Below are positions 1-64,000 of a stretch of DNA of 64,000 nucleotides, piece by piece. Origin of the DNA: Octopus bimaculoides (lineage: Eukaryota); assembly GCF_001194135.2 (NCBI RefSeq), contig NC_069004.1, forward strand, positions 8,455,942 through 8,519,941, written 5' to 3'. The position numbers and the translations under genes are program-made. The first letter of the stretch is position 1. The number at the start of each line of letters is the position of its first letter. The notes under the pieces are model-generated. The model ran no database searches and had not been told where the DNA came from. It worked only from the letters and a program-made list of their open reading frames with translations.

Positions 1-589
1 CAGGTCTTTGAAATCACAGAGCAACCAATCAACAAAATGGTCTCTCACAGGCTTTCCACAGTTTGTCAACCAAATTCAAGCACAATGCATTAGTTGACCC
101 TAGGAGAAAAAAAACTTACCCAAGGTACTGCATTCTAGGATGAAACCAAAATATATGTTTGTAAACTTCTTAACCACATATTCAGGCCTGCATCTGTGTT
201 ACTATGTTGGTCGAATTAGACATTGTATACACAAATACCTACTTTGAAACCTGCCATTACTTACTGATTGGATCCCTATGTAGTTTTTCAATTTTTATTG
301 AGACCATCTACATCCTGACCATATTCATTTAGTGACATTTGAGTTGATTTTTTTAATTTACAGCATCACCATATGGCATAACCTTGATCCCTGATATGGT
401 TTTAATATTGGGGCTATGACCCCCTGGTGGAAGTTGATAAATTATAGAGGGAATTCTATTAACAAGGTGAATACAAATACTTTAATTTCTTGAGTACCAA
501 CAGTGAAATGAGGTGTTTGAGAGACAGATTAACCATTGAAATCACAGTAATATACCTTCTCTCCTGAATGTATTTAATTAAACAATAAG

Positions 590-855
590 CTTTTGCAGAA
601 TGACTTACTACACACATTACAGTGACATGGCATATCCTTTGTATGAAAACATGAGCCTAATTAGGTCAAAACTGTGAAAGAACAGTTTACAACATACATA
701 TTACATTATATGGGTTTTTTTCCCCTCTGAATGATTACATTTATGAATAATTTATGTATTTCTGTATGCAAACGGACTAACACAGATATAGTTTTTTCCC
801 CACTGTTTGAAAATGTTTATAAGTAGTTAATGTACTTGAATAAGGGAAGGATTTA
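590..855 (-). pseudogene. Decayed C2H2 finger repeats 3' of ZNF-A stop
   Basis: The reverse complement gives frameshifted finger remnants such as EKKQHHCDKSFPYSSTLTTYKHF and FFHSFDLIR..CHCNVCSKSF. Confidence 0.7.
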
Positions 856-2444
856 TCACAATGATGTTGTTTTTTTCACAGTATGAATACGTTTGTGAAC
901 AGATAATGTACTTCTGTATGAGAATGGTTTACCACAGATATCACANNNNNNNNNNNNNNNNNNNNNNNNNNNNNNNNNNNNNNNNNNNNNNNNNNNNNNN
1001 NNNNNNNNNNNNNNNNNNNNNNNNNNNNNNNNNNNNNNNNNNNNNAGTGATATGGTTTTTCTCCTGAATGAATACGTTTGTGAACAGTTAATGTGCTTCC
1101 ATCAGTGAAAGATTTACTGCAGATATTGCAGTGATAAGGTTTTTCCCCTGTATGAATACGTTTGTGAGAAATTAATGTACTTCCATCAGAAAATGATTTA
1201 CCACAGATATCACAGCGATACGGTTTTTCCCCTGTGTGAATACGTTTATGTTTAGTTAAGGAACTTCCATCATTGAATGATTTACCACAGATATCACAGG
1301 GACATACCTTCTCCCCTGTATGAATGTATATATGTTTAGTTAAAAGATAAGCTTCAGAAAATGATTTACCACAGATGTTACAGTGACATGGCTTTTCACC
1401 TATATGAAAACATATGTGCCTAATTAAGCTAGACCTCTGAGAGAATGATTTACCACAGGTATCACAGTAGTATGGTTTCTCTCCTGTATGAATACGTTTG
1501 TGTTTAGTTAATGTACTTCCATCAATGAATGATTTACCACAAGTATTACAGTGATATGGCTTCTCTCCTGTATGAATAAGTTTTTTGTGAGAAGTTACTT
1601 CACTTCCATTACTGAAAGATTTACCACAGATATCGCACTGATATGGTTTTTCTCCAGTATGAATGCGTTTGTGGGAATGCAAATGAACTTTTTGAAAGAA
1701 TGATTTTCCACAGATATCACAGTGATATGACTTCTCTCCTGTGTGAATGTTTTTGTGTTTAGTCAAATTACCTCTTTCGGAGAATGACTCACCACAAATA
1801 CTACACTCATATGGTTTCTCACCTGTATGAATACGAATGTGACTGGTGAGGCCATTCGTCTGAGAGAATGATTTACCACAGATATCACAGTGATATGGTT
1901 TTTCACCTGTATGAATACGTTTGTGACCAGTTAAGTGGCCTCTAAGGGAGAATGATTTACCACAGGTATCACATTTATAGGGTTTTACTCCAGTATGGAT
2001 GTGCTTGTGAGTAATTAAGGTATGTTTACGCAAGAATGATTTACCACAGATATCACAGTTGTGTGGCTTCTCTCCTGTATGCATATGTCTATGTTCAGTA
2101 AAGTTTCGTCTCAAAGTGAATGATTTACCACAGATATCACATTCATAAGGGGTTTCTCCAGTATGAATGCGTTTGTGAGTAGTTAATGTTCTCAATCGAG
2201 GGAATGATTTACCACAGACATCGCAGTTATGTGGTTTCTCCCCTGTATGTATATACCCATGTTCAGTGAAGTTTCTTTTTATGGTGAATGATTTACCACA
2301 GATATCACAGTTGTATGGTTTCTCTTCTGTGTGAATACGTTTATGGTTAGTAAGGCTGCTTTTTAGAGAGAAAGTCTTTTCACAGATATCACAATGATAT
2401 GACGATTTTCCTACTTTCTTTGGCAATTCTTCAGGAGAATCCAT
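856..2444 (-). CDS. ZNF-A: poly-C2H2 zinc-finger protein, 16 fingers before the gap and at least 1 after
   Basis: ORF MDSPEELPKK... with CxxC-12-HxxxH repeats and TGEKPY linkers. An N gap lies at 946-1046. Joining tcaca/agtg across it gives CDICGKPFSYRSTLSVHKRIHTVKKTTSL* (stop at 856-858). The 3' end depends on the true gap content. Confidence 0.9.
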
Positions 2445-3227
2445 TTTTCTCTAAATTTTTTGTTTTTCATACAACAGTTATATTGATATTGTACCCTCTA
2501 TTTATTTATTACTGCACCGATGAAAACCCTTCTATTGCAATGTTTACATCAACTGTTATCTCTGTTGGTATCAGAAGACAGTAGTAAGCTACTTTCTAAA
2601 CCTGTCCAAATTTAATTGGAATACAAAATCCTCCCATTGGCTTTCTCGACAATGAAGAGGAATGTTTCAGTTGGAAGAACTAACTCTCAGTAACTTAAAG
2701 ATAAATTTAATAGGAACAAAGTTGTAGCACTTCCGTATAAAATCTTCCTTTTGTCTGTGAATGATGATAAATATACTAATATATATTTAATGCCAATGTC
2801 ATCTCATATTCTGAAATGATAGAGAAACAATGTAAGATATTGTAAGAACTTTTAAAAAATAGCAATTCAACAGACAAATTTTTCAACAATTCTATATTGA
2901 GAAACTATATAAATTTTTACTTCAACATGTACATTCTAATTTACTGTTCAAATTTTTCTTTATGGTTATTTTGTTATTTAAATTACATAAAAAACAAAAT
3001 TGTGTGAAATTTCCACATTTGCAGTCTACATCTACACCTTCAGATTGTGTAACATTACACATATTATAATAAACAACAATAATTATACATTATATCTGGA
3101 CTAGTATTTTCAGGGCTTTGCTAAAACTTGCTGTGTTAAGCAGCAAACAACAAGGAAAAAGAAAAAAAAGAAAATTTAAACACACTCTCTCTTTCTCCCT
3201 CCCTTAAAAACACATGTCCGGTATCTC

Positions 3228-3582
<355 letters not shown>

Positions 3583-3809
3583 GAGTGTGTGTTTATGCTT
3601 GCTTTTTTTCTTTTTCCTTATTGTTTTTCCTTGCTTAACACAGCAAGTCTTAGCATACCAACATCAAAAGAAATCGCGCTATCTCTTTCGCGTCCTTTCC
3701 CTTACGGAAACTGCCGAATTGATGTAAATAAAGAGATGTCAGAAAAAGGATTGTATCGAAAGAACGCCCAATTCTATTTATTTACTTACATTAATACAGC
3801 ATTAAAACA

Positions 3810-4230
3810 AACGTTTATCAACTTACCGTTTCCAGATGCAATCAGTGAATCAATGTGGTGTGTGTTTCCACCAAACTACCAAACTAAATATCTGATTGTT
3901 AGAATGGGATTTACCAATGTTTTTATCAACTTTATTCTACAGCAACACTCAGATAGCTCCTAATTTGATCGGCAATAAAATTCGAACTTACAACTATGAA
4001 CAAGTGAAGCTGACTTTATGTCTCCAGCCGTACTTTCGATATCACATTGAAACTCAATGGTAGTGTCCCTTTGAAGATGCTGCGAGCTCATAGGGAGGCG
4101 CTGGATGTTTCTAAATGAGATGTGAGAATTCCTAGAAATAAAATAGTGAAACCCGACGCAATACATAAGTTTTAAAGACATTTTGAGGAAGATATCTTGA
4201 TCTTTAGAATATGAATAGGACATCGTGCTA
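3810..4230 (-). promoter_or_regulatory. Conserved promoter/non-coding exon 1 of ZNF-A (donor at 3826; intron 2811-3826)
   Basis: Minus strand reads GATATCGAAAGTACGGCTGGAGACATAAAGTCAGCTTCACTTGTTCAT...GGAAACG|GTAAGTTGATAAACGTTT. The acceptor is TTTCTCTATCATTTCAG| at 2811. The same module precedes all nine genes. Confidence 0.75.
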
Positions 4231-5289
4231 TCAGTTGGTGCAAATACTTATAATAAACCACCAAGCTAAACAACTGATATGTCTCCCCGCCCCTCTTCTC
4301 AAATCTTATGGTCAAACAACGTATTGTAGGTATTAACCGCCGTAGAGTATTATAATCATTTCTTGTTATGACAAATATATACATACTAAGATACACACAC
4401 ATAACCCCTCCCCCATTTATNNNNNNNNNNNNNNNNNNNNNNNNNNNNNNNNNNNNNNNNNNNNNNNNNNNNNNNNNNNNNNNNNNNNNNNNNNNNNNNN
4501 NNNNNNNNNNNNNNNNNNNNNNNNNNNNNNNNNNNNNNNNNNNNNNNNNNNNNNNNNNNNNNNNNNNNNNNNNNNNNNNNNNNNNATATATATATATATA
4601 TATATATATATAAGAAGTAGGAGAAAAATGGAGATTGAGAAGTTAATAATTGTTTATTCTTAACAGCAATTTGGTCATCTTCCTTTACGACCGTTTCAAT
4701 TAATACTCGATAAACATTAAATTTATACTTATGCAACATGAGCATAATATTATTAGAGGGAAAAAGATGTACTTTTGGAAGCTATATGTGTGTTTGTGAA
4801 TTCATTTTAGCAGACTTTATATATATATAATTTTTGTCAAAGTCCTATAATCCTTTAAAGGAATGCTAGCATCCTAGTTCTCCGGTTTATACCAGTGTAA
4901 GGATAATTTGGTTGGAACCTTATAGAAACTTTTCTCTAAATACCTTTCAAAGGAAAATAGATATTATGATATCATTAACCGTAGGCTTCTTAGAATTGGT
5001 TATTCAGTATCTAATAATTTATGCCAGATTATATCTTCAATTAGCGAAAGAAAATGATCTAATTTGTATAATAATTGTAATAGTAGTAAACGCTATAACA
5101 GTAATACTAACGGAATAAACATTAGTAATGCAAGTAAATTAGAAGTCTAGTGTACAAGGGGAAACAACCCATATCAAATCCCATTCCAACTTATTGAATG
5201 TAGATAAAATGGCAAATAGCAATTATAATGAATGTAATGATATGAAACAGAGTAATAATACGAGTACTAATGAAAATACTTTTTTGTGA

Positions 5290-7670
5290 TTCCAAGGCTA
5301 GAAGTGAATGTCTATTTAAAAACTTGAAAAGACATTATGAAACGAACCTCGATCTTACGATGAATATGAAAGTCCAATATATGTTTCAAGACTCAAGGAA
5401 ATGAAGGCAAACTTGACACAGCAACAGACCTGTTTTACAAAAAATCAGAAAGGGAATGTCGCTTCTGTTACTGCAAGCTAGGAACTCCGCTGAATGATCA
5501 CCATGAATGGGAAATCTTACAGTGAAGGAGATTTCGTAAAGCAATGCCTTGTAAAAACAGCTGAAATTGTGTGTCCAGAGAAAGCACACTTATTCAAAGA
5601 TATTTCATTAACCAGGAACAATGTTGCTGGACGGATTGATGAAGTGTCTGGTGATTTGAAACAACAGCTGAAGGCTGCATCATCAAGATTTGAACATTTT
5701 TCTGTTGCTGTTGATGAAACAATTGACATCACTGGAACAGCACAGCTTCCGGTCTTAACCAGGGCCTGTGACTGTAAATTCAATATTTATGAAGAACTGA
5801 TTGAACTGATCCCCATGCATGACACTACAACAAGCCAGGACGTCTTTGAGAAAGTCGAACAGGTTCTGCATAACTATGGTTTTGATTTGAGCAAGCTTGC
5901 ATGCTTATCTACCAACAGTGCTGCAAGGATGGCTGACAGCCATAACGGTGTTGCTGCCAAGTTACAAACAAAAATAGACAATTTGCATCCAGATTCATCA
6001 TTTTCACTGTGTTATTCATCAGCAAAATTTCTGTTCAAAGATTTTAAAATTGGATCATCTGCTTAGTTTAGTCGCAAAGACAGCGAACTATATCAGAGGC
6101 TGTGCTCTCAACTACGGTCAATTCAGTCAGTTGTCAGAAGATATGGATAATTAGTCCATCGATGTTCCATTCTACACAAGTCTGCTGGTTGTCACACCAC
6201 AAAATGTTGAAAACATTTTATTTGTTGAGACATGAAAGGTCAAAATACAAATGAGAGTTGGCTCCAGGATCTGGCGTTTGCAGTAGACATTACTGCACAA
6301 TTAACTAATCTCAATTTGAAATTACAAAGTAAAAACAAACTCATCTCTCAGTTGGATGACGACATCAAGTGCTTCGTTCCAAAATTAAGCTTATGGAAGT
6401 CACAGCTGTCAAATGAAAATTTAGTTCATTTTCCTGAGTGCAAAGAACTAAAAAAAACAGTGCTAATACTAAGTCTGTACTTAACTTTGGCAAGTATGAC
6501 AGTCGCCTGGAATTGTTGTCAAAGGAATTTCAGTTAAGATTTCATGATTTCTCATCTTTTGAACATCCATTTTCATTATTCTCAGCACCATTCACCTTTG
6601 ATGTTTTTAAGACAGAAGAAAGCCTGCAGATGGAACTATTAGAAATACAGTCAGATTCTTCACTCAGAGCAAAGTATTTTGAAGTGGGGTCACCTGGTTT
6701 CTTTTCATACCTTTGTGAAAACTTTAAAAACTTCAGAAAGTTTACTACAAGGATTACAACAATGTTTGGTTCTACCTATGAGTGTGAACAGTTATTTTCC
6801 TCCATGAAATCAACAAAAACTTCTCAAAGAACAAGGCTGACTGATCAACACTTGTCATCTCAGATCAAACTTGGAACTGCACAGACATTTCAGCCAGACA
6901 TACCAAAATTGTCAACAAAAAGGTGTCGAGCCTCAGGACAAAACACTAGAAATGTTTGAATAGTTGTAAATAAATACTCTTTACTTGTTTCAGTCTTTTG
7001 ACTGTGGCCATGCTGGGGCACCACCTTTAGTCGAGCAAATCGACTCCAGAACTTACTCTTTGGAAGCCTAGTACTTATTCTATCGGTGTCTTTTGCCGAA
7101 CCGCTAAGTTACAGGGACGTAAACACACCAGCATCAGTTGTCAAGCGATGTTGGGGAGACAAACACATACATATATATATATGCATATATACGATGGGCT
7201 TCTTTAAGTTTCCGTCTACCAAATCCACTCACAAGGCTTTGGTCGGCCCGAGGCTATAGTAGAAGACACTTGTCCAAGGTGNNNNNNNNNNTAGTAGAAG
7301 ACACTTGTCCAAGGTGCCACGCAGTGGGAATGAACCCAGAACCATGTGGTTGGTAAGCAAGCTACTTACCACACAACCACTCCTGCGTTTTGAACTATTG
7401 TAATTTTTGTACAATGAATTTGTTGCTGTTGCATTCAAATCTATGTTACCTTTTAAAATTTTGTTTATTTTCTTTTGTTAAACTACTTCGTTACTTTGCA
7501 TTCTTGAATGTGGCAAAACCATGTTGTGTTTCTAAGTTTAAGTAAGAAGAAATATTCTGCAATAATTTTTATTAAATGACTTCCATTTATAATTGAAGCG
7601 AATGTGGCCCCTGTGGCAACACAAATGTGACTGATATGGCCCTTGGAGGACCTTCAGTTTGACATGGCTG
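5290..7670 (+). mobile_element. Degenerate hAT (Charlie/SPIN, GTF2IRD2-like) DNA transposon
   Basis: Frameshifted ORF pieces: KNLKRHYET; GKSYSEGDFVKQCL...FSVAVDETIDITGTAQL (5494-6066); WLQDLAFAVDITAQLTNLNLKLQ; MFGSTYECEQLFSSMK...RTRLTDQHL (hAT C-terminal dimerisation-like). Putative right TIR TTTGACATGGCTG ends at 7670, followed by ATCTACAC, which resembles the NTCTAGAN target. Left TIR not seen. Confidence 0.85.
6978..7387 (-). mobile_element. SINE-beta (my label): tRNA-like head, internal (AT)n/(CA)n
   Basis: Head GCAGGAGTGGTTGTGTGGTAAG...GGTTCATTCCCA and body TACTTATTCTATCGGTGTCTTTTGCCGAACCGCTAAG are shared with the copies at 13185, 23733 and 62930. Confidence 0.8.
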
Positions 7671-8094
7671 ATCTACACAACACTGGCATGAGTGCATTTT
7701 ATGTGGTACCAGCATCTGTAAAGGACAAGCTTGTATGTATGGATGACAACAATGTATGTATTAATAAATAAATAAGTATATAAATAAATATTCATGTGTG
7801 TATTTTTATGTTCTGTATATAATAACACAGGTCAGCAAAATGAAACTTTTTGAAAATTGTCTGATAATTGTATGTTACAGAAACAAAACACACACACGTA
7901 TATATGTATGTGTGTATGATAGATTGCTGACCACTACATTTATATTTTTCTTCTCCTTATTTCTTTCTGTTGAAGATCGTAGCTCGAAACATTAAAGACT
8001 TTCTCTATTCCTGAGCGTTAAACTAATACATCCTTTTGTTGTTTACACCACCTGTCCTCGTCTGTTGTTTTTTTCGTAAATTCTCCCATGTATG

Positions 8095-8262
8095 TGTATA
8101 TATATACACACACACACACATATTTACAATGGGTTTCTTTCAGCTTCCGTCTACCAAATCCACTCACAAGGCTATAACAGACATTTGCCCAAAATATCAT
8201 GCAGTGGCAACTGAACCTAGAACCATTTGGCTCGGAAGCAAACTTCTTACCATACAGCTACG
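8095..8262 (-). mobile_element. SINE-beta, partial and diverged
   Basis: GGGTTTCTTTCAGCTTCCGTCTACCAAATCCACTCACAAGGCT...GAACCTAGAACCAT matches the head half of the family. Confidence 0.7.
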
Positions 8263-9086
8263 TCTGCACCTTATTAACAAAGTGAACACAAAAACTTTTT
8301 ATTTCTTGAGGTAGATGTGTTAAATAACGGGACGAGAGGTCGCATACTTTTCAGGTTAAAACCTCATCCACCAAATATGATTCTTAAGTGTTCTAAACTT
8401 GTATTATTTTCATGAATGGAATTTATTTAGAATCTTATATTTGAATGAAATACATCAATGTTTTATTAATTTTAACTTGAATTTTTCTTAATTTCAGTTG
8501 CAATGTGCTTGGAAAAAGTTGGAACAGATTTCATCTTTCTGTTCTCCCGGTCAGAGCTAACCTGTGTTATATGTTTCTTCTATTAATGTTAAATTAAGTA
8601 TAATTTTAGACAATGTGCAAAACCCAGGATGAATCAGACTGCAACATATGAGATAACCAAAATATGTTATGTAAAGTTTTATTAAATTCAATGAAATTCA
8701 ATGAAATTGATCTTTCTAAAACACAACTCATTTTCACAACACCAGAGCAATAAACAAGCAATGCAATATAAATACTCAATCATTTATTATTACTCCCACA
8801 AAAGAAAAAAAAAAGAGAAAAGGATCCATTCCATGTCTTAGATGAGTCAGGGAAAAATAGTCCAACTTCTATGTTCCATTTTGGAGATCATGGTTTTAAT
8901 GACTGGATGCCCTGCTTATCACCATCAATTTTGGAGTTTATTGAATGTATTATATTATGGAGCCAGTGTTATAGAAGCTGTTATGTTGTTTGTAAGATTA
9001 GAATGCTGATGTGTCTGTTCATTTGCCACCCATTTCACAGAGTGTGTTTCTAAGTAGACGAGTCAGAGAATGATTTGCCACTTACA

Positions 9087-12000
9087 TCACTGCGATAGAG
9101 TTGTTTCTGCAGAATAGAAACACCTGTGTCTAGTTAAACCACTATTTAGAGAAAATGATCTACCACAGATATTACACTGATATGGTTTTTCTCCTGTATG
9201 CATCCGATAATGTTTAGTTAAATCACTATTTTGCGAGAAAGATTTACCACAGATATTACACTGATAGGGTTTATCTCCTGTATGAATACGTCTATGGATT
9301 GTTAGATGAGCTGTTTGAGAAAATGATTTATCACAGAACTCACAGTGATAAGGTCTCTCACCTGTATGTGTACGACTGTGAACAGTTAAATGGCCTGTCT
9401 GAGAGAAGGACTTACCACAGATAGTACAGTGATATAGCCTCTCACCTGTATGAGTGTATTTGTGACTAGTTAAATGATATTTTTCAGAGAATGTTTTACC
9501 ACAGATGTTACATTCATATGGCTTCTCTCCAGTATGAGTACGTATGTGCCTAATAAGGCCAGAACGTTCAGAGAACAATTTGCCACAAATATCACAGTGA
9601 TACGGCTCCTCTCGAGTATGTACACATTTGTGAGCAGTCAATTCACTTCCAGCAATGAATGATTTACCACAGGTATCGCAATGATATGGTTTTTTTCCTA
9701 TATGAATACAATCGTGAACACTCAAGGTTCTAGCATAAGCAAACGATTTCCCACAGATATTGCACTGATATGGTCTTTCCCCTGTGTGAATACGCTTGTG
9801 AACAGTTAATCCACTTGTATAGCGGAATGATTTACCACAGATATCACAGTGATATGGTCTTTCCCCTGTATGAATGAGTTTGTGACGATTTAATGGGCTT
9901 CTATAAGTGAATGCCTTACCACAAATATCACAGTGGAAAAGATTTTCCCCGGTATGAATACGCTTGTGAACGGCTAATGGATTTTGATCAGTGAATGATT
10001 TATCACAGATATCACAGTGATAGGCTTTCTCTCTTGTATGAATGAGTTTCTTGTGAACTGTTAATTCACTTCTACCGTTGAATGATTTACCACAAATAGC
10101 ACAGTAATTACGCTTGCTTCCTGAATGAATACGTTTGTGAACAGTTAGCGTATGTCGATAACTGAATGATTTACCACAGATATCACAGTGATGTACCTTT
10201 TCCCCTGTATGAATACGTTTATGAACATTTAATCCACTCCCATCAGCAAAAGATTTACCACAGATATCGCACGGATAGGGTTTCTCTCCTGTATGCATGC
10301 GTCTCTTGTGTATTGTTAATGGGCTTGCTTGAGCAAATGCTTTACCACAGATATTGCAGTGATATGGCTTTTCCCCAGTATGAAGACGTTTGTGACCAGT
10401 TAATGCACCTCTATAACTAAACGATTTACCACAGATGTCACAGTGATATGGCTTTTCTCCTGTATGGAAACGTTTGTGAACAGTTAATCCACTTGAATAA
10501 CCGAATGATTTACCACAGATATCACAGTNNNNNNNNNNNNNNNNNNNNNNNNNNNNNNNNNNNNNNNNNNNNNNNNNNNNNNNNNNNNNNNNNNNNNNNN
10601 NNNNNNNNNNNNNNNNNNNNNNNNNNNNACAGTTAATCCACTTGAATAACCGAATGATTTACCACAGATATCACAGTGGTATGGTTTTTCCCCAGTATGA
10701 ATGCGTTTGTGATAATTTAATGGACTTTGAGCAGAGAACGATTTACCACAGATATTACAGTGATATGTTTTCTCTTTTGTATGAATGTGTCTTTTGTGTA
10801 TCGTCAATTGACTTGTTCCAGAGAATGATTTACCACAGAAATTACAGTCATACGGTTTGCTTTCTGAATGAATACGTTTGTGAACAGTTATTGCACCTGA
10901 ATAGCGGAATGATTTACCACAGAGGTCACAGTGATATGGTTTTTCCCCTGTGTGCATACGTTTGTGAACATTTAATCCACTTCCATCAGTGAAAGATTTA
11001 CCACAGACATCGCACGGATAGGGTTTCTCTCCTGTATGAATGCGTCTCTTGTGTATCATTAATTGGCTTCTTCGAGTGAATGATTTACCACAAGTTTCAC
11101 AATTATATGGTTTTTCCCCTGTATGAATACGTTTGTGAACAGTTAATCCACTTGCGTAGGGGAAAGATCTACCACAGGTTTCACATTCATAAGGTTTTTC
11201 CCCTGTATGAATACGTTTGTGAACAGTTAATTTACTTCCAGCGGGGAATGATTTACCACAGATGTCACATTGATATAGTTTCTCTCCTGTATGAATACGT
11301 TTATGAGAAGTTACTGCACTCCTGTTACTAAATGACTTACCACAGACATCACAGCCATATGGTTTTTCCCCTGTATGAATACGTTTATGAACAGTTAATT
11401 TACTGCCAAAGCTGAATGACTTACTACAAATATCACAGTGATAAGGCTTCTCTCCTGTATGGATACGTTTGTGTGTAGTAACCGAGCTTCCATTACTGAA
11501 TGATTTACCACAGATATCACACTGATATGGTTTTTCTCCAGTATGAATGCGTTTGTGAGATAGTAAATGAACTTTTTGAAAGAATGATTTTCCACAGATA
11601 TCACAGTGATATGACTTCTCTCCTGTGTGAATCTTTTTGTGTTTAGTTAAATTACCACTGTCTGAGAATGAGTCACCACACATTTTACATTTATATGGCT
11701 TCTCTCCTGTATGAACACGTATGTGCCTAGTTAGGCCATCAGTGTGAGCAAACGATTTACCACAGATATCACAGTGATATGGCTTTTCACCTGTATGGAT
11801 ACGGCCATGACTGGTTAGGTGACCTCTTAGAGAGAATGATTTACCACAGGTATCACATTTATAGGGTTTCTTTCCAGTATGGAGGTGTTTGTGAGTAATT
11901 AAGTTATGTTTACGTAAGAATGATTTGTCACAGATATCACATTTATATGGTCTCTCTCCTGTATGTATATTTTTATGCTCAGTTAGCTTACTTCTTGCAA

Positions 12001-12253
12001 CAAATGATTTACCACAGATATCACAGTTGTGTGGCTTCTCTCCTGTATGTGTACCCCTATGTTCAGTTAAGTTAAGTTTTACAGTGAAAGATTTCCCACA
12101 GATATCACAAGGATATCGTTTCTCTGCTTTCTCTTCTTTGTCAATACATTTATGAGTAACAAGCTTACTTTTCAGAGAGAATGACTTTTTACAGATATCA
12201 CAGTGGTATGATGATTCCCCTATCTCTTTTGGCAATTCTTCAGGGAAACTCAT
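9087..12253 (-). CDS. ZNF-B: about 1005-aa poly-C2H2 protein, about 35 fingers (ORFs 10484..12253 and 9087..10298 joined)
   Basis: 10480-10528 is repeated at 10629-10677 across the 100-N gap (offset 149). Collapsing leaves 3018 nt = 1006 codons in one frame: ...[35 protein letters not shown]...[14 protein letters not shown]... Confidence 0.9.
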
Positions 12254-13184
12254 TCTTCAATATTTTCTTTTCCCAGGACAATTATATTCATATTTTTTCT
12301 CTACTTATTACAGCATTAATCAAATCCTGTCAGTTGCAATATTTCCATCAACTTTTATCTCTGTTGGCATCAGAGAAGGACTTGCAATGTCCTTTGGTAA
12401 TTTTTTCACATTTAATTGGAACATGAAAATCGTCCAGTACATATTCTAGGTAATGAAGTAAAGAAATGTCACTCCCACAAGAAATATTTCTCAGTTTTCT
12501 GTATAACCATTTTCTTCAGTCTTTAAAAAATGATGAATATTGATGATATATATTGTTTAATGCCAATGCCATCTGGTATTCTGAAATGATAGTGAAACAG
12601 TGTAAGATATTGAAAACAATTTAAAAAACAAAAAAAAAAAAAGAAAGAGAGAGAGAGAGAGATTCAACACTGAAATTTTCCAACAATTCTATATTGATAA
12701 ACTATAAACTTTTACCTCAACAACTGAACTTCACATTTTAATTTGTTATTTAAATTATACCATACAAAGTTGTGTGAAGTTTACATATTAACAGACTATA
12801 TCTGTACCTTCAATCTGTGTAACATTTCATATATCATAACAAACAATAATGAATATATATAATATCTGGACTAGTGACTTCAGTCACTGTATGTCCAGGA
12901 CTTCAGGTGCCTTTCATTTTCAGATGTTCTCAGAATTCGTAACTGAGCCCTGTATTAAAATTGCTGGGATACATTGTTCTCATTCCATTGTCCATACCAA
13001 GGATATTCTTTTTATTAGTTATTATACTAATTATTACAATGCCACTAGTATGTTACACTTAACTCAAAATATATATTTATCCTAACTTACTCAGAGATTG
13101 AACTTACTCCCACAACATAATCTATTACACTTTATGCTTATAGTCATTATAACAAAATTTAAAGAACAGTAGACAATAACATTC

Positions 13185-13563
13185 CTCTGGAGCACTGCCT
13201 TTAGACAAGCAAATTGACCCCAGGACTTATTCTTTGTAAGCCTAGTACTTATTCTATTGGTCTCTTTGGCCGAACTGCTAAGTTACAGGGACGTAAACAC
13301 ACCACCATCAGTTGTCAAGCGATGTTCGGGGAACAAACACAGACACACAAACATACACACACATACATGAATAAATAAATAAATATATATATATATACAT
13401 ATACGACAGGCTTCTTTTAGTTTCCATCTACCAAACCCCCTCATAAGGCTTTGGTCGGCCCGAGGCTATAGAAGATACTTGCCCAAGGTACCACGTAGTG
13501 GGACTGAACCCAGAGCCATGTGGTACGTAAGCAAGCTACTTACCACACAGCCACTCTTACGCC
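13185..13563 (-). mobile_element. SINE-beta in ZNF-B intron 1
   Basis: Near full-length match to the 6978 and 23733 copies. Confidence 0.8.
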
Positions 13564-13580
13564 TATTATTATATATATAC

Positions 13581-13639
<59 letters not shown>

Positions 13640-14499
13640 CANNNNNNNNNNNNNNNNNNNNNNNNNNNNNNNNNNNNNNNNNNNNNNNNNNNNNNNNNNN
13701 NNNNNNNNNNNNNNNNNNNNNNNNNNNNNNNNNNNNNNNNNNNNNNNNNNNNNNNNNNNNNNNNNNNNNNNNNNNNNNNNNNNNNNNNNNNNNNNNNNNN
13801 NNNNNNNNNNNNNNNNNNNNNNNNNNNNNNNNNNNNNNNNNNNNNNNNNNNNNNNNNNNNNNNNNNNNNNNNNNNNNNNNNNNNNNNNNNNNNNNNNNNN
13901 NNNNNNNNNNNNNNNNNNNNNNNNNNNNNNNNNNNNNNNNNNNNNNNNNNNNNNNNNNNNNNNNNNNNNNNNNNNNNNNNNNNNNNNNNNNNNNNNNNNN
14001 NNNNNNNNNNNNNNNNNNNNNNNNNNNNNNNNNNNNNNNNNNNNNNNNNNNNNNNNNNNNNNNNNNNNNNNNNNNNNNNNNNNNNNNNNNNNNNNNNNNN
14101 NNNNNNNNNNNNNNNNNNNNNNNNNNNNNNNNNNNNNNNNNNNNNNNNNNNNNNNNNNNNNNNNNNNNNNNNNNNNNNNNNNNNNNNNNNNNNNNNNNNN
14201 NNNNNNNNNNNNNNNNNNNNNNNNNNNNNNNNNNNNNNNNNNNNNNNNNNNNNNNNNNNNNNNNNNNNNNNNNNNNNNNNNNNNNNNNNNNNNNNNNNNN
14301 NNNNNNNNNNNNNNNNNNNNNNNNNNNNNNNNNNNNNNNNNNNNNNNNNNNNNNNNNNNTTTTTTTTTTAAACGTGTAACCCACCCTTTACTAGCCTGAA
14401 AATCTGGTTCGTAATCGTCTCCGGAGCGTGAAACAAACTTCTCGCCTTTGTTTGCACTGTGAGAAGGTTCACGAGTGTTTTTCTGTTTTATTTTGTGTT

Positions 14500-14700
14500 C
14501 TATATTCTATATCGAATCTTCCATCCACATGAATAACAATTTCTCCATTTCATGGATTGTCCCTGTCATTGTTTGGTTAAAATCGTAGACTTTATAGATG
14601 CAGAACCTTTCACAGCTTCAAGAATTCTTTCTTTGTCCTTAAGTATCGTCGTTACCGTGGAATGCGGCAACTTCAAATCAATGCTATTTGTATTCACACT
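14500..14700 (-). mobile_element. Tigger/pogo transposase N-terminal (CENP-B-like HTH) fragment
   Basis: The minus strand translates as LKLPHSTVTTILKDKERILEAVKGSASIKSTILTKQ*, then after a frameshift TIHEMEKLLFMWMED, typical of Tigger HTH_psq/HTH_Tnp_Tc5 regions. Confidence 0.7.
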
Positions 14701-14720
14701 GCCAGATAATCCTTATTTTG

Positions 14721-14805
14721 CAGTGTAAATCAATAGCCTTCCTTAACTGGAGGATCTGTAGATGCGCTAGTTTAAGAAGTTAAGGAAGGCTATTGATTTA
14801 GACTG
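14721..14805. repeat. 28-bp inverted repeat hairpin
   Basis: CAGTGTAAATCAATAGCCTTCCTTAACT (14721-14748) pairs with AGTTAAGGAAGGCTATTGATTTAGACTG (14778-14805); 1 mismatch, 29-nt loop. Confidence 0.9.
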
Positions 14806-15234
14806 TCATTTTAGGAGTATTTCAGATACAGTTGTGCCAAATCCACACGCAAATTGATGCTTGAAAGCGACTGAGTGAGAGACAGTGGCAGATGCTGCTA
14901 TAGTAATCGTACGTGCGGCAGCCCAACGTCCGAAAATCGATTTATTTATTTATTTATTTATCTATGGTCGTTAAGTGGAGTTGGCGTAAATCTATGTATT
15001 TAGATATAACGTCCCTCTCTAAAAAAAAAAAGAACCATCACTAACAGGAGGAGTCAACGTTTAAAATTTTTTTTCAATAGATATTTGAATTAAATCTGTT
15101 TCAAAATATGGAAAATAAATAATAATGAGGGTGGAATGGTGAAGGTTTGGAATAGGTCGCGCACATAACTTGGATTTTCTCCGTTTTGACAACTTTTTGG
15201 TTTGTTATATGCCCATCCAGTTCGCTGTAAAATG

Positions 15235-15364
15235 GGCTCACAAAGCCGAGATGTAAACGGAAACCTAATCTCCATAGCCTAAAACGTGGGATTCCGTAAA
15301 AAAAAGAAATAATAATAATTTTAAATGGGGGAAGGATTCCGTTTACATCTCCGCTATGTGAGCC
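15235..15364. repeat. 31-bp imperfect inverted repeat (probable MITE/foldback relic)
   Basis: 15235-15265 versus the reverse complement of 15334-15364 shows 3 mismatches. Related GGATTCCGTAAAAAAA and GGATTTTCTCCGTTTTGAC motifs occur near 21730 and 30325. Confidence 0.8.
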
Positions 15365-15779
15365 GTAAAATGAATGGGGTGGGGGCTTTTAATAAAAAAA
15401 TTTTTTTAAAGATCTATGATTTTTTTATTTTTATTCCAATCGTGGTGCCCTCGGGACGGACATTTCATTTTTTTTTCTTTCTTTCTTTTTGACTACGCAC
15501 TTAAAAACGAAATCCATGAAAATCCAACATTTTGGAAATGCTCCCCGTCGCAACAGCCACGGCAGTGATCACAGTTATAATTCTTTCGACCCCCACCTTT
15601 CTCTTTTTTGTTTAAACAGAAAATTAAAAGAATTTTTTTTTTTCCAACCAAAGAAAAAAGTGAATTTAAAAACAATATTGAAATTATACATTTGATCGCT
15701 ATAAGCAAATCAATTGTGCAGCTTGTTAATTAAGCCAGAAACTGCAGAACTGCTTTCTCGGACTATGAGAGACTGTCAT

Positions 15780-16140
15780 AAAACAAACGTTTATCAACTT
15801 ACCATTTTCAGATGTAAACAATCAATCAGACCGTTATACGTTTTTACCAAACTACTAAAGGAAACATCTGATTGTTAGAATGGGGTTTACCAACGTTTTA
15901 TCAACATTATTCAGCACCAACATTCAAGTGACTTCTCTGTATATCTTCGACAATAAAATCCTAATCACAATGAACAAACAGAGCTGAGTTTATGCTTCCA
16001 GCCGCAGTTTCGATGTCAAATATTACAACCTCAATAGTAATGTCTCTAAGATAACGCAAGTTCAGAAGTGGACGCACAATGTTTCTAATGAAGATCTGAT
16101 TTTTCTGAAAAATAAAATAGTTAAACCAGGTACAATAAAA
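15780..16140 (-). promoter_or_regulatory. Promoter/exon 1 module of ZNF-B (donor 15802; acceptor 12581)
   Basis: Same TGACATCGAAACTGCGGCTGG core and AATG|GTAAGT donor as the other units. Confidence 0.75.
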
Positions 16141-16202
16141 CCTTTTCAAGAATCAAGAAAATCGTTTTAATCTTCAGAATATGACGTTATTAGTAGGTAG
16201 AT

Positions 16203-16636
16203 GTTGTTGGCACTCCGTCGCTCAACGACGAGGATTCCAGTTGATCCGATCAACGGAACAGCCTGCGCGTGAAATTAACGTGCAAGTGGCTGAGCATTCC
16301 ACAGACACGCGTACCCTTAACGTAGTTCTCGGGGATATTCAGCGTGACAAGATTGACCCTTTGAATTACAGGCACAACAGAAACAAGAAGAAAGTTGTGG
16401 AGGAAGAGTACAGCAGGGTTCGCCACCATCCCCTGCCGGAGCCTCGTAGAACTTTAGGTGTTTTCGCTCAATAAACACTCACAACGCCCGGTCTGGNNNN
16501 NNNNNNTTCGCCACCATCCCCTGCCGGAGCCTCGTAGAACTTTAGGTGTTTTCGCTCAATAAACACTCACAACGCCCGGTCTGGGAATCGAAACCGCGAG
16601 TCCACTGCCCTAACAACTGGGCCATTGTGCCTCCAC
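16203..16636 (-). mobile_element. SINE-alpha (my label): tRNA head, (AAC)n tail, 11-bp TSD
   Basis: Head GTGGAGGCACAATGGCCCAGT (A box) ... GGTTTCGATTCCC (B box). TSD AGTAGGTAGAT at 16192-16202 and 16637-16647. About 70 bp is duplicated across the small gap. Confidence 0.9.
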
Positions 16637-18959
16637 AGTAGGTAGATATACTTATAATAAACCGCAGTGCAAACTTAAGCTTATGTTTGATGAAATAATT
16701 GCTGTTTTTCCCTACTCCTCTCATTTTATAGGGTGGATGTTATTTTTCGGGGCAAGTGGGTTCTTCTCTACAAAAGTTTGACAAGCATTGGTTTAGAATG
16801 TCATAATCATTCCGTTTTGATACACATTTGCGTACAAAGAAACACAAAGTAAGAAAGAGACATTTATGTATGTATGTATGCATGCATGCATAAAATTATA
16901 TTATATAACCCTTCAACATTTGGACTACGACCATTGCCCTGCCCCCTCTAAAATACTAGCCAACTCCATATAGCACTAGTGTAATGAAATGGGTGGTGGG
17001 CATTTGATTCCAAATGAACTTCTTATCAATATATCCTGGCCTACATCTGTGGTAGTTGAATCAAACATTCTGTACTCAAATACCATTTTAAAAAGCACAA
17101 TTCCTTTGTAATTGATTGTCTTCTTTTGAGTATATTGAACTTGTATTGAGACCCATCTACATCTTGTGAATATCTATTGAGAGTTTGACAAGTCACTTGA
17201 TGCAGTTTTGGTGGTCGATTTCATCATCTAGTGACATTTGAGTCTATTTTTTTAATTTTTAAAGTCACTATGTAAGAAAATTTTAATCCCTGGTATTGTT
17301 CTAATCCTGAAGTATTTAACAAGGCTATGGCCAATCTACTACTCTTGGTTCAACTTGATTAAGATTAGCCGGAACTCTATTAATAAAGTACATTCAAATA
17401 CATTATTTCTTGAGGTAAATGTTCTAGCAGGGAGACCAAACTGATTGTTTAGTAACCCGCTAAAATAAACATTAAAAATCCAAAGGAGAAAATATAAACA
17501 GCTTTGCAAGTTTAACTCAGGGTTTATTGAACAAGAGAGGGGCAAAATTTAAGAAGTGACTTGTTAGAATATACATGTCTGTAAGGAGACAAACAAGAAT
17601 AGCAAAATCTACTATACCAAAATAACTGGTAATATATACAAGTGTTCTCTGAAGAGAACATAAGATTGCTGCATAATTGAACATGAATGTGAAACAACAT
17701 TAAATATCATATAAGATAAATGAAGGTTTGTGGGAACTCTAAAAGTCATATTCACTTAGTGAGTTTACATATGCGACGATGAACTATGATGTTGTCTGCG
17801 TTAGATGCAGTAAGAGCTGGTATCGGCGATATCAGTGGTAGTGGGTTTCATTGTGTTGTAACATGGAGAAAGCGAGCAAATAGCTTCCTGGTGGCAATGC
17901 AAGCTACACTCCCTAAGCAGAGAAAAACTGTTCTATTTAAAGAACTGCAGAGATGTGAAAGGTTTTTCTGCCAAGAGAACACATGATCCATCTGAGCGCA
18001 TCTGATTGGTTGACTAAGAAATTTGACATAATTGTTTAGGGGACAAATTGTGCCTAAAAATTAACCAATCAGAGCAAATGGTTAAAACTTGATCTTTATA
18101 GCTAAGTGTTCTCTGTTATGTCCAAACAACTATAAATAAAAGGGAGAGAGAATAAGTTTGTTATTTATGCTTTTGTCAATCCATTCTGCTACAATGTATT
18201 TAAATACCAGGGGGTGAGGTTTCACATTTTCCAGTTAAGACCTCATTCAACAGATATGATTTTTAATCACCCTAAATTGCATTATTTTCATAAATGGAAT
18301 TTATCTTGAATTGTATAATGTTGGAATAAAAAAACATCAAAAAAGTTTATCAATTTTGATTTGAATTTTTCTCAATTTTAGTCGACATTCAAGTTACAAA
18401 TGCATTTGATCTTACTATTCTCTCAATCAGAGTTAACCTGTGTTATTATATGTTACTTCTATTAATGTTAAAAGTATAATTTTAAACAATATGCAAAACC
18501 CAGGATGAATCAGACTACAACATATGAGATAACCAAAATATGTTATGTAAAGTTTTATCAAATGCAATGAAATGGGCAAATAAAAAGGAACAACAATTTG
18601 ATCCTTCTAAAACACAACTCATTTTCACAACACCAAAGCAATAAACAAGCAATGCAATATAAATACTCAATCATTTATTATTACTTCCACAAAAGAAAAA
18701 AAAAGAGAAAAGGATCCATTCCATGTCTTAGATGAGTCAGGGAAAAATAGTCCAACTTCTATATTCCATTTATGGGGTCATGGTTTTAATGACTGGATAC
18801 CCTACTTATTACCATCAATTTCACATTGTACTGCATGTATTATATTGTGGAGCCAGAAGTTGTTATGTTGCTTGTAAGAGTAGAGTGCAGTGTCTCTCTC
18901 TCCATTTGCCACCCACTGCACAGAGTGTATTTCTAAGTAGATGAGTCATTTGTTACAGA

Positions 18960-19741
18960 GAATGATTTGCCACTTACATTGCTATGATATAGTCTTTCTT
19001 CAGAATGGACATAACTATTTCTAGTTAAACCACTATTTAGAGAAAATGATACACCACAGATATTACAGTAATATAGCTTTCCTCCAGTATAAATGTGAAG
19101 GCGCATGGCTCAGTGGTTAGAGCGTCGAGCATACGATCGCGAAGTTGTGAGTTCAAATCCCGGACCAGGCTGCATGTTGTTGAGCAAGACATTTTATTTT
19201 ACATTGCTCCAGTTTACTCAGCTATAGAAATGAGTTGTGATGTCACAGGTGCCAAGCTGTATCGGCCCCTTTGCCTTTCCCTTGGATAACATCAGTAGTG
19301 TAGAGAGGAGAGGTGCAATCTCATGGTCAGTCATGAATGAAGGGGGTCTCAGCTCAGCCAGTATAAATACATTTATGAATTGTTAAATGAGCTGTTTAAG
19401 AAAATGATTTATCACAGATCTAACAATGATAGAGCTTCTCGCTTGTATGACTATGAGTATAAAAACCTATGCACCATATAAGGCAAGAATGTACACAGAA
19501 TGAAATTACAATAGACATCTGTGACATGGCTCTTCTCTTGTATAAATAGATTTTTGAGCAGTTAATTCACTTCCATCAGTGGATGATTTACCATAGATAT
19601 CACAGATATGGTTCTTTACCTGAATGAATATGTTAAACCTATGTCCATAATTCAGTTAAACCTATGTATCCTATAATTAAACCTATGTAACCTCTAATTC
19701 AGTTAAACCTATGTCCATAATTGAATTATTTACCACAGATG
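18960..19741 (-). pseudogene. Decayed distal fingers of ZNF-C, homologous to the C-terminal fingers of ZNF-B
   Basis: Remnants of the QTAHL finger (GAGCTGTTTAAGAAAATGATTTATCACAG) and the terminal FSLNSGL finger, followed by the same 3' flank as B. Many indels and a SINE insertion. Confidence 0.8.
19095..19357 (+). mobile_element. SINE-delta (my label), internally deleted, 11-bp TSD
   Basis: GTGAAGGCGCATGGCTCAGTGGTTAG (A box) ... GAGTTCAAATCC (B box). TSD CCAGTATAAAT at 19084-19094 and 19358-19368. A longer copy lies at 58208-58544. Confidence 0.9.
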
Positions 19742-20563
19742 TCAGTGATATGGTTTCTCTGTTCTATGTTTACGTTTGTGAATACTTAACCCACTTCTGT
19801 CAGCGAAACATTTACTACAGGAACTGCATGGGTAGGGTTTCTCACCAGTATGCATACGTCTCTTGTGTAACGTTACTTGGCTTGATTCAGAAAATGATTT
19901 TCCACAAATATCACATTGATATGGTTTCTCTCCTGTATGAGTACGTCTGTGAGAATTTAAATGAACTTTTTGAAAAAATGATTTACCACAGATATCACAG
20001 TGATATGATTTCTCTCCTGTATGAATGTATTTGTGTTTAGTCAAGTTACCTCTATCAGAGAATGATTCATAACAAACATTACACTGATATGGCTTCTCTC
20101 CTGTGTGGCTACGTATGTGTCGGGTTAGGCCATAAGCATGAGAGAATGATTTTCCACAGATATTACAGTGATGTGGTTTTTCACCTGTATGAGTACGTGT
20201 GTGCTCAGCTAAGTGACTTCTTAGAGAGAATGATTTACCACAGATATTACAGCTGTACGGTTTTTTACCAGTATGGAGATGTTTGTGAGTAACTAATGTG
20301 CGTATTCGAGCAAATGATTTACCACAAATATCACAGTTGTGTGGTCTCTCTCCTGTATGTATATGTCTATGTTCTGTTAAATAAAGTTTTACAGTGAAAG
20401 ATTTACCACAGATATCACAATGATATCGTTTCTCTGCTTTCTCTTCTTTGTCAATACATTTATGAGTAGCAAGGTTACCTTTCAGAGAGAACGACTTTTT
20501 ACAGATATCACAGTGGTATGATGGTTCTCCAGTCGTTTTTGGCAATTCTTCAGGGAAACTCAT
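19742..20563 (-). CDS. ZNF-C: truncated 273-aa paralog of B/D, 9 fingers; possibly a pseudogene
   Basis: The ORF ends at KPYH* because of a 2-nt deletion in the next Cys codon (CAC TGA CATCTGTGGTAAA). The N-terminus is closely similar to ZNF-B. Confidence 0.75.
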
Positions 20564-22269
20564 TCTTCTATATTTTAAGTTCTCAGGGCAATTATATTCA
20601 GATATTTTCTCTACTTATTACAGCATTAATCAAAAGCTGTCAACAGCAATATTTCCATCAACTTTTATCTCTGTTGGCATCAGAGGACTGTAATGTTCTT
20701 TGGTAATTTTTGCAAATTTAACTGGGACATGAAAATCATTTTGTACATATTCTAGGCAATGAAGTAAAGAAATGTCACTCCCACAAGAAATATTTCTCAT
20801 ACTGAAAACAGTATGACGTTTTACTATAATCTTTCAAAGATGATAAATAGTGATGATCCATGATGCTGATGCCATCGTGTATTCTGAAATGGTAGAGAAA
20901 TAGTGTGAGAAATTGAAGACAAAAAAGAAATGAAAAGAAAAAAAGAAACTCAACAGTGAAATTTTCCTACAATTCTGTATTGATAAACTATAAACTTTTA
21001 CCTCAACAACTGAATTTAATATTTTATGTTATTAAAATTACATCAAACAAAATTGTGTTAAGTTTACATATTTACAAACAACAAGTTCTCCTTCAGATTG
21101 TGAAGCATTACATATATTACAATAAACAACAGTGATTATACATTCTATCTCAACCAGTGTCTTCGGTCATTGTATCTTCTGGATTTCTTCAGGTGCCTCT
21201 CATTTTCAGGTATGTTCTCAGAATTTGGAACTGAACTCTATTAAAATTGCAGGGCTGCATTGTTCTCTCTCCATTGTCCATACCAAGAATATGCTCCTCA
21301 TTAGTTATACTAATTACAATGCCTCAAGTATGTCACACTTCACCCAGAATATATATTTATCCTAACTTACGTAAAGACTGAACTTACTCCCACAACATAA
21401 ACTATATACTTAATAGTTAACACTTAACCTATGCTTGTAGTCGTTATAATAAAATTTACATAATAGTAGACAATAATATTCTTCTCTCTCAGCAAACATC
21501 TATTGTTATTGTTATATAACCTCTGGTCATCCCTTACAAAGCAGACTATGATCAACCACATTCTAGCCACAACACTACCATCGTATATCTAGGAATACAT
21601 TATCCAGTGAGTTCAATCCCAACACCCTGTCATTCTCTCGAAGATGATTAAGTGGTTTCCGCCTACAACTGTTTCAGAATAAGGAAAATAAATGAGGCAG
21701 GGAAATGGCAGAGGATTGCACATACATTGGATTTTCTCCGTTTTGACGGGGATTTTTCAAATTTTACTTTTTTCACCACGCACTGCAAAATGATTGGGGA
21801 GAAGGAAGCTTTAAAATTTTTTTTTTTTTTTTGAAGATAACCCTAACCCTAACCCAATCATGGCATCCTCGAGGCGGACTTTTCAATTTTTGTCCCCTTT
21901 TTTTATTTTTATTTATTTTTTTTTTTGCACTGCACACTTAAAAACAATGGGAGCAGCCTTTGCNNNNNNNNNNNNNNNNNNNNNNNNNNNNNNNNNNNNN
22001 NNNNNNNNNNNNNNNNNNNNNNNNNNNNNNNNNNNNNNNNNNNNNNNNNNNNNNNNNNNNNNNNNNNNNNNNNNNNNNNNNNNNNNNNNNNNNNNNNNNN
22101 NNNNNNNNNNNNNNNNNTCCTTAAACAAAAAAATAAAACGAAACTATTTTTCCAACACCAAAACACGAATTTAAAAACAATAGTGAACCCACACGTTTGA
22201 TTACTATCAGCAAATCACTTGTGCAGCCAGAAAATGCAGAACTGCCTTTCTCGGACTACGAGAGACTGT

Positions 22270-22510
22270 CATAAAACAAACGTTTACCAACTTACCGTTT
22301 TCAGATGTAAACAGTGAATCAGGGCGTTATACGTTTTCACCTAACTACAAAAGCAAACATCTGGTTGTTAGAATGGGGTTTACCAATATTTTATCGACAT
22401 TATTCTGCATCAACATTGAAATAACGCCACATTTTCAACAATAAAATCCTAATCACAATGAACAAATGAAGCTAACTTTATGTCTCCAGCCGCAGTTTCG
22501 ATGACAAATA
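22270..22510 (-). promoter_or_regulatory. Exon 1 module of ZNF-C (donor 22295; acceptor 20884); upstream promoter part replaced by TEs
   Basis: Core and donor are conserved. Homology to the other units stops at about 22512, where SINE-gamma begins. Confidence 0.7.
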
Positions 22511-22516
22511 TTCTTT

Positions 22517-22724
22517 TCTACTCTAGGCGCAAGGCCCGAAGTTTTGGTGGAGGGGCTAGTCGATTAGTCTAATCCAGTACGCAGCTGGTACTTAATTTAT
22601 CGACCCCGAAAGGATGAAAGGCAAAGTCGACCTCGGTGGAATTTGAACTCAAAACGTAACAGCAGACGAAATACCGCTAAGCATTTCGCCAAGCGTGCTA
22701 ACGATTCTGCCAGCACGCCGCCTT
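22517..22724 (-). mobile_element. SINE-gamma (my label), tRNA-like head
   Basis: AGGCGGCGTGCTGGCAGAATCGTTAGCACG...GAGTTCAAATTCC...GGGGTCGATAAATTAAGTACCAG; also found at 28437, 29015, 35727 and 63405. Confidence 0.8.
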
Positions 22725-22819
22725 TGTGTAATTAATTATTGTTTATTTGTGAGTGTATGCCATAATATACATGTGACTGTGTGCATATGTTCTTTGCACA
22801 TTTGACTCCTTCCAATGGC

Positions 22820-23732
22820 GGGAACGTCTAATGCTGGTTTGTTTCATCGATGCAAAAGGAATTGTTTACTGAATTTGTTCCTCCTGGTTAAACTGTTAGC
22901 CAGGCATTTTACTTGGCAGTTCTGAAGTGTTTGTGAGAGGCAGTGAGATGAAAATGTCACAACCTGTGACAAAGTGGAGAGTGGTGGTTTCATCAAGACA
23001 ATGCGCCTGTGCTATTGTTGTTGTTGTTAGCACTCCGTCGCTTACGACGTCGAGGGTTCCAGTTGATCCGATCAACGGAACAGCCTGCTCGTGAAATTAA
23101 CGTGCAAGTGGCTGAGCACTCCACAGACACGCGTGCCCTTAACGTAGTTCTCGGGGATATTCAGCGTGACAAGGCTGACCCTTTGAATTACAGGTACAAC
23201 AGAAACAGGAAGTAAGAGTGAGAGAAAGTTGTGGTGGAAGAGTACAGCAGGGTTCGCCACCATCCCCTGCTGGAGCCTCGTGAAGCTTTAGGTGTTTTCG
23301 CTCAATAAACACTCACAACGCCCGGTCTGGGAATCGAAACGGCGATCATATGACCGCGAGTCCGCTGCCCCAACCACTGGGCCATTGCGCCTGTGCACAC
23401 CGCCTTGAATGTGAGAGTTTTTAACCAAAAATGGCATGACCTGCTTACCCACCCTCCCTATTCACCTGATCTTGCTCTCAGCAACTTTTTATATTTTCCC
23501 CCAAATGAAAAAAGTCCTTAAAGGAAAACGTCTTATAGATGCGGAAGAGGTGAAGGAAAGGATGACGAAGGCGCAAGAGTTGTAGGACTGCTTCGAACAG
23601 TGGAAAACACATCTGGGCCGATGCATTATTTCAAACAGAGAATACTTTGAAGATGATAAAAATGTAAAGATGTAAAGCTAAGTGAATAAAATAATATTGT
23701 AAAATTCTAGTTTGTTTTGGGTACCCCCTCAT
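22820..23732 (+). mobile_element. Mariner (DD34D) transposase 3' fragment with right TIR, split by SINE-alpha
   Basis: WFHQDNAPV|HTALNVREFLTKNGMTCLPTLPYSPDLALSNF...MKKVLKGKR. The right end TTTGGGTACCCCCTCA is followed by TA (23731-23732). Confidence 0.85.
23013..23391 (-). mobile_element. SINE-alpha nested in the mariner relic
   Basis: Full head and (AAC)n tail. TGCGCCTGTGC is duplicated at 23002-23012 and 23386-23396 and overlaps the SINE 5' end. Confidence 0.9.
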
Positions 23733-24360
23733 ACAAGGCTGTTGTATGTGGAAGTGTCTTCTACTATAGCCTCAGGCCGACCAAAGCCTTGTGAGTGGAT
23801 TTAGTAGACGGAAACTGAAAGCCCGTCGTATATGTATATATATGTGTGTGCGTGTTTGTGTGTCTGTCCCCTCCCCAACATTGCTTGACAACCGATGCTG
23901 GTGTGTGTACGTCCCCGTAATTTAGCGGTTCGGCAAAAGAGACCGATAGAATAAGTACTAGGCTTACAAAGAATAAGTCCTGGGGTCGATTTGCTCGACT
24001 AAAAGGCAGTGCTCCAGCATGGCCACAGTCAAATGACTGAAACAAGTAAAAGAGTAANNNNNNNNNNNNNNNNNNNNNNNNNNNNNNNNNNNNNNNNNNN
24101 NNNNNNNNNNNNNNNNNNNNNNNNNNNNNNAAAATAATGATTACAATAATAATAAAATAAAACCTTTTGAAACCAACACACACAAGGTCACCACTGATTT
24201 TATGATAAAAACGTCCTACATCAAAATTACATAAATCTGCTGTGTAGTAAGCTAGCTTCCCTACCATATGGTCCCAGGTTCAGTCCCACTGCATGGCACC
24301 TTGGGCAAGTGTCTTCCACTATAGCCTCAGGCCAACCTAAGCTTTGCGAGTTGATTTGGC
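23733..24360 (+). mobile_element. SINE-beta copy (23733-24057) plus a second head fragment (24240-24360)
   Basis: Same family sequence as 6978 and 13185 but in the opposite orientation, separated by a gap. Confidence 0.75.
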
Positions 24361-24592
24361 TGCCCTAACCATCACCATCAATTTCACTGGGAAGCGAAAC
24401 AAACCTATTTGCATATGCTCCACAAGGAAAAACAAGGAATATTGTTTACAATGAGGTGTTCTAATCACAACAAGAATGTATTTTATTGTGGAACCAGCAC
24501 ACAAGAGGCTGATATGTTGCTAGCAACATTAGAGTGCCGATGTCTTTGCTCATTTACCACCCACTTCACATTGTGTAATCTTAGCAGATGAG

Positions 24593-27500
24593 TCATTCAT
24601 TATAGATATCATTGTGATGTAGTTTTTTGTCAAAACAAATACATTTGTGTTTGGTTAAAGCAGAATTTTGAGAAAATGATTTACCGCAGTTATCACAGTG
24701 ATATGGTTTTTCTCCTGTATGAATGTATTTGTGACTAGTTAAAGTGCCACTTACAGAGAATGATCTGCCACATATATTACACCGATATGGCTTTTCTCCC
24801 GTATGAATGCGTTTGTGCTTAGTTACATCACTATTTTGGTAGAAAGATTTACCACAAATATCACACTTATAGGGTCTATCTCCTGTATGAATACGTCTAT
24901 GATTTATCAAATGAGCTGTTTGAGAGAATGATTTATCACACATCTCACAGTGATATGGTTTCTCGCCTGTATGAGTACGACTATGAACAGTTAAATGACC
25001 TGCCTGAGAGAAAGATTTACCACAGATATCACAGCGATATGCTTTCTCTCTTGTATGAGATTTGTTGTGTCTCGTTAACTGACCTGTTTGAAGGAATGAT
25101 TTACCACAGATATTACAGTTATATGGTTTATCCCCTGTATGAATACGTTTGTGAACAGTTAATACGTATCTATAAGTGAATGATTTATCACAGATATCAC
25201 AACGAAATACATTTTCCGTTGCATGAATGTATCTCTTGTGTGTTGTTAAGAGACTTGCTTTTGTGAAAGACTTACCACATATGCCACAGTCATATGACTT
25301 TCCTTCTGAATGAATATATTTATGAACAGTCAATGCACTTGCATAAGCAAACGATCTACCACAGGTGTCACAGTGATATGGTTTTTCCCCTGTATGAATA
25401 CGTTTGTGACAAGTTAATGCACTTCTATAAGCAAATAATTTACCACAGATATCACAGTGATACGGTTTCTCCCCAGTATGACTACGTCTGTGAAGATTTA
25501 GTGAACTTCGGTGAACGAATGATTTACCACAGATATCACAATGATATGGTTTCTCCTTTGTATGAATGCATCTTCTGTGTAACGTTAACTGACTTGCTCC
25601 AATGAATGATTTACCACAAATGTCACAGTGATATGGCTTTTCCCCTGAATGAATACGTTTGTGAACAGTTAATGCACTTGAAGTAGTAAATGATTTTCCA
25701 CAGATATCACAATGATGTATATTTTCCCCTGTATGAATACGTTTGTGAACAGTTAATGTACATTCATGACTAAATGATTTACCACAAATGTCACAGTGAT
25801 ATGGCTTCTCCCCTGAATGAATACGTTTGTGAACATTTAATGCACTTGAAGTAGTACATGATTTTCCACAGATATCACAATGATGTAATTTTTCCCCTGT
25901 ATGAATACGTTTGTGAACAGTTAATGTATATTCATGACTAAATGATTTACCACAAATGTCACAGTGATATGGCTTCTCCCCTGAATGAATACGTTTGTGA
26001 ACATTTAATGCACTTGAAGTAGTAAATGATTTTCCACAGATATCACAATGATGTATATTTTCCCCTGTATGAATACGTTTGTGAAGAGTTAATGTACATC
26101 TATGACTAAATGATTTACCACAGATATCACACTGAAAAGGTTTCTCCCCAGTATGAGTTTGTTCGTGGATAGTTAATGTGCTCCCAGAAATGAATGATTT
26201 ATCACAGATATTAAAGTGATATGGTTTTTCTTGAGAATGAGTGTGTTTCTTGTGCAACATTAATTCACTTGTTCCAGGGAATGATTTATCACAGATAGCA
26301 CAGTGAAATAGTTCGTCACTTGAATAAATACACTTGTGAACAGCTAATTCACTTCCATCAGAGAAAGATTTACTGCAGATATTGCAGGTATACGATTTCT
26401 CTCCTGTATGCAATTGTTTCTTGTGTAATGTTAACTGGATTGTTTGAGTAAATGTTTCTCCACAGGTATTGCAGTGATAAGGCTTTTCCCCTGTATGAAT
26501 ACGTTTGTGAACAGTTAATCCACTTCCATCAGAGAAAGATTTACCACAGGTATTGCAGGTATATGGTTTCTCTCCTGTATGCAAGCCTCTCTTGTGTGTT
26601 GTTAACTGACTTGTTTGAGTAAATGTTTTTCCACAGATATTACAGTGATAAGGCTTTTCCCCTGTATGAATACGTTTGTGAACAGTTAATTTACCTCTAC
26701 AACTGAATGACTTACCACAGCTATCGCAGTGATATAATTTCTCTCCTGTGTGAATATGTTTGTGTTTAGTCAAAGTATTACCATCAACAAATACTTTACC
26801 ACATACATCACAGTGATACGGTTTTTCCCCTGTATGAAAACGTTTGTGAACAGTTAATTTTCTTTTATAAGTGAATGACTTACCACAAATATCACAGTGA
26901 TATGGTTCGTCCCCTGTATGAATACGTTTATGAATAGTTACTGTGCTACCATTACTGAAAGATTTACCACAGATATTGCACTGATATGGCTTCTCTCCAG
27001 TATGAATACGTTTGTGTGAATTTAAATGAACTTTTTGAAAGAATGACTTACCACATATATCACAGTGGTATGACTTCTCTCCCGTATGAATTATTTTGTG
27101 TTTAGTCAAATTACCTCTGTCAGAGAATGATTCACCACAAATATTACACTGATATGGCTTCTCTCCTGTATGAATACGTATGTGGCGAGTTAGGCCATTA
27201 GTGTGAGAGAATGATTTACCACAGATGTCACAGTGATATGGCCTTTCACCTGTATGAGTACGTTTGTGACCAACTAAGTGACCTCTTAGAGAAAATGATT
27301 TACCGCAGATATCACAGCTGTGAGGTCTCTCTCCAGTATGGAGATGTTTGTGAGTAATTAATGTACGTGATCGAGTGAATGATTTACCGCAGATATCACA
27401 GTTGTGTGGCTTCTCTCCTGTATGGAGATATCTATGTTCAGTTAAGTTAAGTTTTAGAGTGAATGATTTACCACAGATATCACAATGATGTCGTTTCTTT

Positions 27501-27628
27501 GCTTTCTCTTTTTTGTCAATACATTTATGAGTAGCAAGCTTACTTTTCAGAGAGAATGACTTTTTACAGATATCACAGTGGTATGATGATTCTCCAGTTG
27601 CTTTTGGCAATTCTTCAGGGAAATCCAT
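24593..27628 (-). CDS. ZNF-D: 1011-aa poly-C2H2 protein, about 35 fingers
   Basis: Uninterrupted ORF with internal tandem duplications. A few fingers have lost ligands (YHFNIC, HKCIY). Confidence 0.95.
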
Positions 27629-28436
27629 TCTACTATATCTTCTTTTCTCAGGACTAGATATGGATATTTTTCATTTGTTAATCAAAACTTTATTACTGCA
27701 ATGTTCTTTGATAATTCTTGCAAATTTAAATGGAACCCATAATCAGCTTGTATATATTCGAAGGCAATGAAGGAAAAGAATGTCACTCTCACAAGAAATA
27801 TTTCTCAGTTTTTCGGCATGACATTTTACTAAAATCTTTAAAAGGTTATAAATATTGACAATCTATCTTCAATGCTGATGCTGTCTGGTATTCTGAAATG
27901 ATAGAGAAATAGTTTAAGATATTGAAGATAATTTTTTTAAAAAATAAGAGATTTAACAGTGAAAATTTTTGTACAATTCTATATTGATAAATTATAATCT
28001 TTTACCACCACAACTGAACTTTACTTTTTGCATATCTACATTTTTAGATTGTGTAACACTACACATATTACAATAAACAATAGTGATTATACATTACATC
28101 TGGACTAATGCCTTCCAGTGGAGGCTCGCGTATAGGGACTGTGGAACTGGAGCACCCCTTATTCCCACTCAATATTATCAATAACATTCAATATAACGAG
28201 TCCTTTTTTCTTTATACTTGTACATCATATAATCCTTAAGCTTAATGTCAGTAGCCATGCACTTCAAAATGATGAAGGTGCGAAGCCTTTGAAAAAAAAA
28301 ATTTTAATCCAAACGTCATTTCCATTTCTCTCTACCTTCGTATTTTCACGATAACCATCGCCATTAATTCCNNNNNNNNNNNNNNNNNNNNNNNNNNNNN
28401 NNNNNNNNNNNNNNNNNNNNNNNNNNCTTAATTTCC

Positions 28437-28655
28437 AAAGGCAGTGAGCTGGCAGACTCGTTAGCGGGCTAGGTAACATATTTAGTGGTATTTCGCCGTC
28501 TTTATGATTTGAGTTCAAATTCTGCTGAGCTGGACATTGTCTTTTGTCCTATCGGGGTCGATAAATTAAGTATCAGTCAAAAACTGGGGATCGATGTGAT
28601 TAATTTACCCCTTCCCCACAAATTTCACAAAATCCTTTTGCCTATAGTAAAAAGG
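28437..28655 (+). mobile_element. SINE-gamma in ZNF-D intron 1
   Basis: AGGCAGTGAGCTGGCAGACTCGTTAGC...GAGTTCAAATTC...GGGGTCGATAAATTAAGTA. Confidence 0.75.
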
Positions 28656-29014
28656 ATTATATTCCATTCTCTAAAACACATTCAAATTTTTAGAAGAAAA
28701 AAATGAAATCCATGCATTTTAAACGTTTATTCCCTCCCCCGAATCACCACTAAAATTATTCCCCTGTCCCGTTAGTGTCAGCCATATTATATTCCACATT
28801 CTGAAACATTTGGATTTCACATTTAAAATTAGACAAACAAAAAAATCTAAACAAATTCTCTGCATCACACCTTTCACAACAGCACAAGTTAATGTTTGAA
28901 AACCGAAATTAGAATTTTGAAAGTTTTTTGAAAAAAAGCATCTATAAAACGATGGCTTCAAGTTCAAATTGTAGGTAAGAATATTTCCAATTGAAAAAGA
29001 GTATAATGGCTTTA

Positions 29015-29165
29015 AATTTTGGCACAGAGCCAGCAGTTTATGAAAGGAGAAGGAAGTCAGTTATATCGATCTCAGTAGTTGGCTGATGCGCCGAAAATAT
29101 GAAAGGTCATGTCGACCCGGGCTGAATTTGAGCTCAAAACAAAGGCCGTCGAAATGCCGATCCTT
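29015..29165 (-). mobile_element. SINE-gamma, diverged fragment
   Basis: GAAAGGTCATGTCGACCCGGGCTGAATTTGAGCTCAAAAC resembles the 22517 copy. Confidence 0.55.
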
Positions 29166-30889
29166 CGTTTTCAATAGGCAGAACATCAAATGTTCGTTAG
29201 TTTCTATGAGCACATATTGGCTTGATAACTGCGTTCTTGTTCTGTTTGACGTGTCGAAGAAGAAGCTCATGGGTGTACGTCTCTGTGTGTGTGTGTGTTC
29301 GCGCGCTCGTTTTCTTCTTGGAAATTTACGGATTTTACATACTCACAGGATGCAGGTAAGAAGAAATATGCAAGGCATTTTTCTTTAAAGTTTAAAATGC
29401 GACATTGTTTTTTGTTATATCTACATTCCACACACATAAATACAGGATAAACATGCACGCACGCACACACACACACACACACAGAAGTACACCAACGAGC
29501 ATCCTCTTCCATTTCGACATGTCAAACAGAATAAGCAGGTGACAAGGCAACACGTGCTCACGGAAACTAATGAATATTTGTTTATGTTCCGCTTACGCGA
29601 AACGAAGAATGGCCAAGCAGGCATTTTTACGTGGCACTGTCATCGTATTAGCTGTCAGAAGTGAAAGTAGAAAAATCAGACAAGGAACGTTATTGCTGGT
29701 TTGAGTTGATTCTTTGGCTACTGACTGGCTAATATTTATTTTATTTCGTTTGTAATCTTGGTTTCTTAGCTGATATCGTATTGATGTTTTCAAAAATATT
29801 TGTACAGTTATCCTGTACATAAAACTCGGAACATGAACATTGTTATTTTTTNNNNNNNNNNNNNNNNNNNNNNNNNNNNNNNNNNNNNNNNNNNNNNNNN
29901 NNNNNNNNNNNNNNNNNNNNNNNNNNNNNNNNNNNNNNNNNNNNNNNNNNNNNNNNNNNNNNNNNNNNNNNNNNNNNNNNNNNNNNNNNNNNNNNNNNNN
30001 NNNNNNNNNNNNNNNNNNNNNNNNNNNNNNNNNNNNNNNNNNNNNNNNNNNNNNNNNNNNNNNNNNNNNNNNNNNNNNNNNNNNNNNNNNNNNNNNNNNN
30101 NNNNNNNNNNNNNNNNNNNNNNNNNNNNNNNNNNNNNNNNNNNNNNNNNNNNNNNNNNNNNNNNNNNNNNNNNNNNNNNNNNNNNNNNNNNNNNNNNNNN
30201 NNNNNNNNNNNNNNNNNNNNNNNNNNNNNNNNNNNNNNNNNNNNNNNNNNNNNNNNNNNNNNNNNNNNNNNCGAAATTTTGAAAATCTTTTTCCAGAATC
30301 GGATTCTCCATGGTCTGAAACATAGGATTCCGTAAAAAAAAACAAAATTTAAAAGTGGGGGTATACCCAGATTACATATACTCCATCTCCACCATTATTT
30401 TTAAACGAAATAAATAAAACACAAAGTAAATCATCTTTTTTTTTTGTTGAATCTTCCCCATCTAATTATTAAAACGTCGTTTTAACCTATCTTTATCCTC
30501 TCTATCCCATCCTCCGTTGTATTTGCGCTTGCACATCATAGATTCATCTATTTCTACGACGTGCCCAAGTCCACCAATTTGGTAGGGGTTACGCAAAAAG
30601 ATAACTGTTTTGTGCATGACGCGCCCAGTAGACGCAGGATCGACAAACCACGACTAGCTAGCGCGGATGCGCGCACCGGGACCACTCTTCTTGAATAGTA
30701 CCCAATTACTATATTCTTGTAAAAAATACCTTTTGCCAATGTCGCTATGAGTTTTTACATTTCTATAATTACTGCCTACTGTATCTGAAAGAAATATATT
30801 ATCCCCACTTCGATATAATTACCTTATCCTCCAAGTGTAGCGCTATTCTTTTACAGACATTATTACTGCATTCAAGCAAGGGCAGAATT

Positions 30890-31260
30890 CCACCGAAACA
30901 AACGTTAATCAACTTACCGTTTTCACATGCAGACAGTAAATTAGTGTGTTATACGTTTTTACCGAAGTAAATATCTGTTAGAATGAGGTTTACCAATGTT
31001 TTACGAATTTTACACAACACCAACATTCAAAGAGCACCACTTTTCTTCGTCAATAATATCCTAATGTAATACAATGAACAAGTGAAGCTGACTTTATACC
31101 TTTAACCGCAGTTTCGATGTGAAACGTTACAACTTCAGTGGTTGCGTCCCCTTGCAGATACATAAAGTCACAAGAGGGCGCTGGGTGTTGCAAGTGGTGA
31201 AGCGATTTTTCATAAAGTATTTATATCAGATACAATGTGTAGCCTTTAAAAACATGTTCT
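30890..31260 (-). promoter_or_regulatory. Promoter/exon 1 module of ZNF-D (donor 30917; acceptor 27893)
   Basis: CAATGAACAAGTGAAGCTGACTTTA...CCGCAGTTTCGATGT core and ACTTAC (reverse GTAAGT) donor. Confidence 0.75.
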
Positions 31261-31289
31261 TTGGTTACATGTATAGGAAATTATGGTAT

Positions 31290-31560
31290 CAGCATCATCA
31301 TCGATTAACGTCCGCTTTCCATGCTGGCATGGGTTGGACGGTTTAACTGAGCTCTGGAGAGCCAGCAGCTGCACCAGGCTCCAATCTGATCTGGCAATGT
31401 TTCTACAGCTGGATGCCCTTCCTAATGCCAACCACTCCGAGATTGTAGTGCGTGCTTTTTTCGTGTCACTGGCACAGGAGCCAGTCAGCAGGGCCTGGCA
31501 ACGATCACATTTGGATGGTGCTTTTTACATGCCACTGGCACAGGAGCCAGTCAGGCTTTT
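31290..31560 (-). mobile_element. Interspersed repeat with a (CAT)n/(ATG)n end; probable LINE 3' end or LINE-related SINE
   Basis: TTCCATGCTGGCATGGGTTGGA...CAGCTGGATGCCCTTCCTAATGCCAA also occurs at 47540-47665 and, reversed and diverged, at about 59060-59215. Confidence 0.55.
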
Positions 31561-33103
31561 TGTTTTTTATGATAGTCTTATTTTCATAAAATGTGCTCAG
31601 CAGTCCATGCCATGTAAGTGCAGATCCCAGTGCTTTATGGGTTAAGTCATTTGATGAAGTCTTGGTGATTTCATTTCATCATTCAGTGACAGTTGAATCT
31701 ATTTTTAGCTTTTAATGTCACTATGTGACAAAACTTTGATCCACAGTAATGTTCTAATACTGGGATATTTAACAAGGCTATAGACAAACTATTACCCCTG
31801 GTGAGGCTTGATTAACCTAAGAAATGTTTGTATTAACAAAGTGAATACAAATATTTCAATTTCTTGAGGCAGATGTGTTTAAATAACAGGTGAATGAAGC
31901 TGTACACTTTTCAGGTTAAAACCTGTCAACAAATATAATTATCCTAAATTGCATTATTCTCATAAATTAAATTCAACTTGAAGCATAATATGCTTTAATA
32001 AAATAAAACATAAATTTTTACTAATTTTGATTTGAATTTTTCTCAATTTTGGTCTAAATTTAACTTTGAAAACAGCTGAAATGCTTTTGATCATATTTTG
32101 TTCTTACTCAGAGCTGACCTAGGGCTAAATCTGTTAGCTCTATTAATGTTGAATTAAGCATATTTTTAGTGGGAGTTCAAAAAACCCAGAATGAATTAGA
32201 TTGCAGAGTATGAAATAATCTAAATAATTTATGTAAAACTTCATCAAATGCAAACAAACACAATTCATTTTTCATAGCCCTGAATCGATCAATAACCAAT
32301 ATGGAGATTTTCACAGAAAATGTGAAAGCAATTGTTATAGATAAAGAGAAGTATAACAGGTTAAAGGAAATATTTAGAAGGGATATTGATCCACCGGGAG
32401 TTGTGGTAGAGTTTGATGAACTGCCGCCAGTGATGGAATATAGAGAATTAGAACCATACATGAATTATTAAAAAAAGAGTAAGTAAAACTGCTTAAAAAA
32501 AAACGATGCTAATGGTAAAAAAAACAAACAAGAGGAATAAAAGAAAAGATTATAAACCGTCAGTAAAAGCATTCAAATGGTACTGCATGAGAGTGGGGCT
32601 CAAGCAGCCATTTCATCTTCATTTATTATATTAACATTTTTCTCACTTTCATTAGTTTTTGTGTTTTTGTCCCCATTGTGGTGTTCTGTCTGTCCCCCAC
32701 CCCTCTGTGTAAATGCCTGAGTGCTTAAATAAAGAAATTAGTTGACAGAGTTGATCATCCACATTGGTTACTGTGTTAGTTTAATATCGTAACTATGTTT
32801 GGATTAATATGGAGTGCATTCTGTGTGAGCATATTAATTCTGCAAATATCCATTTGGGTAATACTACACTTATGCCCAATGTGCACAACTTAAGGTCATA
32901 ACAGTTTTTGATAGCTGGCTGCTCTACCAATTATGTACTGGATGTATTTTATTGTGGAATTAGCAAAAGAGAGTCTGTTATGTTGCTGGCAACATTAGCG
33001 TGCTGATGTTTCTGTTCATATACCACTCACTTCAAACAGTTCATGTTTCTTAGCAGGAAAGTCCTTCGTTACAAAGAAAGATTTTTCACAGATATCAGTG
33101 ATA

Positions 33104-35674
33104 TTATTTTCCTTTGGAATGAATCTTTTTGTGTCTTGTCAAATCACTATTTTGAGAAAACGATTTACCACATATTTCACAGCGATGTGGTTTTCTTCCC
33201 GTATGAATGTATTTGTGAGTAGTTAAATTACTACTTCCAGAGAATGATTTACCACATATATTACACTGATATGGTTTTTCTCCTGTATGCATGCGTTTGT
33301 GCTTAGTTACATCACTATTTTGGAAAAATGATTTACCACAAATATCACATTCATATGGTTTATCTCCTGTATGAATACGTCTGTGACTGGTTAAATGAGC
33401 TGTTTGAGAGAATGTTTTACCACAAATGTCACACTCATACGGTTTGTCGCCTGTATGAATACGTTTATGACTAGTTAAATGACCTGTCTGAGAGAATGAT
33501 TTTCCACAGATATCACAATGATATGGTTTCTCTCCAGTATGAGTGTATTTGTGCTTTGTTAAATGACATCTTTCAGAGAACGATTCACCACAGATATTAC
33601 AGTGATATGGCTTCTCACCTGTATGAATTCGCATGTGCCTAGTTAGGCCATACCTTTGAGAGAAGGATTTACCACAGACACTACAATGATATGGCCTTTC
33701 TCCTGTGTGAATACGCTTGTGAGCAGTTAATGCTCTTCCAGCAGTGAATGATTTACCACAGGTTGTACAGTGATATGGTTTCTCCCCCCTATGGGAATGT
33801 TTGTGAGTATTTAAAGAACGTGCTCGAGAGAATGACTTACCACAGATATCACAGTGATATGATTTCTCTCCTGTATGAATGCGTTTCTTGTGTATTGTCA
33901 AGTAACTACTTTGCGAGAATGATTTACCACAAGTATCACAGTGATATGGTTTTTCCCCTGTATGAATACGTTTGTGAACTGTTAATGTACCTCTATAACT
34001 GAATGATTTACCACAAGTATCACAGTGATACGGCTTCTCTCCTGTATGAACACGTTTGTGAACAGTCACTGCACTTCCATCAGCAAAAGACTTGCCGCAA
34101 ATGTCGCAATGATATGGTTTCTCTCCTGTGTGTATGTGTTTGTGCTTAGTTAATGCACTTCCATCAGTAAATGATTTACCACAGATATCACAATGATATG
34201 GTTTCTCTCCTGTATGTATATATCTATGTTCATTTAACTTACTTCTTGCAGAGAATGACTTACCACAGATATCACAGTGATATGGCTTTTCCCCTGTATG
34301 AATACGTTTGTGAAGAGTTAATGTACCTCCGTAAGTGAATGATTTACCACAGACATCACAATGATATGGCTTCTCTCCTGAATGTATGTGTTTGTGCCTA
34401 GTTAACACACCTCCATCAGTGAAGGACTTACCACAGATATCACAATGATATGGTTTTTCACCTGTATGAATACGTCTGTGACTGGTTAAGCGTATTTTTC
34501 CAGAGCATGATTTTCCACAGATATCACACTGATACGAATTTTCTCCAGTATGAATGCGTTTGTGATTGATTAGGGTACGAATTACAGAGAATGATTTTGC
34601 ACATATGTCACAGTGATATGGCTTCACACCTGAATGAATACGTCTGTGGTGCATAATCAAGTAGGTTCTTTGAGAGAATGATTTACCACAGATATCACAG
34701 TGGTAAGTTTTGCCTCCTGTATGAATACGTTTGTGAACAGTTAATGTACTTCCATCAGTGAACGACTTACCACATACATCACATTGATATGGCTTCTCTC
34801 CTGTATGAATACGTATATGAGCAGTTAGGGCACTTCCCTTAGTGAACGATTTACCACAGATACCACAGTGATATGGTTTCTCTTTTGCATGAACACCTCT
34901 TTTGTGTACATTCAAGTGACTTGTTCTAGAGAAAGATTTACCACAAATATCGCAGTGATACGGTTTTTCCCCAGTATGAACACGCTTATGAACAGTTAAC
35001 GAGCACCCATACGTGAATGATTTACCACAGACATCACATTGATATGGTTTCTCTCCTGAGTGAATGAGTTTGTGTTTGTTTAAGGTATTTCCATCAGCAT
35101 ATGATTTGCCACAGACATCACAGTGATATGGTTTCTCCCCAGTATGAATACGTTTGTGAGAAGTGAAATGAACTTTTTGAAAGAACGATTTCCCACAGAT
35201 ATCACAGTGATACGACTTCTCTCCTGTATGAATGTATTTGTGTTTCGTTAAATTACCCCTTTCAGAGAATGACTCACCACAAATATTACACTGATATGGT
35301 TTCTCTCCTGTGTGAATACGTATGTGACTAGTTAGGCCATCACTTCGAGAGAATGATTTGCCACAGATATCACAATGATATGGTTTTTCCCCAGTATGAA
35401 TGCGCCTGTGACCAGCTAAGTGACCTCTTACAGAGAATGATTTTCCACAGATATCACATTCATATGGTTTTTCTCCAGTGTGAATGCGTTTGTGAATAGT
35501 CAAGGTATGTATTCGTGAGAACGATTTACCACAGGTCTCACAGTTATGTGGTTTCTCCCCTGTGTGAACACGTTTATGTTTAGTAAGGCTACTTTTTAGA
35601 GAGAATGTTTTTTGACAGATATTACAGGGATATAATGATTTTACTGCTTCCTTTGGCAATTCTTCAGAATTCAT
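33104..35674 (-). CDS. ZNF-E: poly-C2H2 protein, 30 fingers; start taken at MNSEELPKE
   Basis: The ORF track starts at 35722, but the ATG homologous to the other paralogs is at 35674. The protein ends [18 protein letters not shown]. Confidence 0.95.
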
Positions 35675-35726
35675 TTTTCTGAATTTTTTTTTTTTTCTCA
35701 CACAACAAATATGGTATTTCATCTGT

Positions 35727-35878
35727 CTTTACATTCTGAGTTCAAATTCCACCAAGATCAACTTTGCCTTTTATCCTTTCAGGGTCAATAAATTAAGTAC
35801 CAGTTGTGTACTGGGGTCGATCTAATTGACTGGACTCTCCCCAAAAATTTCGGGCCTTGTGCCTAGAGTAGAAAAGAA
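35727..35878 (+). mobile_element. SINE-gamma fragment inside the predicted 5'UTR of ZNF-E
   Basis: TTCTGAGTTCAAATTCCACC...GGGTCAATAAATTAAGTACCAG...GTGCCTAGAGTAGAAAAGAA lies between the acceptor (36119) and the ATG (35674). Confidence 0.8.
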
Positions 35879-37143
35879 TATTTCCAGAGTAGCAAACTCA
35901 TTAGTAAATCTGTCCAAATTTAATTGGAATGCAAAACCATCTCATAAACTTTTTAGAGAATAAAGAGAAATGTCTCGCTCAGAAGAACCAACTCTCAGTA
36001 ACTCAAAGATAAATTCATAGAAACTGTGTGTTGAAACTCTTCTGTATAACATCTTCCTTTTGTTGTAATGACGATATATATTGATGATGTATCTTTCATG
36101 GCAATGTCATCTGGTATTCTGAAACGACAGAGAAATAGTTTAAGATACTGAAGATGATTAAAAAGAAGAGATTCTACAGAAAAATTTTCCTACAATTCTA
36201 TATTGATAAACTATAAACTTTTACCTCAACAACTGAACTTTACATTTTAATTTGTTATTCAAGTTACACCATACAAAGTTGTGTGACGTTTACATATTTA
36301 CAAACTATAAATACACCTTCAGATTGTGTAACATTACATATATTACAATAAACACTAGCAATTATGCACTAATCAGGACATCTTCATATTCAGTAATGTT
36401 CTCAGAGTTTGAAACGGAACCCTTTATCAAATCTACAGGAGTGTATTGATCTCATTTCATTGTCCATACCAGAAATATTCTCCTTACTAATTATTATTCT
36501 ACTTGTGATGCCATTACTTTGTTACACTTCTACCAAATTATATGTATCTAGACATACTGAGGGATTGAACTGACCACAACAGCATAAACTATTACACTTA
36601 ACAATTGACATTCAATCTATGCTTATATTCACTATACCAAAATTTACAGTATAGGCGACACTAACATTTTCTCTTTCTAGAAACATCTCTTGTCATTGTT
36701 ACATAATCCCTGATCAATCTTACTAAGCACACCAGTGACCAATACATTCCAGCCATGAAACTGTCATTCTTCCCTGTGACATTAGAATGGAAAAAAAATG
36801 TCCTGTCTTATTTCTAACATGGTCACATGGAGGACACTTTTTTAATACCCAATACATTTTTTCATTCTAATGGTGTTGTTTTTTTCTTTGCGGATTATTA
36901 CTCTATTACTCTATATTTCTTTTGTTTCTTGGCTCCGGTGAGGCGTCTCAGAACATTCACGATGTGAACGTTCCGAGCCCCCTCCTCACCCACCCACCCA
37001 TTCGCGAACGCGCATTTTTTTCTTCATATTCGTTCCCAGCAAGTTGTTTTACACCTATTAGAATAATTTTTTTTTAAATTTTGTTACCGGGTCAAACGCT
37101 TTAGTTGGACCAAAGAAACAATATGGATGATTGAAGGGCGGTG

Positions 37144-37223
37144 GTAAAGAGTACGCCCACCACCCGTTTTCGGCGTAACCCTAACCCTAAACGCCGAAAA
37201 CGGATGGTGTGCGTATTCTTTAC
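37144..37223. repeat. 33-bp-stem hairpin with an (CCCTAA)2-type loop
   Basis: 37144-37176 pairs with 37191-37223 (3 mismatches); the loop is AACCCTAACCCTAA. Confidence 0.9.
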
Positions 37224-37284
37224 ATTTGCCGAATGAACGGATAAATGGAAGAAACATTATTTCGAAAAATTATTTCTTAAAAAA

Positions 37285-37470
37285 AAGGTAACCTAACCAA
37301 TAACCGTATACATTTTTGGGGAAAAAAATCCTGTCCCTAAAATGTCTATGGTAGATAATTCTCTACAGGAAATACATATTTAGTCACAGACAGGAGAGAA
37401 CTTGTATCAATGATGTATGCGGGGAAATCATTCCACTTGCTTTAACAGTTTTTCTTAACTTCATCGATCG
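37285..37470 (+). pseudogene. Degenerate ZF repeat antisense to ZNF-E, inside its intron 1
   Basis: AAAAAGGTAACCTAAC...CACAGACAGGAGAGAACTTGTATCAATGATGTATGCGGGGAAATCATTC resembles KGNL...[14 protein letters not shown]. Homologous to 55270-55400. Confidence 0.6.
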
Positions 37471-37924
37471 TTGAGAGTTTTAAGAAAATATATTTAATGC
37501 GGAATCTTTCTTTCAACGGCCTTGTATTCAAGACCATTCTTGAAACAAAACAGGCGACATTAATATACAAACAAAACATCTATTACACTATTTTTCTTTT
37601 GTTTCTTGGCTCCGGTGAGGCGTCTCGGAACATTCAGGATGTGAATCTTCCGAGGATTCTCCCCCCCCCTTCGCGAGCGCGCGTTTTTTTCTTCATATTC
37701 GTTCCCAGCAAGTTGTTTTACACCTATTAGAATAATTTATTATTTTTATTTCCCACCGGGTCAAACCCTTTAGTTTGACCCAAAACATGTAGCATATCGT
37801 AATATCCATTCACCTCCTTTCTTCTCTTCTAAGTTTTCACACTTACATATTTTTTTTTACATAATTACTACAGCATCCAAGTGAAACACAATTCTACTAT
37901 TTATATACATTATTACAACATTAA

Positions 37925-38090
37925 AGAAACGTTGATCAACTTACTGTTTTCCGGAAGAAATCATTTCATTGTTAGATTAAGGTTTACAAATGGTTTAACA
38001 ACTTAATGCGACATCAACATTTATAGAGCTTAATATATTCCTGTTTTGTCAGACAGTGAAACTGACTGTAGCCGCAGTTTCGATACGTAA
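37925..38090 (-). promoter_or_regulatory. Exon 1 module of ZNF-E, partly eroded (donor 37944; acceptor 36119)
   Basis: AACGTTGATCAACTTAC donor and AGCCGCAGTTTCGATA core are retained, with internal deletions. Confidence 0.65.
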
Positions 38091-38769
38091 TATTTAGAAG
38101 GATATATTTAAGATAAAATATTTATGTTATTGACACATTTTGTTAGATTTAGAATATCAAAAGGATATTATTCGGTAGAAGAAATTCATTAAAAATTTTA
38201 ATCATTTATTCAGATATAAAAACAAAGTCACTACGATCAAGAAAGACTAAACAATTAAAAGTAAAATTAAATTAATTACAGTTATAAATCCACACATAGG
38301 ACCACCTTTCGTTGTACACATTAAAGAATCCTCCTCATTACACATATTATATATGGGATACTAAAATTACACGAACAAAACAATCACCGTAGTCCCATAA
38401 TATCTCAAATATATGCACCTGCACATTCAATCGCGAAACAAAAAAGCAAGTATTATCAGAATATACGCACCTGATAAACGTAATATTCGTATAAGATCAC
38501 CTGACGATTTTTTTCAGATTTTTGTAGAAAGTAATACAAACTATATCTCCGCATAGGTTATCTGCTAATGTCCCGCTGGCAGAAACTAGAAATCGTATTA
38601 GCGAAAGTATATAAACTCCCCCAAAATAAAGCCAGCCGCGATATCGTTTACTTTTTACTTGTTTCAGTCATTAGACTACGGCAGAATTTTAGTCGAATGA
38701 ATCGACACCATTATTTACTTTTTAAGCCTGGTACTTACTCTATTAGTCACTTCAGTCGAATCGCTATGT

Positions 38770-39125
38770 TGTTGTTGGCACTCCGTCGCTTACGACGTCG
38801 AGGGTTCCAGTTGATCCGATCAACAGAACAGCCTGCTCGTGAAATTAACGTGCAAATGGCTGAGCACTCCACAGACACGTGTACCCTTAACGTAGTTCTC
38901 GGGGATATTCAGCGTGACAAGGCTGGCCCCTTTTAATTACAGGCACAACAGAAACAGGAAGTAAGAGATGGTTGTGGTGGAAGAGTACAGCAGGGTTCGC
39001 CACCATCCCCTGCCGGAGCCTCGTGGAGCTTTAGGTGTTTTCGCTCAATAAACACTCACAAAGCAAGGTCTGGGAATCGAAACCGCGAGTCCGCTGCCCT
39101 AACCACTGGGCCATTGCGCCTCCAC
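38770..39125 (-). mobile_element. SINE-alpha with 13-bp TSD, inserted in a SINE-beta remnant
   Basis: TSD CGAATCGCTATGT at 38757-38769 and 39126-39138. The left flank (38660-38760) resembles the SINE-beta body. Confidence 0.9.
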
Positions 39126-39139
39126 CGAATCGCTATGTA

Positions 39140-39580
39140 ATGTAGATGTGTTTCTAAGTAGGTGAATTATTTGATAGAGGACCGTCCACTGATATCAATG
39201 TAGTTTCTCTCCTTTCTAAATACATTTGTGAGCAACCAATGCTTTTCAGCAAATGATGGACTTACCAGAGATATGGCTTCTCTCCTGAAAGAGTACATTT
39301 GTAAGATGTTAAAGTACTGTGATTTACAACAGATGTTGTAGTGATATGGTTTCTGTCCTGTATGAATGCGTTTATGCCTAGTGACATCACAATTTTAGAA
39401 GAATGGTTTACCACAGATCTAACAGCAAAGTGGTTTCTTTCTTGCATGAATATGTTTGACACTCAGTATACCCTTAGTAAAAGATTTACCACAGATATCA
39501 GTGATATGGTTTCTCTCCTACATGTATATGTTTCTGTACCTCCATAACTGAATAATTTACCAGATGTCACAGTGTATCCT
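39140..39580 (-). pseudogene. Remnant 3' part of a tenth ZNF unit
   Basis: Frameshifted fingers ([37 protein letters not shown]) end in the gene-terminal signature GTGTTTCTAAGTAGGTGA seen at the ends of B and F. Confidence 0.75.
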
Positions 39581-40159
39581 GGACGTACACAGACTAGAAC
39601 ATCAATTGGTTGTTCACAACCTGAATACCTTTCATTACAAATCCACTCAATCAGAGCAGACCTGGGCTACACAGCTACCACTACTGTTTTGTGCTTTCTT
39701 GCTCTTATGGCAGTAATAAAAATCCCTGTAAATGATTATTTATATTTTTTAGGCCAAGGGCTCTATAATGAAACAATTGGTAGAAAAGTGAACTCTCTTG
39801 AGATGTTAAGAGATGAAATTTAACTCCGGTCAACTTTAAATTTGATCAACTGAAGATCAATAAAGCAAATACCAACCAAGAACTAATATTACACAAACCC
39901 TCAAAAAAAAAAAAAAAAATTTCAATGCATTTGCTAATGTTATGGATATTTATTTATTTACAGAAACTAATTGCAGCAAAAAATTAAGTTAGTACCTAAA
40001 CTTTTACTGCAACATTCCTACATCAATATTCTCACACAAAAGAACAAATACTTCCTTAACACTTTGACCTCAAACATTTTTGACTACTACAAACATATTA
40101 TATATTATTTCTTCCTTTACAAATCCCAGTTTATTGATGATGATCTTGACACACTAAAA

Positions 40160-40990
40160 TTACACATCAAGATCAGGCTTGCATCTTTTGTTTCCACTTT
40201 TCCCATATCCCTTACATTCTATTTTCACACCACCATATAACATTGCAGTTCAGTGTATTTTATACTTGATGAAAGTATACTCTTGTTACTTACCTGATTT
40301 TCCCTCACTATATTCTTATTCTGGTTACAATGCTTTCAGACCTCTTTCTTCCATTGCAGACTACAGGATAGTTACAGAAACTATCAACTACTTGTATAAA
40401 ACCTTCTGAACATTACAACCAATTCATTTTACTAGTGCTTTGACTGCTAACTACTACTGTGCATATCACACAGTCTTTATTCACTTGTCAGCATATCCTT
40501 GATTGCACTACATTTATGCACAAACAGATTACACTGAATGGAATTCCTACCTCATAACCTAATAACACTACTATTTCCCTGATGGTATCAGAATGTTGTC
40601 TTCATTTCTATTTACTGAAACATTTCCATGAGAATTTGAAGCACAATTGATCTGAGATTTTGTTTCCACGTATGGAATTTCTTCTCTAAATTTTCCACAA
40701 TCTCTGCTATAAGGAATAAGTCTGCAGCATAGGTGAGGTTTTAAATTCCTGATATAATTTCAAGAACTATAAAGAAGACAAGGTTGAGAACCAAGCCTTG
40801 ATGGGTACCTAACTGAACCGTTAATTCCTCACACAACTCCTCACCAGCTCTTATTTTTCTACCTATGTCTCTCGCTATTTTATCCCCTATTTTCAACTCA
40901 GACATCACTATGAGCAAAGGCATGTCTACTGACCAAAATAATTTCTTCAGTCATATATCTAATGTTTTTTGTTCAATACTAGAGCAGATT
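40160..40990 (-). mobile_element. RTE-like LINE reverse-transcriptase fragment
   Basis: KIRAGEELCEELTVQLGTHQGLVLNLVFFIVLEII resembles the RT motif V.VG.HQGSVLSP.LF. 40160-40560 is homologous to 48240-48610. Confidence 0.65.
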
Positions 40991-41196
40991 AGACAGATGT
41001 TTTCCCTGTTAATCCTATATCTTCAAAGGCACAGAGCAACCAGTCAAAATGTTAAAATCATCAGTTTCAGGTTGTTGTTGTTGCCAACAGAAAAGAAGAG
41101 GAGGAGGAGAAGAAAACATCATTGAAGTGGTTTTGTTGTTAGTTTTATTGTTAGGGAATCGTGAAGTGTTCTGGGTGGCTTTGGATAGGAGATGTG

Positions 41197-41584
41197 GGTT
41201 GGTTGGTTGGAACTCCGTCACTTGTGACAACAAGGGTTCCAGTTGATCCGATCAACGGAACAGCCTGCTCGTGAAATTAACGTGCAAGTGGCTGAGTACT
41301 CCACAGACATGTGTACCCTTAACTTAGTTCTCGGGGATATTCAGCGTGACAGTGTGACAAGGCTGACCCTTTGAAATACAGGCACAACAGAAACAGGAAG
41401 AAAGAGTGAGAGAAAGTTGTGGTGAAAGAGTACAGCAGGGTTCGCCACCATCCCCTGCCGGAGCCTCGTGAGGCTGTAGGTGTTTTCGCTCAATAAACAC
41501 TCACAACGCCCGGTCTGGGAATCAAAACCATGATCCTATGACCGTGAATCCGCTGCTCTAACCACTGGGCCATTGCGCCTCCAC
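41197..41584 (-). mobile_element. SINE-alpha in the 3' flank of ZNF-F
   Basis: Full head and body; the tail is (CCAA)n. No TSD recognised. Confidence 0.9.
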
Positions 41585-42224
41585 TATCCTAAACTACAAA
41601 ATTCTCAAAACAGAGTTTTTCTTAAATTGTATTATACTGGATTAAAATGCATCATAACCTTTATTCATTTTGATTAAAATTTTTCTCAATTTCAGGTGGA
41701 ATTTGAACTTGAAAGTTTCTGGAATAGTAGTCATATTTTTTTTCTCAATCAGAGCTGACTGGGGAGCTGTGTTAGCTCCATATTTTCAGCAATGTGCAAA
41801 ACTCAGAATGAATCAATTTGCAAAGTATGAAATAAACCAAAATAAGTCATGTAAAATTTTTATCAAATGCAATAAAATACGAACAACAATCTGATCCATC
41901 TAAAATACAATTCATTTTCATAATCCCAAATCAATCAGTAATGAATCCAATGTAATGTAGTTAATGAATCAATAGTTATTACAACTACAGAACAAAAATA
42001 AAAAGGATCCAAGTACAAGATGAGTCAGGAATAAGATTTCACTTGTACATTCCCTTTTGGGGGGCATGGTTTCTTTAGCTGGCTGTCCTAACTATCACCA
42101 TGAATTTCACAGTGCACTGGATGTATTTTGCTGTGGAGCCAGCAGTAGACAAGTTGCTATGTCCAAGACAAGATTAGAATTCTGTCTCCATTCATTTGCC
42201 TCCCATTTTACAGAGAGAATGTTT

Positions 42225-44144
42225 TTAAGTAGGTGAGTCATTTGTTACAGAGACTGATTTATCAGAGCCACCATTGGGATAAGGCTTTCCTTTGAAATGA
42301 ATAAATTTGTGTTTAGTAAGGTCACCATTCCTAGAAAATGATTTTTCACAGATATCACACTGATATGGTTTCTCGCCTGTATGAATGTATTTATGAGTAG
42401 TTAAGGCATTACTAGCAGAGAATGACTTACCACAGATATTACAGTCATATGGTTTTTCTCTGGTATGGATGCGTTTGTGCTTAGTTACATCGCTATTTTG
42501 AAAGAAAGATTTACCACAAAACTCACATTGATATGGTTTCTCTCCTGTATGAATACGTCTATGAATTTTTAAATGACTTGTTTGAGAGAATGATTTACCA
42601 CAGATATCACAATGGTATGGTCTTTCGCCTGTATGAATACGGTTGTGAATAGTTAAATAACATGTTTGAGAGAATGATTTACCACAGATATCACAGTGAT
42701 ATAGCTTCTCTGCGATGTCAGAGTGATATGGTTTCTCACCTGTATGGATACGTACATGCCTAGTTAGGTCATAACTGCGAGTGAATGATTTACCACAAAC
42801 ATCACAGCGAAATGGTTTCTCTCCTGTATGAGTGTGTTTATGATTAGTTAATTGGGTATTTTGACAGAATGATTTGCTACAGATATCACACTGATATGGC
42901 TTTTCCCCTGAATGAATACGTTTATGAGCAGTTAATGCATTTCCACGGGTGAATGATTTACTACAGATATCACAGTGAAATGGCTTTTCTCCAGTATGAA
43001 TACGTTTATGAACAGTTAATGCACTTCCACTTGTATACGATTTTCCACAGATTTCACAATGATATAGCTTCTCACCAGTATGAGTGTATCTATGTCTTTT
43101 TAACTGACCTTTTTCAGAGAAAGATTTAGCACAGATATTACAGTGATACGGCTTTTCACCTGTATGAAAACGCATATGCCTAGTTAGGTCATAACGTCGA
43201 AAGAATGACTTACTACAGACACTACAGTGATAAGGTTTCTCTCCTGTATGAATACGTTTGTGAGCAGTTAAAGTACTTCCGTAATCAAATGACTTACCAC
43301 AGATATCACAGTGATATGGTTTCTCTTTTGTATGAATGCGTCTGTTGTGTAGTGTTAAATGACTTGTGAGAGGGAAAGATTTACCACAGATATCACAGTG
43401 ATATGGTTTTTCCCCAGAATGAATACGTTTGTGAATAGTTAATAAACTTGGATAAGTAAATGATTTACCACAAATATCACAATGATATGGCATCACTTTT
43501 GCGTGATTGCCTTTCTCTCCCATATGAATGCGTCTCTTGTGTATCGTTAACTGACTTGATTGAGAGAATGATTTACCACAAGTATCACAGTGATATGGTT
43601 TTTCCCCCGTGTGAATACGTCTGTGAACGATTAATGCACTTCCATCAGTGAATGACTTACCACAGATATCACACTGATATGGCTTCTCTCCAGTATGAAT
43701 ACGGTTATGAGAATTTAAGTGATATCTTTGAAAGAATGATTTTCCACAGATATCACAGTGATACGACTTCTTTCCTGTGTGAATGTATTTGTGTTTGGTT
43801 AATTTGTATGTTTCAGAGAATGATTCACCACAAACATTACACTGATATGGTTTTTCACCTGTATGAGTACGTATATGGCTAGTTAAGCTACTAGTGCGAG
43901 AGAATGCTTTACCGCAGATATTGCAATGATACGGTTTCTCACCTGTGTGAGTACGTATGTGATTTGTTAAGTTACTTCTTAAAGCAAATGATTTACCACA
44001 GATATCACAGTTGAATGGTTTTTCTCCTGTGTGAATACATTTGTGTGTAACAAGTTTACTTTTCAGAGAGAATGACTTTTTACAGATATCACACTGGTAT
44101 GATGATTCCCCAATTCCTTTTGGTGATTCTTCAGGCAAATTCAT
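42225..44144 (-). CDS. ZNF-F: poly-C2H2 protein, 21 fingers; start MNLPEESPK
   Basis: Intact ORF with the homologous ATG at 44144 and two in-frame finger-deletion scars. Confidence 0.95.
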
Positions 44145-44664
44145 TCTTCTGCAATATTTTTTTCTCATAAAAATATTTGGATTTTTCCTTTTTTTTTTTT
44201 TTTTACCTTTTATTATTTACTCCTATGTTGATCAAAACTTTTCTAATGCAATATTTACATGAACTTTCATCTCTGTTGATTTCAGAAATGGATATCAAGG
44301 TTCTTTGTAAATCAGTCCAAATTCAACTGGAACACAAAATCATCTTGTACACACTCCAGACAACAAAGGAAAGAAACAGCACGCTCACAAGAAATACTTA
44401 TCGGTTTTTCTGTGAAACATTTTTCTTTTGTCTTTAAAAGATTATATAGATATTGATGTTATGTCTTTAATGACAATGTCATCTGATATTCTGAAATGAT
44501 AGAGAAATAGCATAAGATATAAATGTTAATTAAAAAATAGAGATTTTACAATAATTTTATTTAGCATGATAAACTATAAACTTTTACCTCAAGAATTGAA
44601 CTTTACATTTGAATTTGTACTTAAAATTACATGATACAAAATTGTGTGTAGTTTACAAAGGTTA

Positions 44665-45295
44665 GGTGTTTCAGGAGGGGTGGGGAACTTCGGAAAATTC
44701 ACCGGTGTCCACTTCAATTCGCCTTAACTTTCAAGAAAAGGGATATTTTTTAAAGAGATCCTTTACAAATATACCTCGGACTATGAAGATTCCGAGGACA
44801 TAGGAATTTTGTGGGAAAATAAATTGGGGGTTACTTCTGAGAATCGTTCCTCACTCGGGGGTGTTTCGGAACAAGTCGTTCATATTTGTTTCATTTTCTC
44901 CGTTTTGTGCGTTTGTGCATCCATAGATTTTTACGCACACACACACATATGTAATTAAAAAAGTTCAAATGGGGAATTATTTCATTCAATATCATGTTTA
45001 TTATAGAGATTATGCAACAAATTATATATTACACATCTATACTTAACTGTGCGTATATATTCCTTATTTTTGCTTCTGCCTTTCTATTAGAACCGTTTNN
45101 NNNNNNNNAACGGTTCTCAGAAATAACCCTCAATTGTTTTCCCCACAAATTCCTATGTCCTCGGAATCTAGAAAGCCCGAGTTATATTTGTAGAGAATTT
45201 CATTTAAAATATCCATTTTCTTGAAAGTTAAGACGAACTGAAGTGGACGCCGGTGAATTTTCCGAAATTCCCCACCCCATCCCTCCTAAAAGACT
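44665..45295. mobile_element. Foldback/MITE-like element with about 185-bp inverted arms in ZNF-F intron 1
   Basis: 44665-44850 is the reverse complement of 45110-45295 (for example TTCCGAGGACATAGGAATTTTGTGGGAAAA versus TTTTCCCCACAAATTCCTATGTCCTCGGAA). Confidence 0.85.
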
Positions 45296-46614
45296 TTCCT
45301 CCAAAACTTTTGTATATTCGAAATCTACATGACAACACATATTCGAAGAAAATTTCATTAAAAAATATCCATTTTCCCGAAAGTTATGATCATCCAAAGT
45401 TGTGGTGGTGGGGAGCAGAAATCTGTAGTTATGCCCAAAATCCTTCCTTTGGCATCAGAAACAGAAACGAACACAAAATTAAAATATCTAGGTCAAATGA
45501 AAGAGGATCAGTTTAATAATGGTACATGATAAGAAATTAACGAAACTCGACTAGATGAAAAAGATTCAACATAAAATATGCTCTATAGCTTCTTCACGAT
45601 CTTCTAGAATGGCCCTCCCCCGATATATTTAAGGGGAAGAGATTGAAATTAGTCATTACTCATTTTACCCCGTTTTAGACATTTGAAAATAATCAAATTA
45701 GACATTAGTGTGAGAAAAATTGACTTAGAATCCAACAGAGAAAAGAATATTAATTATTAAACACCAAAAATTATCCATATATTTTTATTAGCAAACTCAA
45801 TTACAAAATCGGATTGAGGAAAAATTTCTTGAAAAAAAAAAAAAGTACCTGTTACCTAACTGTTTCGGACACTGAACTTTGCTGACCAACTTTTTTTACT
45901 CCTAAAGGTGATGCAACAGTACAAAATGACGATGCAATATTTACAATGTATTGATTTCAAATAGACAGGGAGAAAATAACGAGCAATCAGAAGTAACTCA
46001 TTTTACTCCAGTTAATAATTTTGCCCCCCTCACCACCACCCTACAAAGGAAATATTGCACGTATGCAAATGAAAGTAGCAAATGTGTCAAAGATTACCTA
46101 CCGTTCAATTTCATTTCTATTCTTGTAAGTTAATTTCTAGAGGATCTTTTCAAAAGCAGAGATCAATATTTCAGTTTGGTAGGATTGATTATCTTCTACA
46201 TGAAAATCAGGACATGAAAATAATTTTACCGAAGTCACTGCTTAGCGCTTCTGTGCTCTTAAAGGAAATTTTTTTTTTTCTTACCATTGTCGTACGTTTT
46301 CAAATTTATATAATTACTGTATCTGAAAGGGTGCAGGTAGAATGGGAGGGGTGCTTAAAACTGGGATGGGGAGAAGGAATTAAAATTTTGAAAACGTGCT
46401 TTTTTTTTGCAAAATCGTAATCTTCTATATCGAAAACCTAGGAATCCGAAAAATGTTTCGACAAAACAAAACTGGAAGTGGGAGCAGTGCTTACTCTTTA
46501 CTTCTGTCGCTGAAAGTAACATCTTTTCTCATTTATGTTTGCATTTCAGTATGATTATTTATTACCTTATCCTCCAAGTAAAACACAATTATTTACATAC
46601 ATTATTACAGCCTT

Positions 46615-46960
46615 AAAATAAACGTTTATGAACTTACCGTTTTCAGACGTAAACAGTGAATCAGTGCATTGAACGTTTCCACTAAACTATCAAAGTAAAT
46701 ATCTGATAGTTAGAACGCGATTTACCAATGTTTCATTAGCTTAATTCTATGGTGACATTCAAGGAATTCCTAATTAGTACAACCATAAAATACTAAAATA
46801 TCACAATGAACAAGCGAAGCTGACTTTATGTCACCAACCGCATTTTCGATCTCTTATAAACTAATGTCCCCTTGGAGATGGCGTGAGCTGACAAGGAGAC
46901 AGTGGGTGATACTGGTGAAGATGTGATTAGCCTTCGAAATAAATTATTGAAACCATTTAT
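46615..46960 (-). promoter_or_regulatory. Promoter/exon 1 module of ZNF-F (donor 46637; acceptor 44491)
   Basis: Conserved core and donor. Confidence 0.75.
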
Positions 46961-47889
46961 AATGCTTACATTTCAAAAGTATTTTTAAGAAAATTTTTTT
47001 TTTTTATCGCCAGCACTTGAATGTGATGTTTGTGTGAAGAAACACTGATAACAAACGACTGGACAATTTTAGTTTCGGTTTCGTGAAAATTACTTTTTCT
47101 CCGTTGAAGGAAGATGCCCACCAACAAAAGTTTGACAACGACCGCTTTAAACAATTATAACCATTCCTTGTTTTTGATAAACATATTCCCCATGTATGTA
47201 TTATATTGTGTGTATACACACACACACACACACATTCTGTCTGGTTATAATTTTCATTTATGTATTATTATAGGTATGTAACAAGATTTTAAAATTGTAT
47301 ATTTTGTCTGTGTGCTGAAGCAAATAATTAACTCATTGCAACACGTGTGTATATATAAAGACATAAAAATATGAAAAGTGTTTTCTGCCTATTTCTTTAC
47401 ACAATGTGGTTTGGACTCTGCATTTTAGCTTAGCTTTTGAAGTGACGATTGTGTTCATATTATAGTAAGATGTAAGAGTTTAACACAGAACTGTCTATTG
47501 AACCCAAACCTTGTGCTGCCATGCTGTACATGATAACACATCACCATCATTTAATATCTGTTTTCCATGCCGGCTTCAGTTGGATGGTGTGACTAAACTG
47601 GATCATGTTCCAGTCTGATTTGACTTGGTTTCTACAGCTGGATGCCCTTCCTAATGCCAAAGTAATACATCTGTCATTATAGATAAACTAGAATGTTATT
47701 GATTATATGACTGGTAACTTTGGAAGTATATTTGTGACACCATGGGGCTAGATGTGGCAGTTTACTCTTATTTAAGTATTTCTCCAATATTTATTTCCCA
47801 AGAAAGCACAAATTTATGCAATTCAACAATTTAAACTCAAGCGTTTTTATTACTGCAAACGTATCTTATATCTTATTCCTTCATTTCTA

Positions 47890-48610
47890 AATACTGGTTC
47901 ACTGATGATGATGATCATTATCATCATCATCACCACCACCTCACACGCCTATTTCCTTGGGTTGTACAAGTCCTTTTCAACAGTGTCTTATCATTTATTG
48001 TATTTTACAAAAGAAACACATCCTGGGATCAGCTTTCATCATACCTGCCTTGGTCTTCCTTTCCCACAAGGATTTCCTGACACTTGTACATCCCATCTGT
48101 CATCATCTACACACACGCAATGTCTGTAACAATACATTCCTTCTTGCATGCTCCATTTCATTCCTCACTTCACTTATACCTTGCTGTTCATGCACTCAAA
48201 AATTTCTCATCTAGCACACTAAGCTTGCTTCATTTCTTTCCAGCATTCATAAATCCCTTACATTCAATGCCCAAACTACTATTTAGCACTGTAGCTCATA
48301 CAATGTCTCCTCTTGCCTGATGAGAGTATTCTCTTGTTATTTACTTGTTTCTTCCCCTCCACCCCACCATATTCTTATTCTGGTGACTATACTTACAAAA
48401 TTCCTTCATCCGCTGCAGATGAGGTCACCTCAGTTACATACACTATCAACTACCTGTATACAGCCTTTTGAATATTCCAAACAATTTATGTTACTGGTGC
48501 TCTGACTGCTAACTACTTCTGTGCATTTACCACAAACTCACTTATCAGCCTATTTTTGATTCCATTACACCTTCTTAGCACCAACAGACAACACTGAATA
48601 TACTCTATGG
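47890..48610 (-). mobile_element. RTE-like LINE 3' fragment
   Basis: The minus strand gives VSGNPCGKGRPRQV (RGRP motif at the end of RTE ORF2), followed by a (TGA/TGG)n tail. Shares about 370 bp with 40160-40560. Confidence 0.6.
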
Positions 48611-49116
48611 AATTCTGGTCAACTATATTCTCATAAAAGGAATTTGCCTTGAAACATATTATGTTGGATGAAATGCATTGTAAATTATAAATATTTTTGA
48701 TTTCATTTGTTCTCTGAGTTGAAATTTAAGTTAAAAAACAAGTGGAAATGGTTTTGGTCATACTTTTTATGATCAAATATATTAGATTGCAAAAATAAGT
48801 TATGTAAATAAAGAAATGGAACCCCACCAAAAAATTTGATCCTTCTAAAATACAACCAAATTTCATAACACCTGAATCTGATAAAATATATTTAATGAAT
48901 CAAGCAGGGAAAAAAGTACGTTATAATTAGGCTTTATTCCATAAAATGTCTTAGATGAATCAAGAACAGTATTTCATTTCTATGCTCCATTTTTTTTAGA
49001 TTGATTATTAATAATTGACTGCTCTTCCTGTCACCAACTCTTTTTGAAAGCATACATAATGCAGTACACCATCTGACTTCTGTTCATTTCCAGGCTAGTT
49101 TGTAGAACCTGTGTTT

Positions 49117-50913
49117 CTAAGATGAATGATTAGTCACAGCAAATGATTCACCACACATATAATTTTGATATGGATTTTCTCCAGAATGAGTACGTTTGTG
49201 CTTAGTCAAATCACTATTTTGAGAAAATGATTTACCACAGATATTGCAATGATATGGTTTCTGCCCTGTATGAATGTATTTATGAGTGGTTAAGGAACTA
49301 CTTCCAGAAAAAGATTTACCACAGATATTACAGTGGTATGGTTTTTCGCCTGTATGAATGCGTTTGTGCTTAGTCACATCACTATTTTGGAAGAATGATT
49401 TACCACAGATATCGCACTGATAAGGTTTCTCTCCTGTATGAATACGTCTGTGAATAGTTAAATGAGCAGTTTGAGAGAATGACTTACCACAGACATCACA
49501 ATGATATGGTTTTTCTCCAGTATGGGTGCGTTTGTGAGTAGTTAAACGAGTTAACTGCGAGAATGATTTACCACAGATATCACAATGATGTAACTTCTCT
49601 CCTGTATGTATATGACTATGTTCAGTGAACTTACTTCTTGCAGAGAACAATTTACCGCAGATTTCACAGTGATATGGTTTTTCACCTGTGTGTATACGTA
49701 TGTGTTCAGTTAAAGCATTACCATGAAAAAATGATTTACCACAGATATCACACCGATATGGTCTCTCACCAGTATGAATATTTCTATGTTTATTTAAAGT
49801 GTTTTGATCAGAGTATGATTTACCACAGATATCACAGGAAAATGGTCTTTCTGCTGTATGAAAACGTCTGTTGTGCATCTTTAATCCACTTGTCTGTGAA
49901 AATGATTTGCCACAAATATCACAGTGATATGGTTTTTCTCCTGTATGAATACGCTTGTGCTGAGTTAAAGCACTTCCTTCAGTAAAAGATTTACCACAGA
50001 TATCACAGTGATATGGCTTCTCTCCTGTATGAATACGTTTGTGACCAGTTAAATGAACTCTCTGAAAGAACGACTTTCCACAAATATCACAGTGAAATAA
50101 CTTCTCACCAGTATGAATACGTTTATGTTTAGTTAAATTACCAGCTTCAGAGAATGATTTACCACAGATATCACAGTGATATGGTTTCACTCCTGTATGA
50201 ATATATTTGTGTTTGGTCAACTTATTTCCTTCAGAGAATGATTCACCACAAATATTACATTGATATGGTTTCTCACCTGTATGAATACGTTTGTGGCTAG
50301 TTAAGCGATCACCTCGAGAGAATGATTTACCACAAATATCACAGTGATATGGTCTTTCCCCTGTATGAGTACGTATGTGAGTGGTTAAGTGACTTTTTAT
50401 AGAGAACGATTTACCACATACATCACAGTGATATGGTTTCTCTCCTGTATGAATGTATGTGTGTATTTTTAATTTACTTCCTTCGGAGAAAGATTCATTA
50501 CAGATATTACAATGATATGGTTTCTCACCTGTATGAATACGTCTATGACTAGTTAAGCGATCCTTTTGAGAGAATGATTTACTACAGAGATCACAATGAT
50601 ATGGTTTTTCCCCTGTGTGAATACGTATGTGATTGGTTAAGTGACCTCTTACAGAGAATGATTTACCGCAGATATCACAGTGAAATGGCTTTTCTCCGGT
50701 ATGGATGCGAATGTGAGTTGTTAAGGCACTTTCTTTAGGGAATACTTTGTCACAGATATTACAATGATAGGCTTTCTCTCCTGCATGAACACATTTATGT
50801 GTAGTTAAGACACCCTTTTTGGAGAATGACTTTTTACAGATGCTGCACTGATATGATTTTTTTTGTAACTCTCCAGGAAAAAAACAATCATTTAAATTCA
50901 TCACATAATTCAT
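49117..50913 (-). CDS. ZNF-G: 598-aa poly-C2H2 protein, 20 fingers
   Basis: Intact ORF with an ATG context homologous to the other paralogs. Confidence 0.95.
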   Translation of the reverse strand: MNYVMNLNDCFFPGELQKKSYQCSICKKSFSKKGVLTTHKCVHAGEKAYHCNICDKVFPKESALTTHIRIHTGEKPFHCDICGKSFSVRGHLTNHIRIHTGEKPYHCDLCSKSFSQKDRLTSHRRIHTGEKPYHCNICNESFSEGSKLKIHTYIHTGEKPYHCDVCGKSFSIKSHLTTHIRTHTGERPYHCDICGKSFSRGDRLTSHKRIHTGEKPYQCNICGESFSEGNKLTKHKYIHTGVKPYHCDICGKSFSEAGNLTKHKRIHTGEKLFHCDICGKSFFQRVHLTGHKRIHTGEKPYHCDICGKSFTEGSALTQHKRIHTGEKPYHCDICGKSFSQTSGLKMHNRRFHTAERPFSCDICGKSYSDQNTLNKHRNIHTGERPYRCDICGKSFFHGNALTEHIRIHTGEKPYHCEICGKLFSARSKFTEHSHIHTGEKLHHCDICGKSFSQLTRLTTHKRTHTGEKPYHCDVCGKSFSQTAHLTIHRRIHTGEKPYQCDICGKSFFQNSDVTKHKRIHTGEKPYHCNICGKSFSGSSSLTTHKYIHTGQKPYHCNICGKSFSQNSDLTKHKRTHSGENPYQNYMCGESFAVTNHSS

Positions 50914-51656
50914 TCTTCTATAGCTTTACTTTCTCTGACCGCAGTATATGGATATCTTCCTTTGTTTTGTAGTTATATATTCCTAGTTATTCAAAACATT
51001 TCTGCCACAATACTGCCATCAACTATTATCTGGAAAGGGTTGCACAGTCCTTTGTAAAATTGACCAGGTTTAAGTAGGATACAATATCATGCACATTCCA
51101 GATAATGAAGCAGAGAATGATTGCTAATATTTCACATTAACTCAATAATAAATCTATAGAGACAGAATTACATCTGTTCTATATATCTTTCTTTAGTCTT
51201 TAACAGTTGATAGTCAATTCTTTAATGCCAATGTCATTTGATATTCTGAAATGATAAAGAACGAGAGTAAGATATCAAAGATAATTAAAAAGTAGAAATC
51301 TAACAGTGAAATTTCACTACAATTAAATAGTGATAAACTATAAACTTTCACCTCAACAAATGAACTTCAGATTTTGATTTATCAAAATTACAGTATACAA
51401 AGTTGCGTAAAGTTTACAGACTACAGACACACCTTCAGAATGTGTAACATTACCTATGTTATAATAAATGACAGTGGTTTTATATTATATCTGGACTAGT
51501 GTCTTTGGTTGTTGTATCTTCAGAACTTCTTCAGGTGCCTCACATTAAATCTGCAGCAGTACACAGACCTCACTCCACTGTTGTTCCAAGAACATTTTCC
51601 TCGTTAGTTATTCTACTACTTGTGATGCCACTAATTTGATACACTTCAACCAAAGT

Positions 51657-51699
<43 letters not shown>

Positions 51700-52419
51700 N
51701 NNNNNNNNNNNNNNNNNNNNNNNNNNNNNNNNNNNNNNNNNNNNNNNNNNNNNNNNNNNNNNNNNNNNNNNNNNNNNNNNNNNNNNNNNNNNNNNNNNNN
51801 NNNNNNNNNNNNNNNNNNNNNNNNNNNNNNNNNNNNNNNNNNNNNNNNNNNNNNNNNNNNNNNNNNATATATATATATATATATATATATAAATTGACTT
51901 GCCCAGAGATTGAACTCATTTCAATAAGATCAACTATTACACCTAACAATCTATACTTATATTCACTATACCAACTTTTATAGAATAGTGGACAATAACT
52001 TTCTTCTCTCTGTGGATAATTATTTGTCGCCGTAACGTAATTCCTGGTCATTCCTTACTAAGCAGACCTATGAAAATTTGGCTTCTATTTCAAGCAGATC
52101 GAATTACTATATAGTTTCCATTCCAGGGGCTCATTGTTTTGTTTGGGCCTTCTATCAAAGTAGAGTTGTTTTCATCGCTGCTATGAATTTTATAACAGAT
52201 CAAACGAAAGGAAACATAGATGAACTAAGAAAAGACGACTGAATGAAGGAAAAACATAAAATATACCTTTCAAAAAGGTAAACAAACTACTCATGAATAC
52301 ATTCGTACAGGAAAGACTCCATATCAGTCTTATATGTGGTAGATTATTCCCCGTAGAAAGTGGTTTTACTTGCAAGCCTAAAAATGCAATACAGTTACTC
52401 TTTCACGTCTATCCTAAAA

Positions 52420-52560
52420 GGATAGAAGGTATATCACGGTCATAACTGTGATAAATTGTTCTCTACGCGAAGTAGCTTAACCACGCACAAATACATGCAG
52501 ATATGAGAGAAGCTGTATGACTGTTGATATCTGTGGTAAATTATTCTTGATGATTTTAAA
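52420..52560 (+). pseudogene. Degenerate ZF repeat antisense to ZNF-G, inside its intron 1
   Basis: Translates as HNCDKLFSTRSSLTTHKYMQI*EKLYDC, then after a frameshift DICGKLF. Confidence 0.75.
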
Positions 52561-53254
52561 ATCATTTTTGTAACTTCATAAAATTTTTAATGACAGTCTC
52601 AATGTTAAATATCCCCATATATACCTGTCTTCAATGACCTTGCAGCGAAGGCTAATAATACTTTATAACCGAATTGGCGACATTAACTTAGGTGAAATCA
52701 AGTCTTAATAAATTCTAGCTTTTCTCTTCACTTACTTGTTATGTCCATTAGAAAAATATTTTTACAGAATAGCAAAAGCATGAAGAAAAAAAAAAGACCA
52801 AAAATAACGAAACCACACACACACACAGAATATTAATTTTCATCGTGTAGGATTTCAGATTTTCTTTCTTTTTCTTTTCTTATTTAAGATGAATTACAGT
52901 ACAGGAATTTGAGAATGAAGAATACTACAAAATTACGAAAAAGAAGAAATCATGTTAATGGTGGCAGCTTTTGCGAATGCACAATTAAAGGCGAGAGGAT
53001 TGAGACAACTGGATTTTTTTTTTAATTTTTAAACGATTCATTAAGTATTTTGCATCATGAGATTCTATACAATCTCGAAAAATCGCGAAAAAAAATCTAT
53101 TTCATTCGCGAGAGAAATTCCGAAAGACAATCAATCACTGTATCAGGAAGAAATGCTTCTTCCTACTGTTATGTTCTCACTTCAGTATAATTAATTTCAT
53201 TATTCCTCCAAGTAAAGCACAATTCTGTTATTTACAAATATTAGTACGGTATAG

Positions 53255-53470
53255 AAAGAAACGTTTGTCAACTTACCGTTTTCAAATCTAAACAGTAAAT
53301 CAATGGGTTATATTTTCACCAAAGCATATATATCTGTTTGTTAGAATGAGGTTTTAGCAATTCTTTATCAACCTCATTAGACATCAACATTGAAGAAATT
53401 ACTATATTATCACAATGAACAAGTGAAGCTGACTATATGTCTCCAGCCGTACTTTCGATGTCTAACATTA
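53255..53470 (-). promoter_or_regulatory. Exon 1 module of ZNF-G (donor 53276; acceptor 51246)
   Basis: Conserved core and donor. The upstream promoter homology is replaced by a Tc1 relic. Confidence 0.75.
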
Positions 53471-53477
53471 CAATCTC

Positions 53478-53700
53478 TGTGTGAATTAGTGCATTATCAT
53501 CCTGAAAGATTGCGTTTCCCTCTGGAAACTGTTCTGCAACCATAGGATGAATTTGATTAGGTAAAATGCTTAAATAGTCTTAACTATTAATTTTGCCATG
53601 AAGGGAAACCATTGGGCCAGCAGATTTCCAAGATATAGAACCCCCCCAGATCATCATAGATCCTCCTCCATGTTTAACAATTGGAAGAAAGCAGGAAAAA
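53478..53700 (-). mobile_element. Tc1 (DD34E) transposase fragment
   Basis: CFLPIVKHGGGSMMIWG...GPMVSLHGKINS*DYLSIL...NAIFQDDNALIH. Confidence 0.85.
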
Positions 53701-53999
53701 AATAGCAGTTATTTTATGATACCAGCAGGTATGTCTAGCAGACGAACATCCATCGCCGAAGATGACCAAAATGAGGGCGAAATCACGTGAGCTGGTGGTC
53801 TCCAAGCTACAATAGTAGGAAGTTCTCTCCCTGCTTGCAAAGCTCACCGAATAACCAGCTGGAATATCGTCTGTTCCCCTAGAACACCTACATTTTGGTG
53901 GTGATAAACATTAATGCTAATATTGTCCAATGGTTTATTATCAGAGTAATCTACTCACTAATAACATGCCCAATGCATATTCTAAGGATTAATAAAGAT

Positions 54000-54380
54000 C
54001 TTTTTGAAAATGTTTTAAAACGTAATTATTGTATCTGGTTTAAATATTTTATTTTTGAGAAAAATCACATCTTCACTGGAAACATCCAGCTCTCCCATTC
54101 CTTATGAGCTCATGAGATCTCCAAGGGGACACTACCAACGAGTTTTAATATGACATCGAAAGTGCGGCTATATCAGCTTCACTTGTTTGTTGTGGTAATT
54201 TAGTGTTTTGTTGTTAAAGGGTTTTCTTGAATGTCGATGTAGAACAAAGTTGGTAAAACATCGGTAAATCTCATTGTAACAGTCAGATATTTATTGTGGT
54301 AGTTTGGTGAAAATATATAACATACTGATTGACTGTTTACATCTGAAAATGGTAAGTTGATAGACGTTTGATTTGATGCT
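54000..54380 (+). promoter_or_regulatory. Promoter/exon 1 module of ZNF-H (donor 54352; acceptor 55457)
   Basis: TGACATCGAAAGTGCGGC...CTGAAAATG|GTAAGTTGATAG, in the plus orientation matching the gene. Confidence 0.75.
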
Positions 54381-54553
54381 GTAATATTGTCTGTAAATAA
54401 TAAAATTGTTTCACTTGAAGGATAAGGTATATTGAAATGAAACAAAACAACAGGGAAATATATTTCTTTCAGATACAATAATTATATAAATGTGCAAACT
54501 CATAACAACATTAGTAAAAGATATTTCTTCCAAGAATACAGTAATTATATTGT

Positions 54554-54895
54554 TGTTGGCACTCCGTCGCTTACGACGTCAAGGGTTCCAGTTGATCCGA
54601 TCAACGGAACAGCCTGCTCGTGAAATTAACGTGCAAGTGGCTGAGCACTCCACAGACACGTGTACCCTTAACGTAGTTCTCGGGGATATTCAGCGTGACA
54701 CAGTGTGACAAGGCTGACCCATTGAATTACAGGCACAACAGAAACAGGAAGAAAGAGAAAGTTGTGGTGAAAGAGTACAGAAGGGTTCGCCACCATCCCC
54801 TGCCGGAGCCTCGTGTTTTCGCTCAGTAAACACTCACAACGCCCGATCTGGGAATCGAAACCGCTGCCCTAACCACTGGGCCATTGCGCCTCCAC
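54554..54895 (-). mobile_element. SINE-alpha with 11-bp TSD in ZNF-H intron 1
   Basis: TSD AATTATATTGT at 54543-54553 and 54896-54906. Confidence 0.9.
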
Positions 54896-55269
54896 AATTA
54901 TATTGTACTTGGAATAAATAACAACTTTGAAGAACAAATTTCCATATCTTCACTTTGATGTAGAAGATAATACTTTTAAACCTCACATGTTGATCTCTAT
55001 TTTTAAAAATATATGTTGGAAATTAATTTAAAAGCCAAGACTAGTAATTAAGTGAAGTAAATATTTGCATAATTAAAATATTTCATTGATATGTTTATAT
55101 TGCCTCGAATAGTGACAAGGTCTTTCGAGGAAGAGACGCCACATTGAATGTGGAGGAATTAAATGTTGAGACTCACGTTTAAGATTTGCTGTAGTTATGA
55201 AAAACAACTGTAAAAGTATCTGGAATGTCTTATCCCAGATAACAGTGACAGCTTCTCTTGTGATTACGT

Positions 55270-55400
55270 ACATAAATAGTGAGATTCTTTCCTGCAGAAA
55301 ATGATTTACAATAGGTAACTCTGTGATTTCGTTTCTTCCCCATATGAATGCATTTATTAGTAGTTAGGTTACCTTTTTGAGAACTATTCTCTTTTTGCTA
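55270..55400 (-). pseudogene. Degenerate ZF repeat antisense to ZNF-H, inside its intron 1
   Basis: The minus strand translates as SQKGNLTTNKCIHMGKKRNHRVTYCKSFSAGKNLTIY. Confidence 0.75.
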
Positions 55401-55816
55401 ATGTTTTTACTTCGTTCAGTTTTTTATATATCTTTTATGGTTTCTCTGTCATTTCAGAAAATCAAATGTCATCAACATCAAAGATCCATTATCAGTATTT
55501 GTCACCATTTACAGACTTGAGAAAGCAGTTATACAGAAAACTTACAACACTGTTTCTATAAATTTATCTTTGAGTTACTGACAGTTACTCTTCCAAGTGA
55601 AACATTTCTCTTCATTGTATAGAATGGGTATAAGATGATTTTGCATTACACTTAAATTTGGACAGATTTACAAATGAATTTCATTGCTATTTCTGAAACC
55701 AGCAGAAGGAAAACTGTTGATGGAAATATTGCAGTAGAAGAATTTTGATCAATGTTGTAGTAGATAAAGAAGAAATATTGATGTAATTGTCCCGAGAAAA
55801 GAAAAATTAAAGGGAA

Positions 55817-57034
55817 ATGAATTTTCCTCAAGAATTGCCAAAGGAAGTGGGAAAATCACTTTATCATTGTGATATTTGTCAAAAGACATTCTCTCTAAAA
55901 AGTAGCCTTAGTAATCATAAAACCATCCACTCAGCAGAGAAACGACATAATTGTGATATCTGTGGTAAATCATTCCCTCGATTACAAACCTTAATTGTTC
56001 ACAAGCGTACTCATACTGGAGAGAAACCATATCACTGTGATATCTGTGGTAAATCATTCACTGTAAAAGGCACATTAACTCAACATAGACATGTACATAC
56101 AGGAGAGAAACCACATAACTGTGATGTATGCAGTAAATCATTCTCTCAATTGCATAGTTTAATTACTCACAAACACATTCATACAGGTGAACAACCATAT
56201 GAATGTTGTATCTGTGGTAAATCATTCTCTCAAATGCATAATTTAATTGCTCACAAACGCATTCATACAGGTGAAAAACCATATGGATGTAATATCTGTG
56301 GTAAATCATTCTCTCTAAGGTGTCACTTAGATGGTCACAAGCGTACTCATACAGGTGAAAAACCATATCATTGTGATATCTGTGGTAAATCATTCTCTCA
56401 GGCTAATGGCCTAACTCGCCACATACGCATTCATACAGGTGAAAAACCATATCAGTGTAACATTTGTGGTGAATCATTCTCTGAAACTGGTAATTTAACT
56501 AAACACAAACACATTCATACAGGTGAGAAGTCATATCATTGTGATATCTGTGGGAAATCGTTCTTTCAAAAAGCTCATTTAAATTCTCACAAACGCATTC
56601 ATACTGGAGAGAAACCATATCATTGTGATATCTGCGGTAAATCATTCTCTCATGGGAATGTCTTAAATACTCACAAACACATTCATACAGGAGAGAAACC
56701 ACATTCCTGTGAAATCTGTGGCAAATCATTCAGTGATAGCGGTTCATTAGTTCTTCACAAACGTATTCATACAGGAGAGAAGCCATATCACTGCGATATC
56801 TGTGGTGAATCATTCACTTACGGAAGTGCATTAACTGGTCACAAGCGTATTCATACAGGAGAGGATCCATATCGCTGTAATATCTGTGGTAAATCACTTT
56901 CTACTAGTTCTAGCTTAATTAGGCACATACGTATTCATACAGGTGAAAAGCCATATCACTGTCATATCTGTGGTAAATCATTCACAGTAACAAGTCAGTT
57001 AAGTACACACTACGACTCTCATACAGGAAAATAG
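55817..57034 (+). CDS. ZNF-H: 405-aa poly-C2H2 protein, 14 fingers, ended by a premature stop
   Basis: The ORF ends HTGK* (GGA AAA TAG CTG TAT CAC TGT) in the middle of a TGEKLYHC linker. Confidence 0.9.
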
Positions 57035-57400
57035 CTGTATCACTGTGATATCTGTAAGAAATCATTCTCTTAAGCAAGTATATAATTATTCACAGACATA
57101 TTTATACTGGAGAGAAACCCTTTCATGTGATTTTTATGGTTAATCTTTCTTCCAAAATAGTGATATAACTAAGTGCAGTGGCATTTATACAGAAGAAAAT
57201 TCATATTACTGTACTATCTGTGAGATAGCATTCTTTTTAAGTAGTGCCTGAACTACTCACAAATGCCTTAATAAAGGAGAAAAATTACACAATTGTGATA
57301 TCTGTGGTTTATCACTTTCTGAAAATAGTAATTAACCTAAATAGATATAACCATTCTAGGGGGAAAAAAAACCATCACAGTGTTATGTGTAATACATCAC
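57035..57400 (+). pseudogene. Decayed C-terminal fingers of ZNF-H
   Basis: [12 protein letters not shown]..., then SFFQNSDITK (the QNSDV finger of the family C-terminal block). Confidence 0.8.
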
Positions 57401-57874
57401 TCATTTACTTACAAATATACACTCTGTAAACAGAGATATCATCACTCTAAAATTGTCAGGAATATAGCAGCCTCCCTAATGTTGGATCTGCAATAACATA
57501 CCTTACAATACACTGTCAAATTGATCATGTTTGGTAGTGCAACCAACCATAAAAACTATGCCCTCAAAACATACATGTGAAATGTTTTACATAACTCATA
57601 GAACGGACCTTTTTTCTTTGTTTTGTTTTTTTTTGTGATACTTTTAATAAATGATTATATATATTGCATTGCATTGATTATTTATTGATTTGAACTTATT
57701 AGAATGAGTTGTCCTAGAAGGATCTAAACGTTGTTTGTTTTTGTTTGCCCATTTCATTGCATCTGATAAAGTTTTACTGAACATTTTGGTTATCCAATAC
57801 TTTGCACTCTGATTCATTTTGTGTTTTGCACATTGACTACAAATATGCTTATTTCAACATAAATAAAGCTGAAA

Positions 57875-58135
57875 CTATTTAGTTCCAGCTCTGACTTGCA
57901 TTTTCCTAAACTTTTCTAAGCAACCTATTTTCCATAGAATTAGCCACAGAACATTTTGATTAACAGTATCAAATGCCTTGCTTAAATCAACAAAGCAATG
58001 GTATAGAGCAAGATACTGTTCAATGCACTTTTCCTGCAGTTGGCTGATAGTAAAGATACAATCAACTGTGCCCCTAGAGGAACAAAAACCACATTGAAAC
58101 TCAGACACTATATTTGGAACTATGAAGGTATTTAA
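57875..58135 (-). mobile_element. RTE-clade LINE RT fragment
   Basis: EFQCGFCSSRGTVDCIFTISQLQEKCIEQYLALYHCFVDLSKAFDTVNQNVLW matches the conserved RT domains 1-3 of RTE elements. Confidence 0.9.
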
Positions 58136-58207
58136 ACACCCTTAGAGAATGCAGGTAAGTACCAAAGCAAAATCCCATGAAAATTACTTCTCAGATCCTA
58201 TATATAT

Positions 58208-58544
58208 TCGGAGCCCCCCTTTGGTCACGAATGACCATGGGATTGCACCTAGAAAGTTACCCTTCGAGGCACAAGTCCGAGCAAGGTTGTTTATGGAGGA
58301 TCACCAGTCGCCCATGCATACCGGTCTCCCCTCTCCATGCTACTGATGTTATCCAAGGGAAAAGCAGAGGCCGATAAAGCTTGGCACCTGTGACATCGCA
58401 ACTCATTTCTACAGCTGAGTAAACTGGATCAACGTGAAATAATGTGTCTTGCTCAAGAACACAATACGCAGCCCGGTCCAGGATTCTAACTGACAACCTC
58501 ACAGTCATAAGTTCGACACTAACCACTGAGCTATGCACCTTCAC
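58208..58544 (-). mobile_element. SINE-delta, longer copy
   Basis: Same head and body as the 19095 copy plus about 75 bp of internal sequence. Confidence 0.85.
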
Positions 58545-59399
58545 CATATATATATATATATATATATATNNNNNNNNNNCACACACACACACATGCATAC
58601 ATATGTATGTATATGTTTACCTGTTTCAGTTATTTGACTGCAGCCATCCTCAGCCACTGCCTTGATTAAATTTGCCATGCCTCTGTCTGTCTACTCCAGA
58701 TCACATGTGTTCTGCCTTTCACTTTCCTGACCCAGTCTTACTTACTCCTCTTTCCCTTCTTTAAACTGATATTCACCATTAACCACAACTCCACTGTTGT
58801 TCACCATTCACTTCTGTCCCCATCAGCCACTCTCCTTTTACACAATCAGTGTTACCCATTTACCCAGTCCAATCTTGTTGACCATTTTAATTCTGTCCAC
58901 CTTCCTGTAACTTGAGGGTATGCTCTGACATCCCTTTACCATTTTCTTTTCTTTTCTAACTAGAGTAACCATGTATCTGCTCTACCTCAAAATACCTGTT
59001 TCTATCCATCTATCATACTTTAACTTCTCATTACCTGGCAAAAAGCCACATCCCTCAAATGATTTGCTAACCTCACTTGTGCTGGTACCATGTAAATGGC
59101 ACCCAGTACACTCTTCGCAGAGTATAGAGGGTATAGACCTTTACCTCGTCGGCTCCTGTCAAACTGCCCAAACCATGCCAGCAGGGAAAACAGATGCTAA
59201 GCAATGATGATGATGTCCTTGATATTACTATATAATTCATGTCTTTGTGCTTGTGTTTCAAAACAACGAACGATTATAATATTCCAAAACGGTGGTTGCC
59301 ACACTGCTGCAGATAAGCATTTCTTTTCACAGAAACATGGCACTTCCCCTCTGTTTAGCAATAAAATCAGAAGTGGGAGAGAAAAACAGGACTAAATTT

Positions 59400-59790
59400 T
59401 ATCCAGTGGTTTACTATCAGTATTCTTACCGACTTATATAATGTCTTATTCATATTCTAAAGATCGATGATCTTAAGAAAATGCTCTTAGATCGTAAGTA
59501 TCTCGTCTCACGATAACTCCAAGGGGACGCTATCATTGCGGTTGTAATAACTGACATCGAAAGTGCGGCTGGAGACATAAAGTCAGCTTCATCTGTTATT
59601 TGTAATAAGTTAGGATTTTATTGTTGAACAAATTGGGGAATTACTTTGATACAGGCGCAGAAAGAAGTTGATAAAATGTTAGTAAACCTCATTTTAACAA
59701 TCAGATAATTAGTTTGGTGAAAATGCACAACGCCCTGATTCACTTTACATCTGAAAACGGTAAGTTGATAAACGTTTGTTTTAATGCTGT
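59400..59790 (+). promoter_or_regulatory. Promoter/exon 1 module of ZNF-I (donor 59760; acceptor 60898)
   Basis: TGACATCGAAAGTGCGGCTGGAGACATAAAGTCAGCTTCA...CTGAAAACG|GTAAGTTGATAAACGTTTG. Confidence 0.75.
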
Positions 59791-60034
59791 AATAATTAAT
59801 AATGTGTGTAAATAATAGAATTGTGTTTTACTTGGTGGATAAGATCAATCATATTGAAGTAAAAACATATAACAATGAGAAAAGATAATAACAATGAGAA
59901 AAGTAATTATATAAACGTAAAAACTCAGCGACATTGGTAAAAGATATTTTCTTCGAGAATCTCCGATCTGGATATGATGGAGTTACGGAAAACAACTGTC
60001 AAAGCAACTGGAATGATTTATTTCGTTGAAAGGC

Positions 60035-60110
60035 TACTCTCTGCGGAGAATGATTTACAACAAATAAGACTACGATATTGAATACATTTGGGCGATCTTT
60101 TCTTTATCCA
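60035..60110 (-). pseudogene. Short degenerate ZF repeat antisense to ZNF-I, inside its intron 1
   Basis: The minus strand gives ICCKSFSAESSL. It lies at the same position relative to shared intron sequence (GAAAACAACTGT..AAG..CTGGAATG) as the remnant in H. Confidence 0.55.
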
Positions 60111-61194
60111 TAATGTTTCTTTTTGTTTGATCTTTTATAAAACTAGTAGCATCAATGAAAACGACTTCACTTATGTGTCTGGTCAGTCATGGCTGACTTG
60201 AGAACAAAACAACAACAACGTGTCTCGGGTGGAAACTGTAGTCACCGAACCTTCTTGAAATAGGAACCAAATTTCTTTCAAAATTGCGCCTAACCATCTT
60301 AGAGAGGATGGCCGGATGTGGAGCACAATGGATAATGTATTCCTAGATATATGATTGCAAATGCGTTTGGTCATAGGTGTACTTTGTAAGGAATGACTAG
60401 GAATTACGTAACGGTAACAATGGATGTTTCAATAGAGAGACGAATGTTATTGTTCACTATTCTGTAAATTGTGGTTTAGTGAATATAAGTATAGTTTAAG
60501 TGTCAACTGTTAGCTGTAATAGTTTCTCCTGTGGGAGTGAGTTCAGTCCTTAGGTAAGCCAGGATATATATGTATACTCTAATTGAAGTAATAGAATAGT
60601 TGATGAGGAGAATATCCCTGGTGTGGACAATGGGATGAGAATAATGTATCCTGTCAGTTTTGATACAGAGTTCAATTCTAATTCCTGAGAACATTACTGA
60701 ATACTAAAGAAATCCTGAAGCTACAAAAACTATAGTTTATAATCACTATTTTTTATTGTAATATATGTAACGTTACACAAATTAAAATGTAAAGTTTAAT
60801 TATTGAGGTAAAAGTTTATAGTTTATCCATATAGAATTGTAGAAATATTTATTTTTTAAATATTTTTAATTATTTACACTGTTTCTCTATCATTTCAGAA
60901 ATCAACTGACATTGGCATTAAAGCTATCATTAATACACAAAAGGAAGATTTGACACAAAAGTCGTACAACTCTGTTTCTATAGATTTATCTTTGAGTTAC
61001 TGAGAAATATTTCTTCTGTGTGAGACACTTTCTCCTCACAGGATGAGTTTGTGTTCAAGTTAAATTTGGATAGATTCATTAAAGAGTTTGCTACTGAGGA
61101 AAAATTGCAGTATAAATGGTTTGATGAAAACAGGAATATATAAGAAGTGATAAAAACACCCATTCTCTCATTTGAAAACGTAAATTCTAGAACA

Positions 61195-62502
61195 ATGAGT
61201 TCTTCTGAAGAATTGTCAAAGGAAGTAGGAAAATTATCATACCCCTGTGATATCTGTAAAAAGACATTCTCTCTAAAAAGCAGCCTTGCTACTCACAAAC
61301 GTATTCACACAGGAGAGAAATCACATAAGTGTGATATCTGTGGTAAATCATTCTCTCAAATACGTACTTTAACTATTCACAAACACATTCATACTGGAGA
61401 AAAACCATATAAATGTGAAAACTGTGGTAAATCATTTGCCTTTAGAAGATACTTAGCCAAACACATACGAGTTCATACGGGGGAAAAGCCATATCACTGT
61501 GATATCTGTGGTAAATCATTCTCTGAAAGTGATGGCCTAACTAGCCACATTCGAATTCACACAGGTGAGAAGCCATATCAGTGTAATATTTGTGGTAAAT
61601 CATTCTCTGAAAGATGTAATTTAACTACACACAAAAACATTCATACAGGAGAGAAGTCATATCACTGTGATATCTGTGGTAAATCATTCTTTCAGAAAGT
61701 TCACTTAGATACTCACAAGCGTAGTCACACAGGAGAGAAACCGTATCACTGTGATATCTGTGGTAAAGCTTATGCTGATGTAAATAGCTTATATAGACAC
61801 AAACACATTCACACAGGACAGAAACCATATCAGTGTGATGTCTGTGGTAAATCATTCAGTTACAGAGGTCCATTAACAGCTCACAAACGTATTCATACGG
61901 GGAAGAAACCATATCGCTGTGACACATGTGGTAAATCTTTCAGAGAAGCAGCTCAGTTATCAATACACAAGAGACGTGTTCATACAAATGAGAAACCATA
62001 TCAGTGTGATATCTGTGGTAAATCATTTTCTGATGGAAGTATATTAACTGTTCACAAACGTATTCATACAGGGGAAAAATCACATCACTGTGATATCTGT
62101 GGTAAATCATTCACTGAAGGAAGTAAATTAACTGTTCACAAACGTATTCATTCTGGGGAAAAACTATATCACTGTGATATCTGTGGTAAATCCTTCTCTC
62201 AAACAGCACATTTAACTGTTCACATTCGTATTCATACAGGTGAGAAACCGTATCACTGTGATATCTGTGATAAATCATTCTCTCAAACCAGTCATTTAAC
62301 CATTCACAGACGTACTCATACAGGAGAGAAACCCTATCAGTGTGATATTTGTGGTAAATCTTTCTTCCAAAATAGTGATGTAACTAAGCACAAACGTTTT
62401 CATGCAAGAGAGAAACCATATCACTGTGATGTTTGTGGTAAATCATTTTTCCAAAATAGTGATTTGACTAGACACAAAAGTATTCATTCCAAAGGAAAAT
62501 AA
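61195..62502 (+). CDS. ZNF-I: poly-C2H2 protein, 15 fingers; start [10 protein letters not shown]
   Basis: Intact ORF with the homologous ATG at 61195. It ends HSKGK*, like ZNF-E. Confidence 0.95.
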
Positions 62503-62794
62503 TATCACAGTGATATCCTTGGAAAGTCATTCTCAAGTGAGCTCAACTGCTTGGAAATATCCATTCTCTGAAGCAGAGTGGGATGCAACTGAACAGAAAC
62601 ATCGGCATTAATGTTGCCAAGGATACAACAGCTTCTGTTCTGATTCCACAATAAAATACATCCATTACTCTGTGAAATTGATCATGGCAGGTAGGGCAGT
62701 CAGCCATAACAACAATGCCCCAAAATGAAAGACAAAAGTGAAATATTTTTCCTGGTGCAGAACTCATGAAATGGGAACTTTTTTTTCTTTCTTG

Positions 62795-62795
<1 letters not shown>

Positions 62796-62845
<50 letters not shown>
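62796..62845. repeat. Poly-T tract
   Basis: About 50 consecutive T. Confidence 0.95.
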
Positions 62846-62929
62846 TGGCAGTAATAATAATGCATTGTTTGCATTTGAGAAAGTTTTACAGGAGAGGGAG
62901 AAAGTAAAATAATGAAATGGAGAGATAGG

Positions 62930-63089
62930 TGCAGGAATGGCTATGTGGTAAGAAGCTTGCTTCCCAACCACATGCTCTCTGTTCAGTCCCACTGCATAGC
63001 ACCTTGGGCAAATGTCTTCTACTGTAGCCTCAGGCCAACCAAAACCTTGTGAGTGGACTTGGTAAATGGAAGATGAAAGAAGCCCGTTG

Positions 63090-63127
<38 letters not shown>
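62930..63127 (+). mobile_element. SINE-beta head ending in (AT)n
   Basis: GCAGGAATGGCTATGTGGTAAG...GTTCAGTCCCACTGC...GAAAGAAGCCCGTTGTAT. Confidence 0.8.
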
Positions 63128-63130
<3 letters not shown>

Positions 63131-63404
63131 ATTTACTTTTCGTAATGAGATAAAAGACTAAGGCTGTGTATAATATAGAACATTTATAAATAGAATGTCT
63201 TACAGCTGTTTCCAGGATATTTATTATATCCCTTCATTGGAGACGGTGTGAGAGGATGATTAAGCAATAGTTAGTTTAGTTAAGATAGGAAATAGAGAGT
63301 GAATGTAGGGATATTGTATTTGTAAATCCAATGTTTAGGCAGAATGAGTTTGGATTTTACTCACAAGGTATTGGAATCTTATATGTATGAAGAAAACTGT
63401 TTGC

Positions 63405-63580
63405 AGCATTTGTTCCAGCTCCTTATCTTCTGAGTTCAAACCCTGCAGATCTCACTTTTGCCGTTTATCCTTGCGGGATTGTTACAATAAAACACAAATG
63501 AAGAACTGAGGTTAATGTAATTGACAAACCACTTCTCAGAAAATTGCTGGTTTTGTGCCTAAATTAGAAATGATGTTATT
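63405..63580 (+). mobile_element. SINE-gamma, diverged
   Basis: TTCTGAGTTCAAACCCTGCAG...TTTGTGCCTAAATTAGAAA resembles the other gamma copies. Confidence 0.55.
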
Positions 63581-64000
63581 AATATTGATTCATTATCAAT
63601 AAGTTTACCCCTGAAGGCTAAATATCAGCCTTCAAAATATGAATATTAATTTATTCCTATGTGATGTGTAAAAACATTGTAAGTAATGATCTTTTTGATG
63701 TTAATAAATTTTGTTGATCAAATTTATCTTCCCCTTATTTCTAAGCCTTTGACAGAATCCCTGCTCCCTCATCTGGTGGTCAATGTAGAAGTTATGAATA
63801 GATTAGTGGTTGGTGAGAGCTATATAAGCCATGTACAGGGATGTACACTATTGTATAATAAAAACTTCACAATTTTCAAGAAATCTATATTCTTCAGGTA
63901 TTATATACCCACTTTTTTTACCTCCAACATCTAATATTGTGAGACAAATGCGATGATGTCCGCATCAGTGACAATGCATTATCATCTAAACTATATGAAA

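Follow-up and report, generated by a model that had tools for sequence, protein, structure and literature searches.

Four genes in a cluster of C2H2 zinc-finger (ZF) genes of Octopus bimaculoides carry decayed remnants of a ZF array upstream of their coding exon and antisense to it. These relics are most probably the inherited, decaying leftover of a single inverted ZF-array fragment, rather than a maintained guide for RNA editing as had been proposed from the letters of the sequence alone. Their capacity to form a duplex with the coding exon of the host is real in the predictions and goes beyond chance, while comparisons among paralogues speak against a maintained role.

Decayed zinc-finger remnants lie antisense to their host genes

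The window analysed here comprises 64,000 nucleotides of O. bimaculoides chromosome CM046624.1 and contains a tandem cluster of C2H2 ZF genes. We built a family-specific 84-nt ZF nucleotide profile from 131 fingers of the cluster and searched the window with nhmmer. At E<0.05, ZF-like DNA outside the coding arrays occurs at only five places in the window. Four of these are the relics, which run antisense to their hosts E, G, H and I; the fifth is an intergenic, sense-strand ZF fragment at 39198-39571 (-).

37267..37434, + strand: relic E, antisense to host E (-); decayed, ZF-like, about 1.5-2 units
52257..52569, + strand: relic G, antisense to host G (-); about 3.3 ZF units, the best-preserved copy
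55223..55396, - strand: relic H, antisense to host H (+); about 2 ZF units
60003..60112, - strand: relic I, antisense to host I (+); less than 1 unit, the shortest and most decayed copy

All four lie no more than about 50 nt from where the sequence-only reading had placed them, and nhmmer and homology bear out its claim that the relic runs opposite to its host every time, whichever strand the host occupies (E and G have + strand relics, H and I - strand relics). The nhmmer span of relic G, 52267-52547 (+), is made up of matches at 52267-52326, 52331-52370, 52440-52520 (E=7.8e-11) and 52525-52547, and in blastn this relic reaches up to 75% identity to CDS fingers over 130 nt. Relic H gives two matches, 55324-55382 (-; E=3.9e-5) and 55251-55315 (-; E=9.7e-4). 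Relic E gives one at 37342-37409 (+; E=0.0051), with 60-73% identity to many CDS fingers in blastn, and relic I one at 60031-60066 (-; E=0.0028). A tblastn search with the ZF consensus concurs for G (3e-5) and H (1.3e-4) and is by itself weak for E (2.2) and I (1.5); the E and I relics are secured because their blocks, non-ZF flanks included, are homologous to the others. Translations of the relics contain stops and frameshifts and have lost zinc ligands, and none passes the Pfam zf-C2H2 threshold, the sole hit being a sub-threshold one in G (17.2 bits, where 25.2 are required). The relics are decayed ZF remnants, not working fingers. No assembly gap breaks any relic or any host CDS.

Placement of the relics in a putative intron 1

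In each host, the relic falls between the coding exon and a conserved exon-1-like element whose GTAAGT donor is invariant.

33104..35674, - strand: host E coding exon (ORF list); ATG of MNSEELPKE at 35674, 26 canonical fingers
37945..38090, - strand: exon-1-like element of E, a shortened copy, upstream limit approximate; donor CA/GTAAGT with GT at 37944, from the alignment of nine elements
49117..50913, - strand: host G coding exon (ORF list); ZF array, 598 aa, exact match in GCA_001194135.2
51700..51866, no strand: assembly gap in the putative intron 1 of G, inside a (TA)n run between relic and CDS
53277..53490, - strand: exon-1-like element of G, upstream limit approximate; donor GT at 53276, from the upstream-element alignment
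54120..54351, + strand: exon-1-like element of H, upstream limit approximate; donor GT at 54352, head-to-head with the element of G
55817..57389, + strand: host H coding exon; ORF to 57034, then broken fingers to 57389
59545..59759, + strand: exon-1-like element of I, upstream limit approximate; donor GT at 59760, from the upstream-element alignment
61195..62502, + strand: host I coding exon (ORF list); 435 aa

An element of this kind lies 1.4-3.5 kb upstream in 10 of 10 genes, always on the host strand, and its donor G/GTAAGTT is invariant across the ten copies amid variable neighbouring columns. An AG is kept 5-6 nt before the ATG (-6/-5) in 8 of 9 genes. Because of this same-strand invariant donor element and the AG before the ATG, it is plausible that the relics lie in an intron 1, and so inside the pre-mRNA. 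The E and I introns, which have no gap, are collinear with the blocks that flank gap 51700-51866. Two further gaps lie elsewhere: 45099-45108 is in the intron of F, within F-specific sequence that has no counterpart by which to check continuity, and 58570-58579 falls in the space between genes H and I, with (TA)n on one side and (CA)n on the other.

The invariant donor and the kept AG both argue against a different arrangement, which we consider unlikely, in which the relic would lie outside the host transcript. The GTAAGT element would then not be exon 1, transcription would start within the conserved 400 nt that immediately precede the ATG, and the relic, lying upstream, would be what is left of a former neighbour in divergent orientation. 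This arrangement is consistent with the conservation of the proximal 400 nt in all genes, with the A-rich rather than pyrimidine-rich tract before the putative acceptor, and with the occurrence of head-to-head ZF genes here (pair G/H); it would also fit the protein look-ups of D, G, H and I, which yielded only ORF-type gene calls on the genome record, and no transcript contigs.

A shared origin of the relics

Homology extends over both the relics and the non-ZF sequence flanking them in all five carriers, E, G, H, I and J. The tenth gene, J, is situated immediately beyond the window and has its own antisense relic at window-equivalent positions 67959-68068 (nhmmer, E=4e-10). The E block 37252-37525 aligns with the H block 55406-55115, and the two relics, as the sequence-only reading had recognised, are homologous: they have in common the exact 16-mer AAAAAGGTAACCTAAC, present at 37282 (+) and 55363-55378 (-), and with 2 mismatches at 52272 (+), against a chance expectation of 0.08 matches. 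Relic H can be aligned with the E, G and I relic blocks and adjoins, on its upstream side, the proximal intron block common to all genes; the flanks of relic I are homologous to those of the G, H and E relics. Since relics and non-ZF flanks are mutually alignable, they go back to one ancestral insertion that was copied with the duplication unit, which upholds the earlier suggestion that an inverted ZF segment had travelled with that unit. The constant antisense orientation is to be counted as one inherited event, not as four or five independent ones. Four independent insertions are ruled out by the homologous flanks, as is a dispersed transposon carrying a finger by the finding that copies in this window occur only at the equivalent intron position. 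The relic flanks resemble neither the 5' leader nor the 3' flank of the ZF genes, and the inserted fragment was therefore an internal part of a ZF array.

Relics are carried by 5 of the 10 genes (E, G, H, I and J). A survey of cluster members for the same antisense relic, which had been suggested at the outset, thus gained J and met an exception in A, where the 84-nt profile finds no relic in a gap-free intron; assembly gaps in the introns of B, C, D and F make absence there uncertain. On neighbour-joining (NJ) trees, which are rough and deal with introns that are mosaics, the genes that carry a relic do not come out as monophyletic: A falls beside H, and D beside J. The carriers do not form a clade and A lacks a relic, so losses are implied.

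We propose that the founder of the local gene subfamily already had an inverted ZF-array fragment in its 5' intron, and that this fragment would have been copied with the whole unit of exon 1, intron 1 and coding exon at each duplication, in either orientation. Copying of the whole unit would explain why the relic is always antisense to its host. Since then, the decay of the fragment would have roughly kept pace with that of the intron around it, and some copies would have lost it by deletion; we infer this decay to be neutral. As a counterpoint to neutrality, retention in 5 of 10 genes despite great divergence is not negligible.

Predicted pairing with the coding exon

Because the relic is the reverse complement of the 84-nt repeat of the family, it could pair over a long range, though imperfectly, with the exon that encodes the fingers while the RNA is unspliced. 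RNAduplex energies of relic and CDS were compared with shuffles, as the sequence-only reading had recommended, and were better for every relic, with z from -5.8 to -12.3 in the window (E -8.1, G -12.3, H -8.9, I -5.8) and -9.3 for J. Sense-orientation relic controls stayed at shuffle level, and every relic beat 40 of 40 real-intron control windows in duplex energy. Its claim that the relics can pair with the finger repeats of the host thus holds in silico, and by a wide margin over both kinds of control; energies at shuffle level, which it had named first among the outcomes that would refute it, did not occur. In minimum free energy (MFE) folds of the whole context, the relic nucleotides paired with the CDS number 118 of 168 in E, 118 of 313 in G and 114 of 174 in H, with almost no self-pairing in E and H; relic I does no better than shuffles in this setting, being too decayed to pair with the exon. 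The predicted duplexes are imperfect, with helices of up to 10-16 bp.

Reverse-complement identity of at least 80% over at least 20 nt serves as an operational criterion for intramolecular dsRNA (PMC9989829). Matches of this kind between intron and own CDS number 11 in G, 2 in I, 1 in E and 0 in H, and there are 0 in the relic-less introns. By this measure G qualifies, E and I are marginal, and H falls short. Within the relics, preservation is best in the CGKSF codons, which in G and I provide complements of 21-23 nt that are close to perfect; in G, the 23 nt of 52525-52547 have 95.7% complementarity to several of the CDICGKSF codon blocks in the host CDS. Such preservation might be a sign of constraint or of gene conversion. 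The near-perfect stretches cover these framework codons and not the DNA-contacting helix codons. Over the whole RNAduplex pairing, the two codon classes are about equal (helix 0.60, framework 0.63).

Tests of a maintained function

According to the sequence-only reading, the relic could be a maintained editing-complementary sequence (ECS), which would pair in the pre-mRNA and direct octopus ADAR to recode fingers, diversifying them at the RNA level. Its structural part stands: the antisense orientation, the homology, the placement in a putative intron and the predicted pairing. The comparisons among paralogues argue against the maintained role. Mean pairwise identity, calculated among paralogues only, is about 0.5-0.7 for the relic copies and 0.64-0.73 for the adjoining non-ZF intron, so that in this comparison the ZF-complementary part has no excess conservation over its neighbourhood. 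There is also no host-specific complementarity, as each relic pairs about equally with the CDS of any paralogue; the duplex of relic H has -109 kcal/mol with its own host and -104 to -118 kcal/mol with the CDS of other genes. When orthologues were sought with the full G protein, vertebrate ZNFs crowded the results; a search with its N-terminal 127 aa returned short proteins only, at no more than 69% identity, and no orthologue. The evolutionary evidence from paralogues, together with the stops and frameshifts in the relics, argues against a maintained function of the relic.

We therefore regard a maintained editing guide as rather improbable. It would agree with the strong in silico pairing relative to shuffles and real intron windows, the pairing of relics E, G and H with the exon in whole-context folds, the restriction of complements of at least 80% over at least 20 nt to relic-bearing introns, and the extensive recoding of coleoids in neural tissue (PMC9068888, PMC5705066). 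In addition to the lack of excess conservation and of host-specific matching, it is opposed by the relic-free, gap-free intron of A and the non-monophyly of carriers on the rough trees, by the shuffle-level behaviour of relic I in context and the lack of a complement of that identity and length in H, and by the position of the near-perfect stretches on framework rather than DNA-contacting helix codons. Among the papers that could be searched, none describes such a guide. A broader form of the idea, to which we give little credence, would have one inherited antisense fragment act as "one guide, many targets", pairing with any 84-nt repeat so that ADAR recodes many fingers, and being copied at each duplication. 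We consider it very improbable that the duplex has a role other than recoding, such as slowing the removal of intron 1, retaining unspliced RNA in the nucleus, or damping the ZF family in trans through small RNAs. The same predicted pairing would support such a role, and the equal pairing of each relic with all paralogues would suit a family-wide trans effect, but the evolutionary arguments against an editing guide apply equally, and an intron that is spliced out cannot retain mature mRNA.

The two best-known oddities of coleoid genomes are their massive C2H2 expansion, with about 1,800 C2H2 genes in the genome studied here, and their massive A-to-I recoding. If the relics truly directed editing, the two would become linked, and this would be the first gene family to carry its own heritable, repeat-wide editing guide; if one guide did serve many targets, a rapidly expanding transcription-factor family would gain an RNA-level layer of diversification. 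As matters stand, the relic system is a clean, testable example of the way in which segmental duplication can leave an intronic inverted copy that turns coding exons into potential dsRNA.

Comparison with known systems

In mouse oocytes, antisense or hairpin dsRNA derived from pseudogenes reportedly gives rise to endo-siRNAs (Tam et al. 2008; Watanabe et al. 2008). There, as here, a decayed inverse copy of a gene provides the complementary strand for functional paralogues; the oocyte system uses separate or hairpin transcripts and Dicer, whereas the relic lies inside the putative intron of its own host. The intronic ECS of the GluA2 (Gria2) Q/R site and those of insects (PMC7045468, PMC5705066) are intronic, as the relic putatively is, and complementary to a nearby coding exon, and both they and, by prediction, the relic belong to the same pre-mRNA as that exon and can form the duplex that ADAR requires. 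Known ECSs are short elements dedicated to particular sites, they are conserved from species to species, and editing is lost when they are removed (PMC7045468, PMC5705066). In contrast, the relic is a paralogous repeat in decay, with a similar match to each of dozens of repeats and no excess conservation. The intronic editing-inducer hairpin of Gabra-3 (PMC3479170) resembles the candidate relic as a distant intronic element that could raise exon editing, but it forms a hairpin of its own that recruits ADAR, whereas the relic would pair with the exon directly.

Inverted Alu pairs and other inverted repeats are promiscuous ADAR substrates (PMC5705066, PMC9989829) in which, as predicted for relic and exon, two diverged copies of one repeat in opposite orientation within a transcript form a long imperfect duplex. 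The arms of the relic system are a protein-coding exon array and a gene fragment instead of transposable elements, and their identity is lower, at about 60-75%, with only short stretches of at least 80%. Editing at inverted Alu-type repeats is mostly non-adaptive (PMC5705066, PMC9989829). By analogy, any A-to-I editing caused by the relic would most likely be an unselected by-product, and in its mode of working the relic would resemble these inverted Alu-type pairs most.

Antisense zinc-finger relics in the ZF gene cluster

Degenerate fingers antisense to their host genes had been described in intron 1 of genes E, G, H and I from the sequence alone, and six-frame translation and a nucleotide profile agree in confirming them. 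On the strand opposite the host, relic G translates as YHGHNCDKLFSTRSSLTTHKYMQI*EKLYDC and relic H as GNLTTNKCIHMGKKRNHRVTYCKSFSAGKNLTIYVRNHKRSCHC, while relics E and I show fainter finger-motif traces. An 84-nt profile trained on 131 of the cluster's fingers, all in register, matched only five places in the whole window outside the coding arrays (E<0.05). The fifth of these, a sense-strand pseudogene fragment of ~4.5 units, is the sole non-genic ZF-like sequence in the window other than the antisense intronic relics.

Profile matches outside coding arrays
52267-52547, plus, relic G (best E=7.8e-11)
55251-55382, minus, relic H (E=3.9e-5)
60031-60066, minus, relic I (E=0.0028)
37342-37409, plus, relic E (E=0.0051)
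39198-39571, minus, sense-strand ZF pseudogene fragment, E-F intergenic (nhmmer up to E=1e-17)
67959-68068 (window-equivalent; L004 sequence, 16765-16874 and 17270-17329), plus, relic J, antisense to gene J (E=4e-10)

The relic translations all scored below the Pfam threshold (17.2 bits against 25.2 for G), and they are therefore relics rather than working fingers. No profile match came from the putative intron of A, B, C, D or F; the intron of A is gap-free, and those of B, C, D and F, which each contain a gap, have no relic in their sequenced parts. With J, the tenth gene of the cluster, which lies on the minus strand just beyond the end of the window, an antisense relic is present in five of the ten genes examined.

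Probable placement of the relics in intron 1

The ORF list contains nine large C2H2 ZF ORFs in the window. Those of D, G, H and I are identical to sequence on Octopus bimaculoides chromosome CM046624.1 (assembly GCA_001194135.2), where the window would lie at about 8,455,942-8,519,941. Each of the nine genes has one upstream copy of a conserved block of ~230-450 bp, the exon-1-like element, and this copy is always on the host's strand.

ZF genes, exon-1-like elements and donor GT positions
876-2444, minus, gene A ORF; element 3769-4223, donor 3826
9087-12253, minus, gene B ORF, split by a gap at 10529-10628 into two ORFs; element 15780-16202, donor 15802
19742-20563, minus, gene C ORF; element 22273-22509, donor 22295
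24593-27628, minus, gene D ORF; element 30777-31259, donor 30917
33104-35722, minus, gene E ORF; element 37878-37951, donor 37944
42225-44168, minus, gene F ORF; element 46563-47072, donor 46637
49117-50913, minus, gene G ORF; element 53139-53462, donor 53276
55817-57034, plus, gene H ORF; element 53900-54480, donor 54352
61147-62502, plus, gene I ORF; element 59507-59864, donor 59760

Alignment of the nine blocks revealed an invariant ...AAA(A/C)(G/A)/GTAAGTTGATAAACGTTT, which is close to the consensus of a 5' splice site. The element also has ATCGAAA.TGCGGCTGGAGACATAAAGTCAGCTTCA as a conserved stretch, and it is probably a non-coding exon 1 plus promoter. The conserved donor is present in J as well (L004 17909, minus), with relic J between it and the coding exon. 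An AG stands at -6/-5 from the ATG in eight of the nine genes, usually after a pyrimidine, and the tract ahead of it is A-rich. All relics fall between the putative donor and the coding exon of their own host, and by conservation their placement in intron 1 is plausible. The elements of G and H face apart with donors ~1.1 kb apart (53276-54352), an arrangement like a bidirectional promoter, and the G-H interval has an inverted-duplication layout throughout.

No assembly gap interrupts the relics or coding exons of E, G, H and I. The gap at 51700-51866 (167 N) lies upstream of G, between relic and CDS, with (TA)n on both sides. Its flanks (G intron 1204-1397 and 1604-2241) match adjoining blocks of the ungapped E intron with order and orientation kept, and likewise the ungapped I intron, so that order and orientation across the gap, although not its length, are supported. 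The gap at 58570-58579, with (TA)n on one side and (CA)n on the other, is in the H-I intergenic region and therefore irrelevant to relic-host linkage. Upstream of F, a 10-N gap (45099-45108) occurs in sequence without a paralogous counterpart; a short inverted repeat surrounds it (45085-45125; ...agaaccgttt / aacggttct...), and the assembly may have broken at a hairpin.

Elsewhere in the cluster, fingers run on out of frame below the 273-aa ORF of gene C (18948-19629, minus) and beyond the stop codon of gene H (57035-57389, plus); genes B, C and H look broken or mis-assembled. Two plus-strand ORFs between A and B (5494-6066 and 6438-6959), with sub-threshold Pfam scores for DUF4371 (18.7 bits) and the hAT dimerisation domain (18.6 bits), are probably a decayed hAT-type transposase.

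Common origin of the relics

The proposed homology of the E and H relics is borne out: the 16-mer AAAAAGGTAACCTAAC is exact in both (E 37282, plus; H 55363-55378, minus) and their blocks align. The same 16-mer occurs with two mismatches in G at 52272 (plus); 0.08 matches are expected by chance. Alignments among the relic blocks also run through non-ZF flanks, which rules out four separate insertion events.

Alignments among relic blocks
E 37252-37525 with H 55406-55115
G 52202-52359 with H 55454-55289
I 60085-60172 with G 52245-52158
I 59940-60019 with E 37495-37425

As in H, relic J immediately precedes the proximal intron block. The constant antisense orientation of the relics points to one ancestral insertion that travelled with a duplication unit landing in either orientation; G and H form an inverted, head-to-head pair. 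No similarity was found between the relic flanks and ZF gene leaders or 3' flanks, and the fragment therefore came from inside an array. Rough NJ trees, one built on the proximal intron with the N-terminus and one on the exon-1 element, do not group the relic-bearing genes (A falls with H, D with J, B with C), and this implies that the relic is ancestral and was lost several times. In the E intron, a 213-bp direct repeat of 84% identity (36902-37114 and 37579-37783) brackets the relic, and an 80-nt palindrome with telomere-like TAACCCTAACCCTAA at its centre adjoins it (37144-37223); these could reflect a transposon origin. Overall, the antisense relic is real and inherited and, by conservation, probably intronic.

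Predicted pairing with the finger exon

Duplex energies between each relic (host strand) and its host CDS, the finger-coding exon of tandem 84-nt repeats, were better than those of shuffled controls in E, G, H and I. The first refuting condition named in the sequence-only reading, energies no better than shuffles, thus does not hold, and the pairing potential is real in silico.

RNAduplex energies (versus dinucleotide shuffles) and minimum-energy folds of 1.7-2.8 kb putative pre-mRNA (relic nt paired with CDS; shuffled-relic controls)
E: -111.6 vs -71.0±5.0, z -8.1; 118/168, controls 0 and 0
G: -194.6 vs -117.2±6.3, z -12.3; 118/313, controls 10 and 19
H: -109.3 vs -71.2±4.3, z -8.9; 114/174, controls 0-72
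I: -65.4 vs -44.4±3.6, z -5.8; 15/110, controls 0-29
J: z -9.3 (mononucleotide shuffles)

Every one of 40 equal-length real intron windows per relic was beaten (z -3.3 to -5.7), and relics flipped to the sense orientation scored at shuffle level. The duplexes comprise 88-244 bp, with longest unbroken helices of 10-16 bp, and cofolding gains -31 to -84 kcal/mol over self-folding. Relics E, G, H and J can thus, on thermodynamic prediction, pair with the finger exon. In the whole-context fold relic I pairs no better than its shuffled controls, and by this model it is decayed below useful pairing. With the intramolecular dsRNA criterion of PMC9989829 (reverse-complement matches that are 80% or more identical across 20 nt or more), intron-to-own-CDS matches number 11 in G, 2 in I, 1 in E and 0 in H, and 0 in relic-less introns; the best of them (23 nt, 95.7%) cover the CDICGKSF codons, whose nucleotides are the most conserved in the family.

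Maintained guide or decaying fragment

The relics had been proposed as editing-complementary sequences (ECSs) directing ADAR to the finger exons. Each relic pairs about equally with its own and the other CDSs (first 1300 nt of nine CDSs): relic G reaches -190 with its own host, against -191 for I and -189 for E, and relic H pairs with its own host at -109, one of the weaker values in a spread from -104 to -118. The complementarity reflects general similarity within the family and is not matched to the host. Among the paralogous copies, we saw no excess conservation of the relics (mean pairwise identity ~0.5-0.7 in the ZF-like part) over the adjoining non-ZF intron (0.64-0.73). The GKSF codons, however, are the best-kept relic columns, a possible counter-signal to neutral decay that, in five related copies, is inseparable from ancestry or alignment anchoring. 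That the relic is a maintained editing guide appears improbable. We favor, with some reservation, a decaying inverted array fragment that yields by-product editing at most.

Our literature search brought up no description of intronic complements derived from fingers, or of ZNF-focused editing, in coleoids. Recoding in coleoids is abundant and occurs in neural tissue, and the conserved sequence surrounding its sites is considered to preserve dsRNA (PMC5705066, PMC9068888). In vertebrates and insects, both ECSs and inducer elements located in introns are well established (PMC7045468, PMC3479170, PMC5705066).
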